A stretch of 64,000 bases of DNA, from IMG/VR virus record IMGVR_UViG_2860815047_000004. One strand, 5' to 3'. Positions 1 to 64,000 of this stretch are shown here, piece by piece. The notes beneath the pieces are model-generated. The model made no database searches. It saw nothing but the letters and a program-made list of their open reading frames with translations, and was not told the DNA's origin. Origin of the DNA: an uncultured virus (IMG/VR IMGVR_UViG_2860815047_000004). Taxonomy: Duplodnaviria > Heunggongvirae > Uroviricota > Caudoviricetes. The translations under genes were made by a program, and so were the position numbers. Each line of letters starts with the position of its first letter. Positions within the stretch are counted from its first letter, which is position 1.

Positions 1-183
1 TTATGCGGTTTGCCCTCTACGTTCCACTGAGAAGTCACTATGGTGATCAAGAGCAATTTGGATACTGGCTGTGTGGCCTCTTCGAGCTTCCTTTAAAACC
101 TTGTGGTCGTCAAGAAAGTGATGTCCAACAATGCCAAGTAAGATAACTAAAAAGATAAAAGCTGATGCAAATTTAAATTTCAT
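1..183 (-). CDS. phr: Phr-type signalling peptide precursor (60 aa)
   Basis: ATG at 183 overlaps the rap 3' end; signal peptide MKFKFASAFIFLVILLGIVG; RRGHTA and C-terminal RRGQTA motifs. Confidence 0.88.
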   Translation of the reverse strand: MKFKFASAFIFLVILLGIVGHHFLDDHKVLKEARRGHTASIQIALDHHSDFSVERRGQTA

Positions 184-1309
184 AAAGACAGTCCCCTCTC
201 TGAATTTGTTTTCGGGCATAAAGCACTTTCTCATAAAAGGCGGTAGCTACTTTATGGTCTTCATTTACATTATAATACATTGCTGCATCAGTCGCTAGGT
301 CTTCCACATCTGAAAGCATAGCTTTTGATTCTAAGTAATCTAAGATTTTAAAAAGTCGGTCTTTGTCATTCTCAACGAATAAACCCATAAGAAAATCAAA
401 CATTTTTCCTAATACGTCATCGTTCAACGCCTTTGATAGCATGAGACCTTGTTTACAAACCTGTTTTCCCTCAACCGTGTTGAACAATTTAAAGTGCGTT
501 TTTGCCAACATTAGAAGTATGTCTAGTAGTCGGCTAGAATTGTGAAGAGAATTACTTTGATAAATTGAGACGCCTTCTTTAAAATACTCTAATGCTTTCT
601 CCATATTTCCTGTTGTAAATGAGCATAAACCGAGATTGTACAAAGAAGAACCTATTAACCGTGGCATATCAATTTCTTGTGCTTGTTTTAATGCATTCAT
701 GAAATGCGGTATTGCTTTTTCTGGATACTCCATGTCTAAATAATTCAGACCGATGACGAATGAACATTGGATTACTCTTATTGAGTACGTTTCGTGTGCT
801 TTGTAGGTTTCTATTGCTTGAACGATATGATGCATAGACATGTGGGTTTGCTTCATGTGATAGTACACTTCAGCAACTTTATAGTGAAATTCAGCTCGCT
901 CTATTTCATCTGGGACAACGGCTAACTTCTTTTCAGCTCGGTTGTAAAAACTTATTGCCTTAAGATATTCGTATTGTTCAAATTCATACATCCCATGAAA
1001 AAAGTTAAAATAATATTCAAGAATTCCTTTTAGATCATTTTGTTTACTTTCGATCTTTTCTAATAAGTCTGAAACTTTCGGGCGTTCTTCATTCATGGTT
1101 TTTGGTTCAAGATAATCAAGCATTAATTGATGTCTAAAACACATGAGCGAATAGTACAACAATAAATCTTGATCTTCTTCCATATGCTCTATTTCTTGTT
1201 CAACTTCATCCTTTAGAATTTCTGCATCTGCAACACTGAACAATCTTATGTATTTGTACCATTCATTGATTTTTAAGCCAACTTTTGAAGAAGAGATCAA
1301 TTGCTCCAA
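173..1309 (-). CDS. rap: Rap-family TPR regulator/aspartate phosphatase
   Basis: Rap N-terminus ISSSKVGLKINEWYKYI, MEEDQDLLLYYSLM, DEIERAEFHYKVAE; TTG start at 1309 after an AGGAGGG RBS. Confidence 0.95.
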   Translation of the reverse strand: MEQLISSSKVGLKINEWYKYIRLFSVADAEILKDEVEQEIEHMEEDQDLLLYYSLMCFRHQLMLDYLEPKTMNEERPKVSDLLEKIESKQNDLKGILEYYFNFFHGMYEFEQYEYLKAISFYNRAEKKLAVVPDEIERAEFHYKVAEVYYHMKQTHMSMHHIVQAIETYKAHETYSIRVIQCSFVIGLNYLDMEYPEKAIPHFMNALKQAQEIDMPRLIGSSLYNLGLCSFTTGNMEKALEYFKEGVSIYQSNSLHNSSRLLDILLMLAKTHFKLFNTVEGKQVCKQGLMLSKALNDDVLGKMFDFLMGLFVENDKDRLFKILDYLESKAMLSDVEDLATDAAMYYNVNEDHKVATAFYEKVLYARKQIQRGDCLYEI

Positions 1310-1450
1310 AAAAATCACCCTCCTAGCATTTCGTCTGATTATGTAATATTTTATCATAATGTAATAAGTTGGGAAGGGTGTTTTTTCTTATTTATCAATT
1401 TAGATATGAAATGCGAAAAAAATACCCTCCTCGTTAGAGAAGGGATATGA

Positions 1451-1747
1451 TCAGTTTGCTGTTGCTTTAAGAGAAGCAAGCCACTCATCTAATGTTCCAG
1501 TGAATCCTTGTTGAACAGCTAATTCATATGCTGATTTTCCATCTTTACCTGCAGCACCAGTAGCTCCTTTAGCACCGGTTGCACCAGTATCACCTTTGTC
1601 TCCCTTAGCACCAGTGTTGCCTTTTTCACCTTTTAATGATGCTAGCCATTCCTCTACAGTTCCTGAAAAACCATTGTCCACTGCAATATCATAAGCAGAC
1701 TTCCCAGTGACAATTGAGACATTAACCATCGGATTGAAGAAACTCAT
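1451..1747 (-). CDS. Collagen-like (GXX repeat) protein
   Basis: GEKGNTGAKGDKGDTGATGAKG repeats between two GKSAY..A...GF.GT..EWLASLK motifs. Confidence 0.8.
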   Translation of the reverse strand: MSFFNPMVNVSIVTGKSAYDIAVDNGFSGTVEEWLASLKGEKGNTGAKGDKGDTGATGAKGATGAAGKDGKSAYELAVQQGFTGTLDEWLASLKATAN

Positions 1748-2034
1748 TTATGCGCCCCCAAAAAATTATATGTTATTCCTGACTCAGAAATTTTGAAGCT
1801 TGTGATAGGTGAATCGTGAGCGTCCATTTGAAAGCCTTGTCCTGCTCTTAAATAGATAGGATTTCCACCATTGATTGATACGTGGCATTCCTGATCATTT
1901 GAAAAGCTGAATTTATAGAAAGAATATTTAATCGTCCAGGTTGCAGGTGGGGAAGGGATCACTTCATGGTTAGATTCTGACTTCTCAAGCATTGGACTCC
2001 CGATATATCCAGATCCTATTTGCATGACCAACAA
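1744..2034 (-). CDS. Hypothetical protein overlapping the collagen-like gene start
   Basis: 96-aa ORF with AAAGGA RBS. Confidence 0.65.
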   Translation of the reverse strand: MLVMQIGSGYIGSPMLEKSESNHEVIPSPPATWTIKYSFYKFSFSNDQECHVSINGGNPIYLRAGQGFQMDAHDSPITSFKISESGITYNFLGAHK

Positions 2035-2086
2035 TCATTCCTTTCTTAATTAAAAATGAAAAAAAGGGGAGATGAACTCCCCCGAG

Positions 2087-2338
2087 TTATTTTGGTTCTG
2101 TGTATTCCATTGCTTGAGCGCTGTCTGAGATACCTGTAGTGGTTGGATCCACTACAACCCCCATTGCAGTTAGAAATGTAAGCAAAGCATTAAATTTCTC
2201 AGTAAGATCATCACTAAACACAGAAATATCGTATCCAAAAGCAGATGCAATTGCTTGTGCAAACAAAAGAGTTGCAGAGAAGATTGCAACCAGGAATGTT
2301 TTCTTTTTTAGTCTTACTTTCCAGTTAATTTTAGTCAT
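2087..2338 (-). CDS. Holin (phi LC3-like)
   Basis: INWKVRLK start, two hydrophobic segments, GVVVDPTT.GISDS motif; in the lysis cassette. Confidence 0.88.
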   Translation of the reverse strand: MTKINWKVRLKKKTFLVAIFSATLLFAQAIASAFGYDISVFSDDLTEKFNALLTFLTAMGVVVDPTTTGISDSAQAMEYTEPK

Positions 2339-2350
2339 TAAATCGTCTCC

Positions 2351-2740
2351 TTATAAATTAGCTAATTTGGTGATATCAACACCAGCGATCTCTGCACCAA
2401 GCAGTATGAGGATAATTAAAACTAAAATCTTTAATGTCTTGCCAAAAGTTCCTTCTAACAAGCTCTGAAGCCATTTTGTTTGCGACTGATTAACTTGCTG
2501 AAATTCATTTCTTAGTCCAGCTATCTCAGTGGTGAACAAATTTTTTGTTTCAACAAGGTTTTTTTCCTGATTCTCAACAACAGTGGTAAGCCTAATGAGC
2601 GATTCACTTGTTGTTTTTTGTGTTTCCAACATGATTTTTCTATCTTCTGCTTGTTCTTTAAGACGTTCTTTTATATGAGCGACTTCAGTCTTTAAAACTT
2701 CATAATTTTCTTTTTCAGCCACAATGCAATCATCCTCCAT
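2351..2740 (-). CDS. Lysis-cassette membrane protein (coiled coil plus C-terminal TM, XhlA-like layout)
   Basis: Lies between endolysin and holin; C-terminal ILVLIILILLG. Confidence 0.65.
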   Translation of the reverse strand: MEDDCIVAEKENYEVLKTEVAHIKERLKEQAEDRKIMLETQKTTSESLIRLTTVVENQEKNLVETKNLFTTEIAGLRNEFQQVNQSQTKWLQSLLEGTFGKTLKILVLIILILLGAEIAGVDITKLANL

Positions 2741-2828
2741 AAAAAATAGGAGGTAATGTCACATCACCTCCTAAATAATCATTGATACACTTTGAGCTAC
2801 AATCATCCTCAAAGATATTTGAATATAT

Positions 2829-3839
2829 TTAGATTTTTGACCCAAACTGCCCTGAGATGTAGCCGCGTTTACCTTTGAAGATAACTTCCCAGTAACCCTT
2901 AGCATTGTTTGACCCTTTCACTGAGCCAGAAATGCTGACGGTATCACCTAGCTCCACCGTGCCAAGATTCTTCGCTTTGTTTTTATCGGGTCTGTCCATA
3001 ACGATTGCAGCGCTTTTTACACCGACAATTTTAATTTTGCCTACAGATTTGATTCCACTGCTTTTAGGCTTAGAAGTGGGTTTAGGCTTTGGGGTGGATT
3101 GACCAAGTTCAGCATCACTTTTAATGTATTTCACATTTACATATCCGCTGTATGTAGCACCTTTTGAGTTTGTATATTTGATATATCCCCAACCATTTTG
3201 AGTTGATCCTTTTTGATATTGGACAGTGGAACCTTTAGGAAGAGTAAGTACAATAGAAGAGTTTGCATTGCGTTGAATTCTCACATTAAGACTGTCTGCG
3301 ATAACTGTGTTCTTAACATAAGAGCCGTTTGTTTTATCAACAGGAGAATTTACCGTTTTAGACGGAGCACCACTGATACCTGCTTTAAAAGAATCCCAAC
3401 GATCTAGCAATTTATGCGGACAATACTTGCCTGACCACCGTTGGTGAGGAACTACATTCGCAAGAGAAATACCTTGCTCTTTCATGATCTTTTTGATCAG
3501 CCATTGAGCATTTGTCACGGCTTTTTCAAAATCCCCATCACTATTCTCACAAATTTCAATTCCGATTGATTTTCGATTACCAGTACCACTGTTCCCATCT
3601 CCGGCATGCCAGCCGTTTTCGTTGAGCGGAAGATGCTGATAAATTTCTGTATCATCGACTGTGAAATGCCAGCTAACCCCTGTTGACGGGTTGTTCTTTA
3701 CAAAACGTGCATGACTAGCAGCATTTGCCCCTTTAGCTGTATTAGAAGTATTATGAACCGTAATATACAACGGGTTCATGGAATATCCTGGTCTATTGGT
3801 GCTTCCTGATGGAATGAAGTCTTGAATAATTTCTGTCAT
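2829..3839 (-). CDS. Endolysin, N-acetylmuramoyl-L-alanine amidase (Amidase_2) with SH3-like cell-wall-binding domains
   Basis: YITVHNT, SWHFTVDD, GWHAGDG, SIGIEICEN, KYCP motifs (XlyA/BlyA-like). Confidence 0.93.
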   Translation of the reverse strand: MTEIIQDFIPSGSTNRPGYSMNPLYITVHNTSNTAKGANAASHARFVKNNPSTGVSWHFTVDDTEIYQHLPLNENGWHAGDGNSGTGNRKSIGIEICENSDGDFEKAVTNAQWLIKKIMKEQGISLANVVPHQRWSGKYCPHKLLDRWDSFKAGISGAPSKTVNSPVDKTNGSYVKNTVIADSLNVRIQRNANSSIVLTLPKGSTVQYQKGSTQNGWGYIKYTNSKGATYSGYVNVKYIKSDAELGQSTPKPKPTSKPKSSGIKSVGKIKIVGVKSAAIVMDRPDKNKAKNLGTVELGDTVSISGSVKGSNNAKGYWEVIFKGKRGYISGQFGSKI

Positions 3840-4013
3840 ATATACATCTCTCCTAATAATTAATTTTGAACACAAAAAAGAGAGAAGGGGATAAACAAAT
3901 CCCGATCTCTCATCTCGAAAACTTTTATGACCAATTTTAAATTGTTAAAAAACATTGGTCATAAAATGAATTCCATAGTATAATTTTACCATCAAAACAC
4001 GGAGGCAACGGGA

Positions 4014-4334
4014 ATGGAATTTTTAAGGGTAGAGGTTGAGCGAAGACGGATGACTCCAAGACGATGGATTCCTCGTTTGTTACTATTTGCTGTCGGTTTA
4101 GTGCTTTTGTTAATAAGTTTTATCTTGATTATCTCTATAATCGGTATCCTTCCGGGGGTAGGATTGGGTTCGCTTAGCGTATTTCTTATCTTCGGAGCCT
4201 TTTTTGGCGGGGAGCGCATAGAGTGTCCGCGATGTGAATTTAAAAACAACTTTGCGACATACGGAAAACACAATGTAACTTGTCGTAAATGCAAACAGAA
4301 TATAGCGATCGATTGGAAGAAGCCTCGTTCTTAG
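4014..4334 (+). CDS. Accessory membrane protein with C-terminal Zn ribbon
   Basis: Two TM segments, CPRC...CRKC; GGAGG RBS and TATAAT upstream; opposite strand to the late operon. Confidence 0.75.
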   Translation: MEFLRVEVERRRMTPRRWIPRLLLFAVGLVLLLISFILIISIIGILPGVGLGSLSVFLIFGAFFGGERIECPRCEFKNNFATYGKHNVTCRKCKQNIAIDWKKPRS

Positions 4335-4470
4335 TGAATGAGGTTTTATTTCTGTATGAAAACTTAGAATTCCTCACGTATGCTCTTGTTATCTCTGTTT
4401 TTGAATGCTGTAAATTGAATAAAATTTATATTTTAACTAGAACATAACCACCTCCTTTAATTTTGAGGGA

Positions 4471-7020
4471 TTACTTATTTAAGCAGATGGCAATGCCATA
4501 GCCAAGCTTGTCTGAATATGGGGTTACAATCTCCATAGCCTTCCAAGAGTAAAACCTGTCTTCTGTTTTTGTGCCGATGCCATAATTACCTTCAATACGA
4601 TCTCCCACAGAAACAGTGCTGTCCACTTTCACATAAACCTGTCCAAGTAAGCCGACTATGTTCCATTCAGGGCGTTCTTCACGGGGGACGTAATCTATTT
4701 TTTCAATCCATTCAGGGTTTACTTTAGGCAGTTTCTCAACATCACCGGTTTCTGGGTTGACTACATCTTCATATATGTATCCACCAAATTCATTCTTTAA
4801 ATATCTACCTTGCCAGTGAATATCAGCTCCGCCTAAAATAGTTCCTGCAGTTTCGGAGATTACTCCGTGTACATCTTCACCTTTTCTCGCTGGGCGAATT
4901 TTAGCTCCTTCAAGAGTGACAATTGTTCCTGTCGGAATTGCTTTTCCGTCAAGGCTTTCAAAATATTCAGCGTAATCACTGAAAGTGGCTCCGCCATTCA
5001 TCTTGCCGGTAGATGTTATATCTCCGTTCATGGAGTTTAGCATCCATTTGATATTCGCTCTTGATGGGGTAGAACCATATCCACCAACCACCATATAGCG
5101 ATCATTTGTACCGAGTTTGACTCCTCCCGAAGATAAGATAGTTCGTGAGACATTATCGCCTTCAATGTGGGATTCGTTTGAAGACATGACTGTGCTACGC
5201 GAACCGCTAACGGAACTTGCTCCGGAAGAGGAAAACACTCCTGTTCTAACACCAGTTGCTTTTGCCCCACCAGTGGTGCCTATAACAGCAGAAGCTTCAC
5301 CTGATACTTCAGGCTGTCCAGTAGACGCTGCTATTAAGCCGGTGCTAGATTTGGGTACTCCAGAAGAGGTGGCAATCCTTGTCCCGCCTTTTATATTATT
5401 TGGTACAAAAGTGTAATCAACTCCTGCAATTCTGGCAGCCTTTTTGTATTTTTCCACTGAAATTCCCATTAGGCTTACCTGAGAATTAGAACAATATACA
5501 CCAATACTGTCAGCTTTCCCGTCGCCTATCAAACTTGCATTAATAAGCTTTACATTTTCTGTGCCACTGCCAATACGCACACCGATTCTCGCCGATTCAA
5601 AACAATTTACATTTGAAATATTTACATTATCTGATTTTTGATCCCCACCGTATACATAAATGTCAGCTCCAGCTGTTTTGAAGTTAGAAATAGAGAGATT
5701 GTTTAAATTGATGTTTCTTGATTTAAATTGCGTAGCGATTGCGGGATTTCCTTTGTAATCATAAGAAGGGTCTCCAATTGCGTTAAAGTTTGAAATGTTG
5801 ACATTTCTGTAAGCTGAGATTACTAGTGCCCGTGGGCTCAACTCTTTATAAAGGTCACTAAAGATTGGAGACTTCGCAGTACAGTTAACAACATTAATGT
5901 CGAATGCACTAGTGGAGATTTTATCAGAAGCACGATGAAAGCCGATGTGTCTAAAATCAAATGCACGAATGTCATTCTCTGAGTAGCAGTTGATTAAATT
6001 TACGTTTCTTGCTGCAGGCGCTCTATTGTGGGCTTTAACTTCAAAACCTCTGCAGTTTTTCTGACTGTTGCAGTTCACCAGCCATACGTTTCTAGAACCG
6101 TCATCAATTTCAAAACCATTTGAATTTGATGAGCCTTTGTCATGAGCAGACCCATTGGCATTGTATGCGTGACAGTTAGTGAAGTAGATGTATTCAGAAT
6201 AGTGAGTTGTGAAGCCATCGTCACCGAAATTAGTTGCAGTACAGTTTTCAATCCAAACATATCTACTGCCCTTCGGTTGATAATAATCAGCACCATCTGA
6301 AGAAGTGTTCCAAATAGGAGAGCTTACATCAAAACCATGAAGACCGGGATTTCGAGCATTGACGTTTCTAACCCGAACAAATTTAGAGTTAACAATACCC
6401 ACACAGTTTGCATTTGTTCCATTTGTAATGGTGTTGTCCTTTTTGTCTAAATTCCAATCGAGGTCTAAGTCTTCAATTAAGATATATTCATTTCCGTTTG
6501 TGTAGTCGCTATTGGTTAACACACAAGATGTTCCGGTAGCAGTTGGGTGAAGCTTGATAATAGATCCTGATCCAACACCGTAAAGTCTGACATAAGAAGG
6601 GATATGTAATCCTTGAACCATATAAATACCTGCGGGTACAAAAACTTCTCGCTTCCCGCTGGAAAAAGCAGTTTTAAAAGCTTCAGAGTCATCAGTAACC
6701 CCGTCACCCTTAGCTCCAAAATCCTGAACATTGACACTTCGTCTGATAAATTCATTTAAGACTTTATCAACAATTGTTGCACCGGATGCTGGGATTTTTG
6801 AAATGTCTCCAATAGTGTTTGTGATATCTGTTAAACCAGAATCGACTGTGCTTATTACGTTTTTAATATCCTTAGAAGCTTTATCAAAAGCCTCTTGAAT
6901 ATCGTCTGCAGTATATCTGATATTATTTGATTTTAACCCTATAGCATCAATGGGTATCCATTGCTCTGTTTCTTCGTCCATATAACCCATTGTGTTTACG
7001 GGAATTAAATTGTCGCTCAA
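4471..7020 (-). CDS. Tailspike/pre-neck appendage-like beta-helix protein with peptidase G2-type autocleaving C-terminus
   Basis: VNVQDFGAKGDGVTDD pectate-lyase-3 start; DYAEYFES and EWNIVGLLGQV C-terminal motifs; yomE position. Confidence 0.88.
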   Translation of the reverse strand: MSDNLIPVNTMGYMDEETEQWIPIDAIGLKSNNIRYTADDIQEAFDKASKDIKNVISTVDSGLTDITNTIGDISKIPASGATIVDKVLNEFIRRSVNVQDFGAKGDGVTDDSEAFKTAFSSGKREVFVPAGIYMVQGLHIPSYVRLYGVGSGSIIKLHPTATGTSCVLTNSDYTNGNEYILIEDLDLDWNLDKKDNTITNGTNANCVGIVNSKFVRVRNVNARNPGLHGFDVSSPIWNTSSDGADYYQPKGSRYVWIENCTATNFGDDGFTTHYSEYIYFTNCHAYNANGSAHDKGSSNSNGFEIDDGSRNVWLVNCNSQKNCRGFEVKAHNRAPAARNVNLINCYSENDIRAFDFRHIGFHRASDKISTSAFDINVVNCTAKSPIFSDLYKELSPRALVISAYRNVNISNFNAIGDPSYDYKGNPAIATQFKSRNINLNNLSISNFKTAGADIYVYGGDQKSDNVNISNVNCFESARIGVRIGSGTENVKLINASLIGDGKADSIGVYCSNSQVSLMGISVEKYKKAARIAGVDYTFVPNNIKGGTRIATSSGVPKSSTGLIAASTGQPEVSGEASAVIGTTGGAKATGVRTGVFSSSGASSVSGSRSTVMSSNESHIEGDNVSRTILSSGGVKLGTNDRYMVVGGYGSTPSRANIKWMLNSMNGDITSTGKMNGGATFSDYAEYFESLDGKAIPTGTIVTLEGAKIRPARKGEDVHGVISETAGTILGGADIHWQGRYLKNEFGGYIYEDVVNPETGDVEKLPKVNPEWIEKIDYVPREERPEWNIVGLLGQVYVKVDSTVSVGDRIEGNYGIGTKTEDRFYSWKAMEIVTPYSDKLGYGIAICLNK

Positions 7021-7033
7021 TATATACTCCTCC

Positions 7034-7849
7034 TTATCCTTTTCTAATCCAAACCATACTTCCGTCAGGGGGTTCTACAGAAGGTTTTATCCTCATCTTT
7101 TTGGGAGCATTGTTCGTTCTCAACCATACTGATCTGATGTTGTAAGGCTCAACATAGCTGGAAACAATGTTGAAACCATCATACTTATCTGACACGCTAA
7201 TATTTATCCAGTCGAAACCATCCCATCGATATTCAATGCCTGTTTCTTTTACAGTGACAGTCCAACCAATTTGAGGGGAAGGATAAGTGTTTAATAAATC
7301 CTGATAGGTGTACACAAACGGCAAGTAAATCTTCCTAGTGTTTTCAACTACATATTCATAATCTGATGTTGCTTGTCTGCACCAATTTGTTATTTCAATA
7401 CATCGCTTGGTGACACGTTCACATTCAGCAATACGCTCATTGATACGAATAATGGCATCTTCAGCATCATCAACTAAGCCTTGAAGCGTTTCAATGACCA
7501 TATTTCCTTGTCGTTTAATCCAAATTCTTGAGGCAGGGAAGAAGGATGCGCCTTCTCCTTGATATGTAAAAGTAAGTGATTTGCCTTCATTTGAACCATT
7601 GAAAAAGACAACTCCCATAAGGTAATCAACCTTAAAGTAGTTGTCTTCTAATTCACCATTTTCAATTTCTCGCCATTCTTTACTGTCACCACTAACCTCG
7701 ACTCTGTACTCACGGTTAGGTACTTCTGTAAGTAAGACTCGACCATTGTAAACAGTTAAAGTTTCACTATAGCTTAAATAAGGGTCATCGATTGAACCCT
7801 TCCTTTTTTGAGAAAGGGTAGGGTCGTTATAGAGCTGAGGAAAATCCAA
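7034..7849 (-). CDS. yomF: Tail/baseplate protein (YomF-like)
   Basis: 271 aa, syntenic with SPbeta yomF. Confidence 0.7.
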   Translation of the reverse strand: MDFPQLYNDPTLSQKRKGSIDDPYLSYSETLTVYNGRVLLTEVPNREYRVEVSGDSKEWREIENGELEDNYFKVDYLMGVVFFNGSNEGKSLTFTYQGEGASFFPASRIWIKRQGNMVIETLQGLVDDAEDAIIRINERIAECERVTKRCIEITNWCRQATSDYEYVVENTRKIYLPFVYTYQDLLNTYPSPQIGWTVTVKETGIEYRWDGFDWINISVSDKYDGFNIVSSYVEPYNIRSVWLRTNNAPKKMRIKPSVEPPDGSMVWIRKG

Positions 7850-7942
7850 ACTAAATTCACCGTCCTTTCTTTATGTGTAATTGATTTGAGCAATTCTTCC
7901 AAGTGCGCGACTCTCTCTTCTAAACTCTGCAGTCTTTTCTCT

Positions 7943-8110
7943 CTAAGCCTTTTTCCGTGTACTCCTAACAATTCCCATGATCACTATATATACAATCGCA
8001 ATACCAACAGTTACACCCTCAATTTTTATAAAAAAACTATTCAAAATTATTAATAAAAACGCTAGTACTGACGCAAACCAGTGTATAGATTCATATTTTT
8101 TGTCACTCAT
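7943..8110 (-). CDS. Small accessory membrane protein (possibly frameshifted)
   Basis: MSDKKYES... with two TM segments; GAGGGG RBS. Confidence 0.55.
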   Translation of the reverse strand: MSDKKYESIHWFASVLAFLLIILNSFFIKIEGVTVGIAIVYIVIMGIVRSTRKKA

Positions 8111-8335
8111 TGCTGATCCCCTCACTCTTTCTGTTAAACACTTTATATACCAAAATCCATCATGACACAATTTCTACTATGGGTTCAAGTGGAAAAATGG
8201 TTTATAATTTACAAGGTATTTTTAAGTAAAAAAGGGGTATTATCGTATGAAAACGGACAAGTCTTTGCATAAAAGAAGAATTTTATTTAGAAAGAAAGTT
8301 GAAACAAAAAAAGACTCCCGTGTAGGGAATCAGTT

Positions 8336-9226
8336 TTAATCAAGCTTTTTAATATAGCGGGTATAAACCCAACCGCTTTGATCCTCACCAGCTTCATTGC
8401 GAAAGAGAACCTTGCTCCAATTCTTTTTCTTTTCTTCAACAAAGACAATTGATGACTTGTCTAATACGTACGCTACATTTGATTTTGTTTTTGGTTGTGT
8501 TCTAACTACTAACGTATCTTTTATAACCATTCTGTAATTGGTTTTAAGTTCTTTATTCATTGGGATGTCTTTTAAAACGTTTTTAGCTTCCGATACTGTT
8601 TCTGGTTTTTTATCAATGTATTCATCTATTATATATTTTGTGGTTAATGCCTGGTGAATAGGGGAGATGAAATCAGTGTGTATGAGGTTCGCTAGCAAAA
8701 CTAAAGTCGTTGAGTTTTTGGAAATAAAGTAAAGAACAGTGTTCCATAACCGATTTAACCCCTCGAAATAATTTTGTCTAGTTATTCCATCATTACTGGT
8801 TAATGCTATAACAGTTTCTTCAGCCTCATCCATTACTTGATTTGGATTATCCTCCAATTCATCTGCGGTCGATCTATATATCGCTTCTAATAATGAATTT
8901 CTGTCAATCAATTTCTGTGCCAGTGAAAGAAAATTCTTATTTATTGTTGAATTATATTGCTTTAAGGCAAAATCACTATTTAAAAAATGATTGTATATAG
9001 CGTCAATTCTTTGTCTCGAATAAGAAGGAAATACATTTTGTTTCTGTAGGAAAGAATTCATTTCCATAAAGGTTAATCTAGGATCATACTTAGTCGGCTG
9101 AAAATGTTGCTCAAATTCTTTTTGCACTATGAAATTTTTCAGTTCTGTATTAGATAATTGGGAAGATAATAGCTGTGTGGCATGATGATAGATATTCCAA
9201 TAAGATGTTAAAGAAGTCTTTGTCAA
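8336..9226 (-). CDS. Accessory protein with C-terminal SH3b-like domain
   Basis: LVVRTQP...NWSKV...SGWVYTRYI SH3 pattern. Confidence 0.7.
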   Translation of the reverse strand: MTKTSLTSYWNIYHHATQLLSSQLSNTELKNFIVQKEFEQHFQPTKYDPRLTFMEMNSFLQKQNVFPSYSRQRIDAIYNHFLNSDFALKQYNSTINKNFLSLAQKLIDRNSLLEAIYRSTADELEDNPNQVMDEAEETVIALTSNDGITRQNYFEGLNRLWNTVLYFISKNSTTLVLLANLIHTDFISPIHQALTTKYIIDEYIDKKPETVSEAKNVLKDIPMNKELKTNYRMVIKDTLVVRTQPKTKSNVAYVLDKSSIVFVEEKKKNWSKVLFRNEAGEDQSGWVYTRYIKKLD

Positions 9227-9314
9227 TAAAGATTGCCCCTTTGTTTTTATATGATTTTACCACAAAGTGGGCTTTAATAGACAAAAAAGACGTATTCAAT
9301 AAGGATACACCTGT

Positions 9315-12724
<3,410 letters not shown>

Positions 12725-12768
12725 TTTTTATCACCTCAAAAATAAGAAGAGCCAGCATATTAACTGGC

Positions 12769-15700
12769 TCATGAGTTGTTGAAATTTATGCCTTTGTTTT
12801 TAAGACCATTTGCAAATTTATTAAATACAAAATCAGCTGTTTTCTGAGGATTCCCTGATTCGTTAATGGTGAATTCAACTTTAAAATCATTGTTGTTTAC
12901 AGTGCCATTTACTGACTTAGCTGCGTCAGGTGGGGAAGAGAGGTTTTGAATAGTCGGGATCAAACTATTAGAAAGACTCGATTGATTAATATTCGGAATT
13001 ATTGATGGAATAGAAGTAATCCCTTTGTTAATCAAGGCTGCTAATTTTCCACCTTGCCCCCATTTAGGTGTCTCTTCACTTGGAGTATTGTTCTCACGTA
13101 CAGCTTTTACTGTATCTAAGATGTTTGCAGTATCAGTTTTATTAAGGATAAGTTCTTTATCATGAAGGAAAGCGAGTTTACCTGCGCCTAGTCCTGTACC
13201 TGTATATCCACCCGATGCAAAAGAGGATACCTTTTTCCCAGTTTTATTACCTTTGGTCACAGTATTCAGGGCATTGGAGGCTTCTTTAAGCTTATCGATC
13301 AGGTTATTGGAGATGCTTTTCCCTATGGACTCCATATTGCTGTTAATGAACTTAGAGAATTCATTCAGTTGCTTAGCAATATCGGTAATTTTCCCATCCA
13401 TTAGCTTTTTCTCAAGATCCTTAAATCCACGCTCATCATTGACGAGATCATCATATTTCTTGTTAATTGAATCTTCATCTTTTTGAAGCTGATCTTGTAA
13501 CGATTCTTTTCGTTTACTGTTTTCACGATCTTTAAGAAACTCATCTAATGCTTCTTGCTGTTCTTGAAGTTGCTTTTCTAAGTCTTTAACCTGTGATTTT
13601 GCTTCATCTGAGTCATCGAGAGACAGTTTATTTAGCTTATCTTTGGTTTCCTGAATAGCCTGATTCTTTTCTTTGAGCTCTTTTTGGTATTTAGCTTCAT
13701 CATCAGTTTTATCAATCTCATCAATCAAGTCTTGCGTAGCTTTTTGGTGCGCTTTTAATTCAATATCACGCATCTTTTCGTACATCTCTTTATAGATGGA
13801 GACAACTTCATCAGCAAGAGATTTGTACACATCTTTGATTGATTTCTTTGTGTTGTAAAGCTCCAGATTGTAATCCTTCTGCTTATCTTTCCAATTTTCG
13901 ATCTCCTCTGTGATTTGTTTCTGGATGTCAGGAAAGCCCTTTGCTGCTTTCTTTTGTGCTTCCAACTGTTTGATATACTTCTTCGCTTCAGTCTGTTGCT
14001 GCTGAATAAGCTTAATCTGTTGGCTATAATATTTAACCTTGTCTTTATCTTCCTCGGTCATGGATATTTTGTTGCTAACATCTTTAAGCTTAGATTCAGT
14101 TTTCTTGGTTGATTTCTCAATACCGTTAAGCGTTTCGTCAACTTTAGATTGGATGAGCTGTCCCTGAAGTTCTCTTACTTCTTCTTGAAAGTTGATGAGA
14201 TCAATCTTAGCTTGTTTTAATTCCTCAGCAAGCTGTGCTCTTTGAGCAGCATTCAAAGTTTTGTTTGTTTTGATTTCTTTTTCAATAAAAGAAACCTTTT
14301 GACTCTGAATCTTTTGCTGTTCAGTTAAAGCTTTTTTCTGATCGTTTGTATACTTACGGAACTCTTTACTGTCGCTCAGATAGTGACTAGCGAGGGCTTT
14401 GTCTTTAGCGATTCTTACATCAAAATCACCAATACGCTTGTCATATTCATCGAGTTTCGATTGAACGATTTCATATCTGAGTTCCTGTATCTGATCGTTT
14501 ACTGAATCAATATCACCTTGAAGAGAGAGAAGGTCGGATTTAGCTTGCGCTATTGCTTGTTGTCGTTCTGCTTCGGCTTGGGATGCATCTGAAATAGATG
14601 TACCGACACCTTTTAAATACTTCTCAGGATCAATTGTCTTTCCGTTTTCCTCAATTTGAAGATGTAGGTGATTTCCTGTTGAATTACCCGTACTGCCAAC
14701 TTTACCAATGGTCTGGCCAGCTTTAACAGTTTGACCGGCTTTAACAGAAGGGGTATCAAGCATATGCATATACTTAGCAACTTTTCCATCATCCTGTTGA
14801 ATGACAACCCAGTTACCGGCAGTTTTACTATAACCAGCAATTTGAACTTTTCCACTCTGAACGGATTTAATTGCGGTTCCAGCTTTTGCTGCGAAGTCGA
14901 TACCTTTATGTGGAGTTGATCGGTAAGCGCCATCTTGCGCATTATATTTAGAACTTATTCTAAACGCACTGTTCTTCGTGTAGTAGCTTGCAATGGAGGA
15001 ATTAGCAGAAGTCATTGACTTGGTGTAATTTGACATGATCTTCTGAACATAATTCTGAGTTTCCTTGAAAGGAGGGACGCCGCCGTATTTGATTACATTA
15101 CCAGGCCCTGCGTTATAAGCAGCAAGTGCTTTCTCAACATTGCCACCAAATTTGCTTAGTTGTTGAGCTAAATATTTCGTGCCACCCATAATGCTCTGAT
15201 AAGGATCATAAACATTGTTTACACCTAAGCTTTTAGCAGTGGAAGGCATCAACTGCATCAAACCAGCAGCCCCGGCTCCAGAACGAGCCCTTGCATTGAA
15301 TCCTGATTCTTGTTGGATTACAGCTGCAATTAGAGCTGGATCAACACCGTATTTGCTTGCGGCAGAATTAATGTAGCTGGAGTATTTACCGGAGTAAGAC
15401 CCGCCACCGGAAGAATAAGAACCACCAGAAGATGAACCAGAGGAAAGGGAAGAGGTAACTATACCGTATTGTGCAATGTTCCCTGACTTAATTTGATCCT
15501 TGAGGAGTTTGGCTTGCTCCTGCATAAGCTTTTTCTTTTGTTGAAGAGCTTTAATTTCTTTCTGCAGGGCATTTCGATAACTTTGGGAATACTTTGGATA
15601 GTCGTTTACTTGCTTATTATATTTTTCGACTTCAGCATTAACTTTCTCCAGAGCTTCCTTGTATTTATCAGCCACGTACATAGATGTTTTCATTTCCTCA

Positions 15701-18102
15701 GAGGCTTTATCACTTGAAGAAGACAGGTCATCAAGAGATGTTCCTGTTTCAGATAGGGAAGTTGAAGCCAAATCGGCCAGTTTATCAAGCTCTTTAAGCT
15801 GATCGGTGATATCAGTGACCTGGTTTAAATCATCCTGTGTTTTCGGTAGGAACTGTAGCGCACCACTGTTCCCTTTTTTTAGTTCGTTGTATATCTTTTT
15901 CTTGTTGTCTTCAAGCTCGGACTTCATTTTATAAGCGTCTTGAACAGTCTTGATAGCCTTGACTTCAGACTTATACATATTAATCTTTTTGTTTAATGCA
16001 TTAGCCTGATTAATTAGATCTTGTCTTACAGATTGTTGCATATCATTGTAAGCTTTGAGTTTTGTGTCCCGAAGCTTAACAACTGCATTTCTGTTGATTT
16101 TTACAACACCATTTTCAACAGAAATTGCATCAGCAAGATCATGTTCTTTCTGAATAAGCTTCATGGCTTCTGTTGCAGATATGCTTTTACCTTCAGACAT
16201 TTTTTCAAGGAGGTTATTTAAAGGGGAGATGCTTTCAGACATAGTGTCATAAGCTTCATTTTGAATGGCAGATATAGCAGCATCATTTTGTTTCGATTCA
16301 ACTAAATCATCGATGATTCCTTTAATTGCTTCAAAATCACCTTTAGCCTCTTTGAGCTTGTCAGATAAATTCCCGACTTGCTCACCTAATGCATCTACAC
16401 CTTCACCATTTTCATCCCAGGTTACTTTTGCAGTTTGTGCAGAATCATTTGTAGAGTCAATGGCTTCTTTTAAATTGTCATAAGAGAGAACCAAGCCATT
16501 ATTCTTGTTTTCACCAGTCATGTATTGATTGACGAGCTCTTCCAGGCTCTTAGATGCGGAAGCAAATCCGTCTTTATCACCAGAGTTCAGTGCTTTTTGT
16601 ATTCTTACCAAGTCGTCAGAAACTGTTTTAGAAAAGGAGGTTAGTTCATCAGCACTAAGCTTAGTAAAATCAATTTTGCTAAATGCATCGTTAATGTCTT
16701 TCTTTATATTTGGGTCAATTTTTATTGAGTTATAAGCGTCAACTGTTTTCTGAACTTGTTCCCTTATTTCAATCTGAACACCAGATAGACTTTGACCCAG
16801 TCTTTTGGCTTCTTGTTCGGCTTTAACACCTGCATTTTTGTAATCATCATCGCTAGAGAAAGGATTCTCCAGGAAAGACCAAACAGATTTACCTTTTGAG
16901 TACGTATTTGCCATTTTCTCGTACTGGTTGATCTGTTCTATTAATTTGTCAAATTCTTTGAGCTGGTCTTTGAAATCACTATTAGTACTTGTTTTGATAT
17001 CTTCTTTGTTTAAACTGGCTAAGTCTTCGGTGTACTTAATGGCATCCTTTAATGCCTCGTTATTTTTTATAATAGCATTGCCTTGAGAATCATAACCAGA
17101 AACCAGCATAGGAAATGTTTGTGCTAATTGTTGTGTTACTTGTAGATATTCTTGTTCTTTTTCAGATGATAAAGAACCTGCTTCCTTAGCTTTTTGAAGG
17201 TCTTGATATTGACTTATTAGTTTGTCGGTTTCATCTTTATTAGTTGTAATTGCTTCAATGCTTGTAGACTTTGATTGCTCAAAATCCTCTTTAGCTTGTT
17301 TAAGCTTTGAATAAGATGAAATGAGTTTTTCAATTACTACACCAAGCCCAATCATTGCGGCCATTGGAAGAAAACTACCTGCTAAGAATGCTCCAGTAGT
17401 CATTGCTACTTTTTTAAGCCCGGCTAGGGACGTACTAAATGCAGTTACAATTCTATTCCAAATAACTGTTTTGGCAGACGCAGTGGTTACACCTACAGTT
17501 ACAGCATTAAAGTTGAGCGCTAAATTCTTAAGAGTAGCTCCCATTGCCATTCCTGAAGTAAGTGCACTTGTACGGAGGGAAGTGTTGAAAAGCATAACTG
17601 CAGCTGTAGCGGCTCCTATAACTTGGGGAAGAAGTCCAACTGATTTAGTTATTTGGGCACTTATTTGCATTAAACCTTTAAGCGCATCTGCAAAAACAAC
17701 AATGCTATCTGATATGAAAGCTTCACTTGAGGCAACCGACATTTCTGTAAATGCATTTGACAACCTGTTTAATCTTGCCTGTAAGCTGTCTGCATATTTC
17801 TGTTGCTCGCTCCATGCACTTCCAGCGGAATTAGCGGCAGTCGTTGCGGCATTCTGGGCAATAGAGAAATTATTCATCATTGCATTAAATCTTGAAAGCT
17901 GATAAATACCGGCTACGCCTATTGAGGTATTTTGCTTTTGAGCATCACTCAGAGTGTCCCATTTTTCTGCAACTTCGCCGATAAGGTCACTTGCTGACTT
18001 AGCTTCTCCACCCGCAGTCTTTACAGAAATTCCGATCTGTTCTAAGGCTTTAATTGAGCTATCATTGTTTCCAATTCGTGCGAAAATGGTTTTAAGTGAG
18101 TT
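12769..18102 (-). CDS. cwlP: Tape measure protein CwlP, exon 2 (lytic transglycosylase and M23 peptidase domains)
   Basis: [23 protein letters not shown] motif; HKGIDF...HLHLQ M23 motif; resumes at [10 protein letters not shown]. Confidence 0.93.
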
Positions 18103-18327
18103 CAATTCTGTTACTTTCACCTTAAAGGTTACTGACCACTATGTGTGGCGGTGTGATACTTCAATCACACTCTCTATGTTTCCATAGATGTTCAGACTGT
18201 CGCTTCGCAATATAGCGTCTCTTCGCTCAGTCGTTCAGGCTGCAATAACGCTTGCCCCTTGTCGTCCTCGTCTTAACGTTAGGAGTTCCAAGTCAATCAG
18301 AAGAGATTTAAAGTCAGCAATCACTTT
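18103..18327 (-). mobile_element. Group I intron (225 nt, no homing endonuclease) in cwlP
   Basis: Exon ends ...GTC GGT; P1 AGUCGGU/GCUGACU with U.G at the splice site; P7-type GACUG/CAGUC; terminal G; removal gives in-frame [17 protein letters not shown]. Confidence 0.9.
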
Positions 18328-19893
18328 ACCGACTATATTTCCACTTTCGCGTGTGGTACTTCCAATTGCTGTAGTGTATCCAATTAAATCATTTAATTCA
18401 ACGCCAAAAGTAGAAGCAGTGCTTCCTGCTTTTCGAATTGAGTTGGCTAGATCAAGAGTGGTTACAGCATAGTTGTTATCTACTTCATTTAGCTTATCTG
18501 CGACTGAAATAGAATCATTAGCTGCAATATTGAAGTTTAACATTGCGGCAGTTAAAGTGTTAACTGTGTCGTCAGGAGTCAAGTCAGAGACGTTTTGAAG
18601 TACCTGAGCGGTTTTTGTTAGAGTGGATAGTTCACTTTCATCGAACCCCATTCGCCCGAAATCGCCAGTCATTTGGAGAATATCGGTGATTTTGTTTGAA
18701 AGGGTGTCACCTAAATTTATTGAATCCTGAAGTAGCTCATTGTATTTATAGTCCGGCTCATTCATAACACGTCTGATATTTGTCATCAAAGTGTCAATTT
18801 CAACAGCCTGTGATACCATTTCTTTGAGCCCGGATATTGCGCCATAAAACAAAGTACCAGATATTAAATACGTCGACATACTTTTGAAAGCTTGAGTTAA
18901 CTCCGCACCAAATGAAGAGGCTTGATTAGCTGCTGTTTGAGCATTTGAAGCCAGTTCCCTGAATTGCACGTTCAAACTTTGCATTTGAGATCTGATATTG
19001 TTACCGCCGGCACTTACGTTAAGACTATTAACCGCATTCAGATATTCTTGAATAGCTTGTCTATTTCCTGCACCCATAGTATCGCCATAGCGCGTATTAA
19101 GGTTTTGTACGTTTACTTGTGCTTGGCGTTGATACAGTTCAATAGTTTTTCTGAGTTCATTATTTTTTGCCACTGCAGCAGACTTATCATCGAGCATTTT
19201 AATTCTATTTTGTAATGCTTCAATTTGTTGTGCTGTTTGCGCAGTGTTTAATTTCCGGCCAAGAGAAGAGAGGGTAGTATCAGTTACAATTCCTTGTTGC
19301 CTAAGTTTTTCTAAATCCAGCTTTAATTGTTCAATAGCTTTTCGTTGCTGATCATAGTTCGTTGTTACTTTAGATGCAGTAGCGTTTGTTTTTGGATCTG
19401 TTGTATAGGTAATATCATCGAAGCCATTGCGGTTCTTTTGAGTAACCCTCGTCGTTTGTCCTTGAGCATTCTTCTGTTCTGTTCTTTTCTGTACCTGACC
19501 TAGTTTTTCAGTCGCTTGAGCAAGCCTGTTAACTTCTTGCGTTTGTTCACGTAATGATTGATTGCGATTGTCTATGGTCTTTGTTTCACGCTGAATGATT
19601 TCGCCATTTTTCTTATATTGTTGCGTCAGCTTTTCAACAGTACCATCAGCACTTCTGGTAATCGTTGTAGTTTCTTTAACTGTTTGATTGAAGGCTTTGA
19701 GATGTTTTTGGTAAGTGTCAACCGCAGAGGAGAAGTCGTTGAGAGTCTTTAAAGCAGAGGCATCAATATTGGTCTTTAAATTAAGGGAATTTAGCTTTTT
19801 CTCTAAAGATTTAATTTGCTGATTTAACTGTTCGACAGTTTTTGAAGATGTATCAGCTTTGGGTGTGAGTATGATCTTTAAATCTTGACTCAA
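18328..19893 (-). CDS. cwlP: Tape measure protein CwlP, exon 1
   Basis: Tape-measure motif ADKLNEVDNNYAVTTLDLA...TRESGNIVG; likely TTG start at 19893; spliced product ~2299 aa. Confidence 0.9.
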
Positions 19894-19956
19894 ATATAGG
19901 TCACATCCTTTCGAGTAGGGGAGAATGATTTTTAGGGCATATAAAAAAGCCACTCA

Positions 19957-20586
19957 TTATTGAGCGACTTTGTTTGCTTTCCGTATTGCTATCTCCATAA
20001 TCCCTTGCCATATTTCAGCATTTGATAAAGCATCTTTAACTTTTGGATCATCCTGTCTAAACCCTTTAACATTCTCTAGACCAAAATCATCCTTACTCGG
20101 TAGGAAATCAAATCTGTAAATAGGGGAGGAGAAATCATCGAGCTTTAATTTTAAATCAATTTTCTTGAAGTACTTTGTTTCTGTCTTATTAGAAGATAGC
20201 CCGCCAACTAAAGCTCCAATACCTCCTGCAGCTAACCCACCAACAACAGCACCTGTTATTTGGCTTCCTTTGGACACTTTAGTAACTGTGCTATCATCAA
20301 TTGAAACCTCGGCTTCAATTATTTTTTGAAAGGGAATGATTTTTTCTTCCAGTGTTCCACTTTGGTTGAATCTATGGATTACAAATTTATCTTCTGGCTC
20401 AACCAATGTAAGTTTTGTTGTCTTATCCGGATTTAAGATAACCTTGTATTGAGTAGGGAAGTTTCCAGCAGTTTCAATTTCAACTAACTTTTTTTTCTTA
20501 ATTTCTTTCTGTTTATCTGTTCCAAAATCTCCAATTATAAAAAAAGCAGCAATGATCAATAAAATAACTATTGCCCAGATCATCAA
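19957..20586 (-). CDS. Accessory membrane-anchored protein
   Basis: N-terminal TM; GAVVGGLAAGGIGALVGG glycine-rich segment. Confidence 0.75.
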   Translation of the reverse strand: MMIWAIVILLIIAAFFIIGDFGTDKQKEIKKKKLVEIETAGNFPTQYKVILNPDKTTKLTLVEPEDKFVIHRFNQSGTLEEKIIPFQKIIEAEVSIDDSTVTKVSKGSQITGAVVGGLAAGGIGALVGGLSSNKTETKYFKKIDLKLKLDDFSSPIYRFDFLPSKDDFGLENVKGFRQDDPKVKDALSNAEIWQGIMEIAIRKANKVAQ

Positions 20587-20660
20587 ACCACCACCAGTAT
20601 TATTTTCCTACATTATATCATGGTTTCCAGAAGGTTAGAACTGTATATTGGATAATTTAG

Positions 20661-21137
20661 TCACTGCTCTTTTTCTGACTTTACTTGTTCAAGTAAGCTC
20701 CTGTAACGTGAGGCATTAGATCGGTGAGTTTTCCCTTTGTTTACTCCACAGATTATAAGGAAAAAGAATACTGCTGCCATAATAACTGAATAGGAGAGGG
20801 AAAGTAAATACTCAAAAGACTTTTCGTCGATATTAAATTGCAAGAAATCAACTAAAGCTTTAATAAAAAAAGTTCCTACCACAATTCCAGAAGTAAGCTT
20901 TGAATTATCGTAGGCTTCTTCAATATTTTTCATCCTTGCAATTGCAAGAATAATAGTGTCTTTATCTAATCTTCGTATGCGATTCAATTCAGTTTTTGGA
21001 TTTTTATCATGAAAATATCCAAAGCTATCAATTATATATTCAATTAATTCTTCATCAGTCCATTTAAGTAACACTTCTCTTAAAGCGTAGGTTTTCTTTT
21101 TAATTTTTTTCTTTTTAAACCACATAAATAAATTCAC
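20661..21137 (-). CDS. Accessory two-TM membrane protein
   Basis: 158-aa ORF, AT-rich, two C-terminal hydrophobic segments. Confidence 0.7.
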   Translation of the reverse strand: MNLFMWFKKKKIKKKTYALREVLLKWTDEELIEYIIDSFGYFHDKNPKTELNRIRRLDKDTIILAIARMKNIEEAYDNSKLTSGIVVGTFFIKALVDFLQFNIDEKSFEYLLSLSYSVIMAAVFFFLIICGVNKGKTHRSNASRYRSLLEQVKSEKEQ

Positions 21138-21240
21138 CTCTCCATATTATCGTCAAATATGGAAATATGTTTAAGGCTTTATACATAAGCAAAATCCCTC
21201 AATTGAAGGATTTTGATTCTGCATAAAAGAGGGATTTCAT

Positions 21241-22257
21241 TTACACTTCAAATTTTGCTTTCTTGTCTTGAATAGCATCTTTATTTACTTCTAGATAGTG
21301 ATTTTTTGTTACGTCAGTTCCTTTATGGTTCAATAATTGAGACACGTCCTCTAGACTCATGCCACTGTGATACAGAAGGTTACTACCACTGTGCCTTAAA
21401 TCATGACAGTGTAATTCAGGAATATCAATTATTTCTCCGATTCTCTTTATCCAATACCCTTGTAAAGTTCCGGTTTCAGCTTTTTTCCATGTGCCTCCGT
21501 ACTTTGTTATGAAAAGGTATTCGCATTCAATTCCGTTTTCGGATCTGTATTCCAGCCATTCCTTAACAAGATCAATAGCTCTTTGAGAAGGGAAGAGGGT
21601 GACTTTGTATCCTTCTTTTTCAATGACATCTTCCACCCGAAGTCTTTCAAAGTCAATTTGTTCAACTTTAACGTTGCTTATAGCATTAGCTCTGGCCATC
21701 GTGGAGAGACCGAATTCAAAGAAGAGCTCTAACTGAATATTTTCCTTCTTTTTAAGTCCTTTTCTGATTTCTTCAACTTGTTCTTTTGTTAGGAAGGTCT
21801 GTTTAATTTGAAGTTTTTCACCAGTTCCAGCCTTAGGTCTGTCTAAGAAGTCAACGGGATTCTCTTTGATCTTACGTTTTTTCCTTAAAAATAAAAAGAA
21901 TGAGCTAATGCTACTCATTCGTCTCTGAATTCTTCGTTCATTATTGCCTAGAATACTGGTACAGAATGCAACAAAGTCTTCAATTAAATCAACCATATCA
22001 TCAGGATCTTCTTTAATAATATCCACAATGTGCTGATTATTGTAATTCTCTAAAATGTATACCAGCCATTGATTGAAATCTGATTGATATCCCACTTTAC
22101 TGGATTCCGAAAGGTTCATGTTTTTAAAGACAAAATACTTTCGGATTAATTCCGCATTTTTGGGGTTAATTTTGTTGACCTTTTCTTTTGTTGCATATGC
22201 TATCTTTTTTCTGGCCATTAATACACCACCGTTATTCTGTTTTAATACCACTTGCAT
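21241..22257 (-). CDS. yomM: Tyrosine recombinase (YomM-like)
   Basis: Catalytic pattern R (STMARANA), HDLRH, LNH, HY; real start probably MARKK at 22218. Confidence 0.9.
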   Translation of the reverse strand: MQVVLKQNNGGVLMARKKIAYATKEKVNKINPKNAELIRKYFVFKNMNLSESSKVGYQSDFNQWLVYILENYNNQHIVDIIKEDPDDMVDLIEDFVAFCTSILGNNERRIQRRMSSISSFFLFLRKKRKIKENPVDFLDRPKAGTGEKLQIKQTFLTKEQVEEIRKGLKKKENIQLELFFEFGLSTMARANAISNVKVEQIDFERLRVEDVIEKEGYKVTLFPSQRAIDLVKEWLEYRSENGIECEYLFITKYGGTWKKAETGTLQGYWIKRIGEIIDIPELHCHDLRHSGSNLLYHSGMSLEDVSQLLNHKGTDVTKNHYLEVNKDAIQDKKAKFEV

Positions 22258-22648
22258 TTAAATCTTTTTTCATAGCAGCAACTAATCGTCCATCTTTTAA
22301 CGATTCAGCGGTATTCTTCATAAATGGGCGAGGTTTTCCGTAACCATAACCGTATTTATCTGGATACGTGTATCCTTGACCAGTCTCAACAACCGTGGCA
22401 ACATCCTTACCGTTGTCTTCACGGGTATTATCTAATGAAATTCCGTTAGATTCGTTTTGAACGACAAAGGAGTCCTTCAAAAGAGATGTACGTTCATATT
22501 CAAGGGGATCGTATTCCTCATATACATCAGATTGCACATGCTCTTGACCAGTTTTAATCATTGTATTTTTTGTGCTTGATTGTTTTTGTACGGCTTGCTT
22601 CGCGGCAAATTCAATTAGTGCTGCTATTTCTTTTATATTCTTGGCCAT
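22232..22648 (-). CDS. yomN: Virion protein (YomN, HK97 gp10-like C-terminus)
   Basis: VETG...KPRPFM motif; 138 aa; synteny. Confidence 0.7.
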   Translation of the reverse strand: MAKNIKEIAALIEFAAKQAVQKQSSTKNTMIKTGQEHVQSDVYEEYDPLEYERTSLLKDSFVVQNESNGISLDNTREDNGKDVATVVETGQGYTYPDKYGYGYGKPRPFMKNTAESLKDGRLVAAMKKDLNASGIKTE

Positions 22649-23133
22649 TATTCAGCCTCTTGTTCATTTTCAATCTCATCGACTTTATTAAGGATGAGGT
22701 TATTTATTTCTTCCTGAGACATATTTGAAAGTTTGTCTAAATTCTCTTGCATCATCTTTGTTGCTTTTCCAAATTTCTTCATACTTTCTTCGGGAAAGCT
22801 GTTAATAATCAAAGGGAAAAATTCAGAGTCCACAAGTTTAACAAACCACTTAACTTTGTTTTTAATATCACTTGGAATACCCAATTCTGTAAATTCCTTA
22901 ATTAATGAAAAGAATCCCCATTGAACAGGATTAATATCTTCAAACTTAATTCTTGCTTCTTTTGCCTCTTCTTGATCCGTAATAAATTCAGTAAGCATTT
23001 TGGTCAAGCGGGTAGGGGAGAAGTAAGGGTAAATAAAAACATGAACGTCATCAGTAAGTTGTACTCGTTCTTTCTTGTCATATTTACTTACACTTTCTTC
23101 AATCAACCCAAGATTTAATTTTTTCGATGCCAT
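22648..23133 (-). CDS. yomO: YomO-like protein
   Basis: 161 aa; synteny; AAGGAGG RBS. Confidence 0.65.
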   Translation of the reverse strand: MASKKLNLGLIEESVSKYDKKERVQLTDDVHVFIYPYFSPTRLTKMLTEFITDQEEAKEARIKFEDINPVQWGFFSLIKEFTELGIPSDIKNKVKWFVKLVDSEFFPLIINSFPEESMKKFGKATKMMQENLDKLSNMSQEEINNLILNKVDEIENEQEAE

Positions 23134-23215
23134 CTCATTTCCTCCTTATATATCCTCTGCACACATTAAAAAAGACACCTCAATAGGGGAGAGGTGTCTA
23201 AATAAAACTTGTATT

Positions 23216-24064
23216 TTATTTATAATCTTCTTTTAGAACTTTCTCTGTATAAGCTGGGTTATTTGTAAATAGTCCATCCACTTTCAACTTAAGCATTTTG
23301 GATGTGAGTGCTCTTTCTTTATCAGCGTTAAAAAACACATGTACTTTCATATTGTTTTTGTGGACTAAATCAACAAAACCTTTACCAACAAATTTTGCAT
23401 TAGGGCCAACAACATTAGAATATTTTTTTATTTCGTTTAGCTTTGATTTGCTCATCGGCTTAATGTCTTCATCTTTCAAAAGTTGAACAAGAGGAACATC
23501 ACTGTTTAGCTTATGTAACTTCTTTAGACTTTTGTCACTAAATGACTCTAAAACAACTTTGTTATTAGCGATTAGTTTATTTTTAGAAAGTATGTCAATT
23601 AACTTTTTCTCCATTACTAATTCGCCTTTGTTGTTTGTTCTAGTCTCGATGTAGTAGTTTGTAGTTTGTCCAAACTTTTTAATGATTTCTTCAATCGCTA
23701 AGATCTTTTGTCCTTTTCCAGTACGCAGCTTTTTAATCTGATCTAATGTAAGATCTTCAACTTCCCCTTTACCGTTTGTGGTTCGATCAACAGTCTTGTC
23801 ATGGTTTGCGACTAGGTGACCGTCTTTGGTTTGTCGTAAATCAATTTCAATGTAGTCTGCTTTGTCTTTTATTGCTCGTTCATAGGAGAGTAGGGTGTGT
23901 TCTGGCTCAATTTCCGAGGCGCCTCTGTGTGCAATCATTAGCGGCTCGTATTTTTTACTGCTTCCTTTCCCATAGCCTAAAGCTGATGAATCAACTTCGT
24001 TAAATGAACATCCTCCTAGTATGACTAAAGCAATAGTTAATGTTATCAATTTTATTTTTTTCAT
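23216..24064 (-). CDS. Glycerophosphodiester phosphodiesterase (GDPD) lipoprotein
   Basis: Lipobox LGGC; IAHRGAS, PEHT, IEIDLRQTKDG, VDGLFTNNP motifs. Confidence 0.92.
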   Translation of the reverse strand: MKKIKLITLTIALVILGGCSFNEVDSSALGYGKGSSKKYEPLMIAHRGASEIEPEHTLLSYERAIKDKADYIEIDLRQTKDGHLVANHDKTVDRTTNGKGEVEDLTLDQIKKLRTGKGQKILAIEEIIKKFGQTTNYYIETRTNNKGELVMEKKLIDILSKNKLIANNKVVLESFSDKSLKKLHKLNSDVPLVQLLKDEDIKPMSKSKLNEIKKYSNVVGPNAKFVGKGFVDLVHKNNMKVHVFFNADKERALTSKMLKLKVDGLFTNNPAYTEKVLKEDYK

Positions 24065-24082
24065 GATCTAAAATTATCATAA

Positions 24083-24235
24083 TTAGGTAGTTGGTTCAAT
24101 ATATTTCTTTCCAACAATTTCTTCGTACTGTTCTGGTGTAATTTTTCCTTTTACTACAGCTTGCGCTACTCGATATTCATCCCACACGCCATTACCGTCG
24201 TTGTAATAATCTTTTATAAGTTCATACCAATTCAT
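24083..24235 (-). CDS. XkdX-family small tail protein (YomP position; absent from ORF track)
   Basis: MNWYELIKDYYNDGNGVWDEYRVAQAVVKGKITPEQYEEIVGKKYIEPTT read from the sequence. Confidence 0.85.
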   Translation of the reverse strand: MNWYELIKDYYNDGNGVWDEYRVAQAVVKGKITPEQYEEIVGKKYIEPTT

Positions 24236-24514
24236 TTAAAGTACACCATCCATCATTAGTTGATATGTTAAGTCACTTAATTGTTTTTTAACCTTTTCAG
24301 CTTCCGATGGCTCGGGGTCAAGTGGTTTTAAGCTGTCAATGTATTCTTTCGATGCTGACTCAATCCATTTTTTTGTTTTAGGATTGAATTTGGGAATATA
24401 AAGACCATCGGATGGAGCTATTATAGTGCAATTATCAGGAATTGGACTATCGTCTTCAAGCACAACAGGGGATTCATAAATATAATTTTCGTCATATTTG
24501 TATACTTGCATCAT
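24236..24514 (-). CDS. Tail fibre assembly/chaperone-like protein (YomQ position)
   Basis: MMQVYKYDENYIY...PDNCT.IAP..GLYIPKF....KKWIE; follows tail fibre. Confidence 0.7.
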   Translation of the reverse strand: MMQVYKYDENYIYESPVVLEDDSPIPDNCTIIAPSDGLYIPKFNPKTKKWIESASKEYIDSLKPLDPEPSEAEKVKKQLSDLTYQLMMDGVL

Positions 24515-24524
24515 AATATTCTCC

Positions 24525-25856
24525 CTACACGGCCTTAAAACTAAAGCCGAAACTAATGTAATCATTGGGTTTGGAGGTATTTGTACAACTTTCTATAATA
24601 ACTCTTCCTTCAGTATCAACAAGCGTTCTGTGAGTCTGGGGTATTCCTGACATTCCTGCTTGGGAAGCTACACCCACCCATTGAAACGCTCTTCCGGGTC
24701 TGTATCCTTCAGGCAAAGTGAATGCTGCCACTCCAAAACCAATCGTTCCTTTTGCTATAGCTCCCTCTACAAAAACAGTCCCCGTTGCATCCTTTGTATA
24801 CCGAGTTTTAAACACTGTTTGGTCTGTTGAGTTAACATCTGTGTAATTAACCCATCCATTCTGTAAAGTAGGAGTGTACCATGTCATTGAAGAAACCTTG
24901 GTATCAGTATAAGTTTTAGCTGAGTTGAGTGCAGCAGTAGCTCTTGTTTGTGCTCCGTCGGTTGTTTCATGTGTTTGCCATGAAGTCCAAGTTGAATCAC
25001 TCTTTCTAAATCGGAAATAAGTATGAGTTCCGTAATATGCTTCTAAAGCAAATTGGGCTATTGTATCACCATAATTCATGACAACCAAATATACATTGGA
25101 CAAGTTAGCAGGGGAGTGTAGCCCCTGGTTGGCGATTAAATAGAACCCGGTGGTAATCAAATCGTTGTATTCCGTTTTTTCAGAACTGTCTTTGTAGATT
25201 ACTTTTCCATCATCGGCAGTGAGTTTGAAAAGTTGAGCAGCGTTCCATTTATCCCGATCAGATTTGTTGATATGGACATTAGTGTCATTTAGATGATTGT
25301 CAAAGTCATTTTTAGTAGCTTGTTTTACATTGTCTACATTCCCGAGCCCAACCTGTTCAGCAGTAACCTTGTGTGGGTTTGATTGATCGTTAGTATGTTC
25401 AGCTAAAAAAGACTTCGTCCTTTCATCGGAGCTGTTCCAATAACTGCGCTCATCCTTTGTGATATGTCGATCGAGGTCTGCATTGTGAGCGTCAAAATCA
25501 ACCTTCGCTGCTTGCTGTACATTATCAACCTTAGCCAAGCCAACTTGGCTTTTAGTAACTGAATGAGGATTTTCCTTATCGTCAAGATGACTATCAAAAT
25601 CTACTTTTGTGGCTTGCTCTTCATTGATTACATTTGATAATCCGACTTGTTCTTTTGTGACTTGATGTGGATTCGCATTGTTTTGAATGTGCATTTTTAA
25701 ATCGAAATTCTGCTTCTCCATGAACTCATCAACTTTGTCATTCAAGCGTTTTTCATGATCAGACATGTGAGATTCAGTTCTGAAAAATTGATCTTTGAGA
25801 TTATTAATTTGCTCATTGTTTTGTTTGAGCTGACCTACAAATTTACTACTACTCAT
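24525..25856 (-). CDS. yomR: Tail fibre/receptor-binding-like protein (YomR)
   Basis: Three H....NPH.VT..QVGL..V.N repeats; pyocin-knob-like and C-terminal FTLPEGYRP domains. Confidence 0.8.
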   Translation of the reverse strand: MSSSKFVGQLKQNNEQINNLKDQFFRTESHMSDHEKRLNDKVDEFMEKQNFDLKMHIQNNANPHQVTKEQVGLSNVINEEQATKVDFDSHLDDKENPHSVTKSQVGLAKVDNVQQAAKVDFDAHNADLDRHITKDERSYWNSSDERTKSFLAEHTNDQSNPHKVTAEQVGLGNVDNVKQATKNDFDNHLNDTNVHINKSDRDKWNAAQLFKLTADDGKVIYKDSSEKTEYNDLITTGFYLIANQGLHSPANLSNVYLVVMNYGDTIAQFALEAYYGTHTYFRFRKSDSTWTSWQTHETTDGAQTRATAALNSAKTYTDTKVSSMTWYTPTLQNGWVNYTDVNSTDQTVFKTRYTKDATGTVFVEGAIAKGTIGFGVAAFTLPEGYRPGRAFQWVGVASQAGMSGIPQTHRTLVDTEGRVIIESCTNTSKPNDYISFGFSFKAV

Positions 25857-26221
25857 TAACTCACCGCAATTCCTTTAATCGTTACATCTCCATTTACGGA
25901 AACAACCTCAACCATGAATTTGAAAAGCCCTGCAATATCAAAATCCCAGATTTCATTTGTATTCAATGTGCCCGTACCTAATTGAAAATCAGTTTTGTTT
26001 GTTCCAGCAATTTCTGTCTTTTCACCATTTTCATCTACGGCAAAGAATTTTATTTCTCTTGAAGTTGAGGAACCAGAGATCTTAACAGTAATATCCCGAT
26101 AATGTGATACTACAAATTCTTCACCTTCAGACGGGGCAGTTGTTGCTTCGTGGAATGTAAAGGTTGCTTTATCTGGAATGGTTTTTAAAATATTTTCATC
26201 GGTTTCTGTCAACAACTCCAC
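25856..26221 (-). CDS. yomS: YomS-like protein
   Basis: ~120 aa; synteny; stop overlaps yomR start. Confidence 0.65.
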   Translation of the reverse strand: MELLTETDENILKTIPDKATFTFHEATTAPSEGEEFVVSHYRDITVKISGSSTSREIKFFAVDENGEKTEIAGTNKTDFQLGTGTLNTNEIWDFDIAGLFKFMVEVVSVNGDVTIKGIAVS

Positions 26222-26283
26222 CTCCTAAATCTGTTTAAAAACTGACTTTTATTTAAAAAGGAGAGGGGAAGAATCCCCTCAAA

Positions 26284-26751
26284 TTATTTAGCTTCAAACA
26301 CTCTTACATCTCTGTCAGTACCGTCATTAATCACATAGACATAAAGTGTTTTACCAGCAGCGACAGGAACTGAAAAAGGTTTGTCACCAGCTGTCAATGG
26401 GATACCTGTATCAGCAGTTACTGTAGAGTTTCCAATGTAAATCGTGCCTTCTGCGGGAGGATAAATAGTAAGTGCTGTTCTGTCAGTGATACCTGCGGTA
26501 ACCTTTTGAGCTGTTGAAGTAACAGTGAATTTATCCGTCTTAAAAGAGGAGAAACCGGGATCTCTTTCATTCAAGGTCACGGAAGGGGATTGTACTTGGA
26601 TCCCTTTGATAGCATCCAAACCAGCTTGAGGGAAGTCAACTTGTAGAGGCTTTTCTTGTGATTTGAGATGAATGTCAGTTACTAAACCACCGTTTCCATC
26701 ATCTCTAGCTGAAGATTTTACACCATCGAAATCATTAAGTTTTGCTGCCAT
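26284..26751 (-). CDS. Hypothetical virion-associated protein
   Basis: 155-aa ORF after the major tail gene; AGGAG RBS. Confidence 0.7.
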   Translation of the reverse strand: MAAKLNDFDGVKSSARDDGNGGLVTDIHLKSQEKPLQVDFPQAGLDAIKGIQVQSPSVTLNERDPGFSSFKTDKFTVTSTAQKVTAGITDRTALTIYPPAEGTIYIGNSTVTADTGIPLTAGDKPFSVPVAAGKTLYVYVINDGTDRDVRVFEAK

Positions 26752-26771
26752 TAAAAATCACTCCTGTAAAA

Positions 26772-27563
26772 TTAATTGCCAACGTCTACGGATTTAGTTT
26801 GAGTTTCTGTGTCAGGGCCAGGATCTGGAGCAGCTACATTATCATCTCTGCTCGCTTCAATAACAACGGCCATCTCGTCTGTGTCAGTGTCGGCCAGTGC
26901 TTCAAATTTAATTTCTGGAGCTAATGCATTACCGTTTTCGAGGGACATTTCAAACTCACCTGAAGGGGATACGTTAGGGAATTGAATGTAGATGTCGCTA
27001 TAGACCTCTTCGGTATCAGGGTTATACGCAATTGTACGATACTCAACCTCATATCGCTCAGAGAACTTGCTGGCTTTAATAGCCAAACGTCTACCGATTT
27101 TGTTAATCTGATATACGGCTGTTAATTTCTCTTTTGTACCAGCAAATCCAGTAGGGATTAAATACGTGCCGTCAGTAGATACAGGAGTCTTATAAGTTAA
27201 TCCTTTTTTGTTGAAGAAGGTTACATCACTTACCGGTTTACCTTTAAGAGTAACCGCATTTTTGTCATCAACAATTAGACCATGTTCACGGTCAAAAACC
27301 TGAACTTTTGCTTCTTCCTCAATTGTTTCACCTTGTGTCATTGCCAACCATTCAAGGTCGAAAAATGCATTCTTGACAGTAAGATTGATTTCTTTTTCAG
27401 ACTTCAAGATATAGAGTGGTTTATTTCCGATACCACCACGAAGTTTTTCTTCGGAGATGGCTTGGGAGAATGAAGCTGTTTGTGCTTCTGCTGTGAATAC
27501 AAGCTGACCATCAGATTTTCTTCTGAAATAAACATCAGCTGTATCTTGAATAACTGTTTTCAT
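26772..27563 (-). CDS. yomU: Putative major tail protein (YomU)
   Basis: 263 aa; position; strong RBS. Confidence 0.7.
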   Translation of the reverse strand: MKTVIQDTADVYFRRKSDGQLVFTAEAQTASFSQAISEEKLRGGIGNKPLYILKSEKEINLTVKNAFFDLEWLAMTQGETIEEEAKVQVFDREHGLIVDDKNAVTLKGKPVSDVTFFNKKGLTYKTPVSTDGTYLIPTGFAGTKEKLTAVYQINKIGRRLAIKASKFSERYEVEYRTIAYNPDTEEVYSDIYIQFPNVSPSGEFEMSLENGNALAPEIKFEALADTDTDEMAVVIEASRDDNVAAPDPGPDTETQTKSVDVGN

Positions 27564-27597
27564 CTATAGATTTCCTCCTTAAAATAAAAAAGAACAG

Positions 27598-28326
27598 CTA
27601 TTTGCTGCCCTTAGAAAAACCTTTGGTCTTATTCATGAATTTATCTCGGCTTATGTAATGTTTCTCTTCCTCAAATAAGTCAATGTGTTTATCCCAGTTA
27701 ACAATGTTTTTACCTGCTTCTGGTGAAACTGTAGCAAAGAGGGTAGAAGTGTCATATTGCTTGAATTGAGCAATCCGGTGATAAGTCATATAAAGTTGAA
27801 ACAGTGTCATATCATTAATGTCTTTATAAAGATAGCCTGTATAAGTTGACACTGTGCTAATGATATCTGCCATATCAACTGAATCAACATCTTGACTCTT
27901 GACTCTTTTGCTTCGCTCATTAGCTTTTTGAATTTCAGGATTGGAGCTTATTTTTTCTTCCTTCAAACAACACATTTTTAATACAAGTTCTCTAATGGAA
28001 TCGAAGTTGTCTGGAGTAAGCTTATCCAGTATTTCTTCTCCATTGAACATTTTAGAAAACACTGTGCTATAGGCTTCTTGAAAATTAGGAAGGGTACCCG
28101 AAATTTCATAAAGAGTCATTTTTTTTAATTCAGCAATAAGCTCATCAAGTTCCCCAAAACGATTAACATCTTCTTTGCTATAAACGTAAATGATCTCTTT
28201 TTTGGACATTTTGATTAGCCTTAAATAATTGGCTAACTGACCGTACTCTTTAACTTTAATGAATCTGCATTCACCAAGTTCTGTAGAGATAGGTTCTCCA
28301 GTAATGAAAAACTCCATATCAATCAT
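27598..28326 (-). CDS. yomV: YomV-like protein
   Basis: Length and synteny. Confidence 0.65.
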   Translation of the reverse strand: MIDMEFFITGEPISTELGECRFIKVKEYGQLANYLRLIKMSKKEIIYVYSKEDVNRFGELDELIAELKKMTLYEISGTLPNFQEAYSTVFSKMFNGEEILDKLTPDNFDSIRELVLKMCCLKEEKISSNPEIQKANERSKRVKSQDVDSVDMADIISTVSTYTGYLYKDINDMTLFQLYMTYHRIAQFKQYDTSTLFATVSPEAGKNIVNWDKHIDLFEEEKHYISRDKFMNKTKGFSKGSK

Positions 28327-28829
28327 TTCATAGCTCCGAAAGTGAATATTAATTTGTATCCCAAATACCCTTCAGGTGCGTTCGATATGAGCAGTCTTGT
28401 GTATTTAACATTTTTACCGATACCAGCAAAATTTTGATTGAAGAGCATGTCACAAATACGATCCGTAATTTTCAGGTTCCTGAATTCAGTCTCTTCATAG
28501 GTGTTAATGTGTGTATAAACATCAATCATCAAATCTTGATCTAGTAGCATCACACTTTGGGTTGAGGGTTTAGGGATTCCATTACCAAGATAGACACAAA
28601 GCCTGCAAATTGGTTGATCGGTTAAATCATCAGTTTTGGGAGCACGTTTGATTATGGAGCTTAATATCGATGGGGAATCATCAACTGGATCATAATAATT
28701 TTCCAATGTCTGAACGTCAGGGAGAGAAGAGGAGAGAGGGTCATCTTTATAATATAAAAGACGATTCAATTCTGTATCATTCATAATAGTTCTGAATACA
28801 GTTGTCATATGTTCGACCATCATACTCAT
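28323..28829 (-). CDS. yomW: YomW-like head-tail/tail completion protein
   Basis: 168 aa; synteny. Confidence 0.65.
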   Translation of the reverse strand: MSMMVEHMTTVFRTIMNDTELNRLLYYKDDPLSSSLPDVQTLENYYDPVDDSPSILSSIIKRAPKTDDLTDQPICRLCVYLGNGIPKPSTQSVMLLDQDLMIDVYTHINTYEETEFRNLKITDRICDMLFNQNFAGIGKNVKYTRLLISNAPEGYLGYKLIFTFGAMK

Positions 28830-29488
28830 TCGCTATCACCTCCAACTTTCTTCTTGGCTATAAGTTTAATTGTCCCGATGTCTCCATAGACCTTGGAGTA
28901 GTCTATATCATTGACTTGGTAAGTTTCACCAAAGAAAGTAAGAGTAAGGCCAATTTTTAATTTTTCATGTGCAAAATAAGGGATTGTAATATTTGCTTGT
29001 CCATCTGGAAGATTTACCGCCAATTCAGTTCCATTTATCGAAGTAGACCTTTCAAAAATACAGGGAACTTCAGTCTTTTCACCTGGAATCTTTTTGTAAA
29101 TTGGCTTGCCCGTTATTTCGTTAACCTTACCTGATTCAACAGACTTGTCATCTGAGGTTAGAGTGAATACAGCACCGCATCTTTTGATTTCGGCCTTCTT
29201 ATATATTTTGTTACTATGAGGAAGCGAAGTGATGAGCCATGTTTCGCCGTTATATTTAACCACACCACCACAATAAATGTCAGGTATTTCACCTAATATA
29301 TATTTAGAAGTTCCATCACCACTAGAATACTTTGAAGTAATCATTACTGTTTTTTCAATTCCGTCAATCGTAACTTTCTCAGATTCAAAACCTTTTAGAC
29401 CTTGCTGGAAAATGAGCTTTCCATCATGCAAAAGCTTCTCATTAATGTTAACCTTGTGATAATTACTGTAATCCTTCAATTGAATCAC
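28826..29488 (-). CDS. yomX: YomX-like protein
   Basis: ~216-220 aa; synteny. Confidence 0.65.
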   Translation of the reverse strand: MIQLKDYSNYHKVNINEKLLHDGKLIFQQGLKGFESEKVTIDGIEKTVMITSKYSSGDGTSKYILGEIPDIYCGGVVKYNGETWLITSLPHSNKIYKKAEIKRCGAVFTLTSDDKSVESGKVNEITGKPIYKKIPGEKTEVPCIFERSTSINGTELAVNLPDGQANITIPYFAHEKLKIGLTLTFFGETYQVNDIDYSKVYGDIGTIKLIAKKKVGGDSE

Positions 29489-29717
29489 CGTCTGTCAATA
29501 AGCAATCATTAAGCCTATTTAACTCACCACTTACTGTTAAAATAGTGTCTCTGATTTCTATAAGGTCAGGGTCACTCAGTAGCTTTTTGTTAAGGTATTT
29601 CTCCAATTTGAAAAGTACTGAATTGTTTTTCTTGCTGAGCGTATTGCAATACACGTCTAATTCTTCAATCTTAATTTGTCCATTGTTTAATACCGATTTA
29701 ACTTGAATTATACTCAT
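29463..29717 (-). CDS. yomY: YomY-like protein
   Basis: 84 aa; synteny. Confidence 0.6.
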   Translation of the reverse strand: MSIIQVKSVLNNGQIKIEELDVYCNTLSKKNNSVLFKLEKYLNKKLLSDPDLIEIRDTILTVSGELNRLNDCLLTDGDSIEGLQ

Positions 29718-30109
29718 AGATAATCCACCGCAGCATTTAATATCAAACGCTCAATTTCGTCTCTCTGTTCAGCTACACTTTTATTAAGTGAATTGATTTG
29801 TGTGCCAAAGTTCTTAATACCCACATCATTCGTGAAGGGCTGCCATGTATTCTCAAACAAGGTCTTTTTATTTAACAAAAAGATGTATCTCAAGTAGTGT
29901 GCAAGAATAAGAATATCATCCTCAGATAATTCTCTGTTTACAGTTTCTGTTGAATCATCAGCTTTTAAATTGTCTCTCAATCTGTTATTGAAATGAAGGA
30001 TTGCATTTCGAATTGATTTATAAATGTCCTCTTCTTCTTGAGGAACATCAAAATCAGATGTTTCACAGTTGTTTAAAAAGGTTTCCCATATTTGATCATA
30101 AGACGTCAT
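29714..30109 (-). CDS. yomZ: YomZ-like head-tail connector candidate
   Basis: 131 aa; synteny. Confidence 0.65.
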   Translation of the reverse strand: MTSYDQIWETFLNNCETSDFDVPQEEEDIYKSIRNAILHFNNRLRDNLKADDSTETVNRELSEDDILILAHYLRYIFLLNKKTLFENTWQPFTNDVGIKNFGTQINSLNKSVAEQRDEIERLILNAAVDYL

Positions 30110-30123
30110 AAAAATCCCTCCTC

Positions 30124-30594
30124 TTAGTCAAAGAGAAGGGAAGGATCAGCGACTCCCATCCAATCAGCCAATACTTTTAATTTGCCCGCAGCAATGTCAT
30201 CGCTAAATTCTGAAGCAACATCAATAATAAATTGTTTCTCAGAATCGACTGTGATTTTATCGAGCTTATTTTTAAGTTGTGCAATATTGCCCGATTTAAT
30301 CATCTTTTCTATTTCTTCTTTAGTGTGAATGTTGTTTTCGTAATCCTCTGATTCAACAATAGAGTCTTTAATCTCTTTAGTTGTTTCATTGTCATCTACA
30401 ATAACTAATTCACCTTTATCGAAACAAACACTATTCATTGTGAGCCACTCAACAACTTCTTTTGGGACTTCTTTAATATCAACCTTACCATTTTTGCTTC
30501 CAGCCCAGGTATATTGTTTATGTCCGCCATCACCAGTAAATCCAACAAAATAAGATGTGCTTCTGTGTCGAGCTAACTTAATTTTCTCAGTCAA
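30124..30594 (-). CDS. yonA: YonA-like protein
   Basis: 156 aa; synteny. Confidence 0.7.
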
Positions 30595-30628
30595 AATAAT
30601 ATCCTCCTAAAAAATCCTCATATTTGAT

Positions 30629-31645
30629 TTAAATTGATACTGCAGCTTGTTCTTCAATAATTCCGATCGCTTCTCCAAACAGAAGATTAACAGAAGCATC
30701 TTGAACAATTTTCATTTTGATTCTTTCATCTTCAATATCCTGCTCTGTCAATTGACGCAATCCACCATACTCAACAACAGAAAATGGTTTTTGAGAAACG
30801 CCGCCGGCAAACATATATCCTTTATTGACAGGGAGTTCGACTTTGCTATTTGTATCGTCAGTAAATGGGTTAGTGAGGTTGACAGCAGTTGTTCTACCGA
30901 TTGTAGCAGGGTTCAATGCAGTAAGGAGCTCTCCTTTAATTTCTTCTGTTAAGAAGTTCTTATACGTTGAGTCTGTTCCTTGTTGGATTGCGAAGTAGTC
31001 AATGAGAAGGGTGTCAGCTACGAAGATAGGCTTCCCACCATAACGTTGAAGCACAGAGGCTACTTTGTTGTATTGTTGAAGAGTAAGGTTTGAGCCTGTT
31101 TGAACATTTTTTGCAGGGATTTTACCTGCTGTAATTGCACTTGCAGTTAATTGATGAATTTTATCGAGGTATAGACGGACTTTAGCATCTGCAATATCAT
31201 TCACCAATTTATTAAAGTAAGTAATTGAATCTGTTACGAGGTCTAGAGGCTCATAGTAGAAACCTGTTGACATAGTTTTTGGAACGGCTGGAACAGTTTC
31301 TTGACCTTCAACACGAACTAAATCAACGCCAGAACCTGTAGCAGACCAAATGACTTTTGCTTTATTCTTTTTTGGAATTTTAATTTGTTTAATATTACCT
31401 CGTTTTTCTTGTTGGACATTAGCCAAAAGGGAAAGCAACTGGGTTACTTTTGGTTTTGCGATTTCATCAGCTTGTTCAACAACAAGGTTATTAAATTGAT
31501 GGAGCATGGAAGGATCAGGTGTCGTTCCACCATCGCCAAACACTTTCTTAATATAAGTTTGAATATCAGCTTGATCAGTACCATCCATTTTGTTGTTTAA
31601 TACACGGCTAAACAAGCCTTTGATTTTCACAGTGTCTAATTTCAT
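30629..31645 (-). CDS. yonB: Putative major capsid protein (YonB)
   Basis: 338 aa; position after scaffold/decoration genes; strong RBS. Confidence 0.75.
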   Translation of the reverse strand: MKLDTVKIKGLFSRVLNNKMDGTDQADIQTYIKKVFGDGGTTPDPSMLHQFNNLVVEQADEIAKPKVTQLLSLLANVQQEKRGNIKQIKIPKKNKAKVIWSATGSGVDLVRVEGQETVPAVPKTMSTGFYYEPLDLVTDSITYFNKLVNDIADAKVRLYLDKIHQLTASAITAGKIPAKNVQTGSNLTLQQYNKVASVLQRYGGKPIFVADTLLIDYFAIQQGTDSTYKNFLTEEIKGELLTALNPATIGRTTAVNLTNPFTDDTNSKVELPVNKGYMFAGGVSQKPFSVVEYGGLRQLTEQDIEDERIKMKIVQDASVNLLFGEAIGIIEEQAAVSI

Positions 31646-31682
31646 TTGAATACTCCTTTTATTGAAATTTATTTGTTATGGA

Positions 31683-32219
31683 TTAGGCTTCGATTACTTC
31701 GAGGCGAACAAGTTTTTGCCCCATTGTGTAAACAAGGTCATCTTCGTTATTTACAACCAGGAACTTAGCAGAAGAATCAGCATAATCTTCATGGGGTGAT
31801 GCGGGATCACTAAGAATATACTTTTGCGTAGCAATATCAAAGTGCGCCACTTGACCTTGTTTAACCTCGGTTACGCCCGCATTTAATGAAAATGCAGAAA
31901 CATCAAAACGAGTATAAGCTGGCTCAAGAATAACAATTCGAGCATGTTCTCCTACACCGTTATAAAAGTCTCGCATTGATTCTCCAAGATACCGTGCTTC
32001 AGGGGAAGCAATTAAATATGCTTTTTTTGTTTTATCTGATAGCTTCGCAGCTGTTCTATTCCCCTCAGCGTCAAAACCTAGTTCAACAAGCATGAAGTTG
32101 TCGATATCTGATCCAGTCACTTTTGCACCGTGAGCAACTGTTTTGATTTTTAAAGAATTTAAGTTTCCAGTAGTATGATTACCTACTTCAGTAAGGGCTT
32201 TTTGCAATCTTGTAGCCAT
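31683..32219 (-). CDS. yonC: Putative head decoration protein (YonC)
   Basis: 178 aa; position. Confidence 0.65.
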   Translation of the reverse strand: MATRLQKALTEVGNHTTGNLNSLKIKTVAHGAKVTGSDIDNFMLVELGFDAEGNRTAAKLSDKTKKAYLIASPEARYLGESMRDFYNGVGEHARIVILEPAYTRFDVSAFSLNAGVTEVKQGQVAHFDIATQKYILSDPASPHEDYADSSAKFLVVNNEDDLVYTMGQKLVRLEVIEA

Positions 32220-32243
32220 GTTTTATTCCTCCAAGTTTAAAAT

Positions 32244-33701
32244 TTATTGTGAAAAGCGGGATTCAAAAGAATCATCATTAGGGATTAGATTTTCCCGTTT
32301 ACTTGAAAATTCTCTAATGGTTGTATTTGTTTCAGCAGGAGTACTAACTAAATCAACTAACATTGTGTTAAGTTGCAATACAGCTTTTTCACCTTCCTCA
32401 TTTTGTTTAATAGAAGCATGAATAAGGTTTTGCACTTCTTCTGAACTGAATTTATCCTCAGCCTTTAGAGCTTCAAATTTAGCTTTATAAAATTCATTTT
32501 TCTCATTCAATTTTTTCTCAAATAAAGCTTTCTCGTGTTTTTCTTTAAAAGGCTTCAATTGCTCCACTTCAGAGTTCAGCTGGATAAGCTTTTCACTAGC
32601 AGAGTTGAATTGCTGTTCAACCTCTGCCTTATCCTTATTGATTTGATTTACTTGTTTCGTCAAATCCTTAATCTGTTCTTCTTTCTGGTTAAGTTGCAAT
32701 TGAACAGGTTCAGGAACAACTTCCTCCCAGTTCCGCGTCATGAACACTTCGGTTTTACTTTCAAAATCAATTGAAACTACATCGCCTGTTCTGGTGTAAT
32801 TAAACTTATAGTATTTGTCATAACTATTTTCATCTGCCCAGCTATAAACGTTTGCGATGAAATATGAATCGTAAACGTCTGCTATATATGAATCTGACTC
32901 TTTGTCAAGAGTAGGGTCTAGTTGACCATAAAGCAATGTTCTAATGTCTGAATGAGATAATTCAAACACTTTCTTAAATTTATCCACGGTTTCACCTTCC
33001 TTTTGATTTTCTTTACTTGCTGCTTGAAACACTAATTTTTCGAATCGCTGTAGTTCATTAAAGCTTAGAAGTTTAGAAGATTCGTAAGCAGGGAGGACAA
33101 CATCATGTTCGCCTCGCTTTTCGGAATTTAAAATTGCATGTCCAGCCAAATAAACAGGGGATTGAATAAACTCAATACCATCCTGTACTGTATAGTTTGA
33201 ATATAAGATTTCGCAGCTTGTGTTGATGTTGATCCCTCTGCTATACCATTCTTGTAGTAACTCACAGGCATCATTAAAACGAGACCTCCACAATACAGCA
33301 TCTGCTGCAAGAACTTCTTTTTTCCCATCTGGTGTATCAATTTCCATTATGTATCCCTCAGAAGTGAAAACTCCAATTGGAGTCGTGTCCATCTTTACTT
33401 CAAGTTCGCCATGCTTATCTGTTCCTAAATAGGCTTCATGGGAACCAAGTGCATCTGTTGAAGTATTTATATCTTCAACTTCATAATATTTGGCAACGAT
33501 GGGCTTATTGATAATTGTAGGGGAGGCTTCTAAGGCTACTTCTTTGGGGATTATTGTGTTGTTATGAGATACTTCAAAATCAAATATGATGAAGGTACAA
33601 GGTAACCTTGTTGGATCATCTGATTGTTTAATTTCATTAAGCTGCAACTGGCATGATCGTTTCTTTTGCTTCTTTGTCAAATGAAATTCACCCCCTTTCA
33701 A
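32244..33701 (-). CDS. yonD: Putative prohead protease/scaffold (YonD)
   Basis: Globular N-terminus plus long acidic coiled coil; lies between portal and capsid. Confidence 0.7.
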   Translation of the reverse strand: MKGGEFHLTKKQKKRSCQLQLNEIKQSDDPTRLPCTFIIFDFEVSHNNTIIPKEVALEASPTIINKPIVAKYYEVEDINTSTDALGSHEAYLGTDKHGELEVKMDTTPIGVFTSEGYIMEIDTPDGKKEVLAADAVLWRSRFNDACELLQEWYSRGININTSCEILYSNYTVQDGIEFIQSPVYLAGHAILNSEKRGEHDVVLPAYESSKLLSFNELQRFEKLVFQAASKENQKEGETVDKFKKVFELSHSDIRTLLYGQLDPTLDKESDSYIADVYDSYFIANVYSWADENSYDKYYKFNYTRTGDVVSIDFESKTEVFMTRNWEEVVPEPVQLQLNQKEEQIKDLTKQVNQINKDKAEVEQQFNSASEKLIQLNSEVEQLKPFKEKHEKALFEKKLNEKNEFYKAKFEALKAEDKFSSEEVQNLIHASIKQNEEGEKAVLQLNTMLVDLVSTPAETNTTIREFSSKRENLIPNDDSFESRFSQ

Positions 33702-33710
33702 AAGAGAACA

Positions 33711-35246
33711 CTATTCAGGCGTATTATTTCCATCTGAAGTTCTTGATTTTATTGTATTTTCATTTGTAGGAGTTTCTGTTGAAGATTGTCCAGCTTCTCC
33801 ATTATTTGAAGAGCCATCACCCATTGTGTAGGATGTTTGGTATGGTTTAATTTTATCTTGGAGTTTAAGCTCTTCAGTTTCATAAAGAGTTTGTTCGAGA
33901 TAACTCTCCCAGGATACTCCAGCTAAGTTGTCGATTACATGCTTAATAGACCAGCCTTTATCGTTTAATTTAATTAGGATATCCATTTTCTCTTTCAGAG
34001 TGAGCGGCTTGTCTTTATCATAATTCATATAATAGTTGTCTTTTTGACTGTCCGGTAAAACAAGATTGAATAGCTTTTGATAAACCTCTTGTTCAATATC
34101 CTCCATTAAAACACCAATACGCTTATAAAATGTATCTAAATTTAATGATGATGTTGCGTAGTTACCTCCATCACCATTCAGAAGGGATCCGGACAAGCCG
34201 TAAGCAGATTGAATGTCGCTATTAATATGATTAAATTTTGCTCCATCTAATCCATCTGCTTTAACATCTGGAAAGTTGATGTCAGCAAAGTCAGGGATTG
34301 ATACTACGGTTACTCCATCTTTTTGGTTTTTTTCTAAAGCTGACTTAACTCCGCCATGAATTTTTTGTTTAACTGCTTTAGGCAGCTTCATGTTTGTATA
34401 TTCTCCGTTACCTTTGTCTGTACCAATTGTTAATACTGCAACAGCGTTAATAATCTTATTTGCAATAGACCTCTCAACATCTTTAAGTTTCTTTTTGTGA
34501 AGCACATCATATAGGCCTGGGGTAACCCAAGATGTTCCCAATCCTTGATTTCTCTTTAGTGTTCCTGTGCGTAGTGGGAAAGTTCTCTCTTGTGGCAATT
34601 CCTTGTATCGATATTTCTCTCGATCTTTCATGAAGTTTTCATAATCGCTTTGTTTAATAAAAGGGGAGAGGCTTTTTAACAATTCATTCCTGCGATCATC
34701 TTTATACTTAGTGAACATCTCCATGTCAACTACACATACCCAGTCTCCATTTCTCCTAAAAGAGGGAAACACATACTTAATCTCATCAAAGATAAACGGA
34801 TAGGGGCTCTTATCATCTCCAAGCCATATGCCCACAAGAGTGCCGGCTGTAGCAACCTGTTTTAACAAATCTCTAGTAAGTCTTTTATGCTTGACTTTAT
34901 GTAAGGATTTATTTAAAAGGGAAATATGCTTATCTGAAGACTTAGCTTTATAAAAGGAGTCAATTTTATAGTTGAGGGTAGGGAGGGCTTCAATCAATTC
35001 AAACAGTTGGTGAATCTCTGCAGTAGAAATGTAAAAGTACTCTGCAAGATTTTCGATTTCTTCTTGAAATTGATCGGGGTTAGAAAAATAGTTCTTTAAT
35101 TGTTCGGCCTCAACTTCCGTAACAATGCCACTGGAAAACATATTCGAGATAAAGCCCGAAGCAAATGTAGCAGTATAAGTTGAATAGTCATTCAGCATTT
35201 GCTTATACTCTTCTGATTCAATGTCAACCTTATTTAAGGAAACCAT
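33711..35246 (-). CDS. yonE: Putative portal protein (YonE)
   Basis: 511 aa, directly after the terminase. Confidence 0.75.
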   Translation of the reverse strand: MVSLNKVDIESEEYKQMLNDYSTYTATFASGFISNMFSSGIVTEVEAEQLKNYFSNPDQFQEEIENLAEYFYISTAEIHQLFELIEALPTLNYKIDSFYKAKSSDKHISLLNKSLHKVKHKRLTRDLLKQVATAGTLVGIWLGDDKSPYPFIFDEIKYVFPSFRRNGDWVCVVDMEMFTKYKDDRRNELLKSLSPFIKQSDYENFMKDREKYRYKELPQERTFPLRTGTLKRNQGLGTSWVTPGLYDVLHKKKLKDVERSIANKIINAVAVLTIGTDKGNGEYTNMKLPKAVKQKIHGGVKSALEKNQKDGVTVVSIPDFADINFPDVKADGLDGAKFNHINSDIQSAYGLSGSLLNGDGGNYATSSLNLDTFYKRIGVLMEDIEQEVYQKLFNLVLPDSQKDNYYMNYDKDKPLTLKEKMDILIKLNDKGWSIKHVIDNLAGVSWESYLEQTLYETEELKLQDKIKPYQTSYTMGDGSSNNGEAGQSSTETPTNENTIKSRTSDGNNTPE

Positions 35247-35263
35247 GTTTCACCTAATTTCTT

Positions 35264-37069
35264 TTAAAAATAAACCAGTTCATCTTCAACGTCATATTCA
35301 GTTTGTTTGTTTAACTGTCTTTCTAATACTGTGGCAATATAGTTGCCATAAGCCACTGAGCTATATCTGTCTTTTCGTTTACTCTTTGGCTCTTTTAGCT
35401 TAACTTGTCCATTATCGCTATATTCAGCTTCTAAGTTGATCATTTCATTTATTAGAAGTGTAATCTGAGCATAGCTTGAAAGGAATTTTCCTTTAACCTC
35501 AGGGGATAAGCCTTCATAGCCTTTAAATCTTTTCAGGTATTCTTTTCCTTCATTTTCATTGATAGGGATTTTGATTTTCCCTCGTTTGAATCCATCTTTG
35601 AGTAATACCGCAATTTCACTGTTCAATTGTGCATTACCTTTAATGCTATATATTACTTTTTCAGCATTTTGATAAGTACAGCGCTCAGCCATTCTTTCGT
35701 CGTTAATACATGAAAAGGGCTCATATTCTTTAGCGCGTTCTTTATCGTATAGCGGCTGACATAATGCATCATACACGCCAAGCCCGATACTTTGAGTATC
35801 TAATACAATATAGTCGCAATCATAGTCTTCGTATATTTGTCGAATTCTTGTTGCTTGAGTCCCTGTATGACCCCCTACAATGCTTTCCATGTATACAATA
35901 TGACGATCATATCCATTGGAGTTTGGAATCAGTCTGAATACTGTGTAAACACTGGCATCGTTATCCTTACCGGCCATTCCGGCGATGTCATTGCTTACCA
36001 GTCTAATCTCTCCTGGTTTCTTGGATTCATATTTGAAGTTGGAATCCTTGATTAGGCTGTAGTAGTCAGGTGGAAAGAGGGGGGAAGCGAGCTTCCGGTT
36101 CTTTTCTATGTCTTCAAATTTAAAATAAGCTTTTTCAGATTCGCCAAACCAGAGAGCTTCCATTTCCATTGACCAACCAATAGGATCGAAGTCTTCTTCA
36201 GCCATTTCATCTCGAACCTGATCTTTATCCAAAAGACCTTCTTTTATTGCAATTTGATAAGGGAGGCCGCAAACAAAGTATTTAGAACCTTTCATCATTG
36301 CATTGTAGTATGTAATGAACCTGTTAAATGACCAATGAACTTTATACCAGCAGGATGAGAGATAAATTTCTTTGTTTCGCTCTTTGAGATGAGCATATTC
36401 TTCTTTTTCAAGATATTTAGGAGAACGGGGAGCTGTTAGGAATTTTCGGAGTACTTTACTGATGAATTCAAAATCTACCATTCTGAATTCATCTACAATG
36501 AGGAGGTTTGCACGTTTGGAGCGTGCACCATCATTTGAGGCAACGATTTTAATCCAGCTGCCATTATGAAACTCAACTTTGGCATCATTCGTTGAGGTTT
36601 TTAAATCTTCTATTTCTCGCCTTAAATTAGGCGATTCTTTACGTAAGTCATCAATTTTTTCTATGACTTCACGAGCTTGTCCTTTTGTTCCTGACGCAAT
36701 AACTATTTTCGTACCTGGGAAGAGGATGGCTTGTACACAGCAGTATACAGAGGTTAACCAAGTTTTACCCTGACCACGACTGGCCAAATACATAAAATAA
36801 TGGTTATGTACCATCATGTAAATTAAAATACATTGGAACAATTTAAGCGTAATGCCCAAGTATTCTTTTACGAAACGATGTGGATTTGCTCTATAGAATG
36901 AAGTCCATGCACCAATACCATCCATTAATCGTTCGGATTTTGATTTCTTTTTAAAGTTGTTTCCCTTTTTAAAGATATTAATTCCTCGACTATGCTTGTT
37001 GCGATCTGTTGTAAAATTTTTATGTGAGGTCATTTTCTCGTTCCTCTTCTTCTGTAACAGGTTCTTCAA
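35264..37069 (-). CDS. yonF: Terminase large subunit (YonF)
   Basis: Walker A ASRGQGKT, Walker B LLIVDEF, nuclease D(IA)...KDRYSS. Confidence 0.9.
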
Positions 37070-37940
37070 CAGTGTGCTTATTCATTTCTTCCCAATATTC
37101 CTCTGAATATTGATTTTTTAGACCAAGCATTCGGGACAGATGACCAAGGAAAAACACCTTAATGTATTTACCAATTTTATCAGGATCTTTCCACCTAGGC
37201 TCTGGCTCAGGTATTGGTCTCTCATTCTCATATTTTTTTATCAAGGTTCCAAAAGACTCTTGCTCAACTCCACTTGCTCCAGTTTCTTGAACCGGTTTTA
37301 AATTACTTGAGCCAAGTAAATCTTGAAGAGTTTTTTGCTGCTGATCGACTTTTTCACCATTCTCCCGTCGTTTGCGGATATCTAGCCGCGTCAAACATAT
37401 TTCATTTATAAGAAGTTCCATTCCTTTAGAGTCACATTCATACCTATTCGTGAAATCAATATATTCATTTTGAAGCCAAATGTAATCTTCAACATCAAGA
37501 CCGCGACCCCAGAATTGCATTAATTCATTTATGTCTTCCTTAGATATATCTTCTGTACTTTTAGCGAGTAATAACTGTGTTGTGTATTCTTGTTCTTCTT
37601 CAAAGTCAAATTCACTGTCTGCCCAAGTTTTTGACTTGTAATCTTTCATTCCGATATTCTTCATATACGTACCTAACACATTACCATCTGATTTTTTCTT
37701 GGAAACTGATTCGTTAACAGCAGAAACCCATAAGTCGTAAACAAATGGGCGATCAATCATCCTTAAGATGTTTTGTACATTCTTCAAGTTATCTTTGTCT
37801 TTTTGGAATTCGTTTTGGAGACAACTCTTACATACTGATAGTTTGCCGGTTGCAGCATTAAAAGCGGATTCAGAAATATAATATTGATTGGCATTTTGTT
37901 CTTTGCCGCAGCATGAGCATTTTATTTTTTCAGCAGACAT
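37020..37940 (-). CDS. yonG: YonG-like Zn-finger protein (small terminase candidate)
   Basis: CSCC...CKSC; 306 aa; upstream of the large terminase. Confidence 0.65.
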
Positions 37941-38045
37941 ATCTCACCTCCATAAAGTTAGTTGATGTAAACACGTTTTATAAAACGCCCAGTAATAGAG
38001 CGGAAGGGGGGTACCGCAATCATCCTGGGCGTTCTAAAAAGGTGT

Positions 38046-38570
38046 TTAAACTAAAGAAGAGAGGACTTCATCATGATGAAATCCTCCTTTGATCTCAATT
38101 CCTAATTTTTTAATTGTTTTGAGTTGATCTTTAGTAACAGTACTGTCGATATAAACGCCATTCGGAAAATGGTTACCTTCTAAATAATTGGCTGAGATAA
38201 TAGTACAACTAATTCCTTTTTCTTTGGCTAAGTCTTTGTAAACCTTTTGATGAGCACCTACAAGTAAAGGAATATTATTCTCTTGCGATAGCCTAAGAAG
38301 AAGAGTTGTTTTACCTTTACCTCTCTGAGAACCATTTACCAGCAGCATTTTGGGTGCATTTTTATGAAACTTTTCTTGTAGTGTTTTATCCACGTCATTA
38401 AAAACAACTTTCATTCGCTTGGATGGAGGTTGGATTTTCTCTCCAAAAATAGTTAAATGAATAGCTTCTAATACACGCTTAATCTCAGAATCACATCTGT
38501 ATCCAGACTGTTTTAACTCTGTGAGGGTTTCTAAATGTTTATTTAAGTATTTAAAATCTTCATTCGTCAT
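38046..38570 (-). CDS. yonH: YonH-like protein with P-loop-like motif
   Basis: GSQRGKGKT; position. Confidence 0.55.
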
Positions 38571-38601
38571 TTTTTGTCTTCATCCTCAATCGTTTTTAGT
38601 A

Positions 38602-38931
38602 TTACTTTAATAAACCTTCAATAGCTCCTAGGCTCACAACTGTCTCATAAGGTGAATAGTGTTTTGCTGCCACACTCATGTTTCTTAAATCATCTATGGC
38701 AATTCTTTTATTTATAAAAGCTTCTCTATGAGTCTCAATAACATATTTAGGATCAGCAAATGGCTTACTTACAGTATTACAAGTCACTTCTTCATAAACA
38801 GCAGGAATTGAATCCAACAGATACTTATAATCACACAGCTCTTTCATTAATTGTTCTTTGTTAATATTTCCTGTTCCATCTTCAATGATTTCCTTCCAGA
38901 AAGACTCGTAAACATCTTTGTAATCAGCCAC
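38602..38931 (-). CDS. Hypothetical protein
   Basis: 109-aa ORF, GGAG RBS. Confidence 0.65.
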   Translation of the reverse strand: MADYKDVYESFWKEIIEDGTGNINKEQLMKELCDYKYLLDSIPAVYEEVTCNTVSKPFADPKYVIETHREAFINKRIAIDDLRNMSVAAKHYSPYETVVSLGAIEGLLK

Positions 38932-38967
38932 TTACACTGCTCCAATCTGAATAAAATTAAAGTTTTA

Positions 38968-39423
38968 TCAATAGTGAATTTTGAAGAATTCGTTATCTAA
39001 TGGGTTTACTTTGAAAATCAAATCTAAACCTGATACCTCACCACTAGCACCTTTAAGTTCTGCTCTAGAAATAATTTCGACATTGTTAAATTCTAAAGTA
39101 ACCTTGTGTGACTTTGTTGTCTCAATATGGCGACCAATTGTTTCAGCTAATAATTTGAATTCAGAGCGAGGAGTCTCTTTTAAAACTGAAATATATTGTT
39201 TCTTCCCTAACTTTGATTCAAAGGAGGTAGGGGCTTTATAATCGCCTAAAAATTTAAGTACATCAAAGTTTAACAGAGCGTTCTTTGCAAAAATCAAATA
39301 CGTTTCATGTTCATCGCTATAAAAGATTTCAACATCTTGAAGAGATGTTAAATCAATTAAAGATTCCTCAGTTGTTTTATCATACAAGTGAAGGTTATAA
39401 ACTTCGTGCATTGCTAATTCCAA
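38968..39423 (-). CDS. Hypothetical protein
   Basis: 151-aa ORF, AAGGAGAG RBS. Confidence 0.65.
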   Translation of the reverse strand: MELAMHEVYNLHLYDKTTEESLIDLTSLQDVEIFYSDEHETYLIFAKNALLNFDVLKFLGDYKAPTSFESKLGKKQYISVLKETPRSEFKLLAETIGRHIETTKSHKVTLEFNNVEIISRAELKGASGEVSGLDLIFKVNPLDNEFFKIHY

Positions 39424-39425
39424 AT

Positions 39426-39530
39426 TTATTCTCTCCTTTGAAACAAAGACTCAGTAATTGTCCTCTTAAATTCTTCCGAAAATTGATCCCAATGAATAGA
39501 CAATTCGTTAATAAATGAAGCAGCGCTCAA
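39426..39530 (-). CDS. Small ORF (34 aa; absent from ORF track)
   Basis: AAGGGGG RBS then TTG; MSAASFINELSIHWDQFSEEFKRTITESLFQRRE; stop abuts the next start. Confidence 0.4.
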   Translation of the reverse strand: MSAASFINELSIHWDQFSEEFKRTITESLFQRRE

Positions 39531-39638
39531 TATTTAACCCCCTTTTTTAACGGATTATGCAGTTCCTCAATAAACAAAGTTAATAGGATCCTACATCGAG
39601 GCTCCCTTAGTTGAAAAAATAATGTCCTAATACTTCGA

Positions 39639-40850
39639 TTAGGCTCTGTTGTGTGTATCATTCTTAAAGCGAATTATGTATGTAGCCTCAATACCTGCAT
39701 CATCAAAAACCATAAATTTTTGAGAAGGTTTTGTTCCGAACCGACCTTGCATAGCATAATCATCCGCACCGACAAGCGCTCCGTTTACTACAACTGTTGT
39801 GCTGCCATACTCTTTTTCATAATTGTGATGAATATGACCACCGAATATGTAAGAAGGGATGTAGCCAAGTAATTGAGGCAATCGTGTTACACACTGATCA
39901 ACACGATCGTAGTGTCCGTGTACAAACACGACTTCCTGATTGTTGATTTTAGCGGGGATGAAACCGTCTTGCTCAGGTTCAATGGAGATGTTCTTTATGT
40001 TCTTCAATCTGGCTTCGAGGTACCAATTAATGAGGTATTCAAAGTTTTCTTTAATCCCTACATCATTTTTAGAAGGGGAGAGGCGACCGTGATTTCCTGC
40101 CACGTTGTAGAACTTAACCTCTTGAAACTCACTTGCCAACATAGCTAGCACTTCTGCAAGCGTTTCTGATACATATTTAATTTGTTCTACAGCATCTTCA
40201 TTGGCCTGAACTCTTGTAGACACATGAATAAGACCTCCGATTAAATCACCGAGATTTGCTACGTGCAGTGTGGAAACATGATTCTGTTTACCATACTCAA
40301 TCACTTTGTTGGTTAGATGTTCTACACGCTCATTGAAGATTTCTTTGTTGAATTTATTAATGCGGTTATCGATTTCCATTCCGAAGTGCCAATCACTGAA
40401 TAGAGCAAGTCCATGTTTTTCAGCAATAGCGGGGGATGGGAAGGTGAAGCGAAGGGGTCTTTTTGACTCTAGAGATGCAATAGCTTGAACAACATCATCT
40501 TTAATTTGTTCAAACCGTGCTTGATTGGCAATGAATTTCCGGAATTCTCTTTTTTGATCTCGTGCTTTGATTGTTTGTTTTTCGGATTCAATGCGAATTT
40601 CTTCATGTTTTTGTTGAACTTCTTTGTTCATATTCTTTGAGATAAAGTAATCGTGCCAGCGCTCAAATTGTTTAAAGTCTTTACGCCATTTGCTTTCATC
40701 ATAGTTGGTTCCCTGATCTTTATTTAATAGTGTAGCAATTGTTTTTGTGTCAATGTGATAAGTATCTTTGTTTTTGAAAAGTCTAATATGATAATCAGTA
40801 AATGATTCGTCTTTTTCTCGCTGTAAAACAGTATCTAAAATAGCTGTCAT
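39639..40850 (-). CDS. yonJ: Calcineurin-like metallophosphoesterase (YonJ)
   Basis: SDWHFG, LGDLIGG, GNHGR, HGH, GHIHH motifs. Confidence 0.85.
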   Translation of the reverse strand: MTAILDTVLQREKDESFTDYHIRLFKNKDTYHIDTKTIATLLNKDQGTNYDESKWRKDFKQFERWHDYFISKNMNKEVQQKHEEIRIESEKQTIKARDQKREFRKFIANQARFEQIKDDVVQAIASLESKRPLRFTFPSPAIAEKHGLALFSDWHFGMEIDNRINKFNKEIFNERVEHLTNKVIEYGKQNHVSTLHVANLGDLIGGLIHVSTRVQANEDAVEQIKYVSETLAEVLAMLASEFQEVKFYNVAGNHGRLSPSKNDVGIKENFEYLINWYLEARLKNIKNISIEPEQDGFIPAKINNQEVVFVHGHYDRVDQCVTRLPQLLGYIPSYIFGGHIHHNYEKEYGSTTVVVNGALVGADDYAMQGRFGTKPSQKFMVFDDAGIEATYIIRFKNDTHNRA

Positions 40851-40861
40851 TCAGTCACCAC

Positions 40862-41062
40862 CTACTCATTGATTTGTGGAAGTTCGTCTTCTTCGGTAAT
40901 AGAAATCTTCACTTTCCGACCGTCAAATGATTTTAAAATTGAATTCAGATCATAACGCTCGATGTCCGTTTTTGTTTCTTCTTCAATAATCCCATCAATG
41001 TAAGTATAGTTACCTTTTAAATTTACTGTATGAACTTTCTTAGCCAAATTAAATTCCTCCAA
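40862..41062 (-). CDS. yonK: YonK-like small protein
   Basis: AKKVHTVNLKG...LKSFDGRKVKISITEE; position. Confidence 0.75.
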   Translation of the reverse strand: MEEFNLAKKVHTVNLKGNYTYIDGIIEEETKTDIERYDLNSILKSFDGRKVKISITEEDELPQINE

Positions 41063-42700
41063 TATGTGTTTTATTTTCGTTCAATAAGCTCCTTCGGAAG
41101 CCCGATGATCCGAAGCATCGGTAACGTCCGAAAAGGGGATATAAAGGAGATGAAAAGATAAGTCGGATAGGCGTTGGGGAAACGCCCGAAGGAGATTATT
41201 GATAACTTGCGTACCGGAAGGCTCTTAAGCACATTCCGGCTGATCGGTAAAGTAAAACGCAAGCACAAAAAGACCTTCTAACGATTTAGATGGCCTTGTT
41301 CTGATTACATTCTAACCCCGTTTCACCTACGTCAGTAGCTCACGTAGGGACGCAAGCCTTCAGATCGACAGGGAATACGCTGATTACGGGTTCAGCGACT
41401 GAAACCTTTGTAGTCGACAAACTATAAGTAAGGCGAAAATAACAAAAGACGCCAAATAACGTCTTCAGAAACTCCTTGTACTTCATGGTACATGAGCATA
41501 AAAGGCTGGTTATCGCTGTGCGAAATCCAGCTGGCTCCTTCTACACCTGGCAGATGAGCTATGACAACAAATAATACACACTTTCTGGAATGTGTTTAAA
41601 GTTCCTATTGCCAACATCTTATATATCAAGTTTTTATGTTGCTTGCCAACTGCTCAGCAGAGTCTGAGAGCCAAGGAAAAAATTTGAGAAGGGAAGACCC
41701 TAATAAGCCTTCTCAATGGCATTTTTAATGCTCTTGTCAGGTTACACGCCTTATTGAGAAACAAAGCGTCTCAAACGCTCGCCGTTTATTTTGCACAGTT
41801 TTCTCTGACCCGTGTAAGGAGGTATGTGCATGGGAAAGTTTAGGCTCCATTCAGAACATTGAAGGAGATAAGTGAAATAAAGTGAACGTGTTGCTAAATG
41901 AAATTGAAAAGGCAAGACCGAAAATAACCCTTTTCTGTGAAATGCGAGCGGTGATCAAGCGCCCAAAAACCATCCCACTTATTTTACGAGGGTATGTGAT
42001 TACAAAGCCTCGCTAACCCGGAAAAATTTTTGATGACCCATAATAAGCATCAAAGCTTACAAGGGCAGTATTTAAAGGGAAGGGAGACGCATCTACCTTA
42101 CCTAAGTGCAAGCCGAAACAATACACCGCAATTAATATTCAGGTTATATGCCACCCATAATAAGACCCTGATGGGATTCAGTCGCAATTTGCATTAATGC
42201 GTCAAGTCTTATCGGCATATTTAGCCCGATAATAGCCATTTACCTGTCTCTTTAAGATACAGACATCCGAGTTAACCTCGAACCCTCATAAATGACCATT
42301 ATCCGACTAACTACAATGACCAGTTGTAGCTGTAAAGTCGAATTTAATGCTTTTGTTCGTATGAAAATAGCATAGACATGTTTAGAAAAGGCTTCATCCA
42401 CGATGGGGCAATACCCCGCTAATATCCACTTATCCGAAACCCTGGCATTCCAAGTCCTCAAACAAATGAATATTAGCGGAGAACTGATATCCCACATATC
42501 AGTAAACAGCTTATTATTGACGACACCCCCCATGCCATCAATAAAAGAACTCTAATTGATTAACCTGGAGATGAACACATGCGAAAAGAGGGGAGGGCGA
42601 CAATTTCCTCCATAACATCTAACTCTGCCACTTTTAGGAGCATAAGCTCTATGTGACAAAGCGTGCAGGAAGCCTTTCCTGTCGTCCTCATTAATTTTTA
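41063..42700 (-). ncRNA. Candidate large structured non-coding RNA(s)
   Basis: No credible ORF over 1.6 kb; near-continuous stems and multibranch junctions; most imperfect pairs inspected are G.U on the minus strand. Confidence 0.6.
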
Positions 42701-42976
42701 TTAAGCTTTCACTGCGTCTTTTAGAGATTTAGCAGCCTTGAAGGCAGGTGCCTTTGTAGCTGGAATATCAATTTCTTCGCCCGATTTTGGATTTCTCCCT
42801 TTACGAGCTGCACGTTCACGAACTTCAAACGTTCCAACTCCAGGAATCTTGATTGATTCACCTTTTGTAAGTGTTTCAACGATCACATTAAATACTGCTT
42901 CTACTTTAGGTGCAGCTTCTTTCTTAGTAACTCCTAATTTTTCTGCAACTTCTCCAATAAATTCTGTTTTGTTCAT
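42701..42976 (-). CDS. yonN: HU-family histone-like DNA-binding protein
   Basis: MNKTEFI...GTFEVRERAARKGRNPKSGEEIDIPA...PAFKA. Confidence 0.95.
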   Translation of the reverse strand: MNKTEFIGEVAEKLGVTKKEAAPKVEAVFNVIVETLTKGESIKIPGVGTFEVRERAARKGRNPKSGEEIDIPATKAPAFKAAKSLKDAVKA

Positions 42977-43231
42977 TTTTAATTCCTCCTAGTGGTTTTG
43001 TATATTTTTGTGTTAAAGTATAATTACGGTAACGTTCGCGCTTCTTTTGAAAAATGGGAGACGTACTCACCCTTATATGTGGAAATTAGCTTTCTTTCTC
43101 CCTTATGACGATTATCTCAAAAGGGGCTTTCAGACCAGTCATATCAGGGGTTCAAGGCACTTTTTTTGTTAAACTTTTTCCGGTAAAATCGCTGTACCCC
43201 TTGGGGGAGTAAGGCTCAAGACACTTTCTAT

Positions 43232-43888
43232 TTAGGTAGCAGAGCGATATTTGGTTTTATTCTTATGCCATTTTTCTCTTTGTCGTTCTTTTTCTCTTTT
43301 ATTAAAACAGCTAGTGCAATATTTTTTGCGGTTAGAAGAGGATTTGATTATTTTTAAACAAGAACTGCATTTAGTTGTATTCTTTAAGTTCTTTCGTAAA
43401 TTCTCTAGGATTGTATCCCCGAAACATTCCCATAATGTTGATTTAAATTTGCTTTTCTTTTTATACAGATACTTAATCAGAACATCAGCAACATATTGCT
43501 CGTCTTCATGAATCTTCAGCAATCTGTCTTTAATGACCTTATAAACATAAAGTTTTTGTCCAGGCTTAATGTCTTCATCATTCATGAGCCATTTCTTGTT
43601 TTGGTCTAATCGTTTGTACTCACTAATAATTGCCTCGTCCAACTTAATATCCTTGTTCTTGAGCAGGAAGCGATAATCGAACTTCCCTGCAACAGCTGCA
43701 AAATTAATTCGGTCTGAGGGGATAATGGAGTCTAACTTGTTTACTGTGCTTTCATTAATTAACTCAACGCCATGTTCTTCTTTATCCTTTGCATTGATGA
43801 AGAAGTGGGGTACTTTATTTTTTATGTAATCTTTGATTTTTTCATCGACATGATCAGGTCGGGTAGGCATGAATAAGGTTTTTGCGAA
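43232..43888 (-). CDS. yonO: YonO RNA polymerase, exon 2
   Basis: Resumes [12 protein letters not shown]-terminal CSSC...KYCTSC Zn motif. Confidence 0.88.
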
Positions 43889-44219
43889 CTTTGATACCCT
43901 CGGTTTCCCGATATTTTATTAGGGAATAGACCATATCATCATCTGTGCTAGACAGATGGTCAGCGCTTCATAATAAGGAATTTCACCTTATTATTACTCC
44001 ATAAAGGATGGTCGTTGCACCTTCATTTACAAGTGCTTCCCAGCATGATGTAAACGCTTGGCACAGGGTTATCGTATCGATAAGGACTTAGAATTCCCCT
44101 GTTAGCACACTCATTGACGATCATTTCCTATCGCTGCTTTTCGCTGAATGCACACCCTAGATTTCTAGGTTCACTGACTTTTCATCCGCATATCGCTATG
44201 CGACGCGACTAAAAATTTA
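43889..44219 (-). mobile_element. Group I intron (331 nt, no homing endonuclease) in yonO
   Basis: Exon ends ATC GAT; P1 CGAU-UAAAUUUUUA-GUCG with U.G; P7-type GACCAU/AUGGUC; GAAA-capped hairpins; terminal G; splice gives NNFTID|FAKTLF. Confidence 0.9.
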
Positions 44220-46094
44220 ATCGATAGTAAAGTTATTTTCCATACATAGCCATTTGATCACGTCCATATTTATGTTGTCACTGTTCCATATCTTAGTGAT
44301 GTTGTTGCTGTACTCCCCGATATTGATCCCATAAGCAAGAGTTAGTGCTTCATAGATGTTTTTGCTATTAATCTCTTGTTTCTGGGCTACAGACATTTCA
44401 TAATACAACGGAACGATGTTTTCCATATTACGCTTGGCAATATTGACGATTAACTCATCAGGAATAATTAAGGCCTTATCCCCGTCATTGTCGAACTGCA
44501 GCAGTTTAGATATTGGATCATGAATGCTGGTGTAAACACCTGGGGTAATGAACCACTTTTCATATTCCTCATCTTTTTTGTTCCACCTAACACCATGCTC
44601 TCTGAATAGGTGAGGGGAGCGGAGGATATCAATATACCCTTCATCATATAAAGAACAATGGACATCACTTCCTGAAAGCAGTCCTTTTGGATTCTGGATG
44701 TTCAGAAATAATTTTTCGCAGAAAGCATACAGGTCAGGGCATAAGTATGTATAACGAGCACCATCAACAAGCAATTTTCCTGATTTGGCATCTTTAATCA
44801 TGCTTTTCTTTTTATTTTTAATAATTTCTTTCGTGTGATCATCGTTAAGAAGTTCTGGATATAGAAGCAAAGCGTTCTGAAGAGCTGTTCGATGTTTCTT
44901 TTTCTCCGTAGCTCCAAGAACTCTTAACATGGTTTCTTTGTCAGTTCCCAATGTGGTAATCTCTTTTACAGTCTTAGAGCTCATTTGAATTAATTCTTCA
45001 TCGGAGATATCTGTAAGTGTCTGGAGCATTTGATAAGTGAGCTTACCTTCAACAGAAGGGTCTTCTTCGTTGAGTTTTGCCCCTAAGCATCCATATTTTT
45101 TATAATTGAATTGATATTCTTCCCACGATGAATAATACTTCCACATTTTAAACTGGCTTTTAGTGAAGATAATTTGAACATCTTCTTTCACTACGTCCCA
45201 TTCCTTGCCGTATATATCAGTTACTTTAAAAGCTTTGTTTTCCTCAGCAAATTTACGAAAATCAAAAGGGACTAATAAACCCTTTACCCATGGGAGTCTT
45301 ACCATGAAGCTTTTACGACTTAGAGTGGGGAGTATCATTCCGCAGCCATCTGTATGTTCAATGGGAATGTTCATTGTTTTTCGTGTGATATCGTAGGTAT
45401 CTCGATCAATGTAGTCAACGAGACTCGACACATCAGTTTCTAAGTCGTTGACAACAATGGCTTTATCAATATCAATCTCCCAAGGGCTACTGGCACTGTT
45501 AGAAAGGGCCATATAGCTATTCCATTTGTTAATGCTACTACCACCAAGGGAGTTGATCTTTTCAATACTTAAGCCGCATGTCAAAGCATCCTGATACTTA
45601 TCGTAGGTGCTTTTTTTAATGAAACATGACTTCTTTGTACGAATTTGACCGGCGCTGCTCGTGAAATAAATGTATTTTTCATTGTTATGTAAAAATCCCT
45701 GATCAATAATGTCCTTCAATACTTCAAAATGGTAAGTCTGGACAACCATGATTTCCTCTGAAAGGGTGTTTTCTTTAATCCCTAATGTTCGGGTCAACAC
45801 TGAATCAAATAAAGAAATCACTTTATTATCCCTTAAGCTGTCAGTTCGAAGTGTTCTTATGTTATTATGTTCTTCGAATGCGGAATAGAGGCATTCTTTA
45901 AGGTATGTAATTCTTTGTGATATGTATTTCTTATGTTTATTATTTACATTGTCTAATGTCTTAAGATAATCTCTGTATCTATAAGACTTCAAAATCTTAT
46001 TATGTAATGAATTTTCTTTGTCATTATAAAATGCTGATGTGTCCACGCTGTATATGTGAACTTGCTTAGACAATCCGTCTTTTTTTCTTTTCAA
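44220..46094 (-). CDS. yonO: YonO single-subunit RNA polymerase, exon 1
   Basis: HTDGCG, LRSPH and catalytic QFDNDGDK motifs; spliced product 843 aa. Confidence 0.92.
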
Positions 46095-46134
46095 TCAATC
46101 CCCTCCATTTATTTTATTTTTACTCTAAAAGTGC

Positions 46135-46314
46135 TTAATATTCGCTATTAAGATATTGATTTACTAAACTTCGATATGTAAAGCTTTGCTTATTAATCTT
46201 TCCGTACCATTTATAATCCTGATAAAGGTATTCTTCTTCGGGTGTTGCTGTCCCATCGACTACTTTTCCCTCAATAAATCCCATTAAATGACTAAATAAA
46301 TACTGCTTTTTCAT
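46135..46314 (-). CDS. yonP: YonP-like small protein (59 aa; absent from ORF track)
   Basis: GGAGGTG RBS; MKKQYLFSHLMGFIEGKVVDGTATPEEEYLYQDYKWYGKINKQSFTYRSLVNQYLNSEY; upstream of yonO. Confidence 0.65.
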   Translation of the reverse strand: MKKQYLFSHLMGFIEGKVVDGTATPEEEYLYQDYKWYGKINKQSFTYRSLVNQYLNSEY

Positions 46315-46389
46315 CTTACACCTCCATACTATTTTATTTTTACTCTTAAAGTAATTAAAATAAAGACCACTTCATGTGGTTGTGTCTTT

Positions 46390-46418
46390 ATTATATATTT
46401 TATTTTTACTCTTGTAAA
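46390..46418 (-). promoter_or_regulatory. SigA-type promoter for yonP-yonO with an operator-like motif as spacer
   Basis: TTTACA-17 bp (AGAGTAAAAATAAAATA)-TATAAT. Confidence 0.7.
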
Positions 46419-46433
46419 CATAAAAATCCAAAG

Positions 46434-46670
46434 TTAATTGGATTTAATTTCGATTAATTCAAAAAGATCGTCAACTTTACAATTTAGAATATGTGCCATC
46501 AATAAAAGATTGTATGTACTAGGGAGAACGGTTGCAAATCCCTCGCTGTCATTTTTACACCATCTAGATATACTTGCTCTTTCAGCTTTTATTTGCTCTG
46601 CTAACCAGCCTTTTTCAATACCTTTGCTGTTTAGAAATGAATCCAACTTACTTTTAACCCTATATTCCAT
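46434..46670 (-). CDS. XRE/Cro-like HTH regulator
   Basis: WLAEQI...RASISRW...PS...LLLMAHILNCKVDDLF. Confidence 0.85.
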   Translation of the reverse strand: MEYRVKSKLDSFLNSKGIEKGWLAEQIKAERASISRWCKNDSEGFATVLPSTYNLLLMAHILNCKVDDLFELIEIKSN

Positions 46671-46848
46671 TTAAATCATCCTTTTGCTGTTTGAATAAAT
46701 TTTATAAAATGACTGGTTTACATACAAGCAGAGTATGATTATTTGCATTAAGATACAAAAATATTTGCATTTAAATGCAAATAGGCAATATAATAATTGT
46801 ATATCAACCAAGATACTTCAAAATCATCAGATATTAAGGAGGGGTCAC

Positions 46849-47133
46849 ATGGATACTTATTTTGCTTCTGTCATTGACAACTTAACTCGAAATGATCTGT
46901 ATATTCTAGGCTTATTGAGCGATGAAGGGGCTGATTTAAAGTTTAAATCAATTAGGAAGAAAACCATTCAAGCTAAAACTCAACTAACTGATGCTACTTT
47001 TAGAAAGAGCATTGATCGTCTTGAGGCCTTGCAGTTTATTAATATAGTGAAAAACAGTAAAGAGCATACAATTTTTATTACTCAATATGGTCAAGAAGCT
47101 TTGAGATATCAATTAGAAGGGGAGAGGGTTTAA
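46849..47133 (+). CDS. Winged-helix DNA-binding protein (TubR-like candidate)
   Basis: AGGAGGGG RBS; LTDATFRKSIDRLEALQFI...IFITQYGQE wHTH pattern; stop overlaps the tubulin gene start. Confidence 0.7.
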   Translation: MDTYFASVIDNLTRNDLYILGLLSDEGADLKFKSIRKKTIQAKTQLTDATFRKSIDRLEALQFINIVKNSKEHTIFITQYGQEALRYQLEGERV

Positions 47134-48245
47134 TGTTTGGTTTTATTGGAGTTGGTCAGGCCGGCGGAAGTGTAGCAGATGAAGCAATGAAGAGAGGATT
47201 TCATTCTGTCGCAATAAATTATTCACTTTCAGACCTTAATTCATTGGTCAATATTCAAGATAAGCTTCATCTGGTTGGGACAGAAGGAGTTGGCAAAGAA
47301 AGAAGTGTAGCAGCGAAACATATGAAAAACAACTGGGAATCTTCTATTGAGTTTATAAAGAACACAATGGAAAAGCCTTCAGTACAAGTCATTTTTGTTG
47401 TTTTCTCTGCAGCTGGTGGAACTGGTTCAGGGGTAGCTCCTATATTATTAGAATTGTTAAACGAATGTCTTACTCATAAAACAATAGTTGCTGTACCCAT
47501 CCTTCCTGACAACAATGAAGTATTGGTCAATCAGATGAATTCACTGGAGTTGCTTGATGACTTATCTATGCCAGAGACATGTGTTTTACCTTTGGATAAT
47601 CAAATGGTTTTGAGCAAATATGAAGGGAAGATTTCTGAAAGCAGACTATACAAGGAGACAAACAAGATGTTCCTTGATTTAATCGAAGTCTTACTCAATT
47701 ACACGGACAGAGGCTCAAAGATCAGTACATTAGACAGGAAGGATTTAAATCAGCTTTTTGACACACCAGGAATCATGACTATTGCTCAAACAGACCTCAA
47801 TGAATTTACAAATGAGGGTAAGTATTTTGATAAGCTGCATGAAGATATACAAAAGTCGTGGAACAATTCGATTTTCACTCCTGTTGAGTTTACAAATGTG
47901 ATGAGAGCTGGAGTTATTCTGGATGTTCATGAGTTCTTAACGGAACATATATCGTATAATGAGCTGTTTAATGTCTTTGATAACAAGATGCCCCTAGACT
48001 TATTTAAAGGGCATTATGATAAAGGTAATAGGGCGATAACGATTCTTAGTGGATTAACCTGGATCAATGAGCGAATGAAGCAGTTAGATGATTTAATTGA
48101 AAATGGGAACACTGAAGTTAAAGAAACAACTGTTTATAAAGCGAAGAATCGCCGTAGAGAGGATTTATTTAAACCGAAAAAACTGGAGAACAAGGAATCG
48201 AAAAAGACCTCTTATATGGAGGCACTGAAGAGACTAAAGCGCTAA
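47133..48245 (+). CDS. Tubulin/FtsZ-superfamily GTPase (TubZ-like)
   Basis: IGVGQAGG, GVGK, AAGGTGSG tubulin signature, LDN, LDRKD T7-like loop; basic C-terminal tail. Confidence 0.9.
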   Translation: MFGFIGVGQAGGSVADEAMKRGFHSVAINYSLSDLNSLVNIQDKLHLVGTEGVGKERSVAAKHMKNNWESSIEFIKNTMEKPSVQVIFVVFSAAGGTGSGVAPILLELLNECLTHKTIVAVPILPDNNEVLVNQMNSLELLDDLSMPETCVLPLDNQMVLSKYEGKISESRLYKETNKMFLDLIEVLLNYTDRGSKISTLDRKDLNQLFDTPGIMTIAQTDLNEFTNEGKYFDKLHEDIQKSWNNSIFTPVEFTNVMRAGVILDVHEFLTEHISYNELFNVFDNKMPLDLFKGHYDKGNRAITILSGLTWINERMKQLDDLIENGNTEVKETTVYKAKNRRREDLFKPKKLENKESKKTSYMEALKRLKR

Positions 48246-48255
48246 TTTTAAAGGG

Positions 48256-48287
48256 AAGCTGCCTATTTTTGGTGGCTTTTTTATTTT
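48256..48287 (+). terminator. Intrinsic terminator after the tubulin gene
   Basis: AAGCTGCC-tattttt-GGTGGCTT stem followed by a T tract. Confidence 0.65.
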
Positions 48288-49247
48288 GATTTTTTATGAC
48301 CCCCCTTGGTGATCGTGAGCTAAAAAAGTGCTTATCGTCAATGAAGATCGGAAAGGGTTAATTAGTTGATATAGCAATGTTTTAGAGCTGTCAAAGGGGA
48401 TAATAGGTGTTTTGTGATCGTAAAACGTAGACAGGAGAGAGGAAAAGTGGTTGTTTATTTAAAAATCCAATGAAAAAGGGGAGAATGAGGGGTAGAAAAA
48501 CATTGATATTATAGGCTTTTACGATAGCGGTTACGATGCGAAAATAGGCTGAAAAATGGGAAAGTGAAAAAATAAGTTGGGTGTGGAAATGGAAGTGCTA
48601 GGGGTACATTTGTTCTTGTTTTTTAGCCTTTAGATGTTAATATACCCCCTATATATTGGTATTGAATTCCCTATATAAGATACGTTATGTAGGGTTTTTA
48701 TGATTTGGCTGATAAATTTGCACAGCTAACACAATTTCAAATGAAAAACAATATTTATTTTTGAAAAAATAATTAAGCGGTCAATTTAAAAGTGAATACC
48801 CATTCATAAAAAATAATCGTGTGTATAACGAGAGGGAATGAATCGAAGTGTTATCTATACAATTTTTCATCTAACCTATACAATTCATACACCTATTTTA
48901 TATTCACTCTAATAATATTCCTTCTCATCCTTCATCTCATTACATCCACCCATAACCTTACCTGTTCTCATCTATATCCGTTTCCATTCACCACACATCA
49001 TCATATATCCATCCCATAACACACAAACCATAACATCGTCAGAAGCATTCTAATACACCTAGAATCAATTTTAAATTAATCATAGTATCATTTGTATCCA
49101 ATCCATATACACGCCTTATACAGCCTATAAACACCCATAAATAATAGTCCAAAATAATTTAAAAAAATCCATATTAAGAGTAAAAATAAAATGACTTTGT
49201 AGGAAAAATGTGCTATAATAGAGTTATAGGAAAGGAGGTGAACAGAG

Positions 49248-49426
49248 TGCTTGAGAAAGTGGGTATAACAATTGCTTTCCTTATTCCTATCACGGTTTTA
49301 ATCATCAACTGTTTAACGATAGCTGAGAAGATTCAAAACCTGATGAAGAATAAAGAAAGCAAAAATAAAAAGCGTACACGCAAGCGCCTCCGTAGCAAGA
49401 GACAACGCAAACGTATACGCAGATAA
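49248..49426 (+). CDS. yonT: Type I toxin YonT
   Basis: LEKVGITIAFLIPITVLIINCLTIAEKIQNL plus Arg/Lys-rich tail RQRKRIRR; AAGGAGGTG RBS with GTG start near 49247. Confidence 0.85.
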
Positions 49427-49500
49427 CACGCTAAAGGGGATTAATTCCCCTTTAGTCACTACCCATATTATAACATGGACAAGCACATTGTAAACATGAA
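49400..49500 (-). ncRNA. Probable SR6-like antisense antitoxin (limits approximate)
   Basis: Inferred from the known yonT/SR6 layout; hairpin CTAAAGGGGA/TCCCCTTTAG at 49431-49455. Confidence 0.4.
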
Positions 49501-49678
49501 ACGATTCTCATTATGGTTTACGAACATAACATTTATTGTTTTATTCTTATTATTTCTTTTCATCAAAGATTGCTTCAGCAGCGGAATACAGTCGCTTATC
49601 ACGGCTATCTTCATAGTAACGTGTATCATTATCATTTTGTTATGGATCGCTTACTTTGTATACGCCAAAAGAAGGTAA
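49475..49678 (+). CDS. yoyJ: YoyJ-like hydrophobic protein
   Basis: Two TM segments immediately after yonT. Confidence 0.6.
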   Translation: MDKHIVNMKRFSLWFTNITFIVLFLLFLFIKDCFSSGIQSLITAIFIVTCIIIILLWIAYFVYAKRR

Positions 49679-49719
49679 ACAAATCTAACTGACATCGTGC
49701 TATACTAAGCTTATTAGAG

Positions 49720-49968
49720 GTGAGCGGAATGGAAAATCAAATTTTTGAAGCGATACAGCAACTTTCTAAGGATATTAACACAATTAAGCAGGACGTTAAG
49801 GATATTAAAGAAACGGTTAAACGGATCGAAGAAAATGAACCTGAAGAGGTTGTATCCATGCTTAAAATTATTAACAAGAATATTGAAAGTGACCACCGAT
49901 ACAATGATAAGAAATTCTCTGGGCTTGAAAGACGTATTCATGATCTTGAAGAAAGAATCAACAATTGA
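49720..49968 (+). CDS. Small coiled-coil protein (yonU position)
   Basis: Heptad pattern; GAGGTG RBS. Confidence 0.6.
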   Translation: MSGMENQIFEAIQQLSKDINTIKQDVKDIKETVKRIEENEPEEVVSMLKIINKNIESDHRYNDKKFSGLERRIHDLEERINN

Positions 49969-50048
49969 GTTTCATATATGAGAAGGAGCGGTAAAACATT
50001 TATCCGTTCCTTTATTTTTAATATTAAAGGGGGAAGTCGGTATATATT

Positions 50049-51266
50049 ATGAATAAAATTAAAATAATTGATTCGGTTATGGGGAGCGGTAAGACATCTG
50101 CAGCGATTAACAAAATGAATTCTGCTAGTAAAGAAGAAACCTTTATATTCATCACACCTTATTTAAATGAAGTTGAGCGCATAAAGAAAAGCATAAAGTC
50201 CAAACAATTTTTTGAACCTAAAGTAAAGAAGAAAGGTGATAAAACACAGTATAAGTTTGAATCCTTTCACGAACTCTTATCACAGAATAAAAACATTGTG
50301 GCAACTCATAACCTTTTTAAAAACGCAAACGACGAGACAAAGGAACTTATACTTGCAGGCAATTACACACTGATATTAGATGAAGTCATGGAAGTAGTGG
50401 AACAATTACAGGTAAAGAAACATGATCTAACCACACTGTTTGATTCCAATCTGATTTATATTGAAAACGGTTTTGTCAAATGGAATGAAGAAAAAAAAGA
50501 CTATGAAACACGATACGATGATATTCGAGATATGGCGTTAAATAACAACCTAATGTATTTCAAAGATAATATATTGATTTGGAACTTTCCTGCCGACGTA
50601 TTCCAGTTATTCAAGGAAGTTTACATACTTACATATATGTTTGATGCTCAAATACAAAAATATTACTACGATCTGAACAACATTAAGTATCAAAAGTACA
50701 GTTCAGCTTACATGGATGGACAGTATAGCTTCATTGATCACCGTCCTGATTATGAAAGGAGCTTTAAGAAAGAGTTAAGAAACAAAATAAAAATATATGA
50801 AGGAAATCTAAACACAATAGGACAACTGGAGTTTTCACTGTCTTCTAATTGGTATAAAAATAAATCACCATACACCATCAAAAAGGTGAAGAACAATGTA
50901 TTCAATTACTTTAATAATATTGTTAAGTCGTCAAGTGATGAAGCTATGTGGACGACTTATTCAGACCATAAGAACAGAATAAAGGGCAATGGGTATACAA
51001 AGGGGTTTGTCTCATGTAATGCACGTTCTACAAACGAGTTTAAGCATAAGAAACACTTAGCATATACAATAAACAGATATACGAATACTGTTCTGTATAA
51101 TTATTTTAAAGAAAAGTACAGTATTACAATAGACCAGGACGCATTTGCATTGTCTGAGTTAGTGCAATGGGTATGGAGGTCAGCTATTAGGGATGGAGAA
51201 GAAATAACTTTGTACATACCTTCTTTAAGAATGAGGAAGCTGCTCACAAACTGGCTCGATACCTGA
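50049..51266 (+). CDS. yonV: Helicase-like P-loop NTPase (YonV)
   Basis: DSVMGSGKTS Walker A; LILDEV Walker B; QWVWRSAIR motif. Confidence 0.8.
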   Translation: MNKIKIIDSVMGSGKTSAAINKMNSASKEETFIFITPYLNEVERIKKSIKSKQFFEPKVKKKGDKTQYKFESFHELLSQNKNIVATHNLFKNANDETKELILAGNYTLILDEVMEVVEQLQVKKHDLTTLFDSNLIYIENGFVKWNEEKKDYETRYDDIRDMALNNNLMYFKDNILIWNFPADVFQLFKEVYILTYMFDAQIQKYYYDLNNIKYQKYSSAYMDGQYSFIDHRPDYERSFKKELRNKIKIYEGNLNTIGQLEFSLSSNWYKNKSPYTIKKVKNNVFNYFNNIVKSSSDEAMWTTYSDHKNRIKGNGYTKGFVSCNARSTNEFKHKKHLAYTINRYTNTVLYNYFKEKYSITIDQDAFALSELVQWVWRSAIRDGEEITLYIPSLRMRKLLTNWLDT

Positions 51267-51605
51267 TAAAGAGGACAAACCTCTTAAACTTAAAAAATAA
51301 GCCAGTCATATCAAGGGTTTTAGAGCCTAAGTCTTAAGGAGAACCAGAAAAATAATTAAATAAAAAATAATAAATTCGTCCGTAAAGAAAGTGCCTTTAC
51401 GGCCGTCTCGTTTCAGCAAGCTGAACCTCGATAATATGTTCTTCTTTTTTAGAATAAAAATAAAATAACTATTGTTAATTTTAAATGCTCATGCTATACT
51501 CTAATCAAGTTAAAGCAACAGTGAAGTGAACATACTTTAAGAATAAAAATAAAATGTTTTAAGGATGCATTAAACTTAAAAAATTTAAAGAGGAGAATAC
51601 ATAAC

Positions 51606-52460
51606 ATGAAGAATACCAATCTATATTTAATCAAAGAAAGTGAAAGAGAGCAGTACATGGATCGAATTGACGTCTTGGACAAAGTGAAAAAGTTAAAGAT
51701 GCTAGGTGACAAAAAACATACCTCAATAAAATTCTTGTCAGAGTATTTCGGAATGAAAGTACCTACATTGACTACATACATCCATAGAAATAATGAGGTT
51801 TTGGTTGAAGATGGACTAAAGAAACTAGAAGGATTAGAGCTTGAAGGATTTAAGCATAAATATAATATGCCTGGGAAATTCATTAAGCTATATATCGTTC
51901 CTAAAAGAGCAGCTTTAAGATTGGCAATGATCCTTAAAAATTCAGATACAGCCATTAAGGTAAGAAAAGAACTCACAGATGAGGAGGACGGTGCTCAACA
52001 AGAGTTTGTTCCATCGGTTTTTCATGAAAGGAAAGAAGTTGTTGCGCCTGCTTCAGATACAAATGTAATTAAAGAAATGATGAAGTCGAACAATATACAA
52101 ATTCTACATGAGGTGAAGAACATGTTAACGCCGATTTTTAATATGCAGCAATCTGTGCAAAACATGACAGAAATCTCAACAAAAGAAATCTTTGATCTTA
52201 AAAACGAAATTTTGTCTTTGAAACATGAAAAGACTGGAACAAACAAACTATTAGCTGATAAAGACGACAAGATCAATAAACTTAGCAACAAAGTTAAAAG
52301 CCAGAAGAAAAGAATAGACAGGCTTCAAGAGCTTATAGCAAGTGAGTTGATCGATTTTGATGAAGAGGGTTCCAAATCAACAAAAGTTAAAAAAGAGGAT
52401 AATCCTTTAAAAAACATAAAGCTAAAAATGGATCGGAACGGTAACTTGGAAAGGATGTAA
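51606..52460 (+). CDS. Putative DNA-binding/antirepressor-like protein with coiled coil
   Basis: R..LDKVK.L...RAALRLAMILKNSDTA.KVR pattern; own promoter upstream. Confidence 0.55.
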   Translation: MKNTNLYLIKESEREQYMDRIDVLDKVKKLKMLGDKKHTSIKFLSEYFGMKVPTLTTYIHRNNEVLVEDGLKKLEGLELEGFKHKYNMPGKFIKLYIVPKRAALRLAMILKNSDTAIKVRKELTDEEDGAQQEFVPSVFHERKEVVAPASDTNVIKEMMKSNNIQILHEVKNMLTPIFNMQQSVQNMTEISTKEIFDLKNEILSLKHEKTGTNKLLADKDDKINKLSNKVKSQKKRIDRLQELIASELIDFDEEGSKSTKVKKEDNPLKNIKLKMDRNGNLERM

Positions 52461-53383
52461 TGACAATGACAAACGAATTATCAACAGAGTTCAAATATGA
52501 TTTAGTCGATCAATCAACAGCTGAATTTCTGAAACAGAAAGAATTCAACATGCGTGAGATTGTAGGCAAGGCTTATACCGAGCTAGGAAGAGAGCTGAAG
52601 GAAGCGCAAGAAATGCTCGCTATGAATGGGTACGGGTGTTTTGAGGAATGGTGTATGTCTATAGGAATTAATAGAAAGGCAGTTAATAGGTTAATACAAC
52701 GATATGAATTGATTGTGACAAATTGTCACAATCAAGAATTAATAGAAGACCTACCTGTTTCTCTAACATATGAAATAGCTAAACCTTCATCAGAATCAAC
52801 AGAATCAAAGAAACAAGCTAAGGAAGCAGTACTAAACGGTGAAATCAAGAAACTAAAGGAATACAAAGAGCTTGAAGCTAAGTTGAGGAAAGCTGAAGAG
52901 GATAATAAGAATCTTAGTTATGAATTAAGCCAAGAAAAGAAGAACAGGACAGTTGTTGAAAAAGTCATTGATAACACTGACTACAAACAAATAGACACAT
53001 TAAAAAAAGAATTAGAGCACAAAAATAAAAAATATGAAAACTTATCAAAACAAAAAATGATCTTAGAGCAACAACTTGAAAGGAGTGATGTGAAAGTAAA
53101 AGAATACGAGGAGCTAACAAACAAATTAAAGGCCGTAACAAGAGAGCAGGATGACTTGGGGAGACAAGTTGAGGCCACATCAGAGCTTTCTGAAATGGTT
53201 TGGGAGATTGAAAAAGTACTAAAAGGTAGTTTAGCGCCTGTAAAGTATGCAAAGGCCATTAGGGATATGAGTGACAATCAAATTATAATGAACAATCTTG
53301 ATTCTGTAATCGGGCATGTGGAATCCTGGTGCAAAGAAATGAGAAAAATTACGAATAAAAATAATATTATTGAGGTGGTTTAA
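52460..53383 (+). CDS. DUF3102-like coiled-coil protein
   Basis: ELGRELKEAQEML...GCFEEWC...AVNRLIQRY motif. Confidence 0.65.
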   Translation: MTMTNELSTEFKYDLVDQSTAEFLKQKEFNMREIVGKAYTELGRELKEAQEMLAMNGYGCFEEWCMSIGINRKAVNRLIQRYELIVTNCHNQELIEDLPVSLTYEIAKPSSESTESKKQAKEAVLNGEIKKLKEYKELEAKLRKAEEDNKNLSYELSQEKKNRTVVEKVIDNTDYKQIDTLKKELEHKNKKYENLSKQKMILEQQLERSDVKVKEYEELTNKLKAVTREQDDLGRQVEATSELSEMVWEIEKVLKGSLAPVKYAKAIRDMSDNQIIMNNLDSVIGHVESWCKEMRKITNKNNIIEVV

Positions 53384-53384
53384 T

Positions 53385-53987
53385 ATGGCGATTAATGAAT
53401 TGGAATTGAACAAGATGTCAAATGGAGAAATTGATATGCTCATGGACAAGGTATTAAGTTTAAAAGTTAATAGATTAAGTGAAGATTTTATAAAAATGGC
53501 TGATAAACAAAAAGAGCTGGAACTTCAAGTTGAGCAGTTGTCTTTAAAAGAAAGTGAAAATGCAGAAGAAATTTCAAAGATGGAAGGCAAGTTTAAAGAA
53601 TACGATGAAACATTCTTTACCTTCCAACATGATAAATCAGGAAAATTTCTGGAGTTTAAAAATGCTGCTAAAAGTAAAGTGTTTGATTATGTAAAACCAA
53701 TTGGCAGTCCAGAGCACCTTTTATTTTATAGAGGGTTGTTGATGCAATGCTATGGAAAAGTGTCTGAAGCTCTAAATGTACCTAATACTTCGAGCATTAA
53801 CATCAATGACTTTGAAGCTGCTTTGAAAATTGTTAAAAGATGGGCGCCAAGCAGAAAATATATTGACAAGAAAATTAACGAATACATAGCTATGCATGAA
53901 AATAATTCACTTCAACGAGAGAAAGTCAATGCTTTATTTACATATTTAGAAAAAACAGAAGAGGGAACAAAAGGGGGAATTATTTAG
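53385..53987 (+). CDS. Hypothetical protein (ORF6C-like C-terminus)
   Basis: LNVPNTSSI...DFEAALKIVKRW.P pattern; GAGGTGG RBS. Confidence 0.55.
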   Translation: MAINELELNKMSNGEIDMLMDKVLSLKVNRLSEDFIKMADKQKELELQVEQLSLKESENAEEISKMEGKFKEYDETFFTFQHDKSGKFLEFKNAAKSKVFDYVKPIGSPEHLLFYRGLLMQCYGKVSEALNVPNTSSININDFEAALKIVKRWAPSRKYIDKKINEYIAMHENNSLQREKVNALFTYLEKTEEGTKGGII

Positions 53988-53988
53988 A

Positions 53989-55785
53989 ATGACTGTAAAG
54001 TTTAACAAACAACAATTAGAAGCGATTAATTTTTATAAAGGGGCTTGTGCAGTCATTGCAGGCGCAGGGAGCGGTAAAAGCACCGTTCTCCTTAACCGTG
54101 TTAAAACATTGGTGAGGGATTACGGTGAAGATCAAGAGGATATTTTAGCCATCAGTTTTACGCGTAATACTGCAAATGAGCTTAAGAAGAAATTACATAA
54201 ACAGAAATTAGCTAGTGTGAATGTAGGTACATTTCATTCAGTATGCCGTAACATTCTTCTCAAAGAAGGAATTGAAATTAACGAGAAAAATACGATTAAA
54301 GAATGGCAGCGAGAAAACTGTTTTAAATCACTTGAAGAGAAGCCAGACATTAAAGACATTACGGGTTTCATTAGCTACCAAAAGAACTTTTTAAGGAGCT
54401 ACACAGACGAGTTTTTAATTAAAGAGAGTAAATATACTGAGGAGCAATTACGTCTCTTCTATAAGGAGTATGAGGCTTTTAAATCCAAAAACGGACTGTA
54501 TGATTATGATGATTATTTATTGGAGTGTTACAAGGTGCTAAAAAACAATAAACATAAGTATACGTATGAATTTATCCTTGTAGACGAGCATCAAGATTCT
54601 AACTTAGTACAAAATCTCATTTTGAAAGAACTTTGCGCCTCTGGGAATATATTCTGCTTATTCGATTATAGGCAAGCTATTTACACATTTAGAGGCGGTA
54701 ATACTGAGTATTGTATGGAGTTTGAAAAGGATTGGGAAAACGCCACTGTTATTAACCTAGATACAAATTATAGATCAAATAAAAACATTGTTGATAACGC
54801 AAATAGCTTTATCAAGGAATACTACGGTGACTATGAACATTATGCAGACTCCATCCCTAATATTCATAACAATGGCGAGATTCAGACACTAACGTATCAG
54901 GACAGAGAAACAGAAGGACTGAATACAGTTGATAAAATTGAAACATTGCTTAAATCTGGTGAAAAACCATCAGAAATTTGTGTCCTTTATAGATTAAACT
55001 CTCATTCTAGCTATGTTGAGAATGAACTAAAAAGGCGTGAAATTGAATATGATATTTCTAACAATGGGAGCTTTTTCAAGAGAAAAGAGGTAAAAGGGAT
55101 TGTAGCGTATTTAAGATTAATTCGTGATCCACATGATGATGCAGCCTTTCGAGATATCTTCACACTAAGGAATGATCCATTTCGTTATTTTAGCAATAAG
55201 AATTTAAAAGATGTTGAGTCATTTGCCGGACAAACAAATATGTCCCTATATGAGGCCATGTTAAATTTGAGATTTGATCGTCCGACTCAAAACGATAATG
55301 TCTTGAAATTCCAAAGTATGATTAATAAACTCCAAATGCAAGTGCTTAAAGGGATTGCCGTGGAAGAATTGATCGACAATGTAGTTAAAACTTTCAGAAT
55401 GAATGATTACATAGAAGAGAAATACCTCGATGAAGATGAGATAACTGACAGAAAAGAATCTCTCAATACCATGAAGAAATTTGTTAAGAATAATAACTTA
55501 GAGCAGTTCATTAATTTTGTATACGGCAGCAAGCCAAGTAAAAAGAAAAATGAAAATGCCGTGCGATTAATGAGTATTCACGCAAGCAAGGGTCTAGAAT
55601 TTAAACATGTGTTCTTAATTGGGGTTGAAGATGGTAAGTTTCCTCATAGAAAAAGCGATCTTTTAGATGAAGCAAGATTATTTTATGTCGGTGTAACAAG
55701 ACCTAAGGAGAGCCTGTATCTTAGTCAAATTGGTCACTGTAATATGTTTTTTGATGAGTATAGGCAACAGGAGCTTGTTTGCTAA
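53989..55785 (+). CDS. UvrD/PcrA-family SF1 helicase
   Basis: AGAGSGKS, ISFTRNTA, GTFHS, LVDEHQD, NYRS, SIHASKGLEF, RLFYVGVTR. Confidence 0.95.
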   Translation: MTVKFNKQQLEAINFYKGACAVIAGAGSGKSTVLLNRVKTLVRDYGEDQEDILAISFTRNTANELKKKLHKQKLASVNVGTFHSVCRNILLKEGIEINEKNTIKEWQRENCFKSLEEKPDIKDITGFISYQKNFLRSYTDEFLIKESKYTEEQLRLFYKEYEAFKSKNGLYDYDDYLLECYKVLKNNKHKYTYEFILVDEHQDSNLVQNLILKELCASGNIFCLFDYRQAIYTFRGGNTEYCMEFEKDWENATVINLDTNYRSNKNIVDNANSFIKEYYGDYEHYADSIPNIHNNGEIQTLTYQDRETEGLNTVDKIETLLKSGEKPSEICVLYRLNSHSSYVENELKRREIEYDISNNGSFFKRKEVKGIVAYLRLIRDPHDDAAFRDIFTLRNDPFRYFSNKNLKDVESFAGQTNMSLYEAMLNLRFDRPTQNDNVLKFQSMINKLQMQVLKGIAVEELIDNVVKTFRMNDYIEEKYLDEDEITDRKESLNTMKKFVKNNNLEQFINFVYGSKPSKKKNENAVRLMSIHASKGLEFKHVFLIGVEDGKFPHRKSDLLDEARLFYVGVTRPKESLYLSQIGHCNMFFDEYRQQELVC

Positions 55786-55830
55786 CAATCAAAATAAAAT
55801 GCATATTTTAAACAGAATGGTAGTGATAGT

Positions 55831-56085
55831 ATGACAAAATTTAATGGGGTACAACTAACAGAAAAATCAATTCGAATGACTAGAAAGTGGTTTTCTGATA
55901 ATGCGATTGCTTGTATTGAAGAAGTAAAACGTGGAGAAGTAAAAGTAAATGATTGTGAATATTATTTTGCATGGAGAAATAAAGAAGCTAAAGAATATAT
56001 GGAAGGTAAACACGACCATACTGTAACATTCTTACAACGTGCATACTTTATACAAACAGGTGAAAGTGTAGCTTTATTACCTTAG
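55831..56085 (+). CDS. Hypothetical protein
   Basis: 84-aa ORF between two 11-6-11 sites. Confidence 0.7.
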   Translation: MTKFNGVQLTEKSIRMTRKWFSDNAIACIEEVKRGEVKVNDCEYYFAWRNKEAKEYMEGKHDHTVTFLQRAYFIQTGESVALLP

Positions 56086-56131
56086 AGAAATATGAATAAA
56101 ATAACAATTTAAACGGAATGGAGAGATTGAA

Positions 56132-56263
56132 ATGAAAGAAGTTAGCCACAACGAATGGATGAATGCGGTTAAGAAGTTGAATGAAGGGCAACCAAGCGTT
56201 ATTGATCTGGTTAATCAGCAAATTGAATCATATGAGAATGAAAAAGAGGGCAGGGATGAATAA
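56132..56263 (+). CDS. Small ORF (43 aa; absent from ORF track)
   Basis: GGAGAG RBS; MKEVSHNEWMNAVKKLNEGQPSVIDLVNQQIESYENEKEGRDE. Confidence 0.55.
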   Translation: MKEVSHNEWMNAVKKLNEGQPSVIDLVNQQIESYENEKEGRDE

Positions 56264-56480
56264 AATAGTCTGGCAGTTGCCTGTTATCCAAAGCAATCTA
56301 ACAGATCATGGTTGGATTCATCCAAAAGCAAAATACCACGCCTATATTGATAACAAATCTGTTTGTGGAAAGTACGGTCAACATACAGATTACTTTGAAA
56401 CTGGAATAGAAGAATCAAAGTTGATGGCAAATAAGGAATGGGCTTGCAAAGTATGTTTGAAGAAGTTGGGGATTTCTTAG
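56256..56480 (+). CDS. Hypothetical Cys/His protein
   Basis: Likely start MNKIVWQ; H...C...CKVC. Confidence 0.6.
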   Translation: MNKIVWQLPVIQSNLTDHGWIHPKAKYHAYIDNKSVCGKYGQHTDYFETGIEESKLMANKEWACKVCLKKLGIS

Positions 56481-56504
56481 ATTAACAGAAAGGAGAAGGC
56501 TGAA

Positions 56505-56708
56505 ATGGGAAAAAGATTTCTAGAAAAGCTAGAATCATATGAAAAAGAAGCTTATGAAGGACAGTGCGGTATAGATTGGCTTACAGAATTAGGAGAAAAC
56601 GTAACGATCTATATTCGTGAATGTGCGAGAACTAATACACGAGCTACAATTGGAGGGCTTGAAAAGCACATTGATGAAGTGGCTAAGAAATTTCTGTATT
56701 CTCAATAA
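56505..56708 (+). CDS. Hypothetical protein
   Basis: AAGGAG RBS; stop codon lies in an 11-6-11 site. Confidence 0.65.
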   Translation: MGKRFLEKLESYEKEAYEGQCGIDWLTELGENVTIYIRECARTNTRATIGGLEKHIDEVAKKFLYSQ

Positions 56709-56727
56709 AACAACAATTTGAAATAGA

Positions 56728-57108
56728 ATGGAGAGAATTAATTTGGATAAAAGTCAATTAATAAAGGTTGGTTCAACAGTATATCTTAAACCAATCAATA
56801 ATGCCGCACGATATGGAAGAAAAGATATTCTAGAGAAAGTTGTGTTAAAAAAAGGAAGGAAATATTTCTATGTTGGAAATACGGGAGAGACAGAAATAAG
56901 ACGCATGTTCAAATTTTCTTTAGAGGATATGACAGAAGTGACAGAATATAGTCCTGACTGGGAACTTTATTTGTCCAAACAAGATATTATTGATAAGGAA
57001 GAGAAGAAAAAGTTAATTTTCAATATACGCTCAGTCTTTGATAGATGGTCATCGGTTGATTTAACGTTAGATCAATTAAGAAGGATACATGCAATCATAT
57101 CTGAATAA
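56728..57108 (+). CDS. Hypothetical protein
   Basis: 126-aa ORF bounded by 11-6-11 sites. Confidence 0.65.
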   Translation: MERINLDKSQLIKVGSTVYLKPINNAARYGRKDILEKVVLKKGRKYFYVGNTGETEIRRMFKFSLEDMTEVTEYSPDWELYLSKQDIIDKEEKKKLIFNIRSVFDRWSSVDLTLDQLRRIHAIISE

Positions 57109-57138
57109 AACACAGTTTTAAAGAGGGGAGAATAAAGC

Positions 57139-57465
57139 ATGACAAAATCAAAATTAAATGAAAACATCCTTCAATTCTTACTGGACAACGGCTTTAAACT
57201 AAAGGAATATGAAGATCAGGGGTTGACATTTTATTCTAAGGAAATAAAAGACAGTCAAACATTGAAAAGATTAATTGAACATCATTATGAACTCGAGGAA
57301 GATGAAGAGATTAATACAAAAGGAGTAAGCTTTACTGTAGAGATACAGACAAATGGGGAGTCACCTCAATGGGTCTTTACTGGTAGGCATGAATTGTTTG
57401 GCATTCTTGAAGGTCAACAGCAGTTTTTTGAATATGTAAAAGAAATTAAGCCATTAATTAGTTAG
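57139..57465 (+). CDS. Hypothetical protein
   Basis: GAGGGGAG RBS; 108 aa. Confidence 0.7.
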   Translation: MTKSKLNENILQFLLDNGFKLKEYEDQGLTFYSKEIKDSQTLKRLIEHHYELEEDEEINTKGVSFTVEIQTNGESPQWVFTGRHELFGILEGQQQFFEYVKEIKPLIS

Positions 57466-57492
57466 GCAACTGAGACTAAGGAGAGATGAACA

Positions 57493-57600
57493 ATGGATGA
57501 GCTACTGATCAAGTGTGAAGAGTGTGGGTATAAATGGATTGGCGATGACTTTGATGAAGACTGTCCATCTTGTGAAAGCGAAAATATCAAAGCTATTTGA
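57493..57600 (+). CDS. Small Zn-ribbon protein (35 aa; absent from ORF track)
   Basis: AAGGAGAG RBS; MDELLIKCEECGYKWIGDDFDEDCPSCESENIKAI. Confidence 0.6.
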   Translation: MDELLIKCEECGYKWIGDDFDEDCPSCESENIKAI

Positions 57601-57744
57601 TGAAACGTTAGTATTCCAAAGCCTATTTTAAATAAAAACACCATTTAATTCGAAACGCTTCTTTATCATCGTAAAGAAAAAATGTAAAATCCACCTATAG
57701 GCATGAGTTGTCAATGATATTGAGACATCCTTGGGGGGAGAAAT

Positions 57745-58629
57745 TTGAAAAATAAACTTGAAAAATTGCTTATTGAAAAGGGCGTATGTGAATTTCATAT
57801 TAAGGAAATGAAGGAAACCAAAAATATAAGTGAGTATCCATATGAATTGTATTATGATGAAGTTGGAAACAGCGAAAAACTATATCGGGATGTTCCGTTA
57901 AAAAAAATTAAGAGTTTAGGATTCAGGGGAACCAGTGGTGTGTCTTGGTTTGATCACGCGTGTTATAACGGTACAGATAATATTGACATTGGCCGATGTG
58001 AAAAAGCTTTTGAATACTTGAAAAAACAAAGTCTAGAAGAATTTCACACTTATTATCAACACTCACCAGTGAAATTGGTTCATTATGAAGATGATGACTT
58101 TTATGCTGTTTACGGTGATGGAACACACCGTACAATTTGGGCCAAGATAACAGGAGCTCCAACAATTTATGCTCAAGTAACTAGAGCAAGAAAGAATCCT
58201 TCCTTATATAAATCATACTTAAGATTTAAAGAATTAGAATCACAGATTAATAGGTATTTTAAGGAGAATGACCTTAGCTGGGGAGTTAAAAAAAGTCAAT
58301 ACTATTCAGAAATCCTTTACAAAGGTATGCCAGTAGCACTCTATTCTATAGATCCGCCTTACTCATTTAAGCGATCTTCCTACAGTCTCAATGATCAAAA
58401 GTTGGATACATGGAATAAGGAATTAAATGAATTTATGATTGAGTTTGAAGAGAGTTTACGCTATAGGAAAATCTTTCGCAATGTTATGAAGATTACGCCC
58501 GGAAAATTAGAGCACAAACTTTTTTCTTTTATTGAAAAGATAAGTGAAAGTTGGTCTGCAGCTAATGGAAAAGCAAGAATTATAAAACAAGGATTCGATA
58601 TGTATTGTATCGATAAACAAATCATTTAA
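57745..58629 (+). CDS. Hypothetical protein with ParB/Srx-like motif
   Basis: PVKLV...YAVYGDGTHRTIWAK. Confidence 0.6.
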   Translation: MKNKLEKLLIEKGVCEFHIKEMKETKNISEYPYELYYDEVGNSEKLYRDVPLKKIKSLGFRGTSGVSWFDHACYNGTDNIDIGRCEKAFEYLKKQSLEEFHTYYQHSPVKLVHYEDDDFYAVYGDGTHRTIWAKITGAPTIYAQVTRARKNPSLYKSYLRFKELESQINRYFKENDLSWGVKKSQYYSEILYKGMPVALYSIDPPYSFKRSSYSLNDQKLDTWNKELNEFMIEFEESLRYRKIFRNVMKITPGKLEHKLFSFIEKISESWSAANGKARIIKQGFDMYCIDKQII

Positions 58630-58642
58630 GTTACTTTAAAAT

Positions 58643-59194
58643 ATGTACAACAGCATGAGGGATGACGAAGAAACTAAAGGAGAAGTGATGAAAAAGTTAA
58701 TAATTTTATGTTTGGGTATTATCGGGGTATTTCTTATAGTTCAGTGTAGTAAATTTAACAACAATACAGAAGTTTATGTGGATACTCAATTAGAGGGAAA
58801 TCACGATGATGAAAATGAAAGAAAAAGTTATTATGACAATGATTCAAGTCAAGAAAGTGAAGCGCTTAATGACAAATATTTAAGCCGAGAAGAGAATAAG
58901 GAATATGACATTTACGCATATGATTTAACAACTAGGGAAATTCAATCACGTAATGGACAAGACGAATATGTTTATAGAGGCAACGTGATCTCTAGTAGTC
59001 AAGCCGAAAGCTATGGTTATCACACAACACCAATTACTAAGGAAGTAGCTAAATCAATTAAATTTTGGAGGAACGATGTAGATTTTGTTCCTAAAAAGGG
59101 TGAGATTGTTCTGGTTAAATTTCCTAAGGGTAATTATAAAACCTATATTGATATTGAGCTTATGTATAAGCCAACTGGAGATTGGAATTGGTGA
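58643..59194 (+). CDS. Membrane-anchored/secreted hypothetical protein
   Basis: Likely start MKKLIILCLGIIGVFLIVQC. Confidence 0.65.
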   Translation: MYNSMRDDEETKGEVMKKLIILCLGIIGVFLIVQCSKFNNNTEVYVDTQLEGNHDDENERKSYYDNDSSQESEALNDKYLSREENKEYDIYAYDLTTREIQSRNGQDEYVYRGNVISSSQAESYGYHTTPITKEVAKSIKFWRNDVDFVPKKGEIVLVKFPKGNYKTYIDIELMYKPTGDWNW

Positions 59195-59244
59195 ACAAAA
59201 CATCAACGGGAATCGGGCTGCCTACATAAGAACAGCCCTTGCAG

Positions 59245-60339
59245 TTAGCTCGCAATCCTTGTTTTGACTGGTTTGTTTTTCTTGATATTACGTAATCTAA
59301 GAGCGGGTTTTTCCACTATTCTGTACGAAAGAAATGCGGATGCAGCAGTAACAGCGATTAGGGCTATGATCAGCTGGTAATCAGACAATGTTTTATTAAT
59401 TCCAGTGTATAAGAAGATGTTGATGATCACCATGTGCCATATGAAAATCCCCATACTGATATCATCTAACCGGTTCAGCTGCCACAATATCTTCGGCCCA
59501 TTGTACCCGAACCAAATAATTGCATAGCTCAAAGGAATGAACCATAAAAAGCTCCATAGTGTACTGTTTATTGAACTGAGATGCATGGGATCTGCCTTAA
59601 AGAGTAAAAATAAAATTACCGAAGATGAAAATAAAACAATATGCTGCGGCGGTGACTTTCTCCATGCCTTTGCCCAGAAGATGCCCAAAGTGAAATAAAA
59701 CATCTGCGGCAGGAAAGAATGTAGGTAAAGCCCACCGATTACACTGTCAGGCGAGTACTTCAATGTTATAAAAGAAACCAACACACTGAAAGCGGAAACA
59801 GCAAAAGAGCAAAGAAGCATTTTTTTGAATCCGAAACGTTTATAAAACCAATAAATTGCGGGTAACACAAGGTAAAAGCTAATCTGAACAGGAATTGTCC
59901 AAAGTGAATCGTTAAGGCGACCTGTGCCAATATGATGGAATATGTCAGGGAAGTATTGAGGATATAGCACAAGATTACTAAGAAGCCATGTCCAGTACTC
60001 TTTAGTAGTGAATACCGTTAATGAAAGAGCTCCCAGAACAATTAGCAGTACAGTGGAGGCAATAGCATAGGTATAAATTGCGGGCGCGATCCTAATAATT
60101 CGGCTCCAATAAAAATTAGTTACATTATTACCTTTAAGCTGGGATCTCTCATAAGAAGTGAAAAGAAAAAATGCACTTAGAAAAAAGAAAATTGATATGC
60201 CGGTGTGAAATATTGCTTTACTCTCTGGAGTATAGCCAAAGACAGAAATGTTTAGATCTCTTGTAGCATGACCAATAAGCACACAGAGAGCAGCAAACAA
60301 CCTAATAACAAAGAAACAGTTAGAATGCTTTACGTTCAA
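59245..60339 (-). CDS. Acyltransferase family 3 (OafA/OatA-like) membrane protein
   Basis: IRLFAALCVLIGH, GISIFFFLS, FYWSRIIRIAP, SLWTIP, SMGIFIWH, SYRIVEKP. Confidence 0.9.
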   Translation of the reverse strand: MNVKHSNCFFVIRLFAALCVLIGHATRDLNISVFGYTPESKAIFHTGISIFFFLSAFFLFTSYERSQLKGNNVTNFYWSRIIRIAPAIYTYAIASTVLLIVLGALSLTVFTTKEYWTWLLSNLVLYPQYFPDIFHHIGTGRLNDSLWTIPVQISFYLVLPAIYWFYKRFGFKKMLLCSFAVSAFSVLVSFITLKYSPDSVIGGLYLHSFLPQMFYFTLGIFWAKAWRKSPPQHIVLFSSSVILFLLFKADPMHLSSINSTLWSFLWFIPLSYAIIWFGYNGPKILWQLNRLDDISMGIFIWHMVIINIFLYTGINKTLSDYQLIIALIAVTAASAFLSYRIVEKPALRLRNIKKNKPVKTRIAS

Positions 60340-60642
60340 TTTAAAGAACCTCTTTCCTATACCATATGGCGAATAAGCAGTAAGGCACTTATAAGCAGTG
60401 ATGATTATATCATAAAAATGGAAGATTTGTTCTTAAAAATGAACTAAAATAAATATTTTTGTTCTCAATAAGGTGTATTTGTGTGATATAGGGAGGTATA
60501 GATACTTATAAATACACGTAGATATTCATAGATGTATGTATATCTATCTATATCATGAAGAATACAGATAAATCACGAAGCTTCTGCCTGTTCTTTCACC
60601 TTCATTTCAAATATAGTATAATTTGGAAAAGGGGGAGAGGGA

Positions 60643-61080
60643 ATGAAAAAGCTAATCTTTTTGGCTGTAATGTGCATTGGTTTTATATTGAGTTTTAACA
60701 CACCAAGTGCTGAGGCGAAGCTTACATTAGACTACAAAAATGTGGATTTTCACATGAGTGAGGATTCAGAGAGTTTTTCAATGGCAGATTATTTTGATCG
60801 GAACTATGATCGCACTTGGCTCTTCTACAAATTCACAATCAGCAATGCAGAAGGGTGTACTCTAAATATGAAAATCAGTAGAATAACTCTTGCTGGCTGG
60901 GTATTTCCACGTAGTGAGAAGCAGTTTGTTGGAAACTATGCTGACTATACTGCTACAGATCGAGTAGAGGGAGATGCAAATCGTAATCATGTGTTAGAGA
61001 TTACAAAGAATCCAGGCTGCGGAGATGTGTGGATTAAAGGTATTTATGGATTTGAACATGAAGATTCATTTGATTGGTAA
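60643..61080 (+). CDS. Secreted hypothetical protein
   Basis: Signal peptide ending SAEA; strong RBS; terminator downstream. Confidence 0.75.
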   Translation: MKKLIFLAVMCIGFILSFNTPSAEAKLTLDYKNVDFHMSEDSESFSMADYFDRNYDRTWLFYKFTISNAEGCTLNMKISRITLAGWVFPRSEKQFVGNYADYTATDRVEGDANRNHVLEITKNPGCGDVWIKGIYGFEHEDSFDW

Positions 61081-61092
61081 GCTAAATACATA

Positions 61093-61118
61093 GTCAAGGT
61101 TTATCCTTGACCTTTTTT
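61093..61118 (+). terminator. Intrinsic terminator
   Basis: GTCAAGG-ttta t-CCTTGAC followed by a T tract. Confidence 0.7.
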
Positions 61119-61173
61119 ATGCATATATTGATAATTTAAAGTGATCATACATAATGAATGTGAGGTAGTAAAA

Positions 61174-61377
61174 TTGATTAAATCAAATTTAAAGCCGATA
61201 TTAGACGAAAAGAATATCAGTATTCGAAAGCTGTCCAATGATATTGATCATGGTTTTAACACAGTCAGGAAGCTGTATCATGACGAAATGGAGCGGTACC
61301 CAAGGGATCTGTTGGATAAAGTCTGTACATATTTAGATATTGAGCTGCATGAGCTGTTGATTCACAAAAAAGATTAA
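61174..61377 (+). CDS. Cro/C1-type HTH regulator
   Basis: [16 protein letters not shown]...FNTVRKLY...[17 protein letters not shown]. Confidence 0.85.
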
Positions 61378-61494
61378 AAAGATATTGATCACTTAAAGTG
61401 ATCATGGTATACTAAAGTTACAAGAACAGTAAATACTTTCAAATTTTCTGGGTCTACATAAAATCGTACTTTTAATCAGAAGGGAAGTGACACT

Positions 61495-61827
61495 ATGATA
61501 GTGGCTCATTTAATAGGTGGAAATGAAATAGAAGGTATTAGTAACGGGGGTGTAATCATTAACGGCGAAAAGTTAGACGCGAGCTATGAGGATTTAGCTT
61601 CTGTCTGCGGGAGTATAGAATTGGGAGATTTAAATACAAGTATTACCATTCGTAGAAGTAGTGAAGATGTACTAAGAGATTATATTAAGTTGGTGCAAGA
61701 TTTTGATGCCGAACTAGGCGAAGAATTTGTAATTAACAATCATTTAACAGCAGAAGTTCGTTGTAGCACATATCAAGTTAATTTTGAAGATAAAACACTA
61801 ACATTGATAATTGATACATATGAATAA
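61495..61827 (+). CDS. Hypothetical protein
   Basis: 110-aa ORF after a promoter and an 11-6-11 site. Confidence 0.65.
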   Translation: MIVAHLIGGNEIEGISNGGVIINGEKLDASYEDLASVCGSIELGDLNTSITIRRSSEDVLRDYIKLVQDFDAELGEEFVINNHLTAEVRCSTYQVNFEDKTLTLIIDTYE

Positions 61828-62018
61828 AATGTTGATTGACTGAGTGATGGAGAGTTTACTACGAAACGAACCTTGGTAAGTTTGTTGAAAGGGAATAAAA
61901 TTAAGGAGGATTCTTTATAAAATCATTCTTTTATGTGGAACTAAGACAACTGTGGAACGAAAAACAATCATCAGAACATGAAAAGGTGTTTAGAACGCAG
62001 ATATGAAGGAGTGAATTA

Positions 62019-62570
62019 ATGAACCAGTTTACAGATACAACTAATAATATTTGGAGGGTAATCAATAGACATAAGAGATTGATAATCGCTATTGTTATAA
62101 TCGCTACTGTTGGGTACCTCGTGTTTGGCAGAAGCTCAGGATTAACACAGGATAAGTTTCAAGATAAAATATACAAAGTTTCAAACGGAGTTATTGATAT
62201 TAATGATTCGAAAATTGAGAAGGTTAATGATGGGTCATCTGTCTATATGGCCAAATGGAATGGTTTCACAATTACGGCATCTGTAGATAGTAAAGACCGT
62301 ATCATTTTTCCCTATGGTGTCATTGGCCTTCCTTCAAATCAAATGGATGAAATTTCCTTAGGGCAATACCAAGAAATAATGAAAGCATTAAGTAGTGTAG
62401 CAGATTCAAAACTTTCTGATGAAGATAAGGAACGATTAATTTTAAATGAATTGAATTTTAATAATGTAATTGAGACAGGAACAAAACATTCCGCCTCTAA
62501 AAATGGAATAAAGTATGAATTGATTGGCACAGAGGGTGCCTTATTATTTATGCTTGGCAATAAGAAATAA
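62019..62570 (+). CDS. Membrane-anchored hypothetical protein
   Basis: N-terminal TM LIIAIVIIATVGYLVF; AAGGAG RBS. Confidence 0.7.
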   Translation: MNQFTDTTNNIWRVINRHKRLIIAIVIIATVGYLVFGRSSGLTQDKFQDKIYKVSNGVIDINDSKIEKVNDGSSVYMAKWNGFTITASVDSKDRIIFPYGVIGLPSNQMDEISLGQYQEIMKALSSVADSKLSDEDKERLILNELNFNNVIETGTKHSASKNGIKYELIGTEGALLFMLGNKK

Positions 62571-62612
62571 TTGTGAAAAATCATAAATGCACAATAAGGG
62601 AGAGGATGACTT

Positions 62613-62840
62613 ATGGTAGCCAAAATGATAACTGTCTGGTACAAATATGATGATAAGGGCAACGAAGCCAAACTAAATCATATTGAAAATGGTTGGGTAA
62701 ATGGAGACTATCCAAAACCAAAAGATCCATCATACTCAAATCAAGAAGCATGGAAGAAAAGTGATTGGGAAAGAAAGTATGCTTATTTAGATGAACAATA
62801 TCGAGTATTGAGCGTTCCACCAGCTTTTTGGATTAAATAA
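62613..62840 (+). CDS. Hypothetical protein
   Basis: GGAGAGG RBS; 75 aa. Confidence 0.65.
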   Translation: MVAKMITVWYKYDDKGNEAKLNHIENGWVNGDYPKPKDPSYSNQEAWKKSDWERKYAYLDEQYRVLSVPPAFWIK

Positions 62841-62858
62841 TGAACCAGCAGGGGGAGT

Positions 62859-63089
62859 ATGCAAATGATCAAGGTTTATACAAGAGGTCATAAGATACCA
62901 GAAAAGATTAAGTCTTGCATCTCTGAATGGAATTATTGGTCTTGGATTGTTGCTGCAAATAGTGAAAAGGGCAATAAAAGTGCAAAGCGGCTTATTGAAA
63001 AGATTGAATCGGATCCAGACAAAATTGCGGAATATAAAACTGAAGACGGAATTGAAGTATATGTAAGCTACATGGATCCAGTGAAATAA
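62859..63089 (+). CDS. Hypothetical protein
   Basis: GGGGGAG RBS; 76 aa. Confidence 0.6.
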   Translation: MQMIKVYTRGHKIPEKIKSCISEWNYWSWIVAANSEKGNKSAKRLIEKIESDPDKIAEYKTEDGIEVYVSYMDPVK

Positions 63090-63103
63090 AAAAGAGCATT
63101 AAA

Positions 63104-63286
63104 CTAAATGCTCTTCTTCATACCACATCTGCGACACTCACGTAAAAACACACCACTTTTCACTGAACTCTTGAATAAAGCGTAATCACAGTTGTCGCAG
63201 CGTCCATATTTAACATCAGGATACTCCTTATAATCATACACAATTGCTACATCGTAGCCATTAGTCTCAAAATCTTTCTCTTCCAT
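63104..63286 (-). CDS. Small Zn-finger protein
   Basis: CDNC...CRRCG; AGGTG RBS. Confidence 0.7.
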   Translation of the reverse strand: MEEKDFETNGYDVAIVYDYKEYPDVKYGRCDNCDYALFKSSVKSGVFLRECRRCGMKKSI

Positions 63287-63356
63287 TAAATTTCACCTAC
63301 ACAAAGTATTTAACACTACTATAATACCAGACGATGTATATAAGGAGGGGTTTTAT

Positions 63357-63608
63357 TTGATTGGAATAGCATATTTCTTAATACTCTGGCTGGGTATTGG
63401 CTTTCTGACAGGATTTAAGGCCTTATTCGTTGATCAGGTTTATGATGAAGAGTTTAAGCAGGAACTGATTGATTCATTTTCACCAGGTATGGAGCAGAAT
63501 ATGATTGAACTGTTCTTTAAGAATAAAATAAATATCATGGTGTTTTACATATTAATTGGATTGCTGCCACTGGCCATAAAAATTGCTGGTCTGCTGAAGA
63601 GGAGTTAG
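63357..63608 (+). CDS. Small membrane protein
   Basis: AAGGAGGGG RBS; two TM segments. Confidence 0.65.
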   Translation: MIGIAYFLILWLGIGFLTGFKALFVDQVYDEEFKQELIDSFSPGMEQNMIELFFKNKINIMVFYILIGLLPLAIKIAGLLKRS

Positions 63609-63610
63609 CT

Positions 63611-63826
63611 ATGCCGGTTATCGATACCTTTTTTGTTATTCAATTTGAAAATGATGATTACTTCAAGTCATTTAAATTAGATGGAAGTGGTTATAAGACA
63701 TCTAAGGGGCTTCATAGCGCTTCTAAGTTCACTACAATGTCAGAAGCCTTAGCGATCGCAAATGAGCTACATATGGAGTTTAAAGCCACTTCTGCCATAA
63801 GGCAAATTGAAGTTATTACTAGGTGA
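63611..63826 (+). CDS. Hypothetical protein
   Basis: GAGGAG RBS; 71 aa. Confidence 0.6.
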   Translation: MPVIDTFFVIQFENDDYFKSFKLDGSGYKTSKGLHSASKFTTMSEALAIANELHMEFKATSAIRQIEVITR

Positions 63827-63837
63827 GGAGTGTTCAG

Positions 63838-63969
63838 GTGTACTGGATTGAATGGATTGAGGATGGGGAGAAGAAAAGTATTGTTGCTGAGGGCTGGGTG
63901 GAATGGGTCACAATCCTGGAAGACCTTTATCAGCAACGATTTGAGTATGTTGAATGGAAGAGAATTTAA
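63838..63969 (+). CDS. Small Trp-rich ORF (43 aa; absent from ORF track)
   Basis: GAGGAG RBS then GTG; MYWIEWIEDGEKKSIVAEGWVEWVTILEDLYQQRFEYVEWKRI. Confidence 0.55.
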   Translation: MYWIEWIEDGEKKSIVAEGWVEWVTILEDLYQQRFEYVEWKRI

Positions 63970-64000
63970 AAAACACAAGTCTAAATAAAATTAATGTAAA

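Follow-up and report, generated by a model that had tools for sequence, protein, structure and literature searches.

A palindromic 28-base site between the genes of SPbeta-type Bacillus phages: a possible operator-like boundary element and recombination linker

The 64,000-nucleotide stretch of an uncultured tailed phage that was analysed here (IMG/VR record IMGVR_UViG_2860815047_000004; hereafter the window) carries a dispersed palindromic site of 28 bases, TCTnnATAAAA-N6-TTTTATnnAGA. The site is real, phage-specific and found family-wide in SPbeta-type Bacillus phages, and it marks places of gene gain, loss or swap between relatives. We tentatively propose that it may be an operator-like boundary element, so far undescribed, with a second role as a recombination linker. 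Binding sites of SroE and SroD may reportedly be given by Brady et al. in Cell Host Microbe (2023), and part of the motif result may thus already be in print.

The half-site consensus is T-C/T-T-n-n-A-T-A-A-A-A. A sequence-only reading of the window had noticed the motif, and it is indeed commoner than chance: there are 11 window matches with at most three mismatches, as compared to a mean of 0.29 and a maximum of 2 in 100 dinucleotide shuffles. With a weight matrix derived from three relatives alone, the window being excluded, 10 window sites score at least 18 bits (0 in 30 shuffles) and 12 at least 14 bits (0.3 in shuffles). Scanning for TAAAA-Nk-TTTTA with k from 0 to 14 gave a sole peak at k = 6, with 9 occurrences in the window versus 0-2 at other spacings; the corresponding numbers for prophage contig C23 of the nearest host genome (G001), for G002 and for SPbeta are 24, 22 and 34, versus 0-6 elsewhere. 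The outer TCT/AGA triplets are enriched although the scan pattern did not select for them. Four relatives, including SPbeta and phi3Ts, harbor 32-37 copies each (37 in SPbeta), in early and late operons alike. The seven distinct strict matches in G001 are all located on contig C23, the reversed control pattern has no matches in G001, and one of the 301 genomes in the family of G001 contains a match. Among the 80 listed of at least 127 matching IMG/VR stretches, most contigs are ca. 60-170 kb long.

The proposed 11-6-11 dyad layout was borne out by the spacing scan. Each site has a 6-base core that is particular to its own locus, while the 11-base half-sites of the two arms vary independently. 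Watson-Crick pairing between the arms never exceeded the expectation for independence at any variable position of 115 distinct sites (44 observed versus 48.7 expected for positions 2/27, 24 versus 32.9 for positions 4/25). Since the arms lack covariation, the motif looks like a protein-binding site on double-stranded DNA, suited to a dimer, and not like a hairpin. Placement at gene boundaries was confirmed too, and the register is fixed: one arm contains the stop codon of the upstream gene, and after the other arm come the ribosome-binding site and start codon of the next. Among 100 co-directional sites, 22 have the last base of the stop codon at site position 9, 14 have it at 5-6 and 5 at 16-17; the distance to the next start codon peaks at 14 bases, and positions +3 to +7 past the site are rich in G/A.

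The letters quoted in the sequence-only reading are present at all 16 of its coordinates. Thirteen strong sites (at least 12 bits) occur in the window, twelve of them at gene boundaries and already listed; the other match (11701-11728, 17.0 bits, three mismatches to the consensus), missing from that list, lies inside the coding ORF 9315-11948 (877 aa) and is of uncertain status. The site at 4414-4441 (core tttata, 22.9 bits), 3' of the stop of an 849-aa late gene, is part of an island of 88 bases that G001 matches at 100% and SPbeta at 88.5% identity; the DNA to either side is unlike. The flanks of the site at 8264-8291 (gaagaa, 26.6 bits) have no homology in three relatives. The site at 21218-21245 (gaggga, 21.7 bits) overlaps the stop codon of a late-operon tyrosine recombinase gene on the minus strand (21241-22257, at the SPbeta yomM position; PF00589, E 2.1e-21); homology with G002 and SPbeta stops at 21240, and the core is common to G001, G002, SPbeta and phi3Ts. 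Homology with G001 stops at 23220 within the site at 23197-23224 (cttgta, 25.5 bits), which holds the stop of ORF 23216-24064. The site at 26230-26257 (actgac, 23.6 bits), directly 5' of the ribosome-binding site of a yomS-like gene, has its SPbeta counterpart at 44411, and the site at 38946-38973 (ttaaag, 23.7 bits) belongs to a 63-base homology island shared with SPbeta at 57142.

Further sites divide the region from 55.8 kb into small units. The site at 55789-55816 (tgcata, 24.7 bits) begins 4 bases 3' of a helicase stop; homology with G002 begins at 55791, and the core and right arm are common to G001, G002 and SPbeta, with unlike left flanks. It bounds a one-gene unit on the plus strand (55817-56090, ORF 55831-56085) with a site at either end, which is absent from G001 and from a contig of strain run X15, with a loose end at 56108. 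The next site, 56091-56118 (taacaa, 12.8 bits), and the site at 56700-56727 (caacaa, 20.1 bits, with the stop at 56708; homology with G002 begins at 56705) are direct repeats with cores alike at five of six positions. They enclose a plus-strand unit of two ORFs (56119-56699; 56181-56480 and 56505-56708) that is missing in run X2, where a 58.9-kb contig joins 56094 to 56704 and skips 609 bases, with 7 ambiguous letters. A decayed copy with a 5-base spacer follows at 57100-57126 (7.0 bits, holding the stop at 57108); the corresponding copies reach 19.7 bits in G001 and 27.2 bits in G002, an additional G is present in one strain, and homology with G001 begins at 57104. For the site at 57627-57654 (acacca, 14.2 bits) homology with G002 begins at 57618 and a loose end of run X4 lies at 57629. 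At the locus of the site at 61453-61480 (tcgtac, 27.4 bits), G002 has two copies, 64017 and 63740, 277 bases apart, and the window site corresponds to the left arm of the former (10/11 letters) joined to the right arm of the latter. Homology with G001 and G002 stops at 61933 within the site at 61912-61939 (tcattc, 23.4 bits), where the X15 contig ends as well. Most copies of the earlier list thus stand, the one at 57100 being weak, and the stop codons placed inside sites (56708, 57108, 61827 and 23216) are all correct. At 61819 just a left half is present, the G+C hairpin at 63081 resembles the annotated SPbeta terminator 73688-73717 and does not count as a site, and the copy at 63980 is clipped by the window end.

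The sites coincide with mosaic boundaries, as had been suggested for gene gain and loss. Where the intergenic gap was at least 30 bases, a mosaic boundary was found in 88 of 108 informative comparisons at site junctions versus 184 of 401 at other junctions, and where it was below 30 bases in 15 of 18 versus 166 of 385; the genomes are related and the pairs ordered, which overstates the independence of these counts. Homology-block ends are thus about twofold commoner at sites than at other gene junctions. Seven of 26 sharp block ends between SPbeta and phi3Ts are at most 20 bases away from a site (ca. 0.5 expected). Four other strains gave 24 joint ends, 11 of them no more than 5 bases from a site; the 24 runs found are all stored in contig form. 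Two single-gene units with a site at each end vary in presence between strains. Among 65 pairs that share one flank only, the near arm (identity 0.87-0.90) and the core (0.85-0.88, versus 0.30 between unrelated sites) both follow the shared flank, and the far outer arm stays at background level (0.55-0.59 versus 0.47-0.51).

The sequence-only reading had suggested that the units may be integron- or pdif-like mobile cassettes. This was not supported: no unit was seen at a second locus, as a homologous unit flanked by sites of differing cores at both ends (0 of 51), the cores are locus-specific, many recurrent breakpoints lack any site, and the enrichment is only about twofold. A different matter is whether a phage tyrosine recombinase (YopP/SroD or the enzyme of the late operon) uses the sites for genuine recombination, which we consider unlikely but the most serious of the rivals. 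Since each locus has its own core, recombination would be limited to same-locus sites of two phages resident together, or to neighbouring sites whose cores are nearly identical, and the result would be addressed module exchange and gain or loss of single units. In favour of this are the 11-6-11 layout, in which the inner arms are invariant, arms that follow the flanks with a core that stays with the locus, and the hybrid sites at empty loci. Moreover, cores alike at five or more of six positions occur in 5 of 80 adjacent direct site pairs versus 17 of 3423 distant pairs (4 independent loci), while no two strong sites within one genome share all six core letters, the lone 6/6 pair being weak. 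Each phage also encodes two recombinases that retain R, K, HxxR, H and Y and lack a known site (in the product of 21241-22257 these residues line up with a XerC-like structure), and the phage integrates via a serine recombinase (PMC8612738). On the other hand, the late-operon recombinase is a poor candidate: among phages that share one motif its alleles are only 23% (SPbeta YomM) to 37% (G002) identical, and a 60% homologue has the same place in Brevibacillus phage Sundance, where the surrounding 41 kb contain no TAAAA-N6-TTTTA match, one 16.3-bit matrix match and no other enriched palindrome. YopP of SPbeta and phi3Ts is 33% identical. Breakpoints could not be placed inside the core; the switch in G001 falls in 'atgg' to the right of the site, and that in run X2 falls in the left arm, within AATAAAA. 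Many breakpoints lack a site, and in the 65 one-flank pairs conservation of the core does not exceed that of the flank.

Other readings are less probable still. A passive or architectural element, i.e. an in-phase A-tract and T-tract that bends DNA or a loose binding site of the HU homologue, used in compaction, replication or packaging and tolerated only between genes, would make the link to mosaicism a by-product. The AAAA and TTTT runs begin 10 bases apart, the HU homologue (42701-42976 in the window; PF00216, E 3.3e-33) is ca. 70% identical across phages, and divergent or convergent junctions hold 25 of 151 sites. We nevertheless regard this as rather improbable, since the conserved TCT/AGA triplets and the exact 6-base spacing indicate sequence-specific reading; Sundance, moreover, has an annotated DNA-binding protein beside a yonK-like gene and no motif within 41 kb. 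An RNA-level element (hairpin, processing site or translational operator) or a host-factor target would account for the fixed place between stop codon and ribosome-binding site, and a conserved host machine would be in keeping with a motif that stays constant from phage to phage, but dyad symmetry would be meaningless in single-stranded RNA, the non-covarying arms often show A-A at positions 6/23, and G001 has no strict matches outside its prophage contig, which leaves little probability for this reading. The alternative raised earlier, that the sites are the MrpR (YopR/SroF) operator, SPBRE, is refuted by the sequence. MrpR has a recombinase fold and ca. ten dispersed sites, with 10 ChAP-seq peaks, all at promoters (PMC10516654), as compared to 37 palindromic sites in SPbeta. 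From these ten promoters we derived SPBRE instances; the element common to nine of them, for example caaatacaaAAAATATGTATA upstream of aimR, is non-palindromic and unlike the motif. The repressor occupies, as a monomer, a box of 24-26 bases that differs between phi3T and SPbeta (PMC10516654; bioRxiv 10.1101/2025.11.27.690993). The repressors of SPbeta and phi3Ts are 30% identical, and the half-site consensus is the same in 18 SPbeta-only and 14 phi3Ts-only sites in DNA unshared between the two. SPBRE thus resembles the motif in being dispersed, repeated and phage-specific in the same phages, with a binder of recombinase fold, but differs in sequence, symmetry, number, placement and its variation between lineages.

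The reading we prefer is that the 28-base sites form a family-wide boundary element between the cistrons of SPbeta-type phages, read on double-stranded DNA by the dimer of one DNA-binding protein. This protein would have the same specificity across heteroimmune phages and would not be MrpR/SroF. Candidates are the unassigned Xer-like phage proteins (YopP/SroD keeps its catalytic residues), the HU homologue and a small conserved protein; YopP, YopQ and MrpR of SPbeta are only 30-39% identical to those of other phages, and a constant motif is therefore not expected of them. The most likely role would be an operator-like block or insulator of transcription in long prophage operons, although the 11-6-11 layout and two recombinase genes with intact catalytic residues fit a recombination site equally. 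Because the site and the ribosome-binding site are often the sole sequence common to unrelated neighbouring genes, the element provides a short linker, where related phages probably recombine and so swap, add or delete units of one to three genes at a fixed locus.

Several known systems invite comparison. The dif/Xer core sites and the pdif modules of Acinetobacter plasmids share the 11-6-11 layout, with conserved inner arms and a variable 6-base centre, and pdif modules enclose one to a few genes between bounding sites, as do the phage units; the present sites, by contrast, are phage-only and their modules stay at their own locus. In the PeSL (promoter-early stem-loop) cassettes of T4-type phages, and in the 'linker' idea of modular phage evolution, small accessory genes of variable regions likewise lie beside a repeated intergenic signal that goes along with their gain, loss or exchange, but the sites described here possess neither promoter consensus nor stem-loop, their spacers are locus-specific and no unit moved between loci. 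The stoperators of Cluster A mycobacteriophages, bound by the L5 repressor gp71, block transcription inside long operons of the prophage and are similarly present in tens of copies in both arms of a temperate phage genome, in very short intergenic gaps and often touching stop or start codons. They are, however, 13-mers that lack symmetry and point in the direction of transcription; being the site of the immunity repressor itself, they differ between heteroimmune phages, whereas the present sites are 28-base palindromes, distinct from SPBRE and identical in SPbeta and phi3Ts, which are heteroimmune.

Sequence comparison identified the window as a large part of a Bacillus phage of the SPbeta type, its minus strand carrying the late structural operon (~1-46 kb) and its plus strand the early genes (46.7-64 kb). 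Recognizable genes include a tyrosine recombinase (21241-22257, minus strand), an HU homologue (42701-42976), a YonO-type RNA polymerase (44217-46094) and a UvrD-type helicase (53989-55785). SPbeta, phi3T and related phages match the window only in patches, at ~79% identity; a prophage contig (C23) of genome G001 and the provirus record G002 match it as mosaic blocks, mostly at 88-98% identity. All genomes compared are related and not independent of each other, and gene calls outside SPbeta are crude ORF picks. At 46735-48245 on the plus strand, a winged-helix protein (132 amino acids; weak HTH_34 and DUF6293_C matches) is immediately followed by a tubulin/FtsZ-family GTPase of 370 amino acids (PF00091, E 1.2e-19). 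The two look like a TubR-TubZ-type partition or positioning pair, and in SPbeta the corresponding place is occupied by yonR and yonS. Within the plus-strand early region, an acyltransferase-3 family gene (PF01757, E 3.5e-29) lies on the minus strand at 59245-60339; it is likely an accessory gene, perhaps with a role in surface modification.

The site considered here is a 28-base palindrome, TCTnnATAAAA-N6-TTTTATnnAGA, with 11-base arms around a 6-base core, and individual sites are named by their start coordinate in the window. The copies cited by the sequence-only reading are all present in the window sequence. Among those regarded as degenerate, 57100 is indeed a copy, with a 5-base spacer, and 61819 a half-site, whereas 63081 is a terminator-like hairpin; a further match lies inside a gene at 11701. 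Tests of enrichment came out in favour of the motif: with up to three mismatches the consensus matches the window 11 times against 0.29 expected from the shuffled control, and a position weight matrix from three relatives returned 10 window sites of at least 18 bits and none in 30 shuffles. The least circular of the motif tests is the spacing count of the bare seed TAAAA-Nk-TTTTA, which the window contains nine times at k = 6, with 0-2 occurrences at each of the other spacings (k = 0-14). At k = 6 it is found 24 times in the G001 prophage contig, 22 times in G002 and 34 times in SPbeta (0-6 at other spacings), and the reversed seed arrangement gave no spacing peak. Although the outer triplets played no part in the choice of these 89 seeds, the left one carries T, C and T in 70, 47 and 58 of them and the right one A, G and A in 71, 48 and 78.

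Sites of at least 12 bits number 13 in the window, 32 in the G001 prophage contig, 37 each in G002 and SPbeta and 32 in phi3Ts. The SPbeta sites include those at 24122, 39880, 44411, 57142, 69418, 76165, 86880, 95123, 113658, 118464 and 131156 of its record. With genome G001 as the host-genome control, all seven distinct strict matches came from the prophage contig, and a control search with the pattern reversed gave none; G001 alone carried the motif among the 301 genomes of its family. A stricter pattern occurs in at least 127 IMG/VR stretches and, among the matches listed, most contigs are of ~60-170 kb. Because of these site counts, the restriction to the prophage in G001 and the family and IMG/VR scans, the motif is a trait of the SPbeta-type phage family, including the model phage SPbeta, and is not specific to the window. 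A second dispersed site with about three times the copies of the known operator was not found described in the accessible portions of the SPbeta/phi3T literature searched (including PMC10516654, PMC8270828, PMC8612738, PMC5467207 and preprints); Brady et al. 2023 or Lazarevic et al. 1999 might list the palindrome.

Across 115 distinct sites, complementarity of the arms at variable positions is no higher than independence predicts. This absence of arm covariation rules out a selected RNA hairpin or cruciform, and both candidates were rejected; it likewise speaks against an RNA-level or host-factor element, an identity that we consider very improbable. The sequences point to a site composed of two half-sites, each predicted to be read separately on double-stranded DNA. 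Sorted by junction, 151 sites comprise 100 between co-directional genes, 26 inside crude ORF calls, 13 between divergent and 12 between convergent genes. When the 100 co-directional sites were oriented by gene direction, 22 had an upstream stop codon ending at site position 9, 14 had it at positions 5-6 and five at positions 16-17; the distance from the site to the next start codon peaked at 14 bases, and a purine-rich ribosome-binding stretch occupies +3 to +7. Positions 4-6 are not alike in the upstream and downstream halves (p ~1e-6), a weak asymmetry that fits the presence of stop codons in the upstream arm. Several sites of the SPbeta record adjoin annotated terminator stem-loops or promoters carrying the SPBRE.

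SPbeta and phi3T are model phages for arbitrium signalling and for repression by recombinase-fold proteins, and the sequence-only reading had named the SPBRE, the operator of the master repressor MrpR (YopR/SroF), as the alternative identity of the sites. The SPBRE was reportedly defined by Lazarevic et al. 1999; Brady et al. 2023 reportedly found that SroE (YopQ) and SroF bind multiple sites and that SroD (YopP) is an auxiliary repressor. In the MrpR ChAP-seq study (PMC10516654), ten peaks are described at SPBRE-carrying promoters, with a motif of 15 bases. An element common to nine of the ten ChAP-seq promoter regions was recovered from shared 11-mers; upstream of aimR it reads caaatacaaAAAATATGTATA. 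Such instances are unlike the 28-base palindrome, and the suggested comparison with the published SPBRE, made with these promoter-derived instances, revealed no identity. A 2025 preprint (bioRxiv 10.1101/2025.11.27.690993) describes the repressor as a monomer on a 24-26-base box, the box printed for phi3T being different, and calls the role of SroE still unclear. The half-site consensus of the palindrome is identical in 18 SPbeta sites located in DNA absent from phi3Ts and in 14 phi3Ts sites located in DNA absent from SPbeta. Given the unlike sequence, the dyad symmetry of the site versus the asymmetric monomer box, and the location of 100 of the 151 sites between co-directional genes, there is next to no chance that the sites are SPBRE or MrpR operators.

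The window contains no clear copy of the SPBRE, the sole 12-mer within one mismatch of its core word being at 58638, and the repressor box of this phage probably differs from the SPBRE. At the SPbeta aimR promoter (76165-76230 of the SPbeta record, 26165-26230 of locus L002), the SPBRE instance is preceded at a distance of 12 bases by a palindromic site, and the SPBRE promoters of yorE, yorM and yosX each have one within ~100 bases. This proximity may reflect joint action with the master repressor or merely the larger intergenic gaps at promoters. The promoter of the YonO polymerase was rejected as an identity of the sites: the published work (PMC5467207) gives a single start site for this enzyme, upstream of yonK, where no palindromic site is present.

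The proposal that accessory genes are gained or shuffled as cassettes at the sites held in part: homology blocks end at sites and units are gained or lost there, but no movement between loci was found and the enrichment is not exclusive. When the window is aligned by BLAST with G001, G002 and SPbeta, homology blocks end in or beside sites at 21240, 23220, 55791, 56705, 57104, 61455, 61472 and 61933, and three sites form small homology islands. In the window, a block end falls at 12 of 13 site junctions versus 29 of 73 other junctions, the site junctions having longer intergenic gaps. In a gap-controlled test on ordered pairs of four genomes, a boundary was present at site junctions in 88 of 108 informative comparisons versus 184 of 401 elsewhere for gaps of at least 30 bases, and in 15 of 18 versus 166 of 385 for shorter gaps. 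The enrichment over ordinary gene junctions is thus about twofold, and recurrent breakpoints without even a weak site occur at 57474, 59200, 62604, 20655, 24900, 29135, 37828 and 49750. The first of these (57474-57489), at the end of the ORF 57139-57465, is common to G001, G002 and contigs of the other-strain sequencing runs X4 and X15. Seven of the 26 sharp block ends between SPbeta and phi3Ts lie within 20 bases of a site (expected ~0.5 for random places and ~4 for random gene junctions), and 11 of 24 joint ends in four runs of other strains lie within 5 bases of one. For laboratory phi3Ts-SPbeta hybrids, a preprint reports 16 junctions, 15 in homologous regions and one non-homologous, 'after yosA'; crossover resolution would be too low there because the parents are 99.7% identical over shared DNA and the junctions mostly lie in homologous DNA.

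Pairs of sites sharing only one flank (36 left-only, 29 right-only) bear on the place of the exchange point. Identity in these pairs is 0.87-0.90 in the near outer arm, 0.85-0.88 in the core (0.30 in unrelated sites) and 0.83-0.87 in the shared flank; in the far outer arm it drops to the background level (0.55-0.59 vs 0.47-0.51). Since near arm and core are as alike as the shared flank and the far arm is at background, identity appears to switch inside the site but beyond the core. The breakpoint, which the sequence-only reading had proposed to test for in the core, maps between core and far outer arm, and no extra conservation of core over flank was found in these pairs. Single crossovers map to the left inner arm in one case and just outside the right arm in another. 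Provirus G002 has tcgtac and tcgtgc sites 277 bases apart; the window has a single site there, whose left arm agrees with that of one G002 site (10 of 11 letters) and whose right arm is that of the other. In run X2, a 58.9-kb contig jumps over precisely 56095-56703, the stretch from site 56091 to site 56700, at a joint with seven ambiguous letters, and the unit between 55789 and 56091 is missing from G001 and from a run X15 contig. Near-identical cores were found in 5 of 80 adjacent direct site pairs versus 17 of 3423 distant pairs, at four independent loci; distant pairs served as the null because orthologous cores inflate the expectation when cores are shuffled across genomes. In 51 pairs of a site-bounded unit and its homologue in another genome, the cores agree at both ends in 30 cases and differ at both ends in none; no integron- or pdif-like shuffling from site to site is apparent.

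The enzyme named by the sequence-only reading (21241-22257) is a sound tyrosine recombinase with its catalytic residues in place, but a weak candidate for acting on the sites: it is 37% identical to the gene at the same position in G002 and 23% identical to YomM of SPbeta and phi3Ts, while the motif is unchanged. Among phages, the recombinase is closest to a protein of Alicyclobacillus phage KKP_3916 (66%) and one of Brevibacillus phage Sundance (60%); the Sundance gene has the same place in a late operon like that of SPbeta. The surrounding 41 kb of Sundance contain no TAAAA-N6-TTTTA seed, a single 16.3-bit matrix match and no other enriched palindrome. A recombinase with intact catalytic residues has a fixed place in the tail-gene operon of the window, G001, G002, SPbeta, phi3Ts and Sundance, phages that integrate via a serine recombinase. 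Its alleles are 23-37% identical, and G002 has a replaced segment from 21240, inside a site, to 22209; a function in dimer or concatemer resolution is one guess. In a second Xer-like protein, YopP/SroD, the catalytic residues are kept, at 33% identity between SPbeta and the others. The list of conserved proteins used in this comparison took one aligned segment per query and a 60% coverage filter; it is incomplete and served for the named ones alone. In an alignment to an XerC-like structure, the YopP/SroD homologue in locus L014 (2254-3312) has R, K, HxxR, H and Y preserved, and the YopQ/SroE homologue (3389-4738) matches Pfam family DndB (E 4.5e-16); the two correspond to 82254-84738 of the G001 prophage contig.

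The sites resemble the mycobacteriophage L5 stoperators in number, in being spread over early as well as late operons and in overlapping stop codons, and this makes an operator-like role our best guess: by analogy, the sites may act as a roadblock or insulator in the prophage, a reading held tentatively and at less than even confidence. The sites would be bound by a dimer of one protein with the same specificity throughout the family, and would be placed as the standard junction between cistrons. Site and ribosome-binding site together, as the only sequence that unrelated neighbouring genes have in common, could provide a short linker at which homologous or microhomology recombination takes place; such a linker would explain the boundary pattern without a dedicated enzyme. 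If the sites are operators, the 37 SPbeta coordinates form a concrete target set for the unassigned Sro proteins or another factor. That they are instead an architectural DNA element appears quite improbable.

It is rather doubtful that the sites are true recombination sites of an orphan Xer-like enzyme, with the locus-specific cores as addresses. The 11-6-11 layout and the hybrid sites fit this, and it would explain clean swaps of small genes at gene borders in 130-kb phages; against it stand the constancy of the motif despite the divergence of the late-operon alleles, the Sundance homologue in DNA without a seed match, and the crossovers outside the core. An 'addressed' module exchange in SPbeta-type phages, in which YopP/SroD or the late-operon recombinase would act on ~35 dif-like sites with locus-specific cores, is unlikely. 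If true, it would let co-resident relatives swap, gain or lose one- to three-gene units at gene boundaries with gene order unscrambled, and phage mosaicism would be partly enzyme-catalysed and not accidental. Whether operators or recombination sites, the palindromes provide exact, testable junctions for phage engineering and for interpreting mosaic prophages.

Compared with known systems, the sites differ from those of integrons in several respects. An attC site is a folded single strand with imperfect paired arms, whereas arm pairing here stays at the level of independence; integron cassettes move between positions and arrays, unlike the present units (0 of 51 with different cores at both ends); and an integron has its integrase next to attI and a cassette promoter heading the array, whereas here the recombinase gene belongs to the tail-gene operon, a single site lies at its 3' end, and sites occur throughout the genome. 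REP/BIME palindromes form stable stem-loops with compensatory changes, which the present sites do not show. Xer/dif core sites, including pdif, have the same layout of two ~11-base inverted arms around a 6-8-base centre and are cleaved by a cognate tyrosine recombinase where arm and core meet; candidate enzymes are present here, yet the motif stays constant although identity between their alleles is 23-37%. Stoperators are asymmetric, oriented and the operator of the immunity repressor, which when bound stops elongating RNA polymerase, whereas the present sites are palindromic, differ from the SPBRE and are the same in heteroimmune phages; the likeness lies in the many copies in short intergenic gaps of early and late operons, 13 in the window and 32-37 per relative.
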